DNA of 64,000 bases from Asterionella formosa (GCA_002256025.1 NKIB01009726.1:1-64000), one strand, 5' to 3'. Shown: positions 1 to 64,000, numbered from the stretch's first letter. The notes: a model not told the origin generated them from the sequence alone. Numbers and translations are program-made.

Positions 1-2
1 AC

Positions 3-605
3 AGAACCTTTATTACACCTGACCAGCTCAACCTGCAAGAAGGACTTTCAGGAACTCTTACAAATCAAATTGTTGAATACATAAACAGAGAAGATGTGCG
101 AAATGGTAATGATGCAGCAGAACATGCCAGGAAAAGAAAACAAACAGCACAAGCAGCAATCGACACAAACAAAAGAATGACCACAGGACTGCATTTTGCT
201 GTTGGAAACACTTGTCTAGGACCACCGCTTTTTGAGCATATGCTGGAAATCAAACACCGGCATGAAATCCAGGAACAAAACAAGAAGCAGAAATTGAATC
301 AACGGTTTTTTGAATTGTCACAGAAGGTACAGGCCATCAGAGAGACTGGAAAGGAAGCTGGAAGCTACAACGTAGCTGAACTGAAAACAGTGGTGACATG
401 GTACAAGCGCAACGGCGATGCGCCGCTTCCAATAAACAGACAGAACTTGTTGGCAAGATATTTGGAGACTTGTTGCCGTGGAGAAAAGGATTCTCCATAT
501 CCAATTCGGCCTGTTGATGTTTTGCTTGTGGGAGGGCAGGAGCTTAGTAGGGATGAGGGCGATATTGCAGTGGTGTTGATAGGCGCAAGCATTTCATGTG
601 GCTGA
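3..605 (+). mobile_element. 3' end of a probable DDE (pogo/Tc5-like) transposase ORF; open at the window start
   Basis: The frame is open from nt 3 (RTFITPDQLNLQEGLSGTL...). A basic coiled-coil followed by ELKTVVTWYKRNGDAPLP resembles C-terminal tails of diatom DDE transposases as I recall them. No catalytic core is in the window. Confidence 0.45.
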
Positions 606-736
606 ATGCATTTGCGTGTGATAGTGATATAAATACTGGATGCGAAAATTCTTAAAAATAATTTTGCGAAAACCAAACGGGGTAATCCGTGATCATAATG
701 GTATATAAAATTATATACAATTATAGATAAAAATTT

Positions 737-949
737 AAGTACTGCTGTGACCCATTACCGGCAAATTTTGTCCACATTAAAGGGTTCGTATCTCAGTACC
801 TCGACCTTCAATGAGAATACCGACAGATCCACAATCTGCTGACTCCTTTGGTTAACAAGACCTGGAAGTTTGATTCTCGCAAGGCATGGAAAAGGTGTAG
901 TCGAACTAATCAAACGAATAGGAGAACTCAGTGGGTCACAGCAGTTCTT
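737..949. repeat. MITE-like segment bounded by inverted repeats
   Basis: ACTGCTGTGACCCA (741-754) and TGGGTCACAGCAGT (932-945) are perfect reverse complements. The match extends to 18/20 over 737-756 / 930-949. Confidence 0.55.
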
Positions 950-1110
950 TACTGGTAGTCGTGTGCCGGAATTTTTAGTCCAAAAATCCAAAAAATTCCA
1001 TTGTCAGTGCCCACTTCAACATTAAGAATATGATGATGCATCATGGAATTATGAAAGTTTTTATTTGCAGACGTAATGGTAGATCATCCACCAGGTCATG
1101 TGCAATTAGC

Positions 1111-2585
1111 AGTAACTATTGGCAGTGTCCTCTCCCTCTTGTCATATTTGTTCAAGTCACACTTGTAGCCTCAGAAATTTGTCGTTACGAAATTGTTAGC
1201 AAGACTGCACCAGATTTTTTTGTGTAGATTGTAGGTTCTGTTGGTAAAAAGAGGAAGCAAGTCATGGCTGCGCCAGGATTTTTGACCCTCTGAATTCATA
1301 AAAACACCAACATTCAACACCACTGTGAACAATTTATTTTCAACATGGGGACGACCCTTACAACTAGCATCCCTCTTCCAGATTTTCAGCTGCCTTAGTA
1401 CTATAAACAAATATTTTATCAGCTCACATATGGGTTGTTGCACCAACAAAAGGTGGGATGATGCAACATTGAGATCGTCCACAATGGATGCCTTTAAGGT
1501 AATATTTTTTCTTGCTATTTTTGCTATCATATTACCAAGCGAGTGATAATTCATAATGATATGCTGCTGTTCTCAACATTTATTTGACATTTGAACAGGC
1601 CTTTTCAGAAAAGGAGTGTTCTTTGGAAAGCAGGAGTGAAAGAAGGTGAAATGATGCAATATGGAGACCCGCAATGGAAGATTTTACTAAGGTAAGCTTA
1701 ATCCTCAGTTTTTGTCATCACATCAGCAAAGCGAGCGATAAATCACACGCTTTTGTTATTGTTCTCTACATTTATTTTACACTTTAGCCGTCCATTTCAC
1801 AACAGGAGCATTCTTTTGAATGCATCAGTGAGTTGCGGTGCTGCCTGGTGGGTAATGCTGGTGTCTTGCTGTCAATTTGAGGACTGCTCCGTGAAACAGT
1901 TGAATAGCACATGTGTGTGTTGCTTTATGCCGTTGCTAGTTCTATTAAATGAATTACTGGCACACTGTTGTTATGTAAATCTTTGCAGGTCAATGAAATA
2001 GTCATTTCAAGGACAAGAAGGAAGCCAGTGTGATGCATTCCTGTTGCAATTTCGCACCATGATACCTCTTCAAGAATGAATAATTTTTCATTCAGAATGA
2101 ACGGATTCTGTTTGTCTTGCATTTTCCTTACAGACGTCTCACAATGCTTGCCTTCTCAAGACTGAAGATGCCATTCTGAAAGAACTGCTTTGTTTGATTG
2201 CATATCAAGATTTGTTTCCCATGTAATGTGAAATACCGGTAGTTGAATTAGTAATCAACATATTTGATAGTACTTTTAAATTACGTAAACCAATTTAATA
2301 CCCTACGTGAACTATATTTTAGAATTACGTGAACAAAATTATAAGGCAATGTGAACTAAATTACAGAACAAATTGAAGTATTTCAAATAATTACGTGAAG
2401 GTGATCACGAAATATAGTGATGATCAGGAATGCATGCATGATACTCTGATAAAATAATTAACGTGATGTATTCAGATAATATATAGATATATTCAAGTAA
2501 GCATTTTGATGTATTCAACTAATTCATGTGATCCATTCAAAATCAACTAGGCTTATTTACGTGATGGTCACTTCACGTCATACGC
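1111..2585 (+). repeat. Dispersed repeat family, copy A (degenerate, probably transposon-derived)
   Basis: Reverse-complement similarity to 33367-34729 throughout, e.g. GTCATGGCTGCGCCAGGATTTTTGACCCTCTGAATTCATAAA vs TTTATGAATTCAGAGGGTCAAAAATCCTGGCGCAGCCATGAC. Confidence 0.9.
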
Positions 2586-3879
2586 AGCTTAGATGTGGTG
2601 AGGTATTAATGTGATCAAAGTAAAGATAAAATGGGAGCGAATTAACAGAATTAATGCTAGTTGGAGTAAAGAATATTTCTGAACGGAAATACTGCGAATT
2701 GTAGAGAAAAGTAGCGTATTATAGAGATTATTACTGAACAAATTTTTCTTCGTGTCACCCGATAATATTGTCAGTTGGCCCCAAAAATTATGTGGGTTTC
2801 TAAAATAATTATTGAAGTTGTCGAAACTATTTTAGTTCACTTCGTTCATATATATTGTATGATGAATCATTTTTTAATGTTATGTCATACCCTTAAATTA
2901 TGTATGTAGCTGAATTCGTCATAATGGGCCACCCAAATAATTAATTTGGGTGATCATACTATTTGACTAGCTTTTTTTTCTCTGGCAGCTGTACCAGTAA
3001 TCGGCGTTGTAGATGTTGTTTTGTTTCTGTATCCGGCGATTTTAAAGTGCTTTTGATGACTTTTTGTTGTACCCCATCATGTCTCGAAGATCAAGAGTCT
3101 TTAATCAATTCTTAATGACGAGTGTAATTGTTATCACCTTGCTTTGTTTTGTTTCTGCATCCGGCAATTTTAAAGTGAACGCAAATACGACAAAGCTGTT
3201 GTAGCAATATCTGTTGAATGAGCATGTCTTTTATCGTCATCAAAGACCCTTTGTGGTCAATGAAAAAATCAGCAGGAATGATACATGCAACCCACTGGTC
3301 ATCCTGGTTCCTTGCTGCAGAGTAAGTTTCATTGTCTGAAGATTCAAATGATGCCATTGCACAAGTTTTTTACAAGTGGTGAAAAGCATTATTCCATGAG
3401 TAGCTAGAGATAATAATAATTGCTGCTGAGAATCTTTCCTCCCAAAATTCATTCCTGTTGTTGCCGTTAGAGATAAAAATGGTGTCTTTGTTGATTAATT
3501 TATTAACATGACATAAATTAAATTTATTAAATTATTGTTGCTTGATGCTGTATCTGCAGCGATACACACAGATACACATTTCGGAGCAACAAAAAATGTG
3601 TTGAACATATCTCCCGGATAAGTGAGATACAAAAAATTGGGCCGAGCAGCATTTTTTTGATTTTAATCTCTGTTAAGATTGGCCCTTTTTTAGGGACATG
3701 ATTGCCATGCATGGGGTCTTTGACACCAACATGTAACATCCGGACATCATCCCTGATTGAATACGACCACCATTGCCTTTCAAATTTGAGGATAGCAATA
3801 AGTTACAATGCTTTCCTCATAGCTACAAACGGTTGACGTTTGATATCGACAGTGTAACAAGGAAAAATTGCGAATCCAA

Positions 3880-5520
3880 ATGTTTCGAAGGTACGTTGAT
3901 TGCGAGAAACACATCATCCAGGTTCACCTTTCCTCGCTCAAGCAGCTTTTAAATCTTACATGTATTCTTTTCAGACGAAGGAATCAACAGGACGAAGAGT
4001 CCGACCCCAGAAACACGAATAGTGTTGTTCCGGGAACGGGGCAATCTAGGGGAAGATTATTGGTCCGCCTTAACAGAGCGCTGAAGCTAAACACCGAACA
4101 TCAACAAGTTTCCGCTGGCGGAACTTGGTCGCAACTCAGAGCTTTAAATCGTTTGATGCAACGAGAAGCCGAGGACGAAGCTTCTCGTGCACATGTTGAT
4201 ATGCAGATACTTGAGCTTGTGCAGAAGAATCCAGAATTAGCAACGTGTAGATTCAAAATTGATGATTACGAAGAATACCTTATTCATCAAATCATATGCA
4301 AACAACCTTCTGTCGAACTAGTCGTTTACATCTATCAACAAAACCCTGATGCTGTGAAAGTTGCTGGTTATGGTGGATACTCGCTACTGCACCACGCCTG
4401 CTGGTGCCATGCCTCATTGGAAGTAATTCAGTTTCTGGTCACCGTTGACGAACATGCCATTCGAGCGGGACCGTTTCCGCCACTTTTTTGTGCCGTCGAT
4501 AAGGAAACAACTTTTGACGTGATGGAATTTTTGGTCAAGAGCTACCCAGGAGCGCTATGCACTTCGGATATCTCTTCTGTTACTCCCTTAGATATTGCAC
4601 TAATGGATGAATTGCCATTCAATGTGATCGCTTTATTCTTTCAATACTTTCCAAATTCTGAGTTAAGGGTAACAGAAAAAGGAGGATCAAGTGAATTACA
4701 ATCAGAAGTTGCACACATTTTTGCGTCGGACCATGAAATTGTTAGAACGATTGACGCATCATTCATGAAATTTACTGCAGATGCTCAAGCTGCATTTTTC
4801 GAACGCTTGGCTTCAAATAAAACCCTAATAGAGATCGTATTAAATTTGACAGACGTGAAGGTCAATGAAAAAGTTTGCGAAGCCTTTCACCAGTTTTTGA
4901 AACAGAATAATTCCATCAAGAAATTCTCCGTATGCGGAGGTCCTATGAACGAAGCACTGGCGGACTCAATGGTGGGGGGCATTCATTCAAACCAGACGAT
5001 CTCAGACCTCGTCATTGAAGGAGGCTTGTCCAAAGGTGGTGTAGAAAGTCTTTTGGCGGGATCCTCGGCAACTACGAATCTTGAGAAACTCTCGCTGAAA
5101 TATACAGTCGTTCATGATGCTGATTGGAGCGGGCTTTCTTCATTCATTTCGCTGCAAAGTTTGGATCTTTCAAATTGTCAAATTGGACCGCCTTTGGCGA
5201 AACCACTTGCCGTTCTTCTGAAAACAACGGAGGTACTGGAAGAATTGTTTGTAGGTCGCAACAATATAGGTGACGAGGGAACAGTGGTAATCGCAAAAGC
5301 TCTGCAAGTTAATAACACATTGCGAAAACTCGAATATGAGAAGAACGACATTGGTGAACGGGGCTGGGAAGCACTCGCTGAGGCATTAGGAGAATTTAAC
5401 GTCTGTCTCCGATTTATTCGCTTCGCCGCTGAAGACCAATTCTACGACAAGCACTACGCCCAGCTAGTCTATTTTTGCGACCAAAACGGATTCGGTCGAC
5501 AGATTTTGACAAACCGTTGA
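3880..5520 (+). CDS. Ankyrin-like N-terminus plus RNI/NLRC3-type leucine-rich repeat protein; intron 3891-3974
   Basis: ATG at 3880 and an in-frame 84-nt GTACG...TTCAG intron. SLLHHACW and TPLDIAL are ankyrin-like. LQSLDLSNCQIG, LFVGRNNIGDEG and LEYEKNDIGERG are RNI-type LRRs. Confidence 0.85.
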   Translation: MFRRYVDCEKHIIQVHLSSLKQLLNLTCILFRRRNQQDEESDPRNTNSVVPGTGQSRGRLLVRLNRALKLNTEHQQVSAGGTWSQLRALNRLMQREAEDEASRAHVDMQILELVQKNPELATCRFKIDDYEEYLIHQIICKQPSVELVVYIYQQNPDAVKVAGYGGYSLLHHACWCHASLEVIQFLVTVDEHAIRAGPFPPLFCAVDKETTFDVMEFLVKSYPGALCTSDISSVTPLDIALMDELPFNVIALFFQYFPNSELRVTEKGGSSELQSEVAHIFASDHEIVRTIDASFMKFTADAQAAFFERLASNKTLIEIVLNLTDVKVNEKVCEAFHQFLKQNNSIKKFSVCGGPMNEALADSMVGGIHSNQTISDLVIEGGLSKGGVESLLAGSSATTNLEKLSLKYTVVHDADWSGLSSFISLQSLDLSNCQIGPPLAKPLAVLLKTTEVLEELFVGRNNIGDEGTVVIAKALQVNNTLRKLEYEKNDIGERGWEALAEALGEFNVCLRFIRFAAEDQFYDKHYAQLVYFCDQNGFGRQILTNR

Positions 5521-6157
5521 ATTTGAACAACGGCGTAGAGAACTATGAAACCGACAACGTCGTTGCGTCTATTCCTGCTGGCGAGTCAACGGCGGAGTCA
5601 GACGAATCTGTATCTAGTCTACAGATGATAAGCTATACAGATGAGGCAGAGTCAAGTGCGGAGTTTTTCGAATTCAAAGAAATTTCGAAAGTTGGAGGGG
5701 ACAATGAGGATGACTTGGAAGAGGAGACAATTGAATGGAGCTGATGGAGGTGTCAGAGCCTTGGTCCTCAAAAATCAGGCAACACAATCGAGCGACATGA
5801 TCCGTCAACGTGAATTCGTCGATGACCATGAATGCACATCCCATTAATATTATTTGCTTCTTATTATAGATGTGCGTTGTATTACTCATTTATAGTTCCT
5901 CTGAGGTAGTATAGGAGCGGTAGTGCTGTCGTGGATGTAATGGCCAGGAGATCAAAAGGCTAGTACATTACGTTACAAGGTTATGCTTCTATTGTTGAGT
6001 GCTTGACGTAATACACTAAACCACTGTTGCTTCCGTCCAATGGGTGACCCTGGTGGAGAATTCCACCCAAAGCACCATGGCAAGGGACCGAAGATAGAAT
6101 GAATTGCGTGTTCGCTTGTTGTGATAACATCATGTACATGCATGTTTAAAATCGCAA

Positions 6158-7339
6158 TCATGAACCTAAGAAGTACCCACATGTTTTTAACGTGAATTCG
6201 GCATTATCTGGGCAAAACTCGTTCCGAAACGCTTCCATTTGATCAACGAAGTACTGAAACAAAGTGACTGGGCAATTAAAATGTGCCATGCAACCAAGGA
6301 TCCAGATCCATCTCTCCATTCCACTTTCTCCAAAACGCTTCCTACAATCTTCCCAACTAAAGTCGTTGACTCCCATATATGTCAGTGCATTATGATACTC
6401 TTCAAGCGCAGCATGGACCTTGGGGTAGAGCTCTCTGGGTAGGTCGCTCACACAAGGTTGTGCCAGATCCGCAGTTGGTTCCCAAGGTCCAACTTCTGAC
6501 CAGTCAAATACCTTGAGTCCCTGGAGTAAGCCATTGGCTGACCTGTCATCGCCTAGCACCAGCATCATATTCGCAGCGTGGTAATCGCCATGTGTCAGTG
6601 TCCAAGGTGCAGTCTTGCAATGTTCCAGGACCAGATCAAATTTGGAGTTGGCATAGCTTTGATCTATGATCTCTTTGAAGCCTTCTGGAAATTTTATTTC
6701 TGATTTTTCCTTGAGCTTGGCCCATCCTTTCTCAGACGCGCTCATACTTAGTTCCCATTCCCAGCGACCTCGGCCTTGGAAGAAAGTTGCATTTCTCATC
6801 CAACGCTCTTTCAAAATGGACGGATCCTTCCAAAATTGGGCATGCAATCCAGCTGCATGCAAATACATGGCTTTCAACAGTTCAATTTTGTCAACATTCG
6901 GTGAGTTCTTTGGTGGGCCCCAAATTTGGTTGCCCATTAAATGATTTACTGGAACAGCACCTCGTAAGTCCTCCATGAGAACTACCATCTCTCCCATACA
7001 CCTTGAGCCATGAGTGTAATAAGGCTTTGGGATTCTCCCTAAATCCTTCAACCTAGAGGAAAAAGTGCTGTTATAAAATAGCGCTTCTCGGACTCCTCCA
7101 GTTCCAAACATGATTTGTTTTCTGGCAGTCGGCGTTGCTTGGGAGGTTTTCAAGATGAGCGACGTTTCCAGATCGGAATCAAACTCCACGTTAACGCGCA
7201 ACATACTCCCAACGAATCCTCGATTCTCCGTGAGCGCATCGATGTGAACGAACGTTACGTTCTGATCAACAAAGACAGTCGATAAAAACTCCTTGGTAAC
7301 GATGCGGGTCCCTGGAGTGGGGGGTTGCGAGATCTCCAT
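6158..7339 (-). CDS. Aminoglycoside phosphotransferase / EcKinase-like (choline kinase superfamily) protein
   Basis: Intronless ORF with Brenner motif LTHGDYHAANMM and VFDWSE. Likely start is ATG 7339 (MEISQPP). Confidence 0.85.
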   Translation of the reverse strand: MEISQPPTPGTRIVTKEFLSTVFVDQNVTFVHIDALTENRGFVGSMLRVNVEFDSDLETSLILKTSQATPTARKQIMFGTGGVREALFYNSTFSSRLKDLGRIPKPYYTHGSRCMGEMVVLMEDLRGAVPVNHLMGNQIWGPPKNSPNVDKIELLKAMYLHAAGLHAQFWKDPSILKERWMRNATFFQGRGRWEWELSMSASEKGWAKLKEKSEIKFPEGFKEIIDQSYANSKFDLVLEHCKTAPWTLTHGDYHAANMMLVLGDDRSANGLLQGLKVFDWSEVGPWEPTADLAQPCVSDLPRELYPKVHAALEEYHNALTYMGVNDFSWEDCRKRFGESGMERWIWILGCMAHFNCPVTLFQYFVDQMEAFRNEFCPDNAEFTLKTCGYFLGS

Positions 7340-8317
7340 AATGTAACAAAAGCGGTACAGTAAATCTCGTAATTGGAGTATGCGATGAACCATGATGGCC
7401 ATGACATCCAAGTATACGAGAAAGGTAGCCTTTATCATGGTTAAGCACAAGGATAACAATTAAGGTCGTTGATTTAGTCTTCCCGTCGGTTGTGATTGTG
7501 GGTCGTGTTCCCATTTAATTAACAGGATGTAGACCGCCGGTACATATACGCACCTGGCAATGCTCCTTGTAGGAGAAGCTGCTGTAATGGTGCATTATGA
7601 TAGAGTACATGTCAACAAAGAAGCAAGTAAATCATTATCGTCTTAGAAAACCAATACTTGTGAATACCGGGAGAGTTAGTGCATAAAAAGTACCAGGTAC
7701 CAGTACTGTAATAAAAATTAAAACATCATACCGGTACTATGCATCATATCCATGATAATTGTGTATGAATTATATCAGTGGGGAAATTTATGGACGATAC
7801 ATAATTACTATATAGATAGCGGTACATGAGCAATAGTAACCTACATTCTTTTACCGGTATGTCTGTCATGTGATGTACATAGAAATATATGTATATACAA
7901 CGGTACACTATACTATTATTCCATAATTCCATACGGATGGCTGCACAAAAAAGCATTGTACATATATGTACACGCAGAGAGATGTCAGGTAAGATAGGTA
8001 CCAGGTGTCTCGTACAGAAACAGTCTCAATAGAGTTCTTCTATAATTCTGATGACGATGAGATAGTAACGTACCCTGGTACCATGGGGCACTTGACACCA
8101 GGTACCTGCTACATACCGGTACTTGTATCACTTCGGTTTGCATGTCATGACTCTGTCACACTGATTGTTGCCTGTCAACAGCAGCTTGTTCTACCGTCAC
8201 TCGTCCCCTGTCACAAACACGAAACGATGTGTGAGGTGAATTACTAACTGCTGATGCTGCTGATTTGGCTGGTGGTTGTCACGTCCCCCACATAACAAAG
8301 GAAATCAAAATAGAACT

Positions 8318-9907
8318 ATGAAAGAGTTTGCAAGCTGGTTGCCATGGCCATCGTTTAGCGGAGTAACGGAACGAAACGACACACAAACGCGAAGGCTGAC
8401 GAATCAAATGCGAGAAGACAAACCGGGCAAATGGAAACTGAAAGAACTTGAAAGCCTTCATCCATTATTCCAACAGGATCGCATTCAATTCAACCGACTT
8501 GTCGCCAAATTCCTCCAAGAACATCCTGATTTTGCCAGAGAGCCACATTTCTTTGTTCCATATCTTGAGGAGTACCTGTTGTTCCGTATGCTTTGCTACA
8601 AGCCTCCGTTTCATCTCGTACAGCTAGTCTATAGCCTGTATCCTCCCGCCTTGTACGAACCAAACGCATATCACAGGTCAGCTCTTCACCGTGCATGCCA
8701 GTTTCAGGCTAGCACTGCAGTAATACAATGGTTGCTGGATAAGCAACCGGAAGCACCTATGATTGAGCCTAGCCCTTTATTTCTTTCGATACATCCTGGG
8801 ACACACCCTGATTCCATTGAACTATTAATCAAGGCATATCCTACTGCTCTGGTAACCTCATACGATGGAGACTACACAGCACTGGACCAAGCCTTCAATG
8901 AAGGTCTGGCACCATCTGTAGTCAGCACAATGATTCAACACTACCCAAAGTCAGTGCTAGATCTGAACATGATTTCTGGTTCACCCATGATTTCCCCCGA
9001 GGTTGCTATAATCCTTACCTCCAATCACCCAAAAATTAGAGTTTTGAATATTTCTCACATGCGACTGTCTCAAGCCGCTTTTGAATGGGCATGGATTAAA
9101 TTGGCTTCAAACACAACACTGTTGGAATTCATTCAAGATATATCGTCGATAGAAAGAAATTCCCAGTCCCTTTCTGAATCGTTGCAATGTATGCTCGCTA
9201 CCAACACTCACATGAAGAAATTATCATTTGTAAACGGGATCAAAAGCCATGCCTTGGGTTTGGCAGTGTTGGAGGGACTGGCTCAGAACGATTCACTCCA
9301 AGACCTTTGTTTTCACCAAGGCCTCAATGAAAGTAGCGTGCATTCTTTGATTGACCTTGTCTCCCACAAGCCAAATATTTCGACGTTTACTTTGACCGAA
9401 ACTAGTATTGGCACATCAACTGCAATATCATCACTTGTGCATTTGCAATATCTAGATCTATCGAATTGCGACGCTGGTCCACCACTTGCAGCACCACTGG
9501 CTGCATTACTTGAAGCATCAAACAATCTTCGTGTCCTTCGAGTGGCAAACAATCGCATTTCTTCGGAAGGGACAATCATTATTGCAAACGCATTAAAGAG
9601 AAATGCAAGTGTTGTTGAAATAGACTATCGAGGGAATAACATTGGTCAAAAGGGCTGGTTTGCCGTGGTGAAGGTGTTGCGAGATTCTAATTATACCATA
9701 CAAGAGTTTCGTCTCAGTGATCAGGAAGAAACTGTATTTGAAGACTACTATTGTTCATTGAACCGTGCAGGCCGTAAGCATGCAAGTGATGCAACAATAG
9801 AAGACTTTGTAGAGCTGCTTGTCAACACTCCAAGCTTTGATATGCAACATGGACTACTCCGGCATGTTCCACACATCTGGTGTAGTAATATATCGGAATT
9901 TCAGTAA
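8318..9907 (+). CDS. Ankyrin-like plus RNI-type LRR protein, paralogue of 3880-5520
   Basis: Shares EEYL, LHRAC, LDLSNCDAGPPLAAPLA and NNIGQKGW with the upstream gene. Ends in LNRAGR...LLRHVPHIW. Confidence 0.85.
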   Translation: MKEFASWLPWPSFSGVTERNDTQTRRLTNQMREDKPGKWKLKELESLHPLFQQDRIQFNRLVAKFLQEHPDFAREPHFFVPYLEEYLLFRMLCYKPPFHLVQLVYSLYPPALYEPNAYHRSALHRACQFQASTAVIQWLLDKQPEAPMIEPSPLFLSIHPGTHPDSIELLIKAYPTALVTSYDGDYTALDQAFNEGLAPSVVSTMIQHYPKSVLDLNMISGSPMISPEVAIILTSNHPKIRVLNISHMRLSQAAFEWAWIKLASNTTLLEFIQDISSIERNSQSLSESLQCMLATNTHMKKLSFVNGIKSHALGLAVLEGLAQNDSLQDLCFHQGLNESSVHSLIDLVSHKPNISTFTLTETSIGTSTAISSLVHLQYLDLSNCDAGPPLAAPLAALLEASNNLRVLRVANNRISSEGTIIIANALKRNASVVEIDYRGNNIGQKGWFAVVKVLRDSNYTIQEFRLSDQEETVFEDYYCSLNRAGRKHASDATIEDFVELLVNTPSFDMQHGLLRHVPHIWCSNISEFQ

Positions 9908-11850
9908 AGATGATGTGCTAATTTTTATCAATGTTATTTGTATCATTCCATACCCTAGTACACTCTAGTTTGGACCATGCATCCAGCCAATGCACAGCTA
10001 TTAGACTTTGCAGTGATGGCAACTGGTCTCAGCAACTAAAATTTTTACAACACACAAAGCTTATTAACAAAGAAATGCAGTGTTGGGAACAAATGGGCAG
10101 GGGGGAGGGGTCCTATTATATCACATCACCGCTCTTCTTTTGTGCTGAAAGGATGTGAATGCAGGAGCTTGCGAACATGTTTTGAATGCCAGACTGAAAT
10201 TTTTTTGCTAACCCCCTACTTTCTTCACGCTTTGGGCTGCGCTGACAAATTATGGTATGGTTCAGGTACAGTGGATTTGTAATTCACTCAAAAGTTGAGG
10301 AGACGTCTAGGCTAATAAGCTAGTAGCTACAGGGAGGCTTAATTCTTTACACAAAATCAATTTACTGTGACTTTTGTTTACTTCCTTTTGCTTGAGACAT
10401 TTGCAAATTGCCCAAAATGAGCCAGTATATTGGCATGCTTAGATACAATTTGAAAATTTGATATTCTCGAGGATCCTATGTAAAATAGCAAAACTGTGAT
10501 CATTGGTAGTTTGATATTTATCCATATTGCAGCTTCAAGTGGAAGGGGCAGTCCTAGTAAGCAAAGCGGCAAGGGCCGCCAATATGGCAAGTTTTATTGT
10601 TAGCCGCAGCTAAAGCAATGGATAAAACATATGATTTGAACTTAGTTTACATGACATGCCAATCATTGTTAAGAAAGGTTGTTCGGATTTATAAATAGGC
10701 AGTAAATGCTTACGTACTCATAGTGTTGCATTGTGCAACTCATTTAAATCACTCCGGAATATTTGTTGAGGCACAAAGCTTGCTGTCCATGTGAAATTGC
10801 GAAAATTGGATATTATCATGCTTACTCCATTGAGCTGGCTGCATCACCTTTTATATAAGGAAAACAGTAATATTCTTCATTACATAAAAAAATTAATGTA
10901 GTGTTATTTAGTATGGCTAGGATGATGTCATTTTGCTTTTGAAAATAGCTATTAGTTGTAGCGTAGTAAAGGGAAATTAATAAGCAACGCTTGTCTCCAT
11001 CACAACAAAACATATGCTGCCAGACACAGAGTATATAAATGAGTATTCCACTAATGTGAGCTTAAATTATACTTCACTGGACACCATACTCTCATTATCA
11101 CATCGAATATATATGCATATCTTGGCCAAAAGGTCAATATGTATGGATATCTTTGTATTTCATAACCTCAATATAAAATGACCAATGTGAGTGATGACTG
11201 CCTGTCGAATATTCAAATATCCCTTGCTACATCAGCCAGAAGAATGTGCTGATGATGAAACTGCAGAATCATGCTGTGTTGTGGTACATGAAATGTTAAT
11301 AAATAGGAAAAGAATGTTTCTTTCATGAGTGGCAGTGACATTAAGTTTGGTTGCAACTACCAGGATGCTGGAACAGAGGGAGTAAAAAATATACAACATT
11401 TCAAGTCGGCAGGGAGAGCAAGATGAAGTAAATAGCAGTGGTGCCATACCATGCATATTACTTGTACAGTAGGAAGCAATATCTTAATTTTTGTCAAGGG
11501 TTTCAAATGCAGCAACCTCAAGTGATAATTACCAGTAAACTACCAGTTGTATCACCGTACATATATATCGTAGGAAGAAAGCATCGGTTGGTCGACGGGC
11601 TTTGCCGGTACCTGGTACCAGGTACCTGGTACTACCTGTTATATCTACCTGTAGCTGCTTCCTGTTTTCTTCGAAGAACTTGGCCATGATGATGAAATGC
11701 ATTACCGGTATACTTTATCCCACCCGGTATGCATTCCTTTTTCTATCACATGTACAGAACCGCTGTATACATACAAGGTATATGATTAATCATTATAATA
11801 CTACTACTGTTACATACATTTCATTCTTCTTGTTGTGTTTTCCATCCATC

Positions 11851-12099
11851 ATGTCATCGTCAAATACGAAAAGCGAACCCAAGAAAGGAGTTAGTACCAG
11901 CACAAAGGAACCTCTGATTGAAGCTATCGAAGAAGATGACGAATTTGAAGAGTTTGATCCTGCCAAATGGGACGCACACGATGAAGATGCCGAAGATGCT
12001 CAACAGTGGCAGGACAACTGGGACGATGATGATATCGAAGATGACTTTACCAAAAATCTCAGAGCAGAGCTTCAGAGATCAAGTGGAGGGAGCAAGTAG
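11851..12099 (+). CDS. SEM1: 26S proteasome subunit SEM1/DSS1
   Basis: EEDDEFEEF and [22 protein letters not shown] are the DSS1/Sem1 signatures. ATG at 11851. Confidence 0.95.
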
Positions 12100-13496
12100 A
12101 TAATGTGCACTTGCAGCGGACTTTTGTGTGGTGCTCGCGTCATTGTTCGTCCTTGAAGGTCCTTGTCAAGGATTTTTCAAGGGCCGGAGAATAAGCAAGC
12201 AACGCTGTCATCGTCGGAACTTGAATGATTTGATAGAAGGATCCAGCATATGATTATTATATAACTTACTATAGAGGAAGAAATGTAACTTACCGTGAAG
12301 ATTTGGGTTTTCCCAACTGCCGCCGTGCTGCTGCAATGTCATGGAAGCAGGGTTTGGTTGGATGTCCAGCACATCGTCTTGCTTGCGTAACCAGCGGTCC
12401 AGTTACACTGAGACATGTAACTCAGCCAAGAATTAACTTTGCCGAATTTAAGTAACTCACCAGCTAACACGTATTAGCTAGTAGGCTTGAACGATGCTTG
12501 CAAATAAGGGCTGTCTCGGAGGCCCACCACAATATCACCTACTTGTTAGTATGATTTGGATGAGACGATTCGCTTATAGCAATCTGTTGTTCGTCCTTTT
12601 CACTGACTACTGTTCCCATAAATTGTTTTGTAGACACACAAGACTAGCCAATGTTTTAAATGTTCGACAAAGTCAAGAAGGGATATTGAATTAGATTTCC
12701 TTCTGTTTGCCCAAAAACTCAGGACTATATTACAGAGTGATTTATTAACAGATGGTTTAATTAAAAGCTCGAAACATAAAGGGTTAGCAGTGCTGTACAC
12801 CATCTCATCTGCCTGTCTCACACTGATGGACTTGAAAGGAAGTAGATGAAGCTGCAAAGAAATACATGATGCTCCCCTTGATGATATCCCACCTTCCTGG
12901 TACCAGTTACAAAAAATGTTTTTACCATTGCGGAGTCTCCTGCTGTGCATCATGCATTGCTAGAAAAGCACATCATATGTACAGCCACAAGAAAAAGTAC
13001 CTGGTACCTGGTACTGTGCATGCAAACGCGCACAGTTTCAAAATACTATCTTACCGTATATACAGCTGGTTCAAGTAAAGCCTAGGTATTCCGTAAACTG
13101 TACACAGTGCTGGTATGGTCCAGAAAATAGTTGATAAACCCAAACAATTGTGTGCACTTAACGCGCATGTTTGGTAGACTGCTACCAGTACCAGGTTGGA
13201 GTACCAGATACCGGTACCTGGTATTCCGTACCGTAGTACCAGGTACATAGACTACTACAGGTTGGTAGGGTTAGCATTGCTGTATGTATGATGTATACGG
13301 AGAAAACTACCGGTACCGGTACACGGTATCCGGCCTCCTTGTCAATCTGTTCATGCATCAAGATGAGATTGGATCACAAAGATCGCGGCGTTATTCTGAT
13401 TGCTGCTATAGGAGTGCTTGGCAACAAAAATCTTGAGCAACTCATCCACACCAGCCATCGCCCATATTTTTCAATCCAATCCCAGTACATATAGCC

Positions 13497-14652
13497 ATGA
13501 AGATTGCGCTGACTGTATTTGTTGCTTCTGCAGCTGTGCTGCGCCCCATTCACGGATTTTCTCTGTCACCGCCAAAGATGGTCAGTGGCATCGCGTCTAC
13601 GGCCAAGCGTGTACGAGATTCGCTCCTTTCCAAGGAGAGATCACGAGAGGACCTCAAAATTGGAATTGCTGGATTCTACGACCGGTCTTCCAAGCTATGG
13701 GAAGAAGTTTGGGGTGAGGTGAGTTCCTGTCGTGGTCAGGGAGTGTGCATGCATTGGAGGCGACACTGAAACCAAAACATCATTTCACAATTATAGCATA
13801 TGCACCATGGATACTACATCCCAGAAAATCGAACAGACCATGTACAGGCCCAGATTGACTTGATCGATGAAGTCCTGAAGTGGGCTGGGGTTGAGAAACC
13901 ACCCACCAGTGTTGTGGATGTTGGATGTGGCATTGGAGGATCCTCAAGGCATATTGCCGCCAAGTATAACTGCAAGGCCCAAGGAATCACGCTCAGCCCG
14001 TATCAAGCGAACAGAGGCAATGAATTGGCCAAGGAGCAAAATATTGAGCAGCAGGCGTCCTTTCAGGTAAGGACGCATACACGAACATGAGTGATTAGTG
14101 TTGAAACCAAACCATTCGCTATGTTAACCAGTCGTCTTTCAGGTCGCTGATGCCCTCGACATGCCATTTGAGGATAATTCGTTTGATTTGGTCTGGTCTC
14201 TGGAATCTGGTGAGCACATGCCCGATAAGAAAGCCTTTGTCAATGAACTATTCCGTGTCGCAACTCCAGGCGGTCGCATTATTATTGTCACATGGTGCCA
14301 CCGCGATTTAGAAATTGGGGAAACCTCCCTCAACAACAAGGAAATAAAGCTATTGGCCAAAATCAATAGGGCTTACTATTTGCCACGCTGGTGCTCGGTG
14401 AATGACTACGTGGAGTTGTTGAAAGCACAGGGTGCCACAGATATCAAGCGTGATGACTGGTCCTACATCATCGCCCCCTTTTGGAAAGCTGTTATTAAAT
14501 CATCACTCAATGTAAAGTCTGTTTGGGGGCTGTTGAAAAGTGGATTCTCGACGCAGCGTGGAGCATATGCTATGCTACTTATGCTTCGTGGATTCGACAG
14601 AGGGTTGATTAAATTTGGATTGATTACTTGTACAAAGCCTGACAACAAGTAA
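13497..14652 (+). CDS. VTE4: Gamma-tocopherol methyltransferase, plastid-targeted; exons 13497-13718, 13797-14066, 14143-14652
   Basis: After splicing: IAGFYDRSSKLWEEVWGEHMHHGYY, VDVGCGIGGSSR, SLESGEHMPDK and IIIVTWCHR. Signal peptide ends IHG-FS. Introns are GT-AG and in phase. Confidence 0.93.
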
Positions 14653-16101
14653 GATTTAAAATAGAGTAAAACTGAAATACTGATACTGTGGCAGACTCCA
14701 AGTGACGCGCTTGACTTGTTTTGGGGCACAGCATGGTGATATGTTGTTCATACTATGCCAAACAACAAAGTTGGGTGATCACATATACTGCGAATGAAGC
14801 CCCAGCTCATGAGAAATGGGTGATAGCTTGAACACCAACTTGAGTCTTGCAGTAAAAATCCCTAGAACAGTCTGGTCCAGCCTTGAGGCATCATCTAGAT
14901 CAATTATTTAATGAATGCACCTTTCAGTTGGGAAAGGCATTTGTATACATGGGGTTGCTAAGCCTCCATCCACATCCCATGTAATCATCATGTACCAGTG
15001 CAGTTGTGACATTTTTCTCTCAGGAAGGTCCAGTAATGCACATTTAGTGTGCTCCTTTTCAATTTCGACTCCTTCCTGATGATTTGTGCCATGCCTGCTG
15101 TGTGAGATATGTAGGGTGGCTCTTGATTTCAAACTTGCTGAAGTACTTGATGAAGCCATGATTTTTTAAACAGATGATGCTTTTCTGAAAAATCACGCCA
15201 AATTGTCTTCCAGTTCTGAAACAATACTGAGTTTGCTGAAAAACTGCTGAACAGCAATCAGGAAACATTGTTGAAATGCTGAATCATGACTATATGTAGC
15301 TATAGCCATCGTACTTGGAGTATCAACCAAAATTCAAATATTGAGCAAATGAATGATATTAATTAACAGCTAATGGAAGATTAAAATAAATTTGAAATGA
15401 AGCCATGTACCGGTAAGCTAGCCTATGGCCTGCATTCTTGGAAATAGATTGAAATTAGGACTCCGGTTCTTTGTTCGAATTTATCGGACTTGCTTTCCAG
15501 GTATTCCTACATGCTAAATAATAGTCGACCGGAGTACGGTAGGTACCAGGTACCGGTAGTTCTCTACCGGTAAAAACATGATAGCATTTCATTCAGCCTG
15601 TCCATGCGTGCTCGACATACCGGTAGTCGTGATCATGTTTCGAACAACAGCAGCCAATGAATTCAATCATGGAAACATGCATGATCAAATGTGCGCAAAT
15701 GCATGACAAGTGCCTGTGCCGGTAATACCGTGAGTATATTTGTCACAACAGCAAATACATACCGTAAGTACACTTTACAGCAAATAAACGTGTACCTGTG
15801 AATACTGTAGAAAATATAATTCCTGTCTCTACCTGGTACCTGGTGTCGTTCAGTACCTGGTACCCTGGTACCAGGTACCTGCTTGGACCGGGATAAAGTG
15901 ATCAGTAGGTACACGACAAGTTACCATGGTACCAGGTACCATGTGCTCCGAGTGCCAGGTAATTTATAGGAAGCCATCATCAGCCACCATGCTAATAATA
16001 AGCACGCGCAGTATCACAGCATCCACATTTTTTTGTTTTAGCTAGTATGAGCCATTAGAGCGATTGTTCTCATTGACACCACCCACCACCCACCACTCAC
16101 C

Positions 16102-17700
16102 ATGACGACTGCTAGTATAGCGACCATCGCTGACTTTACCTGCATAGAATCACATCCTTACGGAGTACTTCCTGGAGGAAACGTTTACATAGATGGATCA
16201 GAACCAATAAAAGCGCAACGATCGCTCCTCCCATCTGATGAATTATGGCAGAATGTGTTGAGCTTCTGCGATGGAGTGTCACTGGGAAGGTTCGTGCAAA
16301 CATGCCGGGATTTTTATGTCGCAGGTCATCAGCCCGAGCTGTGGAGAGATCTAGTGTTGAGAGAACTCAATCAAGAGCCTTTGATCTTGGACTTCTGTGG
16401 TCCGACCTGGAAGGATACCTTCGCACAACGGCGATGCACTCGAGTCGTTCCACCGCCTCACGTGCCAATGGCAGTGCGAGGGGTGTATTCTGATTTTTAC
16501 TACCGAACTCATCTCTGTCGATCCTTTCAGATTCCGGAATCATGGATGCAACCGACAACTAGTGGTGTAGATCGAGTACACGATATTTCAATGCTAGATT
16601 TTTTGACAAACTACGAACAGGCCAACAAACCAATTGTTTTGGCTGGAGCTGCCAAGACATGGAAGGCATTACAGAAATGGACATCAATAGATTACCTTAC
16701 CAAAATGACCAAGGGAAAATATTTTAGAGCTACCAGTGGAGCAGCCCCTCTCCCTGCACAGTTCTCGCTACAATCATATTCGCAATATTCATCGTCGACA
16801 ATTCTTGAAGAATCTCCACTCTACTTGTTTGATCGAACCGCTCTTCTAGACACACCCTTACATGACGATTACTATCCAGACTTGCAACGTACATGTCCTT
16901 ACTTTGATCCAGCCCGCATTTCAGAAAACGGCCACGATTTAATGTCCCTCCTTGGTGAAGGGGCCAGACCGGACCACACATGGCTCATTGTCGGACCTCT
17001 ACGATCGGGAAGTGCCTTTCACATGGACCCCAATGCTACACATGCTTGGAATGTTTCCATCGTTGGTCGGAAACGATGGATATTTTACCCACCCGGTGTA
17101 ACTCCACCGGGGGTGCACCCATCGCCCAATGGGGATCATGTTGCCATGCCCATTAGTTTGGGGGAGTGGATACTGAATTTCTGGAACGAGCATGTGGCGA
17201 GATATAGAGACGTTCCATCTCGGCGACCTATGGAATGCACAGTGGAAGCGGGTGATATAGTGTTTGTGCCGCATGGATGGTGGCATATGGTGATTAATTT
17301 GGATTCGACCAACATTGCAGTGACACATAACTATGCGAGCAAAAGCAATTTGTCGACCGTGTTGAGGTTTCTTCAGTTGAAGGAAGATCAGATCAGTGGC
17401 TGTCGTGATCGCCAGGAGAGCATCAAGCCAGAAGACTTGTATAGAGAGTTCTGCAAGGTACTCAAAACGAGCTACCCAGAGTGGGTAGAAGAAGCACAGC
17501 AAAAGGCAAACGCTGGATGGTCCTGCGCAGCGTGGAGGGACGATACCAAAAAAGAAAAGCCTAAGTCAAAGCAATTTCTTAACGGAAAGCGCCGACGAAT
17601 TGAAGAGGAGTCCAATAATAGCATCATGGCGAAGGCAAAGACATCAACAGCATCCGACTCTCCCACGGCGACTACTGGATTTAGTTTTTCATTTCTATGA
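16102..17700 (+). CDS. F-box plus JmjC domain protein (JMJD6-like 2OG-Fe(II) oxygenase)
   Basis: LPSDELWQNVLSF F-box; PLYLFD; GSAFHMDPNATHAWN (HxD); FVPHGWWHMVINL. Confidence 0.9.
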   Translation: MTTASIATIADFTCIESHPYGVLPGGNVYIDGSEPIKAQRSLLPSDELWQNVLSFCDGVSLGRFVQTCRDFYVAGHQPELWRDLVLRELNQEPLILDFCGPTWKDTFAQRRCTRVVPPPHVPMAVRGVYSDFYYRTHLCRSFQIPESWMQPTTSGVDRVHDISMLDFLTNYEQANKPIVLAGAAKTWKALQKWTSIDYLTKMTKGKYFRATSGAAPLPAQFSLQSYSQYSSSTILEESPLYLFDRTALLDTPLHDDYYPDLQRTCPYFDPARISENGHDLMSLLGEGARPDHTWLIVGPLRSGSAFHMDPNATHAWNVSIVGRKRWIFYPPGVTPPGVHPSPNGDHVAMPISLGEWILNFWNEHVARYRDVPSRRPMECTVEAGDIVFVPHGWWHMVINLDSTNIAVTHNYASKSNLSTVLRFLQLKEDQISGCRDRQESIKPEDLYREFCKVLKTSYPEWVEEAQQKANAGWSCAAWRDDTKKEKPKSKQFLNGKRRRIEEESNNSIMAKAKTSTASDSPTATTGFSFSFL

Positions 17701-17749
17701 TTGCTCGCGACTCTAGATGGTGTATTAGATACGGCACTGCTGGTGTGCT

Positions 17750-18610
17750 CTATAATACCCGTTCGTGTTCTTCTTCTTCAGATGATGAACTGTTGGCTAT
17801 GTTGAATACTTTTTCGTGAATGCTAGGGGACATAGAAGTATCAAATTCCTTTTTCAGGGCGAAGTCCGGTACCATCTCCAATGCCAAAGAATTTGATTCT
17901 GCATATTTTTCTAATGTTCGTTTTCGCTTTTTGGCCAGTTGACGCCCCCATATATACCAATACGCAGCTCTCCAGAGCACTCTAACAGAAAACATCAAGG
18001 CCCCCCACATAATCCATTTCCAAGGATTTTCAAGTAAGATAAATGCCATGGCGTTGAAAGCCATAAGGATGAGAATGAGTACCGGCATGCCTCGATCGGT
18101 CAAGTCGCAGTACGAAGAGACTGTTAGAGAAAATCGTTCCAAATCGCTATTTAATGAGAGCATACGTTCCATACGTTTCCGTTTCGTTTCTATTCTCGCT
18201 TTGCAAAAGACCTCCCATACAATGGAAAGAGAGAGTCTACCCTCCTCCATCCGTTCGTCCAATGTCGATCCAGCACTAAGCTGAGTTCGTATACGCTCCA
18301 CAGTACCTTCTGTAAAATCTAAATTGTATCGTCCAAGTTCCGCATCTTCGTCGTCAAGATCAAAGGACGTCATAGTAAAGGATGCATCGTGAGGCGTCGC
18401 CACCGTCTCCGCCGCTGTTTCCATGTGATCATATTCTTCATCCATTGTGGCCACGCGATGAAAGGATGCATTAGTTTCCAGGATACTTCGTCTCCAGGAA
18501 GGAACTACAATGTTGACATTATTCTCTGCATCGTCACTTTGAAATTGTTCGCTAGAGCTGTCCTCCTGTACTCGCCGATAGCGTTCCGACTCCGGCATGA
18601 TTGATTTCAT
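17750..18610 (-). CDS. Hypothetical membrane protein with 2 predicted TM helices
   Basis: ORF of about 286 aa with an acidic N-terminus and hydrophobic segments VLILILMAFNAMAFIL and WIMWGALMFSV. Start uncertain. Confidence 0.7.
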   Translation of the reverse strand: MKSIMPESERYRRVQEDSSSEQFQSDDAENNVNIVVPSWRRSILETNASFHRVATMDEEYDHMETAAETVATPHDASFTMTSFDLDDEDAELGRYNLDFTEGTVERIRTQLSAGSTLDERMEEGRLSLSIVWEVFCKARIETKRKRMERMLSLNSDLERFSLTVSSYCDLTDRGMPVLILILMAFNAMAFILLENPWKWIMWGALMFSVRVLWRAAYWYIWGRQLAKKRKRTLEKYAESNSLALEMVPDFALKKEFDTSMSPSIHEKVFNIANSSSSEEEEHERVL

Positions 18611-19073
18611 TTCTTTTTTCCAACGACAGGGCAATGCTGCAGTCGTAACCTTAACAGAGTCTCCTTTCGTGTGTCCCTTGTTCTTTTAAAATGGATTAAC
18701 TCGGACGTAGGGTATCGCTAATGCAATAGGTGGATGACTGATGAAGGACTCCCTATTGGTAATAGTCAGGAATTCTCCTGTAACAAAAGTACACCGGTCA
18801 ACGATAATATATGCAACACAATCGACAGTTACGATCTATGAAAGACTACAACAGAGATTGGATGATCAAAATGAGATCGTGGTCATGATACGGTAGATGA
18901 TAGCACGGCCCAGAATCCTATCGTGCCGCACGTCTAAAACTTTCTAGATTCCTCGCCGAGGAGGAACCATGACGAGCGAGCAATCATGAAGCGGGAGCTG
19001 AGTTGAGATCCTGTCTTACTTCCGTTTTGGCGATGTTGGGAGACCTCGTAGCCATGTATCGTATTGTTCTGGG

Positions 19074-19098
19074 GAGCAGGGAGCAGGGAGCAGGGAGC
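19074..19098. repeat. Short (GAGCAGG)n heptamer microsatellite
   Basis: GAGCAGG x3 plus GAGC read directly. Confidence 0.8.
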
Positions 19099-19558
19099 GA
19101 GGATGTCACCCTGGTACCAGGTACTGTACCTGGTACATCATACCAGCAAGCTGCGGTAATTTTGCTGGAACTAAAGCTTTAGCTCTCTTTATCCCAGATT
19201 GAAATGTTAGTTTAAGCAAAATGACCGCAACTTGCAGGTACCACTATTTCAATTTGTGGTAAATGAGAAATTAAGCTTTGTTTTTCTCGTAGTAAGATCC
19301 GTCTTTTACCGCAACTTCGTCCCTTGATACCGTGAACACATAGTAGGCATATTCTTTGCCAGTTCGGTGTGGAATATTGTTAAATTCTCCTCGGTTTGAA
19401 ACCAGTTCAACATTCCAAACACGCACCAAAAGAGGAGAGTGCATTTCAGAGGCCAGAAAGAAGCATTGATCCGTATTTGTTAACATCCAGGCAAAGATCA
19501 AACAGAGGAGTACAACCGACCACATAAATACCGTCATCACAACATTGTATTGGTCGCA

Positions 19559-20872
19559 ATGAGCGAGAACCGAATGCAGACATGGAAGCTAGCAGCGACT
19601 CTTTCATTGCTGTGCCTTCCACCGACAGCTGCATTTGTTCTGCACAAACCTCAAGCCACACCAACAACTATCCATTCATGCCAATTGCTTGGAATGAACT
19701 GCGCCACACCTACTGATTTCCAATTTTCGTTTCAAGGATTTTGCCAACGCGGTGGGGTCACCGATGTGCACGCCGATGGATGGGGACTCATCTTTTACGA
19801 CGGAAAGGGGACCCGAGCGTTTCATGATGTGGAAGCTGCCAGCACGTCGCCGATTGCAAAGTTCCTAGGACAATATGATATTAAAACTCTCAATATGATG
19901 GCGCATATAAGATATGCCACGCAGGGTCAAGTCGACTTGGCCAATGTGCATCCTTTTCAACGAGAAATGTGGGGCATTCAATTTAGTTTCTGTCACAATG
20001 GAGATGTGCCCATGTTTTCAGGCTTGGACGGAAGTGTTCTGCCATCTCTTGGCAAAAAATCTTCCGAGGGTTCATTGGATCAAGTGTAAGTGTGTGCTTG
20101 TTGTCGTCATACATCATGGAGGCAACATATATCAGCAAGTCAATATCAGGCAGGCAGTATACGAACCTTCAGAAACATGGGGATGGGTTATGGTCATTAA
20201 TGTGCTCTCTCTATTGATGCTTTGTCGTGAATAATCAGTTTTCATTTATTTTTTCCTGTGAATTAACTCGTTGAGCCTGCTTCATCTCCTAGATATTTTC
20301 CGATCGGAAGTACAGACTCAGAAGCTGTCTTTTGCGCCATACTCAATGCGTTGAGAACCAAATTCCGCACCCTCCCTTCACTTCCAGTTCTACACGAAAC
20401 TTTACAAAAATTATGTGAAGAGGTTGTTAACTACTCACCAAACTCGACTATTCTCAACTTCCTGTTGGCATGTGGGCCTCATACCCTTTGGGTCTACTCA
20501 TGGCCAGGCGCCCGGCCTGGTTCTAATGTTTGGAACGGGCTGAGTTACACCATTCGCGAATGGCCCTTTCGAAAGTGTCAGTTACAGGATTTGGACTACG
20601 AAGTGGACTTTTCGCAGGTGACGAGACGAAATGACAGAGTGGCAGTTATTGCAACCAAGCCACTGACAACAGACGAAGAGTGGGTGGAGTTGAACCCTGG
20701 GGAATTGATTTTGTTCGACGAAGGGCTGCCGCACAATCTTCCAGAGGAATGTTTTGAAGTGGAGTTGAATGGGCATGGGTTAGCAAGCAAGGTACTTGCA
20801 CCACCTAGATTAGAGGAAGACATGCGGCGATATAATTCCAGAAACGCTCATTTTGCCGGAGGAGGAATATAA
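19559..20872 (+). CDS. Class II glutamine amidotransferase, YafJ-like, with bipartite plastid presequence; intron 20086-20292
   Basis: [37 protein letters not shown] and HNG. Splicing gives [13 protein letters not shown], then IATKPLT. Presequence ends PTAA-FV. Confidence 0.9.
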
Positions 20873-21185
20873 CACCACCATCTATAGCATGAGCGTGATT
20901 GACCCTTCCCAAGATTATGGGTCCCTTGTTACGAAATCTTTTTATAATACGCAACACAGAATATGGGTAGATTGATGGACTACCAGTTATAGTCGACCTA
21001 ACCTATAAAAAAATACACCATTGGCACCAGAGTATAACACTTTATACTCACAACAAGGATTATTTCTTCTTGTTTTTACATTACGAGCAATTATGCAGAG
21101 AAGACAGGACAAATGATACCAAGGTAGCTTCAGTGATCACATCTCCTCCTTCGCCTCTTAAAGTGAGTATAGCGATTGCTCTCCA

Positions 21186-21863
21186 TTAAATTCCTGTACG
21201 GTTATCGACCACAATGAGATGATATCCAAACTATAGGGCAATACATGAAGCTTTATTCTGAGAACATTGCAACAGGAAGATAATTATATTTTGTCACCTG
21301 CTCGCAAACGAGAGCTTTATCTCACCTTTGTTTGGACTGGACCAACTACTTCGCCAATAATTGTAGTAGGCGAGAAAATGACTTTGTCAAACTCTGGCAC
21401 CATTGTTCCTGGCGAAAAGGAGCCAAGTGATCCACCTCTTGCAGCGCCAGAAGGACATTTCGAAAACTCATTGGCTAGAGAAGCAAATGTAGATCCAGTT
21501 GATATTTTCTCAAGAATCATGTCGGCGTCGTCCATTGTCTTGACCAAAATGTGACGAGCAGTTGCTTCGATACCTTCTACAGGGACAGCATACTGAACAA
21601 ACCAAAGAAGTTAGGACAAACACTTATGATTTTTGTTTTTATCTGACTGGTGTGCATCACAGGCTTATGAATCGCACCTCTTCATTTGAAAAGGCTTTCG
21701 TAATGCCATCAAAGAAACCCATGTGAATCTTTGTCTCTAAATTGGTAACCGCATGAGCCCAAGGAGTTGCCCCAGTAGTATGGGTCACAAAGCCTTGGAT
21801 TTCCGGAAGCAGAAGGGACATTACGAGGACAAAGCAAATATTGAAGCAATGAGTGGTCTGCAT
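21186..21863 (-). CDS. Parvulin-type (PpiC) peptidyl-prolyl isomerase, plastid-targeted; exons 21863-21678, 21592-21326, 21230-21186
   Basis: Spliced protein contains ATARHILVK, FSKCPSGAARGGSLG, MVPEFD and PVQTKFGYHLIVV. Signal ends IQG-FV. Confidence 0.92.
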
Positions 21864-22259
21864 TGTCACTGAAAGGATTCTGTTAAGTTTTGATGAAGTT
21901 TTGATCCACTGTTCACTGCTCGCTCATCAGGTGTGCCAAGTGGGCCCTCATCATTGTTACTACATAACAAAAAAGGGATACCGGTATTCGAATACATGAT
22001 ATAGTACGGACAGGTGCCGTGTGCGTATACATGCGACCACAAGAATTTGGGCATTTTTCACGTATACCGGTATTGAAGTTGAGACATCACGGATGTGAAA
22101 TGTGAGGATATTCAGTGGAGTACCGGTATACGCTCACATTATTATGTATATTTATCGTGCAAAGAAAATATTATTTGGTAGTTGTTCACAAAATCATCTT
22201 TATCATTAATAATTGGTGAAATGGGTATATGCCAATTTATTCGTCCAAATGTGGAAACA

Positions 22260-23200
22260 TCAAAATGTGGAAAAATGGCTAAAAAAGCAAACAACAATGA
22301 CCAGTAAGCAAAGTGAGCAAACGTAAGCACATTTTGCTTAATTTGCTTTATAATCTCCAAACTCTAAATCATTCTCATTTTCCGGTCAAAGTGATGAAAA
22401 CAACCTATCTTAATTAATGGTTTCAAAGTTGTTGGGATTTGAAATTTATAACCACCACCAGCATTCTTATCCTGCCAACTACCCAATATAACTAATATCT
22501 ACTACTAGATGTACAGTATGAAAATATATCGACTGTAGACTAAAAGGAAATATGCTGGTAAAATTTTTTGAAATCTCTCTTCATCATGCTTCCATCATTA
22601 CCATGTCACAATGCATCCCTTTGCAGCATCAATACAAGGAATCAATTCTCTGTTAATAAATAGCTTTTTTCACATCTTTTGCTTCCAATAATCATGTCAT
22701 TGTTTTAGTCATCACAGAAGTCTTTGTGTAACTTTTGTAAAGTATCAAATCTGTTCATCATACCATGGTTTTTTAATGGTGCAACTATAAGTTACATGAA
22801 AAACTGTGCAATTGTTGACTTCAATTTTCCTTGCTAATATTGTTAGTGTATTAGAATAATTGTTTTATGATTGTATTGTCTATGTTGTGCTTAATATATA
22901 TTTATATGAACCATTTTCATTTTTCATGGAGATATTCCTTATTATTATCATCTCAAGGCTGAGGCAACATGATGCAGTATGAAGCTGGCAAATGAATATT
23001 GAAATCCTAATGCCTTTAGAACAATGCAGCCCATTATGGGTTGTTTTCATGACTTTGGCTAGAAAAGGAGAACGCTTTCAATTTTGGAGAATATGAAGCA
23101 ATGTAAGCAAAATGTGCTTACTTTTCATTAAGTTTTTTTGCTTACTTTGCTTACTGTTCATTGCCATTTGCCTTTTTCTTTCCATTAGCCAATGTTGTCA
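22260..23200. mobile_element. Non-autonomous element with long imperfect inverted repeats (MULE/MITE-like)
   Basis: 22295-22382 (CAATGACCAGTAAGCAAAGTGAGCAAA...GTAAGCACATTTTGCTTA...CTCCAAA) is the reverse complement of about 23063-23163. The interior is AT-rich and non-coding. Ends are approximate. Confidence 0.65.
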
Positions 23201-23699
23201 AGTTTTCATGTCTGGAACGAGAAAATAAGCAAAAAACTATGTCACTTCGACGTTGTGAGACAGAAAATTTCAAAAGAGTAAATTGCTGACATCTCTCCTG
23301 TCACATGTTGTCAGTTTCAGCAAAATGACGTAACTTGCTGTACTGCCTGCTGCTACACTAGAACAGTGCATCTTCCATAGTGCTGCTATGTACGCAGTGC
23401 TGCACTGCTAACCGGTACTCATCTGCACGCAACATAGACAGCTAAAGCAACATGCCGCGCTCCAGTGGTGGCCGTATTTTAGCAGAAATTGGAGTTGGTG
23501 GTCTTGGATGTCGAAATATAGTCAACGACAAAAATCAGAATTGGTTGTGTCCTACAATCAAACAACCTCCTCCTGCAACAATCACATCTACCATTCAACC
23601 AGCTTTTCAGCAAAGCAGGAATCAAGTCATCGATTATCCTTCATTGTCTCCGACTAAAGATATAATATGGAGCATGGATTAAAAAAAACCGGAACCTTT

Positions 23700-24400
23700 C
23701 TCTAACCGAATTCACGGTGTCCTCCAAAGCACCAATCAACCACTTGTTTGGTTGCCACGACTACTGCTCTGAGTCATGGTGTCCTGTAAAGTCTGGGAAA
23801 AGTGTTAGTAACGGAAAATATCATGACAAGGAAAAGGAAACGAAATTATACGAATGGTTAATGAAAAATGTGGCAACAAAAGTCGAAGGAGAAAAGCTCC
23901 TTTCATTGTATCATCCATTCGATACACAGATGAATGAGGGAATGAACAATGCAGTGTCACGACGATGTCCAAAGAACAAAGTGTTCGCAGGATCTGGTGG
24001 ACTAAAATACAGTGTGGCATCAGTTGCCGGACAACAAACACAAGGAGTCACAAAATACAATAAAGATGTATACAAACGATGTGGAATGAAAATGTCCCAA
24101 CTGCAAGAATCCTTCTGGAAACAAAAGGAAAAGCGATGGAACGATGGTGCAGCCTAGAAAGCGCAATTCAATCGGAAAAGGAAACGAAACGAAAAAATCA
24201 TGCTGCACGATTTGAAGCTGTCAAACAAGAAAGGCACGAAAATAAAACTGGAAAGACTTACAGTTCTGGGGTGGCTTTATTAGAAGACCAAGCAAGATCA
24301 GGAGGCCACAACAAAGAATGCAAATGCGCAATGCAAACATTGCGGCCGGAATGATCATCAGAGAAAAAGCAGCACACTCTGTCCATTCTTTCAAGGCAAA
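23700..24400 (+). pseudogene. Mutator-like (MULE) transposase C-terminal fragment, disrupted
   Basis: NHLFGCHDYCSESWCP and DTQMNEGMNNAVSRRCPK match MULE motifs (HxFGxHxxC..WC; TQxNExxN..PK). After a stop/frameshift near 24155 come GKTYSSG and a zinc knuckle CKHCGRNDHQRKSSTLCPF. Confidence 0.75.
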
Positions 24401-24770
24401 GCGAATCATAGTACCGGTACTGGTATTGCATGTGCATCCAGTGTGGCCGGCGTAAGTTTGCAACAACCTGGTGCAGATCAGGCAAATCAAATGGACATAA
24501 GTAATTCATGTTGACCAATCATATTGTATATGTGGAAGCGGGCACTTACAATGGAATTTGTTGGACAGGAGATTTTAGTACAAAAATTCCGGCACACAAC
24601 TACTATTCCGATGATGACGTTTTGGCTCATAGTGATTCTGATACCGATATTTTGGCGACCATAGAAAAGGCGATTTTGTCGAGTTTTTGGCCAACAATAG
24701 CTCAATGTTGGCTGGGTCTGAAGACAATTTAGATACATGGGTAACTTGCAAATAGCACCAGTATATAACT

Positions 24771-24899
24771 TCTGGCGAGAAACTGCAGAAAGGAACTTCG
24801 GTTTTTTTACTATGCCAAATAAACAGATTTCCCCCGACATTTCGAGTCTTTTTAGCCTAGTTAAAAAACCGAAGCTCCTTTCTGCAGTTTCTGACCAGA
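24771..24899. repeat. 42-bp inverted repeat (long hairpin) near the end of the MULE remnant
   Basis: TCTGGCGAGAAACTGCAGAAAGGAACTTCGGTTTTTTTACTA (24771-24812) pairs with 24858-24899, with about 4 mismatches. Confidence 0.85.
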
Positions 24900-26116
24900 T
24901 CCTATATTCTGACAATATATAGAGTGGACCTACACCCCTACTTTGTCCGATGACTGTATGTAAGCATATGGAAAGGGTGTGTATTGGTGAAAGCTCTGTT
25001 GAGCGTTATACATATTTACTTTTATTTGAAAAGTATGTGTTTGATTAGTCTGACTCAATATTATTTTATTAACCCTACCTTGAGCCAGGGGTTCAAATGC
25101 AGAAACCTTAACCATGCATAGCGGTAGTTGCGTACCAGGTAAGAGTACCAGGTACAATCACTTTGAGTCGCTCAGCATACGTACTGGTATTTAGCTGGAC
25201 CTGGTACCAGGTTCAGATGTACCGGTAGTTCTTTTGTCGGCTATATGTACGAGGCAACAAGAACTGTTACCAGGTACTGGTAAGTAGTCCGATTACCTTA
25301 CACGTTTTGTCAGCAGCTGTCGTTTTGCTTATTCTTTGGTGCATCAATTCCGCATCCGTTGAAATTTCGTATTGTTTAGCAATCTCATACAGACATAAGC
25401 ACCAGTACTAACCGTACCTGGGTACCTGGTTTCTTGTACTCTACATCGCAGCACACCATATACCGTACACATACCTGGGTATGTTGGCTTGACGGTCTAC
25501 TTATTATGAAATGTAATGCATCTATATATCTCTGATGCTGGCGTTTTTATTACCGGTATACCGGAATATGTATCGACCGATCCCGGTACCAGGGTAAGTA
25601 CCTTTTACCATGTACCAGGTGCGTAAATGAATAGACATAGACCTCGCCTGCCAAACTCCTTTCCGTAGATTGTCTATTACATGGTACCAGGTACCAGCAA
25701 TTACCAGTACCAGTGCTCTGTAGAACCTGTACATGATAGAAGCACCTGGAACATGGTCTAAAAAAAGAAACAGGGTTCTGTAGTAAGTACCTGTCACATA
25801 GTGTACGACTGAGAGGTCCCATGAGTTTACGCACGGGCCGCGGACGCAGAATTCTCTTTCTGTGGGCAAAATGTGTACCGTACTGTACTCCCTGGTACCT
25901 GGTACCAGTACCACAGATGATGACGGGTTGACGACGTGTTTAGCATGAATTCGCACAGTGTGAGAGTTGTTCCGGAAATGAAGCAATTTCGCTGATTGGT
26001 CTATTGTGGTGATGCACAGCACTGCCAGTACCGGAACAGCTAAACAACGAATTTGCTGATGTGCTCACACTAGTGCCCATAATTTTCTGACCTCGCAAAA
26101 AACCAATACCGTCACT

Positions 26117-26803
26117 ATGACGCTTTCCTCTTTATTGCACAACGACGGCCCAATGTTGACCATCACTAGTCAACGAGACACCGTTGAGAGTAACATGACC
26201 TATGGCTGGTCTGATATTCCGCTTTTCGCATGCAACGACGAGCTGATATCAACGCTGCCTACAAAGCCGAATAGCGACATCGCCAACAAGCCCTTGGAAC
26301 TGACGACGACATCTCTCTACACATCGCAATCAACACCGGATTTCTCATCATCATCTATGCTTTCGTACACCGCACCTATGTTCGACGCATATATACCGCA
26401 ACCGTCGCCAATATCGCCTGTGGTGTCACGGTCACACACTCAAGGAAGACCTGCACGTGCACAACACTGCAGGAAGAATGTATCCTTCTCGCGTTTTCTT
26501 GAGATTCGTGAGCACTCTGTGACTGTTGGGGATCACCCGTGCTGCGAAGCCCTGCCGCTTTCCTTGGCCTGGGAACACGCAGCTGCAAATCAGGTTTCAC
26601 TTGAGGAGTTTGAGTCCCAACGCGTTGGGCAACGACGACCGGCACGTCTGTTACGATTATCGTACTTGGAACGCAAGAATATTTTAAGAAGGATTGCTGG
26701 TTTCACTGAAGCAGACTTGACCAACGCTCATACCGAATCGCGCCGTGAATTCACGCTTCATCACGTCTCGAAAACTTTCTCGCTTGGAGAGTTTGTCCTC
26801 TAA
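26117..26803 (+). CDS. Hypothetical protein of a diatom-type family (VxF..IRE..GDHP.C..PLSL.W motif)
   Basis: 228-aa ORF with a Ser/Pro-rich N-terminus, then VSFSRFLEIREHSVTVGDHPCCEALPLSLAWEH and LSYLERKNIL. Confidence 0.8.
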   Translation: MTLSSLLHNDGPMLTITSQRDTVESNMTYGWSDIPLFACNDELISTLPTKPNSDIANKPLELTTTSLYTSQSTPDFSSSSMLSYTAPMFDAYIPQPSPISPVVSRSHTQGRPARAQHCRKNVSFSRFLEIREHSVTVGDHPCCEALPLSLAWEHAAANQVSLEEFESQRVGQRRPARLLRLSYLERKNILRRIAGFTEADLTNAHTESRREFTLHHVSKTFSLGEFVL

Positions 26804-27730
26804 GTTTAACAAAAGTGTGGACTCCTTTTAGCATCCTGTAGTATTCGACATAACGTTGTGTTTAAAACAGTTTTTAACCTTGTAATTTATTGCTATCTTC
26901 GTTAGTGTTGGGAGCTTGGAGAGTCGTGATCGGCAATCGCCATGTTAATCGTGATGGCTCTCTTCGGGACGAACAGCTAAGTAACCCCAACAAAGCGAAC
27001 TGTTGAGCACCGGTACCAGGTACTGCCTATACGGGTGCTTGATGGTCATTGCTACGGATGGTGGTCATACAACCTGTATTATGCAAATAGTCATATGTAT
27101 GTATAGACGACATTTACCATGAGTGATACATAAATATGCCGGTGCGCCGCGTATGCAAAAAAAATTGATGGGTTTGTTCCCTGTGGTGTCACACGATGCG
27201 GACACAATAAATGATGGGTTCCTTTTGGGTGTAGTTCCCTTTAGTATTTTGATTTAAAAATTAAGTCGAGATTTGGTATTCTAACCATTTCGTTATAATT
27301 CTATGCACTTTTTGTAATTATTGACCTACATAAGTATAGATAGGTTCGTTTATCTGCGAGGAAGTAAACTACAACGACAAAGAGAGAGAGGAGATCCTAA
27401 ATAATACTGAACCAACTAAAGGTAATACTAAAATTAAAAATGTTTCTCTACACAAAAGTCAATGGAAAACTTCTGCCTGCAAAGGTGTCGAAAATGACAA
27501 GGACAGCCTACATGCAGCTTCAAACATATGTATTGGCAGTCAGCAGCAAGTGTACTCGATCATAGACTATCGCATATGTACATTTACAGCTCCGGCATCG
27601 TCGCAACAAACTGCAATTTCGAGCGTTCAAGGAACATTGGTTGCATCGTCTTGATGATGACGTTTATAGGTGGAATTTTTGCCAGCATCGTGCATGTCCG
27701 GAAGATGGCTAGTGCGGTGAGACTCATGTC

Positions 27731-28801
27731 TCAAATGTCCAAAGGTCTGGGAACAACAGGTCTGGTATAAATGAAAAGATCTCCTGTAGAGTCTTCAACG
27801 ATTCGAAAATCATCATCGACATATTTGACAATTACACTACATTGAGCAGGTCGACCCTTATTCCAAGGCAGCAATTTCCAAATGGCACCAACAGGAACCT
27901 TGATGCTCCAAATCCATTCTCCCAAACCGTTCAGGCCTTTCACCGGTCGGCTTGTCGTGTAGTCAACCTCCATCGTCAAGAGGCCAGCGTCAGAGAGGTC
28001 CAAGCATTTTGATGCAGTAACGACGCATCCACCAAACGTGGGTAGAAGTTTGAACCACCCCAAAATGGGAATAACGGTCAAACTAAAAATAGAAGTGTCG
28101 AACTCGCTGTAAAGATAGCCTGATTCTGGGTCAATCCGTTGAGCAACTCTCCCGACTTTCGAAGCTCCCCAAGAACAAGTCTGCAATTCATGGAGTTTGA
28201 AGAAAAGAGTTGCCTTGTCTTCACCAAAAGCCTCTGGGAGAAGAGTGGATATTTGAAATGGTGAAGGCGAGTAGAAGTGTTTTATGAATAATACCATGGT
28301 ACCAGTAAGTATTCATTACAGAGGTTCAAAACCATGAAAGATGATCGAACATAATTTCAGTTACTAACCTTTTTCTTCGGCGTACTGAAATGCCTCCTGA
28401 ACTGCGAGGAAGAACGGACTCGATCGAAAGATCCCGTGCGGGACAGTGGAAAGTATTAGCTCCCACTCACCGGCCATCTCCCCGAGGGTTTTGGGCGCAT
28501 TATCCGGAAACTGTTCGAGCAGAGTGAGAACTTTATTTTTTGCCACTTCCATAGTTTCTTTGTAGTATTCACCAGAAGTAGGGTTGTATGACTGGCCTCG
28601 ATCCAACGCGGCGCCCAGCTGAAGAATCTGGGCCTTCAAAACAGCCAATGAAGTTGTCGGTTCATTGGGGGCAGTAAACCATGCCGACGTGGCGGTGGTT
28701 ACAGAGGCGCTAGTCTTCTGATGGACCCATGCAGACGTGGGTGTCAGGAGCAACGAAAAGAGAAGGACGAGGTGTTCCATGATGCATTTCTTGCCGCTCA
28801 T
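27731..28801 (-). CDS. Plastid-targeted PAP/fibrillin-like protein; exons 28801-28369, 28233-27731
   Basis: Signal LLLTPTSA-W. LKAQILQLGAALDRG and GEWELI at the N-terminus, and YVDDDFRIVEDSTGDLFIYTR at the C-terminus, are fibrillin-like. A phase-1 GT-AG intron joins the two ORFs. Confidence 0.75.
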
Positions 28802-29749
28802 TGCAGTTCAGCCATTTTATGAAGGAGCACGGTGTCATTGTTGAGTTTCCATTATCGTACAGACGGACAGTCGGAGGAGGGTACTGCTGGTTGCATCAAA
28901 ATAATAAATATAGTAGCCCCACGTAGAACTAGTACGCAATATTATCCTTATCTCTATAGGTTTGAGGAATATCACACCAATTTGTTTGCTTTGACCACCT
29001 CACCATATTGCTCAATATCGCTGCTGTTACTTGTGCAAAAGTGATTCTTTTATAGATTCTTTCGTCTAGTCATGAGTGGAATGCTTTTGGGGAATCACTT
29101 TTCACATGATATTCAAAAAGTTGTAGCAATGTCAGTTATGGCTGCCATCAGCGACCCTGCCAACATTCATGGTGTTTGGTTGCCAGTCAATCAATTCAGG
29201 GAATATGTACATGAAAGTACTCTCTTGGCGATATTATTAACTTAAATACTAATAGATTGATAAGGTATCTCAATAAGGTGTTTACAAATCTATCTTTGAA
29301 AGCAAATTAGGTCGAAATTTCTACAGGCAAGAAGGTGATTGTCTGCAAAGAATAGAAAACATCTAATTCGTGAGATGCATCTTAGCTACAATGGAGATCA
29401 TATGATCATATAAATTCGATTTATCATCTAATATGAATAATATTTATCGTCATAAATAATATTGTCTGTATATATATATTGACACATGTATTTTTGCATG
29501 TATACCATCACTGGCTGCAAACATCAACAACCGGTCAATCTGAATTTGAATCATTAGTGTTGCATGAGTAGGACAGTCGTACATGGGTGTATGTACATAT
29601 CTGCTGAAGCAATCTATAGTTTAGAAGACATGATAGATATGCATATATGGATATGCATGTGCCAGTCTACTGTTGTGTGAGTACGGGTACCAGGTACTAC
29701 TGTCTATTGTATCATCTATTGTATATGTTTCACAGATATTTTTGTATGT

Positions 29750-30290
29750 AAACATACTATGTATACTATTGATTTGAATTTTAATCATGCCAATCATCGG
29801 GATAACTACCGGTATATATGTAGCACACATATTTTTGCATTTAAACGTACACACCAGTATACGATTGATTTGAATTTAAACATGTCCATCATAGTGATAC
29901 CTATATACCGGTATGTTGCACAGATATTTGTATGTAAACGTACTACGTGTACGATTGATTTGAATTTGAATCATGCCCATGATAGGGATAGGATTAGGTA
30001 GTGACTTTGGTATATCTAAAGGTGATTGAGGGTACGCAATATCACATAGTCGTACAACAATGTGGCATTGCTATCTGTTGGTGATGAAGGGGACGCAATA
30101 ACACTTTCTCGGACAAACAAGGTGACATTAGTATCTATTGTCACCTCGTACTCAGGCTACAACGACACGTTCATTTACAGACAAGGTGACGACATTGGTA
30201 TCTATTGGTGACGGAGGGGACGCCATAACACGTTGTTCTCGTACAAACAAGGAGACATTGATATCTATTGTCACCTCGTACTGAGGTTGA
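29750..30290. repeat. Two adjacent diverged tandem-repeat arrays
   Basis: ATTGATTTGAATTT.AA.CATG occurs three times at 90-97 nt spacing (29768, 29864, 29954). About 60-nt units TATCT.TTGGTGA..GAGGGGACGC.ATAACAC...CAAACAAGG.GACATT follow at 30010-30290. Confidence 0.75.
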
Positions 30291-33200
30291 AAGTACTAAG
30301 AAGATTGTTATCTGTGATCTTATTTATTGGCAATCATTTCTAACCAAAGTATGATATGCAATTTTTTAGTAGAAAGATATATTCATGTTAAAAGTAAGAT
30401 CAAAAAAGCTAAAATCTGTTATCTGCTAAAATCTGTTATCTGTGATCTTATTTATTGGCAATCATTTCTAACCAGGAGGTATGATCTGTATTTCATAAAG
30501 ATTGATTCGAGCGATTCATCTACCGGTAAATATTTTATGATTTGTACCATATGAAAAATTTCGTATGACTCCCGCTAATTGAGGGGCTTAATTAAATTAC
30601 TTAGTACTTGTAGGTACAAGAATGGATGCGGAAATAATCAAAAACAGTACATCAGGTCGTGGAAAACAATGATATCCTCATGCATTGTATATATTTGAAT
30701 TATGTATAACCTTAATTGATGATAGTATACACATTATGTGCATATATTTTTTTGTTTTCATAATTTTGTAAATATATACATAGCCTTTATATACATTTGA
30801 AATCATGTTTAGAGGTTCCTTGTTATGCATACCGGTAACACATGATCCTGAAATGAAAGATCATCTCTGCACTATGACAAGGAAAACTGAAAGAACGACG
30901 CTTCAACGCACCCAATGATGATAAACCTTGAACCTATTTTTAACAGCTATTTCGATTAGAGTTACCATCATATAAGGCGGGATAGGCATATGAGAAAAGA
31001 ATATACATCATAGGATAATGTTTTGATAATTATATGGTGGTTTGATTATTACGAGTAAGCTTAGCTTGTTCACTTTCATAGTATGCATTTATCATACATG
31101 TAACGAAATATGTATCATGCACAGAAAAATTCTGTGCCAGTTACTATCGTATGAAACCCCTGATCTTATAAGTATAATTTTTTAAATTTGCAGACGATGG
31201 TATTTCGACATGAGTATTAAACAAAGGAAAAAATTAGGCAATGAATTGTTTATATTACAGGAAAGACGCATCTACGGTTCATAAGCTTCCTGCATATGTA
31301 TATTTCTTAATTGGAAGACAAATGTTTTCCATTGAAGAGGCTGCTAAGAAGTGGAAATCGGGTTCATGGTCTGCCTCCATTACACTTTTTGTACAAAAGT
31401 GTCTGAATATGCACAATGAGCTAGTACAGGGAATGCGTGATTGATTTTTCTGACTCAATATCTAGCAAATCAATCAATATTTATATCGATTTTCTATGTA
31501 AGTTTGTCATGTCTATTTCTGTTTGGATTTCATGATAACAGATTGATCGTTGCTTAATGGACACAGTGACTCCTCAATATAAACACGAAGATAAATAGGA
31601 AGAATATATTTCACACTAACAAGCTAACAATATATACAATAAACATAGATAAATAGCGGCATTAGCAAGCACACCAGCATGTATGACTAAAATTGGTTCT
31701 ATGTTGATTTTATAGAATATTGCTAATGTAATGGTTACAATTCACATTGAACAAACAGGTTGCTGCGGTTTTAAGAACGGTGCCTCAACTTTGTTCATGC
31801 GCCGATTTTTGAGCAAGCAAGCAAGAGCAATTAAAAATTTGAGTGGTATCATTGGAAAATTGTGTTTGATTGTTTTCGTCTGCTTCGCAAACCCACCATC
31901 ACCAGTCAATGTTACGAATTACAAATACATATACTTATGATGACCTAAATATGTATATGATGGGACTCAATATCTCCACGTTCATCAACAATTAATCATT
32001 CCTATTTCGCAGATATATCTACCCTATCATAGACGAGGTAGTAATCGTTCTTTTTTTGTTCTGAATTTCATTTATGTACCAGGTGAAACTTCATGATCTG
32101 TAGCATATTCCTATGGAATCTTGATTACTAGGTCATTTCAAAGTTACATCTATAGTACATACATATAGACATGGAAGAATATGCTGCTTGTTCTGGAAGC
32201 GACTAAATATTTCGACGCTAAAATTTAAACACTAATTGACTGACGGTTTGTGCATTTTCAGACACTTTTGTGCAAAATTTGTATTCTTTCTCAGTTTCAT
32301 GATGGTCGAAAATTTTGTGATATTCATGTGATATCATCTAGTGATATTAGTAATTCACCCCGACAATTGGAGAAAGAAGGTGGGGAATGTTAGGTTAAAT
32401 TAACTGCCCCTGAGGGTCATTTTAGTTTATTCCGCACCTAAAATTCAGGAAATGATTGAGAATATTTTCTCGTCATACAGACACATGTTGGTACAAGGCT
32501 ACAGACAAGGTTAAACTCCCTTTTTAGTTCTTGGAATTTTAGGTGCATTGAAAACCTAATAATGACTCGCTGCATTCAGTACTTTTGAACAGAGTAAAAT
32601 GGTTGACGGATTCTTATGGTGCATTCTATAGATTGAGATCGGAACATGATGCATTGAATCTAGCAGGTACCCTGATACCACCATTTTTCTGCCTGATCTA
32701 TACTCCATACTTACCTGGTAGCAGGTACGACCAGTACCAGTACTCCGGTACCAGGGACATCCGGAAAACTTGCTTAAATTCGTTTTAACAGCAATAACTT
32801 TGGAGGGTTAAATATTTTTTGGTAATAAGTCAGAAATTAATATATATATATTGAGAGCGCGTCGTGCAAGGGCTGGCACGCTTCCGTGGAGGCTTGGCTT
32901 TTGCTTGTGACCCTTGCTGCTTAAGTTGAAAGTAAATAAGCATTTTGTGCTTAAGTTAAAAGTAAATATGCGTTTGGTGCTAAAGGCCAGTGCTAACCGT
33001 GGACAAAAATGCCAAGCAAAAAGTGTTTCGGTTTCCTCTGTAACCCTAAAATGAGATGCTAACGGGAGTGAAAATCCCAACTCAAACACGTTGTTTGGTA
33101 GGAGATTCCGTTCCTAATATGTGCATCCCAATAAGTTTGACCTAAATGCATTATTACTTTGTTGTTTATGTTACTTTTTTCAAAAGTTACCTACACGTAG

Positions 33201-33366
33201 CCAGGATTCCGTGTTGACTACTTAGAATCTAGCAACAAGCACGAAACCAATTAATCTGGCTGCTCATCTTCGAGTCAGTAAATATTGCGTACGTGTATGA
33301 ATTTACCGGTATATACCCTAGACACTGACCCTTGTAACAGTAAAGGTATACCGGCACATCCAACGC

Positions 33367-34729
33367 GCGTAATACGTGAAGTGACCTTCACGTAAATATG
33401 CCTAGACAATTTTGAATGGATCACATGAATTAATTGAATACTTCGAAATGCTTACTTGAATATATCTATACATTTTCTGATTACATCATGTTAATTATTT
33501 GATCAGAGATCATGCATGCATTCCTGATCATCATTATATTACGTGATCGCCTTCACATAATTATTTGAAATGATACTTCTATTAATTCTGTAATTTATTT
33601 GACAATGCCTTATAATTTTGTTCACATAATGTATTAAATTTGTTTACGTATATTACGTGATAACCTTCATGTAATTATTTGAAATACTTCAATTAATTCT
33701 GTAATTTAGTTCACATTGCCTTATATTTTTGTTCACGTAATTCATTCACAATGGAAAATTATTCACTCTTGAACAGGCATCATTGTATGAAGTTTCAACA
33801 TGAATGCATCACACACTAGCTTCCTTCTTGTCCTTGAAATGACTTCTTCATTGACCTTCAAAGATTTACATCACAAGAGTGTGTCAGTAATTCATATGAT
33901 AGAACTAAGAACAACAGAAAGCAACAAACAGATGTGGTAGTATTCAACTGTTTCTCGGGGCAGTCGAATTGAAACAACAAACCGGCATCAGCCAGACAGC
34001 ACCACAACTCACTGATGCGTTCAAAAGAACGATAATGTTGTGAAAGGGACGGCAAAAAATGTCAAATAAATGTAGACAACAATAACAGAACCATGTGATT
34101 TATCGTTCGCTTTGCTGATACAATGACAAAAACTGAAGATTGAGCTTACCTTAAAGGCCTCCATTGCGGGTCTCTAGCATATTGTATCATTTCATCTATC
34201 ACTCATGCTTTCCAAAGAACACTCCTTTTTTGAAAAGGCCTGTTCAATGTCAAATGAATTTTGAAAACAACAGCATATCAGTATGAGTTATCCTTCGCTT
34301 GGTGATATAATAGCAAAAATAGTATGGAAATAAATCTTACCTTAAAAGCATCCATTGCTTACGATCTCAATGTTGCATCATTCCACCTTCTGTTGTTCCA
34401 ACAAACAATATGTGAGTTCTTGGCTGATGAAGGATTTGTTAACGGTGAGGCGCTGAAAAGCTAGAAGGGGGATGCTGGTTTTAAGGGTCGTCCCCGTGTT
34501 GAAAACATATTGTATTTGCACAGTGGTGGTTAAATGTTGCTTTTCTTTATGAATTCAGAGGGTCAAAAATCCTGGCGCAGCCATGACTTCATCTTTGTAC
34601 CAAAAGAACCTACAATCTACAAGAAAAAAACCTGGCGCAGACTTACTTCGTCGGGAAAAATTCTGATGCTACAAGTGTGACCTAAAACAAATATGATAAG
34701 AAGGAGAGGACACAGCCAATGGTTACTCT
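33367..34729 (-). repeat. Dispersed repeat family, copy B (inverted relative to 1111-2585)
   Basis: Collinear reverse-complement match to copy A. It lacks about 220 nt of A (about 2101-2321) and has an internal duplication of about 115 nt (33537-33743). Confidence 0.9.
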
Positions 34730-36482
34730 TAATATATTCACAGTGCGAACGCCGTAGTCTATTGTAGTAAGGGGAATATAGGAATGCTGATAGGGCAAAC
34801 CTTCAGTTCAACAGTACGCACGTATAAATGAGTACAGTTTTACAGTACAAACGGCATAATTCCTATTGTAACAAGAAGGGAAAGAAGACGGAAATACTGG
34901 TAGGGCAAACCTACAGTCTCACACTTGTAACAATGACCTGGTTCTATTTGTTTGTATGTCTGAGTGCAGCGTCAAAGACCCAAGGTACCGGGTACCTGGT
35001 AGCTAGTATGTATCATAGCCTTGTGTAGGCCTTGTATACCGGTACCTGGTCCCAGGTACCTTTTCATTAGCTGAGGTCAACGCACTCAGCACCACGATGC
35101 CATTCCAGACATATTCACAATACAGGTATGTGATCCATATATTTTGTATCTTCAGAATTCATACGAAATATAATTTATGTAAAAGAATAAGAGAGTTCAT
35201 ATTGGATGCTGGCAATATAAAAGAATAAGAGAATTTATGCTTTGCTCATGCACCCAGTTGCTGACAACCACATCGCTTCGATTTTCTCTATCAATTCATG
35301 CCCGATAGCACTCCGAAGATTTGCTGTCGATAACACACACTAATTCGAATAGATATTTAGTTTAGCATTTCAAATTCAATATTAAATGATTCATTCCATA
35401 CTACCTGTTTTGTGCTCATTAGGGCTGGCTGTTGCTAGCATCACAAATCATGTCGCGATATTTCTCGAGATCCATTTCGCTCCGTTTTTCTCAATCAATT
35501 AAGGGCAGATCATTGCAATCATAAAATTTGTAGGAATGTTGTCTTTCGCAATGATTTATCCTCTAAAAATTTATCTTGACCTTTTAAAATATTTATTTGT
35601 AACATCAACTAGTCCAGCCTTGGAAATAACCGTATAATTTTGAACCATCACATGAAACCACGACAAGTAATCTTGTTCAGTATAATAGTAAATATTATTT
35701 ATGTGAAGTGCACAACCATAAACTGCTGTAGCATGAATAAACACACCACAAATATCCTTAGTAGCTATTCACAAAGGAAGATGCATGTCGTAAATGAATT
35801 AGCCTCAAGAGCAGGACTTACTTGAACTTTGAAATGAATTATTTGAAACATCAACTAATTCAGTCTCGAGTTCAAAGTTTTTGTGAAATCTTCACATGAA
35901 CCCGTTAAAAGTAACCTTTTCTACGGGAAGAGTAGTAGCATTAATTCATGTGAAGTACCACATAATTAACACTCCTACGTAGAGCAAATTTCGAAAAGTG
36001 GCGTATTTCGCGACTTTGATGTAGCCTACCGGCACAAGTCATCATTCATTGTCATTATGTCAGCAACAAATACAACAAATCGCTGACAATTTGATGACAG
36101 TGATCATGACATCTTTCCCTCATTTGTTATTGTATACTAGTCAAACACAGAGAATCGAATAGTCGCTAGCGTATTGTAAACGATTTTAATTTGTAGCTAC
36201 TAAATTTGTTTAGTTTAGATATAATAGAAACAGTAGCTAAAATCGAAAACCCACAAGTAGGCTCAACAATAATGACGATATATCGATGCCTAGTTGTCGC
36301 ATTGAAATGCGTCTTATTTGTACATATGCGCCGTTCCACAATGCTCCATTGTCTACAAGGGATCAGGCCCAAAACAAAAATTGATTGTACAATATGGACA
36401 AATAAACCCAGTTGTGTCTTTTTCTTTAGGCCCAGCAAGTGCTATTATTGGATGGCTTTAATGTACTATTAAATTTAAATGA

Positions 36483-36815
36483 AGGGAATGGCTTATGGCA
36501 GTTGATTGAGCACGTTGCCTTTGATCTGAGGTTGTGAGGTTTGAGTCCACCCCGAATTTTTTTTGAGAAGCAATTGTTGGGTTCGACTCCCACACTCTTA
36601 CTGTCCCGCACAATCTTGCCTGGTGTACAGGAAATAGTGGATTTGCCCCCCTACAAGCAGCTTGTGCCACCTTCCTACTGGTAGGCGGTTGGAGCTTCCC
36701 CTAACGCTGTGGCTCAGATGATCACCTTTCGCAAAAATAGGTTGGGGACTAATATATGCTAACAAAACTAGGGAAGTATAGGTCATGTTGGCAGGGAGCA
36801 CAATGAATTCATGCA
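36483..36815 (+). mobile_element. tRNA-derived SINE-like element, copy 1
   Basis: Degenerate tRNA head (GGGAATGGC...GGTTTGAGTCC), T-run, then AGAAGCAATTGTTGGGTTCGACTCC. The body is homologous to 61688-62015. Confidence 0.7.
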
Positions 36816-37485
36816 TAGAAAAAAGGGGAGTAGGAATGTTTACAAAATTTAATTGAAAATTTTTCAATCTATTTAGTCATCTTGTACTCACTATCATTTA
36901 GGCAAAATCTATGCTCATTTGACATTTGACTACCAGTATGTCCATACCTGTGCTAGATCAGCAGTGAAATCTGTACCATATCAAGAAGTAGTTGGTGTGA
37001 GGGTGCCCTGAACTTTGCTGACAAAATTGTGTTTTGCATACTAATATTTGACCATTACATGCAGTTAGTAAATGATGGGACATGTGACAATGTATCCTAT
37101 TCATTATGAGTTGACTGAATTGCAGGGTTCATCAAGAGATCTCTGTACGCCTGATCTGAACCAGGGAAATCAAAGGAAAATATCCATCAGTTTTGCCTTT
37201 AGCCCTCATTCAAACAGAGATATATTCAGTTGCATGACGTCAGATTGGCCACTTTGCAATGCACCGATGTGCTCATCTATGATAATGCAGAAGTAAAACC
37301 TGGAGTATGGTACTCATCTTCTTCCGATAGATTGTTACAAAAAGTGCTACATATTAACTCAAATAGACAGCGTGCTAAACAAATACGTAGATGATAAAAA
37401 GGCTCTAAACTACCTGTATTGATTGTGTAAATGTGCATAATATACATGAGATGTCAGGTCCAGCACTTGTCGTTTGGAATACAAG

Positions 37486-38220
37486 TTAAGCCGCCCCTGC
37501 TAACTGTGGCGAGTCCAAGAACATTATGTTCATCAAAAAGCCATGGACATCCGCCCCGTCAACAATCTGAGAGGCTCCTGATGTCAGGATATCCTTCAGA
37601 TTCTTGAAGCACTTGTCTGCATCATCATATTCAATGAGTTCGTGGTGGATCTGGCCTCTGTTATTTAGAAGGGCCAAATGGAGATAAGTGGTTTCGAATG
37701 CAGCGCCATGACGAATTAGCGAATACGACATCTCATACAATCTGAGCGCTTTCGGCAGCAGCGATATTAATCCATACCGCATCCCGCGCCAGTGATGGAC
37801 TAGCGCTAGGTTGAACATAATAACTGACGACTCCCGATGGCAAAATTCGTGCAGCAAAGGGTTTACACAACATTCTGTTGAAAGAAGCAGCGCTTGACCG
37901 TATACGAAGGATCCAATCTGGTCAGCTACTAAAGAGTTCGAAATAGGCACTCTCGTGATTGAATTCAGCCTTGGCTCTGTGTTTGTATTTGCTTCTATGT
38001 CGTTCAGATTCAATCCTTTGAACAATGGATGGCCCATGAAGAACTCCACCGGATCAAGATTCTCATATTCAACGCCTTCCTCAGCCTCTTGCTTCACATT
38101 CAGTAGGTGAGTTGTTCGTTGGAGAGCCTCTTTGAATGCCATTCTTGCGCTCTCATGATCTCCTGACTGAAGATGCTGCACACCTCTGTTATTAAGATCA
38201 ACTACTGTATGTATCATCAT
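37486..38220 (-). CDS. TPR-like protein of a diatom-type expanded family
   Basis: LNNRGVQHLQSG..A...FKEAL; VIMFNLALVHH; ALLNNRGQIH; C-terminal AGAA. Confidence 0.82.
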   Translation of the reverse strand: MMIHTVVDLNNRGVQHLQSGDHESARMAFKEALQRTTHLLNVKQEAEEGVEYENLDPVEFFMGHPLFKGLNLNDIEANTNTEPRLNSITRVPISNSLVADQIGSFVYGQALLLSTECCVNPLLHEFCHRESSVIMFNLALVHHWRGMRYGLISLLPKALRLYEMSYSLIRHGAAFETTYLHLALLNNRGQIHHELIEYDDADKCFKNLKDILTSGASQIVDGADVHGFLMNIMFLDSPQLAGAA

Positions 38221-38569
38221 GTTGCCAAACAAGAAGGAGGATGAACGTAGCTAAGGGGCTGCTTCGTAGCGAATCAAGGCCTTCCTTGTTCCTTCTGGAA
38301 GCTAGATGAAATACAATCAAACTGCAATGGTATTATTCTTGAGATGACGGACAAGATGGATGAAGAGTCGTTGCTATCGTCGACTGCAGTGTTCTAGTGC
38401 GGATTTTTCATGGTTGTTATTAGCCCTTGTAAATACACTACCATACCGTATCAACGGGTAGCTGAGCAAATAGACAGAGTAACGGCAGGCAATACCGTGT
38501 AATAATCATAATAGTACCAGGTACGACACCGGAATTACGATTGGTCTCCTTTCGATTGGTCTCCTCTAT

Positions 38570-39170
38570 TTAGGCTGAACCTCACCGTGCCCGAAATACG
38601 AAGATCGAATGTTGCGAAGCTATCGCGGCAAAATATTCGATCTTCGTATTCGGGAAATTTTATGGCCACCTCACGGTCCCGAGGAGAAAATAGTACGTCA
38701 ATCCATACGTCATATGACCCCGATCTCGTGAATTGAAATTATTTCCTAAATGAAAATTGGGACCATATACTCCAGTGTGCTGGACTCCCCTACCGGTATG
38801 GATGCTAGACCCCCCTGTGCATTTTTCTCGAGGTGAAACCAAAGACCCAATAATATTCTTGTCATGGACAATTTAACGTGAAGAACTCTCTCATTTTTGT
38901 TCACATCACGGAAAATGAAAAAAGTTGTAATATATTTAATAAATCTTACACACAGGCCCCCCCCTCTGACGGTGCCCGAATGCATTACGAAGGTTGAGTC
39001 GGCCGGATACCTATTGGGCGTTTAATCTTCGTATTTGGGTCCCATAATGGCTAAATAACTCGCAAATCCTCCCCCTGATTACGAAGATTTATCTTCGTTC
39101 GCCCGAATATTTCGGGGTCATCTCCGGGAGTTCCTGGAAAGTCCGAATATTGCGAATATTTGTCCGAACA
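38570..39170. repeat. Element built of nested palindromic TACGAAGAT/ATCTTCGTA and GTGCCCGA motifs
   Basis: CCCGAAATACGAAGATCGAAT (about 38590-38610) is inverted to ATTCGATCTTCGTATTCGGG (about 38635-38654). Similar motifs recur near 38970-39040 and 39078-39120. Confidence 0.6.
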
Positions 39171-39605
39171 TGCCGACCTGATATGGATGGTACCTGGTAC
39201 CATACCTGGTGCTCGTAGTACCAGGTACGAGGACCTACCAGGTACCTGGTAGTTACTGCCTGGTTTACCTGGTACCTGGTACCAGGTACTGGTCCTCCGA
39301 GTATCACAGCATCGTTGCAATGGTCATATTCTCATATGTACTCCTACATATCACGTTTGTTAGTACAGGTAGATACGTCGAAACGGAATGTACGTTTTGT
39401 CCGTCATCATCAATATATTATACGAGGATAGGCACGAGCGATGATCCTTCGGTACCTGGTACCGATACCTCGTACTTGTACCATATACCGGTATGTAATA
39501 TACATGGTCATTTTTGATGAATGCATGAAAAACAGGCAGATATTCGCACTCTAGGAACTTCCACATTCGCCTACAAGTGAATCGTTTTGTTTGTTTTAAC
39601 ATGAC

Positions 39606-41432
39606 ATGATACACGCACTCTCTGAGAATAGAGGGATGGAGAAGGTGGCGGAACAGGTTTTCAGAAAAGGAGATATAGTCTCGACACTTCAACCGTGGAG
39701 CATCATTGTCTTCCATGAGCCACTGCCTTTTCCCGGAGATTTCATCAATAATCTTCCCCGATATGAAGAAATCGGCCCGTTTTATAGGGCTGCATCGTTT
39801 CAAGGGCTTTTGAAGTCCTTCGTTGCACGGATGTTGCGGAATGCTACCCATTGTGCATTCGCGGTCGTAGCAGCCATGGACGTCGCACTCGAGGAAAAGG
39901 TTCAGGCAAATGGAGTGAGTGGCGATGGAGACTTTGCGGAGTGCGAACTCGAGGAAGAGGAACAAGAGATGATATCAGAAGGGTGGACACTGCTTCAAAA
40001 TCACATTACATGGCGGAAATGGGTAGACCTGTATCGTGTCGTCAAAGCATGCCTTGTGGTAGTGAGCACACCTCACCCTCTCGCTCAATATTGTAACAAA
40101 ATCCTACCATTACTTCCACATGATTCACTGCTTCAATGTAGATCTATTCTGAAGGAGCCCTTGGAATTAAAGTCATGTGATCCTGAGAATGCATTTCTAG
40201 CCCTTTGTCAGGACATCGAGAACATCTGTAAGCCTGTTTATGTTGGCTTCCTAATATTTGATCCTTTCAAAGAGATGGCAAGATACCCAAAGCATTCATG
40301 CATCCCTTGTACTGGACCAGAGTTGATTCATGCGACCTTGAACCTAGTTGCAACATTTGACTTTGGTGTTGACGAGGAGGTCACAATGGCATATGTCGAT
40401 ACATCACTCCCACACGCAGATAGATGTACAGACTTGAAAAATCGATTTGGCACATCCTTTCAGTGCCCTTGCGTCCGATGCAAATCAGACGTGGAAGACA
40501 TAAAAGACTTTTCTTTTAGAGATCTAACAAGAATAGGGCACCAGGCCTTCCAGCAGAATCACTTTGAGCGTGCGCTCGAATTTTACAATTTTGCCCTACA
40601 GGTAGATATGCTGCAAAGTGGGGATATTTTGCATGCAATAGGAGCCATCTATCTGGCGCAAAACAAGTTTCTCAAGGCACAACGGCACTGGAGAAATTGT
40701 GTGACCGAAAGCGACCTCGCTGCATTTCATAAGCATCCTGGCATACAATTACAACTGACAAAACTTCAGGCTTTTCGGTACTTTGACCAACGACAAGAAG
40801 CAAATGCACCCAAAGTGAAGTACACTTCAATGTTTGGTGGTCAATGCTTTGTGACGGAAGGCCCTGTGGCCACAAGTCAAGCATGTGCTGACTTGATCGC
40901 GTGGGTAGAGTCGGCACAAGATTGGACAACGAGTCGACACTACGCAGTCCCGACTAATGACATCCCAGTCCACCAAGTTCCCAGGCTATTAACTTGGTTC
41001 AATCAGTGGATGGAAGAAACAATTTACCCTTTGCTTGGACTCCAATTTGACCTCAACCCTAACGACTTCTTTGTTCACGACGCGTTTGTAGTTCGGTATC
41101 AGGGTCAACAGTCAAACAATTATTTGCCAATCCACGTGGACGAGTCAACACACAGTTTTGTGTTGGCCTTGAACGATGAATTTTCTGGGGGCGGTACATA
41201 CTTTGTGGACTACAACATTGCTATAGTGCCGAAACAACCAGGAACTCTTGTCAGCTTCCGAGGCGATTCTATTCGACATGGTGGAAACGTGGTAACCAAG
41301 GGTGTGCGCTACATCTTGGCTGTATTTCTATACCACGACACCTCTAATAAAAAGAGGACACTAGCCAATGTCTCCTCGACGCTCAATGACGCGAAACGGC
41401 AGTCTAGTTTTGCCTTTCGATTTGACCTGTAG
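39606..41432 (+). CDS. SET-like + TPR + 2OG-Fe(II) oxygenase multidomain protein
   Basis: KHSCIP, EEVTMAYVD and FQCPCVRC (SET/post-SET); TPR helices; PIHVDES...GGGTYF...HGG..V.KGVRYIL (prolyl/lysyl hydroxylase-like). Confidence 0.85.
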   Translation: MIHALSENRGMEKVAEQVFRKGDIVSTLQPWSIIVFHEPLPFPGDFINNLPRYEEIGPFYRAASFQGLLKSFVARMLRNATHCAFAVVAAMDVALEEKVQANGVSGDGDFAECELEEEEQEMISEGWTLLQNHITWRKWVDLYRVVKACLVVVSTPHPLAQYCNKILPLLPHDSLLQCRSILKEPLELKSCDPENAFLALCQDIENICKPVYVGFLIFDPFKEMARYPKHSCIPCTGPELIHATLNLVATFDFGVDEEVTMAYVDTSLPHADRCTDLKNRFGTSFQCPCVRCKSDVEDIKDFSFRDLTRIGHQAFQQNHFERALEFYNFALQVDMLQSGDILHAIGAIYLAQNKFLKAQRHWRNCVTESDLAAFHKHPGIQLQLTKLQAFRYFDQRQEANAPKVKYTSMFGGQCFVTEGPVATSQACADLIAWVESAQDWTTSRHYAVPTNDIPVHQVPRLLTWFNQWMEETIYPLLGLQFDLNPNDFFVHDAFVVRYQGQQSNNYLPIHVDESTHSFVLALNDEFSGGGTYFVDYNIAIVPKQPGTLVSFRGDSIRHGGNVVTKGVRYILAVFLYHDTSNKKRTLANVSSTLNDAKRQSSFAFRFDL

Positions 41433-41663
41433 GCTCAATTGCTTTGTTTGGCGAACATTTGAGCTTAAATGACGAATGTATTGTATCTCACAGAAGCTTA
41501 ATAACTATCCGATATAACTCTATGCTAGCTCCACCTCAAGCCTATGCTAGTTTGTGTGAAAAGAGCATGACATCAGCATCCCGAATAAATACCGAAATGA
41601 ATGCTAACCTGCTTGACTCTTCACTACAATACTCACAATTATGTGCAGTGCGTCGATGTCCCT

Positions 41664-41737
41664 ATTAGCTAAAGCAATCCAGTAGCTATCTAGTGGTACC
41701 CATTAGCTAAAGCAATCCAGTAGCTATCTAGTGGTAC
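41664..41737. repeat. 38-nt-period tandem duplication
   Basis: ATTAGCTAAAGCAATCCAGTAGCTATCTAGTGGTAC appears at 41664 and again at 41702. Confidence 0.9.
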
Positions 41738-42860
41738 TAATAAGCAGAAATATCTGTTCCTTGCCTTACGTCCTTGGTAGTAATTAGCAGCGGGAACCCT
41801 GGATTATAGTCCTGACGCGATTACAATACAGGGAGTTGTTCATTCCCACAAGGACGGTAATAACTTAGGTTATATAGCATGACTCAGCTGCCGTAAGCTT
41901 CTCGATTCCATGATGACCTCCCAGGAGAGGAATCGTTACCAGGTATCAGGTAGCATCGCCAACCTGTGCATCCAAGTATAATACCGGTACTATCCTCATG
42001 CCGGGAACGGTCTAGAAAATGACTGGTCCCTGACCCGCAATTATATTCAACCAGAGGGAGCACCTGGTACGTGGTACTGGTACCATAATACGCCTCCATA
42101 ATATTACATATCACGCATGCATAGCAACAAGCTCACAAATGGAGTATCGGTACACTACAATATGATACCGGTATGTACCGGAATATTTCATATTACAATT
42201 ACGCACAGTTGCTGTTGACGAAGTACCGGTACCTATCTAACGGACCGCCCGCCTATTTTTGTTTCTTGATTGCTGCCTGCTTTGTTATCAAATATCATAT
42301 ACATATATTAATACATCAATTGTGAATTATTTGGATTATTCATACAGTAGCGACCGTTGAGATTGATTTCTTACGTAACTTCACTTACCTACCAGTAATT
42401 ATCGTGGTTGGACAGCATTGTGCCTGCAGTTCTAATTCCCCAGTACATAGTAAACTGTTGAAAGTGTCAATTTCGATAATCAATCATGAATATATATATA
42501 ACTTTTTCACTATTGATATATGAATATCACATGACCAGTATACATTTTCTTTTCATACACATATCTGTATATCGCTCAGCGCCTGTGGTTTTATTCCGCC
42601 TGCGATTTTGTTTGTTACTTCTCTCCTCTGTGATGGCTGGTCTGTTTTCATCGATTGACAAAACACCCCTTTAAAACACATGCGCAGTATTTTCCTTTCA
42701 TTAGATGGATCAATTCATGTTTGTGCGACATTAACCACTTTTATATTTTTTCCAACGATCGGTCCAAGTCCAAACGGAAAATCGCTACATATTGAGGAAG
42801 CACAAGAAAACTTCTCAGCCATCGACTCAGTCGGAGCGGATCGTTTTACTAAACATATCA

Positions 42861-44952
42861 ATGAAATACACCGGCATTAGAAACCCGAGAGGCAGCGATG
42901 CGGTAGAATCTGAGTCGGTGACCTCGAGAGAGGTCAGCATCAACGAAGGCCGACCTTTAACGACAGACTACGATGACGCACTGGAAGAACAACGATTACA
43001 AGCTCTCTCAAATGACACAGAAAAGGACTCCTTACCAGAGGAGTCACCAAGTTTCTGCGATAGAATGCTGCCCAAGACAAGGGCAGGTAGACTAACTTTG
43101 ACCGTTATCTCCATTCTGATTGTGGTTGCAATATGTATCATCGCGGTGTTCCTGACCTTTGGCAACAGTAACAGCAACTCTGCTTCCGGTACTTCCACAG
43201 GCCCTGATTATACGCTAATACCGACTTCTACTCCGATTCTCATTCCTACATCGCCTCCTACTCGGGGGTCCGATTCGTTAAGTCCAACATCCAATGACGA
43301 CAGTAAGTATCTAAAACGTTACGTGGTAATTTATTGTTATCTTTTTACTGACCTTATTCATACACGAAGGAACATCTCCCATCGCTCGCACTCCTTCTTC
43401 CTCCATATCAACAACCTCACCAACCACCTTGTTGATTCCTACCAGCTTCCCTACTAGCATCGGAACACAATCGCCAACTGCACAAGACCGAGACTTCCGT
43501 TATCGCGCTGTCGCAAACAAGCTAATCAAGGAAGGAATCAGTAATACTGATGACCTCTATCCAACTGATGGCACCCCCACCCCGCAAACAGACGCGTTGT
43601 CGTGGCTTCTCGACGATGACCCGCTGAAGCTACTTGCAAATGGCGCCGCCACACCTGTTGCACGGTTTGTTCAGCGATATATTGTGATGACAATCTTTTT
43701 CAGCACAGGCGGTCCCGGATGGACTAAAGTCGACAACTGGCTGACTGGTTCTGATGAATGCGAATGGTACGGATTAGAATGTTCGAACGTCACTATTCCA
43801 AATGTTCCTATAATCGCCGAAAACACGACTCTTGCGGATTCAAGTAATGTCGAGTCACATGCCGTGATCTCGCTTCAGTTACAGAAGAACAACCTTGTGG
43901 GCAGTTTGCCTTCGGAGATTGGGTTCCTTCTTGAATGTACCATCATTGGACTCTATGGCAATTTGTTGGTTGGAAAACTACCCACCACTGTCAGCAACAT
44001 TGACCCTCTCGAAAAATTATGGTTGGACAACAATAAATTTGTTGGGAATATTCCTACGGAGTATGGGATGTTTGCTAACCTGAACGACTTAAGCGTCTAT
44101 GCTAACAAGCTTTCTGGTTCCATCCCTAGTGAGATTGGGGGTTTGACCCGGTTGGAACGCTTCTGGGCAAGTGGCATGTTACTGACAGGCCATCTCCCGA
44201 CCCAACTCGGGAACTGTCACTCCTTGATGAATCTCTACTTGGACGCAAACCAGCTGTCTGGAAGTATGCCATCTGAACTGGGTCAGTTGACAGATATGCG
44301 TGACATGCGCTTCTTCCGCAACCAGATGACCGGCAAATTTCCTTCTGAAATTTTTTCTCTGCAGAACCTCAGGATTGCCTACTTTGATACGAATTCCTTT
44401 GATGGTAAACTCCCTCAATCTATTGGTAACCTGACCTCTATTGAAGATTTCCAAGCGTTTGCAAACCGGCTCACAGGAGAGATTCCTGTGGAAGTTGGGC
44501 AGTTGACAAGTCTAACAGTCTTGAGATTAGAAGACAACGATCTAACTGGATCCATTCCAAGTCTCTTGGGGAGTCACGGGCGTTTGCTTCGGCTGACATT
44601 GAGTGGAAATAGGCTGGGCGGAACCATCCCTGACAGCCTTCGACAAAGCACGGCCCTGCGACGACTCCAAATTGACCGGAACAACTTTGTTGGAACCCTG
44701 CCAACTTGGCTTGGTTCACTGACTGCACTTTCAACAATCAATATCCAAGGGAATCGATTTCAAGGTACAATTCCTGAAGCACTAGGTAGTCTATCGATGC
44801 TTGAGGAATTGTCGCTGGAATCCAATGATCTTACTGGGGTTGTTCCTTCGTCAGTGTGTGACTTTGGCGGGTTGTTAACTTTATCTGCTGACTGTGCCGG
44901 CTCGCCTCCAGAAGTGACATGTGATTGCTGCACTTCTTGTGCCCGGCGATAA
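42861..44952 (+). CDS. Type II membrane receptor-like LRR protein; intron 43303-43369; 5' end uncertain
   Basis: N-terminal TM helix (VISILIVVAICIIAVFL), S/T/P linker, QRYIV..FFST.G..W and ECEWYGLEC cap, plant-type LxxNxLxGxIP repeats, C-terminal ADC..CDCCTSC. Confidence 0.88.
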
Positions 44953-47444
44953 GGGAATTGGGCTTAGTAAAGAGTTTGTCTAGGACAACACTCATATTTC
45001 GTTTACAGGAGGGATTAAAACAATTGTTTACTACATATTATATAGAAGCATTATCCATATACTACATGCAGTGTGTTGATTGTGAGGGAAGGAATAAAAG
45101 TCATCGATTAAGATCCATGCAAGCTACTTCTGTAAAAACTGTGAGCCAACATTTTGAAGATTTTGAATTGAGAGCCAACATTAATATCCAAGGATCAGTG
45201 ATGGTGAGACTACCAGTTTCGGAAGAAAATAAATCCCAGGTAGTGGAGAGCCAGCTGGGTTCAATGTATGTGGAGATAGTGGAGAAGTGGTAGGATAAGG
45301 GGGATTGGGGAAACCTAAATGTGTGTAGTTGAAAAGTATCAAGGGTGATGCAGAGAAGAATGCCAACATCATCGACAGCACAAAGGCGTCAACGAATATT
45401 GGAGATGGCAGGTACCCTGTTTAACCATGAGGTCTGGAAGATTAAATGTACTATTAAGAGCAGGACCAAAGATGATTTCCTGGAAAGTGGTTTGTGCCAT
45501 GCCCATTTTGACTAGAAATATGCCAATATAACCTTTCTTGAGGGAGATGCATTGTGGATGGGTGAAGGAACTAATGGAGAAAGGATATTCGATTGTGGGA
45601 CTTGTCCACATAGCCATCACCATATATATAGAGAGAAAAAACAGATTATATTTCCATTGGAAGATTAGTTATATCTATATAGAGAGCAGATTATATTTCC
45701 ATTGGAAGATTAGTTTAGTGTCCAAGCAATATACTATTTTATCATACACAAATATGGCAATGATATCATTTTGCATGCTCCTTCATGTAAATGGAAAATG
45801 TCATCTGCAAACTCCTGGTGTGCCTAGTACCTGAAAGAGTGCAACTGAGATATTTTCATGAAATCATCACAATCCCCCATGAAGTGCATGTGTTGAAACA
45901 AGGAGGACTACTAGTACCAGAAAGATGAGAACTTTAAGTGATGCACATGCGAAGTCAGAGCAACTTCTTCTTGTAGAATAATGAAATGGTGTAATAGTAG
46001 TACAGTACCTGGTACAGTAATCCTCCTAGCTAGTATCAATAAAAGAAATAATTTTTTGTGTGTGGTTACAATCAAGTAAAATCAACCATGGTTTAGGGGT
46101 AAAAAAGCATCATGTATGGATTAAAAATATGTACTGGAAATGGGTGACATAAACGGCATTGATCTTCATAACTACCGGGTAGTATCAATGGCTATTGTGA
46201 GTCACAAGAATTGTGGACTCAATTTTAGTCCAATGAATCAATTGGAGCATTCTTCCCATGTCAAGAAACTTGCTAACGATATTGATGTTTAAGTTCAATC
46301 AGAAGAAGGTTTGCATCAGCAAAAAGGGGTCATGAAGAACAGTTTCTCAAAATGTGATAAATGGGATTGAAACCAGGTTTTTAGTTTAAGCTTATTAATT
46401 TAAGAAACAGTGAGAATTGACAGACAAAGGTCAGAAGCGAAAAGTAGCAAGCAACAATAGGTATACGAACTCGTACTTGCAAGTGGGAAGGAGTAATTAG
46501 CTTTTAAATACGGTACCTTATTTATAGTAGACTGGGAGTACAATTTCTGAAATAATACATACATTCTTCATTTATACCTATTTATATGTCATCAATTGCA
46601 TGGCAATTAAGTTAAATATAATTTATTGATCTTTTGTCCAATACCAGAGTCATACATACGTGTATATCTTAATTAAGCATCAACAAAACGGTAAAACATA
46701 TACACTGGTACTTAATACATGTGTATATGATGACGGCGACTCAATTTAGCGAGTACAGCCCGGTATGATTACGATGAAATTAATGCAAAATACAGCCATC
46801 GGAAGCATGTATTTACATTTGTTGGGAAAACGAAGGAGAGAGATATCTTTCGACAATTATAGGGTACCGGTACCCTGGTGCCAGTAGCAACTCAAAAATT
46901 GGTCACTACGTTGAAAACACTTGTTAGTTTTGATGTATGTATGTGTTGAGAAATATGAACATATATGGATGCGAAGAGAGATATAATAACCAGTCTTGCG
47001 AAGTTCCTCTATTCTCATAATAGTTCATAATTTCAAAGTCTATTTTCCTTTATTTAATCATTGTGACACTAATTTTACATAGACTACGTATTTGTTCATG
47101 TACATATATATAAATATTATTGTGGCTATGTCTTTGCTTGTCAAGAAAGACCCATTTTGCTTCCAGAAGGCAGTGCTGCGTATAAATATTGCTATATCTC
47201 CATTACATGTATGTATGGTGTCACGAATCATTCGGCTCCACATCATGTATACCACTAGCAAATCAGGACGGAAAGATTATTATTTTGGCACTAGAGGGTA
47301 TATCGCAATTCACCAAGAAGCATAACCCTTGTTCACCAATAAATACTGCAGGTCGGCCAGCGACTCCAGGTCGAAAAGTCGATATCGTTAACACAGACCG
47401 GCATTGATTACGCGAAGACATCACATCGAAAGCAGGAGGGAAAA

Positions 47445-50400
47445 ATGAAAGTTGTTGTTCCTACTTTGCTTTTTCTCGGCTTATTGGTAACTGTAAGCGG
47501 CAGCGCTGATATCGTTTCGAATTCCGAAACTAAAAAGGAGGAATTCAAATCCTTTTGGGAACCATTGGCCAGATTCCTATCCTCGGGCCTAACTCCACAG
47601 GCAACCGAGGAAGCCATAGTCACACGCGGCCATCGCCAAGGTCCCTTCGAGCACAATGTCACCAACATTTTCGAGCGCCCCACGACTGACGCTCCATCCG
47701 TTATGAGTGCTACTCCAGTGTCTGCAGCCCCATTTAGTTCAGCTCCAGTGTCTATAGCCCCATTTAGTTCAACTCCAGTGTCTGTAACCCCATTTAGTAC
47801 AACTCCAGTCAGTACATCTCTGTCTCCAGTCAGCACATCTCTGTCTCCAGTCGGCACATCTCCGGCTCCTTTTGATGGTGGAGGTGAGACAAGTGGGGCT
47901 CCAGTGAGTTCACCTGCTGTTATAGCCCCTTCTCCATCTGGAACGACGGGTGCTCCTACCCCTGGAGCAAATTTGACCGTGCTAACATTTCTGGAATCTA
48001 CTCTAACCGACGATGGCACAATCACGCAACCAGGGACTCCACAGAACAAAGCATACATGCAACTTCAAGCCAACAATCCTGACCTGAACCCAAACGATCC
48101 TGCTGACCAAGTCGATATCACACAGATATATGTTTTGAATACATTTTACTACTCGCTCAATTTGAATGTTCTAGAAAAGTGGACAATGGAAGAACTTTGG
48201 ACCACCGCTGCTCCAATATGTGGCAGTGGTAACACCAACTGGTATGGTGTAAGTTGCGATTCAACTGGGATAGTAACCGGCCTCAACTTGACCAGCAACA
48301 ACATGAATGGTACTCTTCCATCAGAATTGCAAGGATTGACTGCACTGAGTAAGTACTTCATGTATACATAATTGTATCCGGCGAACTAGTTCCTGACATG
48401 TCGCTCCGCATTCGCTCTACAGCATCCATCGATATCTTCGAGAATTTTGTCGAACAGAATATCCCGTCCACTCTAGGGAAGTTGATAGCTTTGGAAACAA
48501 TCAATTTTGGAAGCAACTACATTTCTGGAATTGTTCCTCAGGATCTGCAAAATCTACAAAATTTGGTTGTTTTGAACTTGAGCAGAAATTTTTTAATTGG
48601 AACATTGCCTGTCTTTTCGACGCCGTTGTTGAAATTAGAGAAATTTGACATGGAGATCAATTCATTCACAGGTGAAATTCCCACAAATATAGGACTGTAT
48701 TCATCGCTTCGATTCCTTCGTTTGTCTGCTAACAATGAACTCGCCAGTCAGATACCAACGGAGATCGGGTTGATCACAGCTCTGGAGGAATTTACTGTAG
48801 CTAGAACGTCTATCAATGGTACTATCCCTGCTCAGCTTGGACTTCTCACAGATCTAAGTAAGTGACTCATATGGAATGCTTCTCAGTACAAAACTGGTCA
48901 TTCATGCAGACAGTCAAGTCATCATAATTCTCACTCACAACTCATCATTGCAGGCACGCTGTGGCTTTTTGGGACTCTACTTAGTGGTACCCTTCCTACT
49001 GAACTTGCCAGACTAACCAAGTTGAAGCAATTAGTTGCATTTGAAACAGGTTTGAGTGGGCAGCTCCCTGACATCTTTTTGTCCCTTTTATCCTTGGAAC
49101 GACTACAGGTTGCAAGTTCACAGTTCACTGGTACCCTTCCCCCTTCTTTGTTTAAGGCTCCTTTGCTGCAATTGATCAGCGCCGAGGCGAACGCAATTAG
49201 TGGGAAATTACCAGTCGATGTCACTTTACCAGCAATTCGTAAGTTTTCCCTTCTCCTGATGGAGCTCGCCGGGGCAACTATGATATTACACTAACAACGC
49301 CTTCCTTCAATAAAAGAGTTCATTCGCCTTGGCTATCAATATCCTGCTCTCTCAGGTACAATTCCGGATTCTTGGGGGACATTGACAACTCTTGGTGAGT
49401 TCCCAGCGCCATTCTATTTTTCAACTTCCTATACTCTTCCAACAACTAATCGATTTAAACTCTTTTTCCTTCAGCTGAACTTGATCTTGAATTCAATGAC
49501 TTGACCGGTACGATTCCTTCGGTATTAGGCAAGCTCACCGCTCTCTCAGTTCTAAACTTGCCTTTGAACCTATTCACTGGGGAGATTCCAAGCGAGCTAG
49601 GAATGCTGGTCAATCTTTTCGATTTGAACTTATTCCGGAATTCCATTACTGGGACTGTACCTTCGACAATTGTTCAAATGACCTCGTTGAGAGCATTCGA
49701 TATTAGCTCGCAGGTCTTCGATTATAACACGGTTCCCACAAAAATCTTGTCTGGTTCGTTTCCTGGAGACTGGTCCAAATGCACAGCCTTAGAAATTTTC
49801 AATATTGAAGAGAACTTCTTCGGGGGAGTGCCTCCATTCTCATTCAATTCACCGAATTTAAGTACGTCTAGGTTACTTGATGGTAAAGCTATGTATTGTA
49901 TCTCGTACTCACATTGCTTTTTTACTTGGGAAAAAAGCCGAATATCGCATTGCATTAAACTATTTTTCTGGAACTGTGCCAGATGAGCTATGGTCTCTCA
50001 CAACACTTAAAAACATGAGCTTGACAGACAATTTCTTCAACGGTACACTTTCCACACTGATCGGAGGCCTGACAGATTTAACCTATCTTGGTCTAGGCAT
50101 CAATGAATTCACTGGTACTATTCCTCAAGATTTGGGTTTTTTGGTTGATTTAGTGAATCTTGACTTGAGCACATCATTTTTCTCTGGATCAATCCCCATT
50201 GTATTTGGTTTTTTAACGTCATTGGAGAATCTGTTTCTTAACGACAATGCTCTCACGGGAACAATTTTAGATTTTGGTATTTTGCCAAACCTTCGTCGGC
50301 TCGGCCTGCAAGACAATAAGTTGAAGGGATCAATTCCTACAGGGCTTTTCAAACTATTATTCCTTTCGGATCTCTTATTGAATAATAACACATTGACAGG

Positions 50401-50668
50401 ACCGATTCCGAAGGAGATCGGACAGTTGATCAATTTGGAATATTTCCAGGCAAGTAATAATACATTCACTGGACAAATCCCACCTGAACTTGGGAATCCT
50501 GGAAAATTGACATCAATCGACCTGGGCTTGAATTCACTGACAGGATCTGTACCCATTGAAGTTTGCCGACTTACTGACAATACAACCGGTCAATTGAATG
50601 AGCTTGTAGTCGACTGTGCTGGCACTCCACCAAAAGTATTGTGTGATTGTTGTACCAAATGTACTTGA
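47445..50668 (+). CDS. Secreted mucin-like + plant-type LRR protein; exons 47445-48348, 48423-48857, 48954-49238, 49317-49394, 49475-49861, 49938-50668
   Basis: Signal peptide, S/T/P repeats, WYGVSC cap, LxxNxxxGxIP repeats, and a VDC...CDCCTKC end. Five GT-AG introns restore one continuous frame. Confidence 0.88.
47712..47870 (+). repeat. Coding minisatellite (30-nt x3, then 21-nt x2-3) encoding TPVSxxPFSS / SPVSTSL
   Basis: CTCCAGTGTCT..A.CCCCATTTAGT.CA and CTCCAGTC...ACATCTC units read directly. Confidence 0.85.
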
Positions 50669-51265
50669 ACAAATGTCGCATAAATTAATTTGGGGGTCTC
50701 TGGGATAAGTTTCTTGTAGTGAACTTTTACATAACTTGCGATTATACATTTTTACGTCGTTTGAACTAATCTCGATTGATTAGAGGTGATTTACTGCACA
50801 GTTCTCTCTCCAGACGTATGTAGACATAATCGTGTGCTGTTCAATTCTAGTCAAAACAATGCACGCGGTACTCTTTATGATCAACTGATGACAAGATTTA
50901 AGATTTATATTCCGTTGAGTCATCATCTGAGTAATATATGTGCCACCAGGGTGATTGTGCCACTCGGCAGAACAATGAAAGAAGTATTTCGACATTTGTC
51001 AACTGGGTTTTTTCATAGTGCTGAGACAGTATGTTGGAATCACAAGAAATGGACTGATTTAATTATACTGGATAGTTGTCTATCGAACTCTTGTGTCGCA
51101 CCAGCTGAGGTTAAGATGTATCAAATTAGGCAAGGGAGAGCAGTTAATCCTTTGCTGCTTTATTTGAAGACGAGCAAACAGCTCTTCTAGTTTTAATTTT
51201 GTATGCAATTAGACAATGGTCTCGTAAATATTGCACATATACAATGGACCTGTCAATTTTTTCCT

Positions 51266-52825
51266 TCAGGGTTCATGCTTGTCCTTGCCTCCCGACGAGA
51301 CGTAGTCGAGCAGATCAATACGAGTAACAATGCCACTCACTACACTTCTAGTCACGACGCGCGAAGCTCCAGTTTGAACAGTACTGCTTGTAGTCATACT
51401 ATCATCATCATCATCACCATCGCCATCGCTTGATTTTCGTTTCGATCCACTCGAAAAGCACCGCTGCTCCGTCACGACAAGCGCATAGGATTCGTGATCA
51501 AGTGCCTGTGCGAGCTCAGCAAGTGTAGCCTTCATGCTAAAAAACTTGTGCGCTTTATATATAACACCAGCCTCAGCAACAGTGGCATCGGGGCGTGCTC
51601 TCCCACTGAGAAGGAGTGATGACATGTTCCCTTCCGTGACAACACCAATAACATGGTTGTCCTTCAAGACAGGTACCATGTCAAAGCCTTCAGCCTTTAG
51701 CAATGCGATTGCATCCTTGCAAGTGACATCTGAAGTGACTGTAAGCGGAGTCGACAGAGGCAAATCACAAACACGATGTGTAGCCCACCAATCTTGAAAC
51801 TGCTTTGGTTTGATGATGTCGTTGTCTACGAAGCCATTGCTTAGCATCCAATCATCATCTAGAGCCTTGGTCATGTAGTTCCTTACTGAATCAGGTAAAA
51901 TGACAACGCACGTTTGTCCTTCCTTGAGGCATTCCGCGGCCTTGAGTGCACAACTGACAGCAGACCCAGATGATCCCCCACAAAGAAGCCCTTCATATCT
52001 AATCAACTTGCGCATCATGACAAGCGAATCAGAGTCATTTGACTTCATCCAGCTATCTACCAGCAATCTATCCAACACTTGAGGAATAAAGTCGTAGCCA
52101 ATGCCTTCGACCTGATATGACATCAGTCTATTCTTATCGTTGAGACTGTCTGGCTGAGCCAAGATACTTCCTTCCGGGTCAACCCCGACTACAATCAAGT
52201 TCGGGTTCTTTTCCTTGAGTTTTCTCGCAACCCCAGTAATGGTTCCACCAGTTCCAGCTCCAACCACCAGCATATCCACCTTTCCTCCAGATTGTTGCCA
52301 TATCTCTTCAGCCGTGAATTCATAGTGCGCCATGGGATTGGATGGATTCGAGTATTGATCTAGAATGTGTGAATTGGGGATCTCCTGTTGCAGTCTCCTT
52401 GCCACCGAGATGTGCGAGTCCAACGAATCCCAAGCCGCTTCAGTGGGTGTGCGCACAATCTCGGCTCCCAAAGCCTTCAAGACATCCACCTTTTCCTTGC
52501 TCATCTTTTCTGGCATTGTAATGATGCATCTGTATCCCTTGATTGCTGCGGCCAGGGCCAGGCCAATGCCTGTGTTGCCAGAGGTGGGTTCAATGAGAAT
52601 GTCGCCGGGCTTGAGAATGCCTTTCTTCTCTGCGTCAAGCACCATTTGCCTTCCGATGCGATCCTTGACGGATCCACCGGCATTGAGGAACTCGCACTTG
52701 ACGAGCACTTGGCATTTGAGATGGGATGAGACGCTATTCAGTCGGACCAAGGGTGTGTCTCCAATGGCGTCAAGGATCGAATCACAGACGGCGTCGCTCT
52801 TGTGCGGTCGTCGCGGAGAAGTCAT
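51266..52825 (-). CDS. CBS: Cystathionine beta-synthase
   Basis: [15 protein letters not shown] (PLP Lys), [35 protein letters not shown], plus a C-terminal CBS (Bateman) domain pair. Confidence 0.95.
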
Positions 52826-54190
52826 CTTGATGGGAATGGCGACGTATGATGTTGATGAACTACTGCTGCCACAGGTTGTGGAATACTCCTTGCTGGAGAT
52901 TCAGATCTTGGTTGATTTTAAGGCGAGCAATAACTAATTGAGAGTGATGTCTTAAATCTTGACACTTCGCCATAATAATACATTCACACATTTATAAACG
53001 TACATATAAGTCATTCACATTTCTATTATTTCTTATTGCTTTTTGCCTATTTATATTCTTCTGCCCTTTTTCTTTGTGAAAGCAATAACAGCATGATCAG
53101 CGAATCAAAACACATCACCCGTGATATTCACGGTTCACATCATCAAGAGCGAGGAGATGAATATGATAGGAGTATTGGTGGGTATATACCATATTATCCT
53201 ATGAAATGTAATAGCCCTACCATACCTGGCTGTTTAGTACTCTTTAATAGGTATGCATTTCGACATCATTTCCCAATTGTTTGGCATTGACTAAGAACTA
53301 TTCAATAAAACTGCTGGAATGTACTAACTCAACAATCAACAACTCTCCCCACAGTTCCTGATGGTTGAAATGGGAGGAGGAAACTAAACAATCTACAGAT
53401 TATGTCAGCTATTTTCGCACTTGCTCCCTTAGGGACTACTACAATATGCAAATCAGGTAGAGAATGCAGGAATTAAATCCATCACTTCACAAGGCTAGCT
53501 AGCTAGCAAGCTACTCAAGTAGCAACCAAGTAAGCCATTCCCCAGCAAGTTGCCTTCTAAGCACTAGCTGCCATAGACTTCCATAGCTGCATGATAATTT
53601 TCCGATTAGCTTTATCCAATTCTAAACTGTGTTAACATTGATTAGGATAATTTTGTAACAAAATAATTCATACTCTTAACTGATGAATCTACTTAGCCTA
53701 ATCCCTACACTCTCACCTTTTTTTGTTAGAAAATGGCTCTCCATTGGTGTGCATGGTCCACGTCTTGGGTCAAAGAGAATGTACTTCATGAAAGACTTGT
53801 CTAGGCTAATGAATACCTTTTACAATGAGACCCTCCTAAATGTTAGTTAGTGCCAAACAGTCAGATTTCCACCAAATGGATGCAACAGGAGTTCAAATTT
53901 GGTTCTATCAGTAGCTATTATCATAGCTAGTAGTGGAAGCAGCAAGTGTTGCTACTAGTTGGCACAAGGATTAGTGTGCAACTGGTGTCTTTACAGTTAT
54001 TCTTCATGACAATGGAACTGTCGCTCCTTTATTGTATCACTGATACTGTGTGTTACTCGAAAAGATATCCAGATGGTATCATTGAAACTGAACAAAACCC
54101 GGATGTTGGCACCAGGTTGCATGTCATCGACATCAAATGACGGCGCACTTCTAAATTTGCCAATCCAATATAAATAGTTGCCTTCCCACC

Positions 54191-55213
54191 ATGGGAGCGC
54201 TACTCCTTGTGCTTGCGTTATTTTTGATAGCTCCTCCAGAATATGTCAATGGAGCTCCTTTCTTTGTTGAATTCCGAGCCACAACGAACCCAAGACAACT
54301 GAAACAACGTGGCATAACCGGGCGAACATTGCAGAAGAATGTTGGGAATGGTTTGTGTCAATTGCGAGGTGGAGAAAATGCCATAAGCAGCCCTGAAAGC
54401 ACAGAGGAGATCAATGTATCTAAACAAAACACATCTAGAGAATTTTTATTCACTCTAAATCAACCTGGTGATGGACACGAAGAAGAGCCATACATACCTC
54501 GTCGTTTTGTGCGAATGCAGAAGGGAAACCTGGAAAAAGCCGAGGTTGCGTATAACGCTACGTTGGCATGGCGTGAATCACACGGGGTGGATTCGATCCT
54601 CAGTAAACCTCATCCAGTCTATGACATCTTTAAGGAAGTCTTGCCTCATTTCTTTTCTGGTCGTGACATCAATGGCAACATCATTTTTTGTCAGCAACCG
54701 GGATTGTTGAGAATGGAGCTGTTGCAACTCAATAATGTGACACAGCAAGAGTTTTTGATGCACTACGTGTACACCTTGGAATATTGTTGGAACATGCTTG
54801 AACCACGGCCCGATCAAACCATGACGTCCATCTTGGATGGAAAAGGCCTATCCTTGTCCACCGTCAAGAAACTGTTTTCATTTCTCAATGAGTTTGTGAG
54901 CATGATGTCACATCACTATCCTCAACGATCTTACAAGACGCTAATTATCAATGCGCCATCTTGGGCGGGTACTATTTACAAGCTAATTTCACCTCTGCTC
55001 CGAGAGTCGACAAGAAGTAAGATTTCTATATTGAATGGTGGCAAGAGACAAGACGAAGTGTTGAAGGAGGTTTTGGGCGACGTCCCAAGTGAATTGTCTA
55101 GTACAGGCACATACAAAGGAATGGAATCAGTCTGTGAGCAAGAAATGCGAGCCTTTGTCATGGAGAGACTGCAAGAAGCTGGAATGGAAATGAAGGAAGT
55201 GAATCAAGTGTAG
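54191..55213 (+). CDS. CRAL-TRIO (Sec14-like) lipid-binding protein with signal peptide
   Basis: RRFVR..KGN.EKA, TLAWR, HYPQRSYKTLIINAPSW..IYKLISPLLRESTRSKI. Hydrophobic N-terminal signal. Confidence 0.88.
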   Translation: MGALLLVLALFLIAPPEYVNGAPFFVEFRATTNPRQLKQRGITGRTLQKNVGNGLCQLRGGENAISSPESTEEINVSKQNTSREFLFTLNQPGDGHEEEPYIPRRFVRMQKGNLEKAEVAYNATLAWRESHGVDSILSKPHPVYDIFKEVLPHFFSGRDINGNIIFCQQPGLLRMELLQLNNVTQQEFLMHYVYTLEYCWNMLEPRPDQTMTSILDGKGLSLSTVKKLFSFLNEFVSMMSHHYPQRSYKTLIINAPSWAGTIYKLISPLLRESTRSKISILNGGKRQDEVLKEVLGDVPSELSSTGTYKGMESVCEQEMRAFVMERLQEAGMEMKEVNQV

Positions 55214-55383
55214 CTAAGTGTATGATTCAGTTCAAAACATAATAAGTAACCATAATTGGTTAGGTGATTGGAAATATGCTGACACACATATGCATATCAT
55301 CTAGCTATATTATTATTAAATGATACGCTTAGGTGCCAGCATGGCTGCCTATCCTTTAAATAATATGCTCAAAATGTCGTGAT

Positions 55384-56154
55384 TCAATACATGGCGGCGT
55401 ACTTGAAGGATAAATACGTGCGATATGTGTGATATTCGCTGTCAGATAGGTTGAGCCAGGGCCCAACAATAGTCTGTTCTTCTAGCTCCATATGATCCAA
55501 CATAGATTTCACATAAGCTTTCAAAGTATCCTTCCATTCACCACTGGATATAGCGTTATTCACTTTTTCTTCATCTCCATTTGCTTCACCGTGTTGCTGT
55601 TTCAATGCGTTAAGGGATGCTTTCATCGTGTCGCCCTTGTGGTCGAGAAAGAACTTGAACAATTGCTCATCTTCAAAGTTACTATGCGAAGCCAATTTCT
55701 TGCACCATTTATCAAATAACTTTTGAGTTTGAATGGTTTCCTCTGTCTCCAACAAATCGTTCAACATGGAGCGATACCTCTCATGCACCCAGAGCCAATT
55801 CTTGACCCGTCTGGCATTAGGGTGCAACTTGGGATTGGTGCGCCAAAAGTTGGGGTGTGCCACTCGACGCAAAGCTGCTTGGAGAGATTCTTTCCCTTCC
55901 TCTTGATCAGCATCAACACCAAAGGCAGCGAGTTGGGCTTGTAAGTCATCGTGGCTTAGATTTAAGGTCGCTTCGTCGAGCGATATTTCAGGGAGTTCCG
56001 ATAATGCCAAAACCTCATTTATTGTCGCTGGCTTTCCTGGTGTATTTCCCATTTTGAAGTACCAACGCAGCAACAGGGCAATGAAGATTGCTATGACAGC
56101 TGAATGCTTTTTCAAGGTGAGCACTTCGCGAATCGTCGTTGACTCGGATGCCAT
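55384..56154 (-). CDS. Hemerythrin-like (HHE) domain protein with N-terminal TM segment
   Basis: WVHERYR, ASHSNFEDEQLF, QQH and DHMELEEQ fit HxxxE metal-binding helices. Confidence 0.65.
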   Translation of the reverse strand: MASESTTIREVLTLKKHSAVIAIFIALLLRWYFKMGNTPGKPATINEVLALSELPEISLDEATLNLSHDDLQAQLAAFGVDADQEEGKESLQAALRRVAHPNFWRTNPKLHPNARRVKNWLWVHERYRSMLNDLLETEETIQTQKLFDKWCKKLASHSNFEDEQLFKFFLDHKGDTMKASLNALKQQHGEANGDEEKVNNAISSGEWKDTLKAYVKSMLDHMELEEQTIVGPWLNLSDSEYHTYRTYLSFKYAAMY

Positions 56155-56595
56155 CCTTTCAAAGAAGATCTTAAATCATATGTACTTACAGTTCTGAAGT
56201 AAATTTTATTGTCATACCGCCCATATTTGTTCCTCGATCCATCCTTACATTCGTGCATGTAAGTATATAATACCGGTAAATAGGTGATCATTTGCAAACA
56301 TAAATATGTGTGTGATGTATGGCTCAGCCATATCACCTCCTCAAGCTCGTATATGTTTGTCTGTATAATTATCGCTGGATTGCCACTTTGAGGATGATCG
56401 TCAACATAATGTTTGCTTGTCGATGCATCTTCAGCATCGCTTTGATATTATGATCATCCATCAAATTCCTAGTACCTGGTACCTGGTACCGGTAGCACAG
56501 CACCGAATCAAGTCGTCACAACGACGATTATTCGAGCTGTCTCCGATTGTCAAAACTCCATCGTTCCGCTCGGAAAGCAACTGAAGCTTGTCATC

Positions 56596-57168
56596 ATGGC
56601 CCACCGTGTTGTTAGACCCCAGAATTTGGCTGAACCTTTTCGCATTGCAACGCTTGAATATCGCCAAAAGCCCGTTCATTTGACCAACAATCAACAGGTA
56701 ACTTGTCGCCTGTGTAGCTCTACATAGAAATATTACGTAGAACGTCATCTCATGCTTGGCTCCTTTCCTCTGTAGGCTGCCCGATTGTACCGACATTCCT
56801 TGAAGACCTTGTGTGCGTGGGCGATTGACCGTGACATTTTTTGCGACGAAGCGGAGATTTTGAGAGCTCGTTTCGATGCGAATCGCGGCTTGCCTCCTGC
56901 TCAAGCGATTGCCATGATTGAAAAAGGAGAAGATGAACTATTCAAATATACACATCCTGATCCATACGTCCGTCCCTACATGCCTGGTGGGTCCGGCTTT
57001 ATGCGCTCTTCACCTCTTCCAAAGGAGATTTGCTTTCCAGATGGCGACGCCCCAGCTGATTTCCCTGATTACTTCTTTAACCCTGACATGACAATTTCCA
57101 AGCCAGAGACTGGAAAGAGCGCTGTGGGATCTGTCTTGATCGATTGGCCCACAAAGAAGATGCTGTAA
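56596..57168 (+). CDS. NDUFB9: NADH:ubiquinone oxidoreductase subunit B9 (B22, LYR family); intron 56698-56775
   Basis: Spliced sequence ...NNQQAARLYRHSLK..W..DR....EA..LRARFDAN, then HPDPYVRPYMPGGS.FMR. Confidence 0.88.
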
Positions 57169-57303
57169 AGAGAGGAGTGAACCATTATCACTCTCACTAT
57201 ATATATGGTTTCAATGGATGACCAATAAGATAAATTTGAAATATTTTAATCGGCAAACCATGCTGCCACTATGTAGGGGATACTTCCAAATTCCCATGGG
57301 GGG

Positions 57304-58466
57304 TTACATTGTCATGATTTGACGCATCATGTTTCTCGCCTGACCTTCATAGCCACCAAACAAGACTTCGTGATTTCTGTATGTGAGAGGTGAACATGAG
57401 AAATTTAGTATACCAACGGCAATACAACGTCATCGCATTGTGTCTGTTTCAAAAGGAGGACTGTACTCACAAAATATGATAGAGATTGTAAACAATTCTC
57501 CTTTTCTCGTGGCCTGCGGGAAGTGGCCACTCAGATTGATACCCTTCATAAAAGTCGGGTCCAAAGCCGCCAAAAAGGTAGGTCATGGCAATGTCGGATT
57601 CACGGTCGCCCTGTGGAAAGCGAGGGAAATGTTCAGAAAACAATGAAAAGGAGGTTCAAGACTGATTCACCAATACTCACATAGTAAGTGGCTGGATCAA
57701 AAATAACAGGAACTGTCGTTCCATCTTTTTCCCTCGCATACCCCTTATTGCCTCCCCATAAATCACCATGGAGGAGCGATGGGTCTGGCCTATGCGAGAG
57801 CAACTCTTTCGTCTTCACCCTTAAGTCATTAATGTCGCCCTTGTCAAACCCAGCATCATGAGTCAATTTGAGCATATGGCCAAGCCGATGCTGGTCCCAG
57901 AATTCAGGCCATTCATTGTGCCATCCATTGGGCTGATATGTGGCTCCAATGGTATTGTCGATATCGAAACCAAACTTTCCGTTGGGAGAAAAATGTTTGT
58001 GCATCTTTGCAAGGTTGATTCCGAGCTCCCGACCCGAGCCGCCACTACAAAAATGTAAATATTCGAAAGCAACAAAAGCTTGCTCTGTGCCGTGTGTACC
58101 ATATGCAACTGGTGTGGGTACCCTAACGGTATTGGTCTCACTCATGGCCTTGACCCCATAATATTCAGCTGTCAACATATCAGATGCACCATAGGCAGAC
58201 TTGATAAAATATTTGGTTTGAGTGGACTCATCCACCAGCACTGACGTGCTTGCACCTCCACCTCCAGCAAATCCTCCACCGGCACCGGCTCTCAAACTAA
58301 TTTGTTTTCCTAGCGATTCACTCACTTTTAAGGATACAGTTTCCAGGAAAGTACCGGTAGTCATTTGTAACCTCGTAGAGATGGTGGAACGCAAAGGGCG
58401 AGAGGGATGAAAGGCAACAGCTGCATATATTGAGTATGCCAATATCCAGAAAACGAAGATCGACAT
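57304..58466 (-). CDS. Fructosamine/ribulosamine 3-kinase family protein, plastid-targeted; exons 58466-57681, 57610-57471, 57376-57304
   Basis: FGFDIDNTIGATYQPN, PSLLHGDLWGGN, FDPATYY|GDRESDIAMTYLFGGF and YNLYHIL|NHEVLFGGY. Signal ends AVA-FH. Confidence 0.92.
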
Positions 58467-59641
58467 TGCACTTCAGGCGGCTTATTCATCGAACTGTTGA
58501 GGGCAAAAAAAGTGCATGTAACAAAATTTAACATGTACTCCGTATATCTGTGTCCGGTATGCCGAATATCTTTCATGTGAGTGTCGTTGTGCGATGGTGT
58601 GAGCGACCTTTGCTTTCGCTCCGCCATGCATGATACCAATCATATGCTGATGCTGCGCGCTGTGTGAGGAATATTGGTTCGTTTCACGAGGCTTGTGGAC
58701 TCGATTAAACTCCAACGAGTCGAATCATACCTTGCCACCTACCAGTAATCAGCTGATGGCTTCCGAAATTCAAGATTGACAACTTCTATAGAGATTGAAA
58801 TCTGATCTTTGAATCCATCCCATAGCAAAAAAGAATCTCAGTCAAAGTCAACATTGGGTGAAGGATGATTCTGTTCTGGGTGGTTCAATTGCAAGTGAGC
58901 AATACAATCAAGGAAGAAATGACTTGTCAAGTCCTCACAATTATAATTTAGAGGCCAACCACAGCCATGTATTTGTGAATAAGTGTGGTGCAAATGTCTC
59001 ACTTACTTCTTAAAATTATGTAGAACTTATTCTTACACCAATGCTACATGACAGGAATTCAACTTTTCCAAGGGAGAATAAGCTTACCACCTAGTATTTC
59101 AATATCCCTATCATCTCCCATTGCAAGGGTGCACAATCCATAGTCAAGTATCATTAGATGCTTGTCTGGCTTAAAATACTAAATTATGCTTGTTTATAAT
59201 TGTTCTTTATATACATAATTTTTTCATAGCTATGCAGCTTACCAGATTGCGCACAAAGGACAAGTGAACCTGAGAAAATTTGAAAGAGTCAAAGTGTCCC
59301 TGGAGAAACTTGAAGGATCGCTTCAAACAGCTACCAAGGGAGGGCGAACAAACATATCCAAACCAAGGAAAAGAAAAGAAAGAAAAGAAGCTAAAATGGG
59401 AACAAGTTTAGACTACAATGATGACACATGCAAATGAAAGAGTTTCCCAATAATTGCAGTGATAGAAATCAAACTCTTTCCAAGGAAGTAGATAGGATGA
59501 TGGCTGGCAACTTGAAATTTCATGAATTCTACCAGTTTCTATTGTCTGAAATAAATGATAAAGCTTATGTGTTATAGGAGTGGTAACTTCAACTTTGCCT
59601 TATCTTCGCCAGAGACTTTTGGTTCCTTTCGAGAAATATAC

Positions 59642-60814
59642 TTAGGATGAGCCATTAGTCAACTCCAAATCAGCTCGAATCAACACATGATCACTAGGCT
59701 CATCAGCATTTGGGAAGGGACCATCTGCCTCTTCTAGCTTGCAAATATTTCGTACTCCAGATACTTTCCATTCCTTGGACAAAAAAATGTAATCAAGAGT
59801 GTCAATAAATGGTTCTTGTTCCTTGGCTCTGGAGAAGTTGGTGAAGTCGGGTTCCTTGCCATTGAATTCCTTATAGGCAGATCGCATACTCGCCATTGTA
59901 CACGCCCACTCCATACCGTATTTAGGCGTAGGAAAGGTTGGATCTTCTGCTAAAAGTTGACCGGATGTCATCATTTGATAGGTTTCCGACAAGGGTTTGA
60001 TGTTCCAATCACCGGCCAGGACATATGGGCACTGATTTGTTGCAGCAATATCTTGTACATGTTTCGCCGCCATTTCAGCATGAATTGTCATGGCCATGGG
60101 CATATAGTAAGCACAAGGCATGTGGTAGTTGCCAATACAAAAGGATTGACCAGCCTTCTTATCCTTCAGAACAGCTGTCAAGAGTACATTGCTTCGACGC
60201 CCAGAAAACGTCCAGTGATCCTCCTTTGGCTCTGAAAGCAGTCCCATCAACTTGAGAGGCATCGCCCACAACGATTTTATATTATTAAATGCCAGTGTCG
60301 TCAAGCTCGCTTTCGGCGATTTGGGCCAGCCCCCGATTCGGTTGTCACTGAGATTCGAAATGTCAACATTCACTGTTTCGAAAGTTCCCACTGGATAAGC
60401 CAGAGCAACTCCCATGTAACCATTGAATTTTCTTCCGTACAAACCAGTGACCATGTGGTAACCCTTGTTGGCAAAGTATGTATGAAAGGCGCCGGCCCAA
60501 TCGTAGGATACCTCTTGGAGGCAAATGACACAATTGTCAGATGAGCTGATTTCTTCATCAAGTTTCTTGAAGACCTTTGGTAGGCGGTTGCTGGCGCAGA
60601 GATGGTCTGGGTTTAGCGTCGTATAAAACGACGGGTCGGCCAAATGAGAGGAAAGAACGTTGTATGAGACAACTCTCACGGCTAGTGCTGGCTTAGTTCG
60701 AAACACCATCGTGGATGCAGCTGAAAGCGTTACTGGAAAGGCAACAATAAGCTCGACAGTGAAAATGAGAATCAGAACCAAGAATATTATTTGCTCCTTT
60801 CTACGATTGTCCAT
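59642..60814 (-). CDS. CCR4/nocturnin-like endonuclease-exonuclease-phosphatase family protein
   Basis: VVSYNVLS, ICLQEV, AGDWN, DTLDYIF and PSDH motifs. Hydrophobic N-terminal segment; start uncertain. Confidence 0.88.
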   Translation of the reverse strand: MDNRRKEQIIFLVLILIFTVELIVAFPVTLSAASTMVFRTKPALAVRVVSYNVLSSHLADPSFYTTLNPDHLCASNRLPKVFKKLDEEISSSDNCVICLQEVSYDWAGAFHTYFANKGYHMVTGLYGRKFNGYMGVALAYPVGTFETVNVDISNLSDNRIGGWPKSPKASLTTLAFNNIKSLWAMPLKLMGLLSEPKEDHWTFSGRRSNVLLTAVLKDKKAGQSFCIGNYHMPCAYYMPMAMTIHAEMAAKHVQDIAATNQCPYVLAGDWNIKPLSETYQMMTSGQLLAEDPTFPTPKYGMEWACTMASMRSAYKEFNGKEPDFTNFSRAKEQEPFIDTLDYIFLSKEWKVSGVRNICKLEEADGPFPNADEPSDHVLIRADLELTNGSS

Positions 60815-61687
60815 ACATGCACATGTAGATATGGGTTTAACTGTCACAATTAGCTGCAAGGTTGCGACAATGAAATATGTATCATATACTAATGTTGCTT
60901 CTCAAATGTTAGCTGCTTCTCAAAAATGACAGATGCTCAATCGGATGTGGTATTTTTTGTTTCCCTCCATGATGCAGGTAGCGCGATGGCAGCACCACCA
61001 CCAGTCATAAGAAATGCACCGGCATTACTATTATACCGTTCAAGTGGTGCAAGGTACCTGGTACCAGGTACCTGCAAGTTGCGGTCATTTTGCTTAAATA
61101 AACAATTCAATATGGGGTACAGATAGCTAAATATTCAGGTTCAGCACGATTAGGCATCTTGTTAAATTCTTCTGCAGTCTGTCTGACTGCAATGCTAGCT
61201 CTTTCTAGACAAGCTCAGTTCTAATCCCACCTTTTTGTGAGCTTATTTGATCTATCTTATCGTTTACATGACCAATTATTAAGGTTCTCTTCCCAAATTT
61301 GTATATAGATATTCATTGTACTGTTAGACATTCAATTCTCAACTGATAACTCAACTCCACTCAGTTAGTAGAACATTCTCCATTAGAAAATTTACCTTGG
61401 TTTGCTGATATATTTCTTGGCAATCAATGCTGTTCAAAATCTCACCGCATTTCAATACTGGATTTTGCTGGAATATTATTCAAGATTGATTAGTTCGACT
61501 GAACTAAAATGCACGCAGTACCAAATCTTGACAGCATCTATCTTGTCGCTCAAATATTTTCAGAAATTCGATATTGCTGAAGTACACAATAATGCATTTT
61601 TTCTTGATAAAATAGCAAAATACATTTGAGCAGTTGTTAAAGAATATAATAGTATTATAGATGTGTTAGTTAATAGTATTATAGATG

Positions 61688-62015
61688 TTGCGGGAATGGC
61701 TCAGTCGCTCGGTTGGGCACATTGTCTTTGATTTAAAATTTTGTGGTTCGATTCCCGCAATTTTTTTAGAAGCAATTGTTGGGTTCGACTCCAACACTCC
61801 TCGCCGTCCCGCACAGTCTTGCCTGGTGTGCAAGGAAAAGTGGGTTGCCCCCGCCCCCTACAAGTAGTGTACCGCCTTCCTAGGCGGTCGGAGTTTTCCC
61901 TAATGCTTCATCTAAGATGATCACCTTTTGCGAAAGATAGTTGGGGACTCACCTACACTAACAAAACTAGGGATGCACACGGACTGGTTGGCAGGCTGTG
62001 CTATCATGAAATTCT
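61688..62015 (+). mobile_element. tRNA-derived SINE-like element, copy 2 (better preserved)
   Basis: A-box-like TGGCTCAGTCGCTCGG, B-box GGTTCGATTCC, T7 run, second B-box GGTTCGACTCC. Homologous to 36483-36815. Confidence 0.75.
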
Positions 62016-63141
62016 ATGTTTAACTCTGTGGTCTTAGAAAGCGCGTTATAAGTGAGTCTCAATTTTAGTATTAAAAGTTTTAGTTCAGTATTAAACTTAA
62101 ACTGTGATGCATTTGGCAAATTTAGGTCCAAATCAAGGTACAGCTTGTATGGGCAAGTCCAAAACAAGGTACACCATAAATTGGAATTGATGATCTGATT
62201 GGTTTACCAAAATACAAGGTGGATGCGAAAATAGTAAAACCCAATACAAGGTGCACCTCGTATTGGACATTTAACCCTATTTCGGAGAAACTATCCATTC
62301 CTTGTACCGGAGGGCGGGTCATTTTGGAAATTACCTTGAATTTGAGAAAAAAGCTTAGATATTTCCTTTTATCGGCGAGAGCACGGATTTGCAACACTAA
62401 CAACAAAGCAAGCCAATGCAAGGTCAGCCTTGTTTTGGTAAATTTCTTTTCACCTTGTAATGGATTCCAATACAAGGTATTTTCGTTTCCTGTGCAGTAA
62501 GCACAGAGCTTACATGGACCTACCGAAGTGACAGAAAGACTACCAGGTAATTGATACAGAGGGGTAGACTCTACTAGTCTACAGGCATCAGTGGGGTTGG
62601 ATTATTACCATCAATATCACAAGGTGGTATCAGACCAATTGTTTGTTAGGAATTTGTGGGCTTTGCCAGATCAGAAGTTACCTTGACTGCTGACCAGCAG
62701 GGAGACACTATTTCTATACTATGATGAGAAACATTTTGTGAGGAAGAATATGAATGAAGTTCGTGGTATAAAAGCCAAGAATATTCTACTGGGGTGACAA
62801 ATGGCATCTTAGGATAGCATTCGTCCACTTGCTTGCTTACAGCTACTTTGTGCCTTAGTGGTGGGAGCAAATATGAATAATGCTGGTACAATGACACTAC
62901 GGGAGCATTTGTGCTCCTTATTTTCCTCCACAGAATGGTGAAGCATATCGAGAATATAATTTAAATCCATGACAAGCCAAGTGAGGACAATGATCTGGAC
63001 AGAGATATTTCCCTGGCGTTCGCACCACCTGATTTGGAGTCGAGGAGACTGCAGTGGGCATGGATTTTTGGATGTGCGGTCAAAGGATGTCAAAGGATTT
63101 CAAAGGAAGTTTAAGCTTCATGCTGTGTTAGAGTTAGAGAG

Positions 63142-63999
63142 CTATGTAAAAGCCGAGCTAGCCGAGAAAATGGCAACATCGCGATGAAGACGCTCGTTCT
63201 CCTCTCGCAACTCGTCGATGGCAGTTAGGAGGTCTTCGTTCTCCCGCTCGAGCATGTCTACCTTGCTCTCAGCTGCTTCGACCCGTGTCGATGCATCGGC
63301 GAGAGCTTTACCAATATTCACGGATTCCATCATTTCTCCAACCTGAGCACGCAAAGGTAGACTGTCAACCGTCAATAGCTTGCACAGGTAAGGGAAAAGC
63401 TCTATCATAAGCCCTTCGATATTTGCGCCTAGTTTCAACGCCCTCAGCATAGTCACAGCAATCTCTACGTTGACGTCATTCTCGCGAACTCCTTTGTCGG
63501 TAATAGAGTCAAGAGCACCCTGTATAGCATTCTTCGCAGTCGACCGAAGCGATACACTATTGGGTTGCAGTTTGCAAAGACCACCAAAACACTCTCTACC
63601 GATTGATAGGGCTTCATCATGCCTTTTCTTCGATCTTCGCTTTTCTGAGTCTCCCTTTCCTTCAAAGGCGTGCCCACGTGCAACATCCATTGATGAATTG
63701 ACAGACAAAGCGAGGAGAGAACAAAGATCCTCTTTCATTCGATCTGGAACATGAGCGACAGCAGATCTAATTAGATCAGCAAGGTTGGTAGTTTGAGAAA
63801 TATACGGAACCGTCGATGTACTCTGTATCGGTGTTAGCATATGCATCAACACCACATTCACTCTTTCCCAAAGAATATCGATTAACTGACTGAAAGCTGA
63901 ATCGTTCGCGACCCCATCCAATTTCGCAGCACTGGCTAAGCCAGCCTCCATCACCGGTACAAGCAAAGTGTAACTTCGCTTCTTTTTGTGTTCTTTCAA
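63142..63999 (-). CDS. 3' part of a helical-repeat protein with C-terminal coiled coil (possibly MON2-like); 5' end outside the window
   Basis: Open frame of at least 285 aa reaching the window edge. LFPYLCKLLTVDSLPLRAQV resembles the Mon2 C-terminus; tentative. Confidence 0.7.
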   Translation of the reverse strand: MKEHKKKRSYTLLVPVMEAGLASAAKLDGVANDSAFSQLIDILWERVNVVLMHMLTPIQSTSTVPYISQTTNLADLIRSAVAHVPDRMKEDLCSLLALSVNSSMDVARGHAFEGKGDSEKRRSKKRHDEALSIGRECFGGLCKLQPNSVSLRSTAKNAIQGALDSITDKGVRENDVNVEIAVTMLRALKLGANIEGLMIELFPYLCKLLTVDSLPLRAQVGEMMESVNIGKALADASTRVEAAESKVDMLERENEDLLTAIDELREENERLHRDVAIFSASSAFT

Positions 64000-64000
64000 T

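Follow-up and report, generated by a model that had tools for sequence, protein, structure and literature searches.

The diatom Asterionella formosa carries two short palindromic units, TA-CCWGG-TA and TA-CCGG-TA, whose neighbouring copies are chained via common TAs. From the analysis of a window (one whole stretch of 64,000 nucleotides), of the rest of the assembly and of the resident transposons, we consider that these units are probably iterated excision footprints of cut-and-paste transposons of the Tc1/mariner superfamily (pogo-like). The two unit classes match two resident element families in both termini and flanks, which supports a footprint origin class by class.

Structure and abundance of the units

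An earlier note on this DNA had described palindromic (GGTACCW)n heptamer arrays, each unit being a KpnI site. The two palindromes that it quoted are perfect and located where it placed them (11607-11626 and 61052-61073), and at least one TACCWGGTA or TACCGGTA was found in all 18 intervals checked among its clusters (Table 1). The stretches that it gave as array-free contain no unit (52826-54190 and 58466-61040), with a single lone unit above 61080. The heptamer parsing, however, was in the wrong register: the unit is bounded by TA, and KpnI sites (GGTACC) are the junctions between chained units. Four of the named clusters (21980-22130, 38515, 46005 and 56272) lack GGTACC, and 46 of the 61 GGTACC in the window adjoin a TA-bounded unit. 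Long palindromic arrays do exist, but 38 of the 60 chains in the window consist of one unit and the longest has four.

The window contains 33 TACCGGTA and 40 TACCWGGTA, against 2 TACCSGGTA. In the whole assembly, 26,886 copies of TACCWGGTA (902 for the reversed control) and 28,528 copies of TACCGGTA (1,718 for its control) were counted, and the quoted 20-mer (11607-11626) occurs 595 times, its control never. Under an order-2 Markov model, observed/expected ratios in 308 kb are 48 for TACCGGTA and 39 for TACCAGGTA. The genome-wide iteration proposed earlier is thus supported. No GGTACCW triple was present in the viral contigs searched.

Table 1. Units, chains and associated elements in the window (hyphens separate chained units)
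Feature	Coordinates	Strand	Details
Cluster between divergent kinase-like and LRR genes	7691..8121		TA-CCAGGTA-CCAGTA 7691-7705; TACCGGTA 7729, 7852, 8114
Four-unit chain upstream of SEM1	11609..11634		TA-CCTGGTA-CCAGGTA-CCTGGTA-CTA; includes the quoted 20-mer
Chains upstream of methyltransferase gene	12998..13321		12998-13013, 13209-13223, 13229-13245, 13308-13321
Chains upstream of JmjC gene	15544..15938		15544-15558, 15854-15877, 15922-15938; with CCCTGG and CCATGG units
Polymorphic TACCGGTA	15618..15625		single TA in contigs of 3/4 other runs
Two TACCWGGTA between divergent genes	19113..19135		immediately left of MITE
88-bp MITE, CAAG..CTTG ends	19147..19234	+	mid-TACCAGGTA insertion; CAG direct repeat 19144-19146, 19235-19237
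Three lone TACCGGTA upstream of parvulin gene	21979..22128		without GGTACC
Chain within multi-copy repeat	24409..24425		TA-GTA-CCGGTA-CTGGTA
Cluster upstream of unnamed ORF	25130..25910		chains 25268-25282, 25896-25910
Cluster beside repeat	34984..35062		with TA-CCGGGTA-CCTGGTA
Clusters between divergent genes	38512..39493		38512-38523; 39216-39227, 39236-39251, 39266-39288; 39486
Cluster between TPR-containing gene and LRR gene	41935..42235		
Units between divergent genes	56271..56494		lone TACCGGTA 56271; four-unit chain TA-GTA-CCTGGTA-CCTGGTA-CCGGTA 56470-56494
Chain upstream of exo/endo/phosphatase (CCR4-like) gene	61052..61074		TA-CCTGGTA-CCAGGTA; runs into MITE end
Second 88-bp MITE copy, degraded	61075..61161	-	~81% identical, far end decayed

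Whole-unit indels and resident TA-targeting elements

We compared homologous stretches of the genome and recorded 694 distinct indels. TA/TACCGGTA represents 12 of the 35 six-base indels and TA/TACCWGGTA 5 of the 27 seven-base indels, fractions that are inflated by the many loci chosen for carrying the motif, the MITE or pogo. Such whole-unit indels at TA also occur inside transposon copies. GTAC is the location of all five CCWGG events and of the CCATGG and CCAGGG events (7/7 for the CCWGG type), and the flank preference of CCGG events is weak at most. Polarity is clear in one CCGG event only (1 long copy vs. 9 short homologues). The other indels include 43 TA/TACTA-TAGTA, 5 TA/TATA and 15 TA/TAGCTA. 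TACTA/TAGTA and TATA are footprint types of Sleeping Beauty listed in the accessible part of 10.1101/659086. No TA-G..C-TA element that could make the TAGCTA class was detected among the loci examined.

Sequencing runs were then compared, those with small shares being excluded; among the indels listed for this comparison, at least one unit is polymorphic between strains. It is TACCGGTA at 15618 in the assembly and plain TA in three of four other runs (3 studies), the contig of the fourth run stopping at 15619. No allelic contig was found for positions 7600-22400. A single unit was present in 76 kb from 11 metagenome loci with a JmjC homologue, which are too distant for alignment (43-61% protein identity). 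A near-trio was observed at one TATATA run: it is empty in L170, in L107 its first TA is occupied by pogo, and in L045 its third TA by a CCGGG unit; no exact trio (one TA empty, filled and scarred) was seen among the loci examined. L047 compared with L152, L153 and L175 was considered as a MITE/scar pair and rejected, the junction not being clean.

Two families of elements correspond to the two unit classes. For the CCG-ended families, transposase support comes from 93 matches to PF03184 (DDE_1); PF13358 (DDE_3) has no match in the genome. Full-length pogo copies end in TA-CCGT..ACGG-TA, nine copies of one pogo family are 99-100% identical, and paralogous empty sites have one TA, i.e. the TA is duplicated on insertion. 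The flank preference of these CCG ends is weak at most. The second family (CCA) ends in TA-CCAG or TA-CCAC..TGG-TA (279 ends counted), and here too an empty site has one TA. Of 35 distinct flanks of these ends, 27 begin with TAC and 14 adjoin a unit, against baselines of 25% (C next) and 2.3% (unit) for any TA in the window. An alternative for this family, CAG..CTG ends with GTAC as a 4-bp duplication, is inseparable from TA plus a GTAC preference at the sole empty site; the 8 of 35 flanks not starting with TAC argue mildly for TA duplication.

The ORFs of the two long CCA copies translated are broken, and the family ORF has an intact relative with 90% identity. Once modelled, this relative matches the catalytic domains of Mos1, SETMAR and Sleeping Beauty (Z 11.8, rmsd 3.3, 192 aligned for SETMAR and Mos1). 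Foldseek gave a best E of 0.006 and hhalign against the pogo ORFs an E of 0.0011; Pfam and PDB sequence searches returned no match for the protein, and hmmsearch against the pogo ORFs was blank. From this predicted fold, the CCA family, which targets GTAC, is a mariner-fold member of the Tc1/mariner superfamily.

The 88-bp MITE was a further candidate. The copy at 19143-19238 was first taken to have CCWG ends, to duplicate TA and to make the units; this reading is rejected, because CWG is itself the duplication. A 3-base direct repeat flanks 30 of the 51 MITE copies, always CAG (25) or CTG (5), and the W is identical at both ends in 19/19 intact copies and varies relative to the element. This MITE uses the units as landing sites (centre of TACCWGGTA) and does not make them. 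Neither a clean empty site, among the loci examined, nor an autonomous partner, in 20 contigs of which 15 were chosen for that purpose, was found. A 3-bp CWG target-site duplication is also known from NuwaI (PHIS / PIF-Harbinger superfamily), whose TIRs mostly start with GGG and which has been reported from animals only in the accessible part of PMC4482050, whereas the diatom MITE starts with CAAG and has been linked to no transposase.

Origin of the units and alternative explanations

In the footprint model, an element would insert at TA and duplicate it, as seen at the empty sites; on excision, by analogy with Sleeping Beauty and Tc1, a few terminal bases would remain on each flank and then be joined. 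CCG..CGG elements would leave TA-CCGG-TA, plausibly via CG overhang pairing, with minor CCSGG and CCG forms. CCA..TGG elements would leave TA-CC(A/T)GG-TA, with an overlap at the central mismatch resolved in either direction, and full fill-in would yield TA-CCATGG-TA. This 5-base scar geometry is an extrapolation, rather than a published footprint of the CCA family. The CCA family lands at G-TA-C; its scar there would be G-TA-CCWGG-TA-C, with a GTAC target restored at either TA. Because each visit would thus turn one target into two, chains should grow, by single units and with an independent W; slippage may supply some additional units. The units would later decay as neutral DNA, TACCGGTA chiefly at CpG. 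TACCATGGTA is 7-fold enriched and TACCTAGGTA absent, as predicted from the CCA ends. TACCAGTA was considered as a one-sided 4-base footprint and is ambiguous, since it equals the CpG-transition product of TACCGGTA too. A sequence-specific expansion process, the last option of the earlier note, is supported. The note had held that a match to a transposon consensus would count against its reading; a match was found, though of an unexpected kind: the units equal the outermost bases of resident DNA transposons that target TA, enclosed by a duplicated TA.

The position of the units was scored against 22 hand-set gene spans, the starts of 13 of which are not exactly on ATG. TACCWGGTA is found 30 times ≤600 bp upstream, 3 times downstream, 7 times at distal positions and never in genes (0/40); the corresponding numbers for TACCGGTA are 19, 1, 12 and 1 (of 33). 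A unit lies ≤700 bp upstream in 16 of the 22 spans, and one of the other six has its 5' end beyond the window. With crude ORF calls, the 5' bias recurs in 226 kb beyond the window (22 vs. 4, P = 0.001; 35 vs. 6, P = 1e-5). In these two samples, the 5' over 3' bias is 5-7-fold, and units are nearly absent from ORFs (0.02-0.03/kb beyond the window). Clustering upstream of most genes and rarity in exons, both claimed earlier, are thus borne out. The TAGCTA indel class has no 5' bias (12 vs. 12), which counts against the footprint model. Under this model, the bias of the units would most likely result from insertion into open promoter DNA, together with the loss from genes of intact insertions and frameshifting scars.

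An alternative is that a homodimeric transcription factor or general regulatory factor binds the units (TACC half-sites, 0-1 bp spacer) and that selection has built and maintained them in promoters. The 5' bias and the palindromic form would be expected in that case, and TACCGGTA and TACATGTA have been described in Phytophthora and Plasmopara as palindromic motifs over-represented in promoters. We consider this explanation unlikely, as whole units are present or absent at TA even within transposon copies, where they would be unlikely to act in a promoter, and as a unit is polymorphic between strains. Moreover, one-mismatch neighbours of the units are in excess, with decay of CpG type, and the units match transposon ends and targets class by class. 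A promoter role as a secondary function, atop a footprint origin, is conceivable, though less likely than not.

A 7-bp/6-bp microsatellite that expands without any transposon, either because replication slips or because it switches template at palindromes, is quite improbable. Exact tandem duplications account for 3 of the 5 CCWGG events, which slippage explains equally well, and for 1 of the 12 CCGG events, but an adjacent tandem template is missing in 11/12 CCGG and 2/5 CCWGG indels, as well as in the single CCATGG, CCAGGG and CCSGG events. In addition, the units are mostly single (195 of 212 runs). Slippage would give identical linkers and inversion complementary ones. Among the 2,186 exact three-GGTACC runs of the genome, the linker orders are TA 595, AT 357, AA 614 and TT 620, so that the linkers W are near-independent, in favour of the footprint model; 952 runs (44%) are perfect palindromes. 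Long palindromes are not favoured, contrary to the cruciform idea of the earlier note. Same-linker pairs are above expectation (1,234/2,186, 56%; P = 2e-9), which speaks for a microsatellite; this excess and the low AT order are not predicted by a simple footprint model. In rice, just 8 of 94 excisions were clean according to the accessible part of PMC4423477, a figure also weighed against the footprint model.

The ~55,000 units contrast with 279 CCA ends and 93 DDE_1 matches, and the footprint model therefore needs a long or formerly much higher activity. With units ~100-fold more numerous than surviving element ends, one might suppose that a repair or recombination process of another kind writes CC(W)GG at TA, similar-ended transposons merely preferring the same sites. 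The missing exact trio and the 15 TA/TAGCTA events without a matching element, both among the loci examined, point the same way. Nevertheless, the two unit classes fit two families by both termini and flanks, and we know of no repair or recombination mechanism that places a constant CC(W)GG sequence at TA; such a process is very improbable.

As the earlier note proposed, the units resemble HIP1 in being short palindromes far over expectation genome-wide, but HIP1 is abundant in coding and non-coding DNA, whereas the diatom units shun ORFs and differ by whole-unit indels at TA between homologous copies; the analogy fails. A HIP1-like site from methylation-directed repair, or an assembly or adapter artefact, is hardly credible, although a few short palindromes are strongly over-represented and CCWGG and CCGG are methylase-type sites, since contigs from independent runs also cross several clusters with few differences. 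HIP1 has been tied to cognate methyltransferases and its gain modelled via repair-driven substitution, in the accessible part of PMC4390886.

Known footprints, oomycete motifs and significance

Transposon footprints are textbook knowledge at single donor sites. In the accessible parts of two articles (10.1101/659086; PMC3520976), Tc1/mariner footprints retain two TAs that enclose terminal bases of the element, the central base being either complement, with minor 0-1 base forms: TACAGTA/TACTGTA, TACTA, TAGTA and TATA for Sleeping Beauty, taCATGta for Tc1. The diatom units are alike in these respects and differ by their inner bases (CCGG/CCWGG); unlike single donor sites, they are natural, genome-wide (~1 per 1.2 kb), chained and 5'-biased. 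In intron 4 of the Triticeae beta-amylase gene, Stowaway footprints are 1-4 bp TIR remnants between TAs, and a newer element has gone into an older footprint at its TA (PMC1925063, accessible part). In contrast with this single locus, the diatom has tens of thousands of sites, and its scar would regenerate the GTAC target.

The closest motifs come from oomycetes, another stramenopile group. In the accessible parts of these sources, M94 (TACCGGTA) and M93 (TACATGTA) of Roy et al. (2013), motif-1 and motif-9 of Seidl et al. (2012) and streme-5 of Plasmopara are palindromes bounded by TA that equal or overlap the diatom units and are frequent in the DNA upstream of genes. They are interpreted there as transcription-factor sites, TACCGGTA being a candidate promoter motif in Phytophthora; CCWGG chains do not appear in the portions of the oomycete motif descriptions examined. 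According to the accessible part of their article, Seidl et al. weighed a Tc1 footprint origin for TACATGTA and dismissed it on grounds of abundance and conservation (PMC3520976). The diatom genome suggests, on the contrary, that abundance is no argument against such an origin, and polarised indels at TA would provide a direct test of it for the oomycete motif. More speculatively, and with considerable doubt, promoter motifs of stramenopiles could stem in large part from transposon scars: chains of self-regenerating footprints would yield dense palindromic sites, host factors would bind them, keep the DNA open and draw more insertions, and this origin would be shared by the abundant TACCGGTA/TACATGTA of oomycetes and by intergenic TA-bounded repeats of other diatom-like loci, for example (TAGC)n.

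We found no description of such units in diatoms in the open-licence literature. As footprints, they would rank with the most over-represented words in the non-coding DNA of the genome (~55,000 sites); an inherent growth rule would apply to them, and they are the target of a second element. De novo motif discovery may then take scars for regulatory sites. If true, transposon traffic would be densely documented by the units, as by fossils, and promoters would possess a source of variation by mutation.

Genome-wide occurrence and register of the units

TA-bounded short palindromes, hereafter units, belong to two classes, TACCWGGTA (CCWGG class) and TACCGGTA (CCGG class). The source is probably a freshwater diatom: runs that contain it come from algal or freshwater metagenomes, and among the relatives of one of its transposases those with names are diatom proteins. 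From the 68.4-Mb assembly (15,436 contigs; the window opens a 97-kb contig and covers its initial 64 kb), we counted 26,886 copies of TACCWGGTA vs. 902 of its reversed control, and 28,528 of TACCGGTA vs. 1,718. The enrichment is real and genome-wide. The motifs reported in an earlier note on this window were found at their places, far over chance, and units avoid ORFs, in line with the rarity in exons that it described. The proposed 5' clustering was also recovered: stretches of 600-700 bp upstream of genes hold units 5-7 times as densely as those downstream, both in the window and in 226 kb elsewhere (crude ORF calls). An assembly artefact can be dismissed, because contigs from other runs cover several of the clusters and differ little there.

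Spacing counts revealed two peaks, with TACC and GGTA separated by 0 or 1 base, which is A or T in 108/121 cases. Chains are parsed as TA-x-TA, for example TA-CCTGGTA-CCAGGTA-CCTGGTA-CTA, with 7-, 6-, 8- and 3-base units mixed. The (GGTACCW)n heptamers of the earlier note are thus out of register, GGTACC being the junction between two units.

Indels at TA

We used an all-vs-all alignment of own-genome loci, the 11 metagenome loci being excluded (HSPs of at least 150 nt, 80-99.99% identity, indels of at most 14 nt, no more than 3 mismatches over 24 bases of flank). Among 694 distinct indels, 12 of the 35 six-base indels are TA/TACCGGTA and 5 of the 27 seven-base indels are TA/TACCWGGTA, fractions inflated by the choice of many loci for their motif or element. 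The others at TA are TA/TACTA-TAGTA (43), TA/TAGCTA (15) and TA/TATA (5). An adjacent template is absent for 11/12 TA/TACCGGTA and 2/5 TA/TACCWGGTA indels. Polarity is clear in one CCGG event (1 long copy, 9 short).

TAGCTA, with a 2.9-fold excess at window sites, is a third scar-like class; its indels show no 5' bias, and no G..C-ended maker was found among the own-genome loci compared. The 11 metagenome loci, distant JmjC homologues (76 kb), hold 1 unit, whereas (TAC)n or (TAGC)n runs are present in some. In L126-L131, which belong to these loci, the place of CCWGG units in intergenic DNA is taken by extended (TAC)n runs and by chains mixing TAGCTA and TAGTA; these have the TA-x-TA form of two indel classes seen here, but plain slippage could account for them.

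Features of the window and of comparison loci
Location	Feature	Observation
Window 1-957	Terminal part of a multi-copy relative of the CCA family	tblastn match 12-191; copies 96% identical in L183, L184
Window ~1100-2600 and 33350-34730	Two inverted copies of a non-coding repeat	79-100% by segment; second starts near TA-CCGG at ~33350
Window 15618	TACCGGTA	Single TA in 3/4 runs from different studies, among indels listed
Window 19147-19234	88-bp MITE	CAAG..CTTG ends
Window 22319-23177, 24759-24911, 31381-32283, 38520-39180	Inverted-repeat or MITE-like elements	
Window 23500-25500	Very high-copy region	4/4 runs compared
Window 36520-36800 and 61690-61990	Dispersed repeat, present twice	TA/TACTGGTA indel at 36677 separates the first from paralogues
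L080-L088	Pogo elements of one family	Nine copies at 99-100% identity; several reach stretch or contig end at a common point
L143, L148, L150	Longer repeat (at least 300 bp)	First 24 bases those of the MITE; far end unmatched within the sequence covered
L188:139-3041, L187:162-2596, P0001	Diatom-associated transposase family	99 relatives, 448-1029 aa

Transposons matching the units

The genome contains 93 matches to PF03184 (DDE_1). Two pogo families end in TA-CCGT..ACGG-TA, one with nine copies representing a very recent burst, and a third ends in TA-CAGT..ACTG-TA. Empty paralogous sites of pogo elements hold one TA. A further TA-targeting family, hereafter the CCA family, has ends TA-CCAG or TA-CCAC..TGG-TA (279 ends with at most 1 mismatch). 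Both long copies examined are broken; an intact relative (90% identity) has no Pfam hit and weak profile similarity to pogo ORFs (E 0.0011). Its model (pLDDT 84) best matches the catalytic domains of SETMAR, Mos1 and Sleeping Beauty (Z 10.7-11.8 vs. 8.3 for the next fold class; Foldseek E 0.006). In the transposase family of L188, L187 and P0001, the fold is of mariner type and three aspartates are invariant; the family gives no Pfam hit, has CCA ends and targets GTAC.

Units are tied to elements most strongly by the class-specific match of flanks and termini. We took 40 of the 279 CCA ends, giving 35 distinct flanks: TAC follows the end in 27 and a unit adjoins it in 14, vs. baselines of 25% (C after TA) and 2.3% (unit adjoining) for any TA in the window. 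GTAC is the site of 7/7 CCWGG, CCATGG and CCAGGG indels, and C comes next at 94/144 CCWGG chain ends. Little flank preference is seen at the CCG ends of pogo elements or at CCGG indels. TACCATGGTA is over-represented and TACCTAGGTA absent, as CCA ends predict.

The MITE (at least 742 exact ends genome-wide) was rejected as a unit maker. It is a second element that uses units: a 3-base direct repeat, either CAG or CTG in every case, flanks 30/51 copies, and 18/30 reconstructed target sites are exactly TACCWGGTA. CWG duplication is given as a hallmark of NuwaI (PMC4482050); the MITE was not assigned to it, since its ends differ and no transposase is linked to it.

Probable excision footprints and their alternatives

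Direct observation covers the duplication of TA, the agreement of termini, the preference for GTAC, the elements adjoining units and the indels at TA. We consider it quite probable that the units are iterated excision footprints with self-regenerating targets. By analogy with Sleeping Beauty and Tc1 excision, as described in 10.1101/659086, each flank would retain 3-4 terminal bases of the element after staggered cuts; CCG ends would join via CG into CCGG, and CCA ends over a central mismatch into CCWGG. Logically, G-TA-C would become G-TA-CCWGG-TA-C, one GTAC target becoming two, so that chains would grow. Sequences one mismatch away from a unit are more numerous than expected (398 vs. 144; 134 vs. 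63). Most of them differ at the CpG of TACCGGTA, a pattern compatible with neutral decay.

Several observations weigh against the footprint reading, among them the TAGCTA indels with neither a 5' bias nor a maker among the loci compared. No exact trio of empty, filled and scarred states at one TA was found, the nearest case involving two TAs of one TATATA run, and units are about 100-fold more numerous than the counted element ends. In rice, clean excisions are reported as rare (8/94; PMC4423477). Slippage fits 3/5 CCWGG events and the modest excess of identical linkers (56%). The four linker orders have counts of 595, 357, 614 and 620 (AT being scarce), from which it follows that long palindromes are not favoured. 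Neither slippage nor inversion as sole origin fits these counts.

HIP1 occurs in coding DNA, unlike the units, which avoid it and vary by indel. The analogy drawn in the earlier note does not hold on this point, nor on the mode of gain (PMC4390886). The CCGG-class 8-mer has been published as a candidate oomycete promoter motif (PMC3597505, PMC10031896, PMC3520976): the 8-mer is identical, but the reading there is a promoter motif and here a probable excision footprint. For the oomycete TACATGTA, a footprint origin was dismissed on grounds of abundance and conservation (PMC3520976). Re-insertion next to a footprint is reported at one Triticeae locus (PMC1925063). Our search of open-licence text found no description of these units in diatoms, and the earlier note knew of none.

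Four pairs of small G000 contigs (C303/C288, C1376/C1411, C156/C986, C400/C426) are near-identical (96-99%) and look like haplotypes assembled separately; they are a ready source of polymorphism data. The units work like Tc1/mariner footprints, and are such footprints on four of the five features tested.
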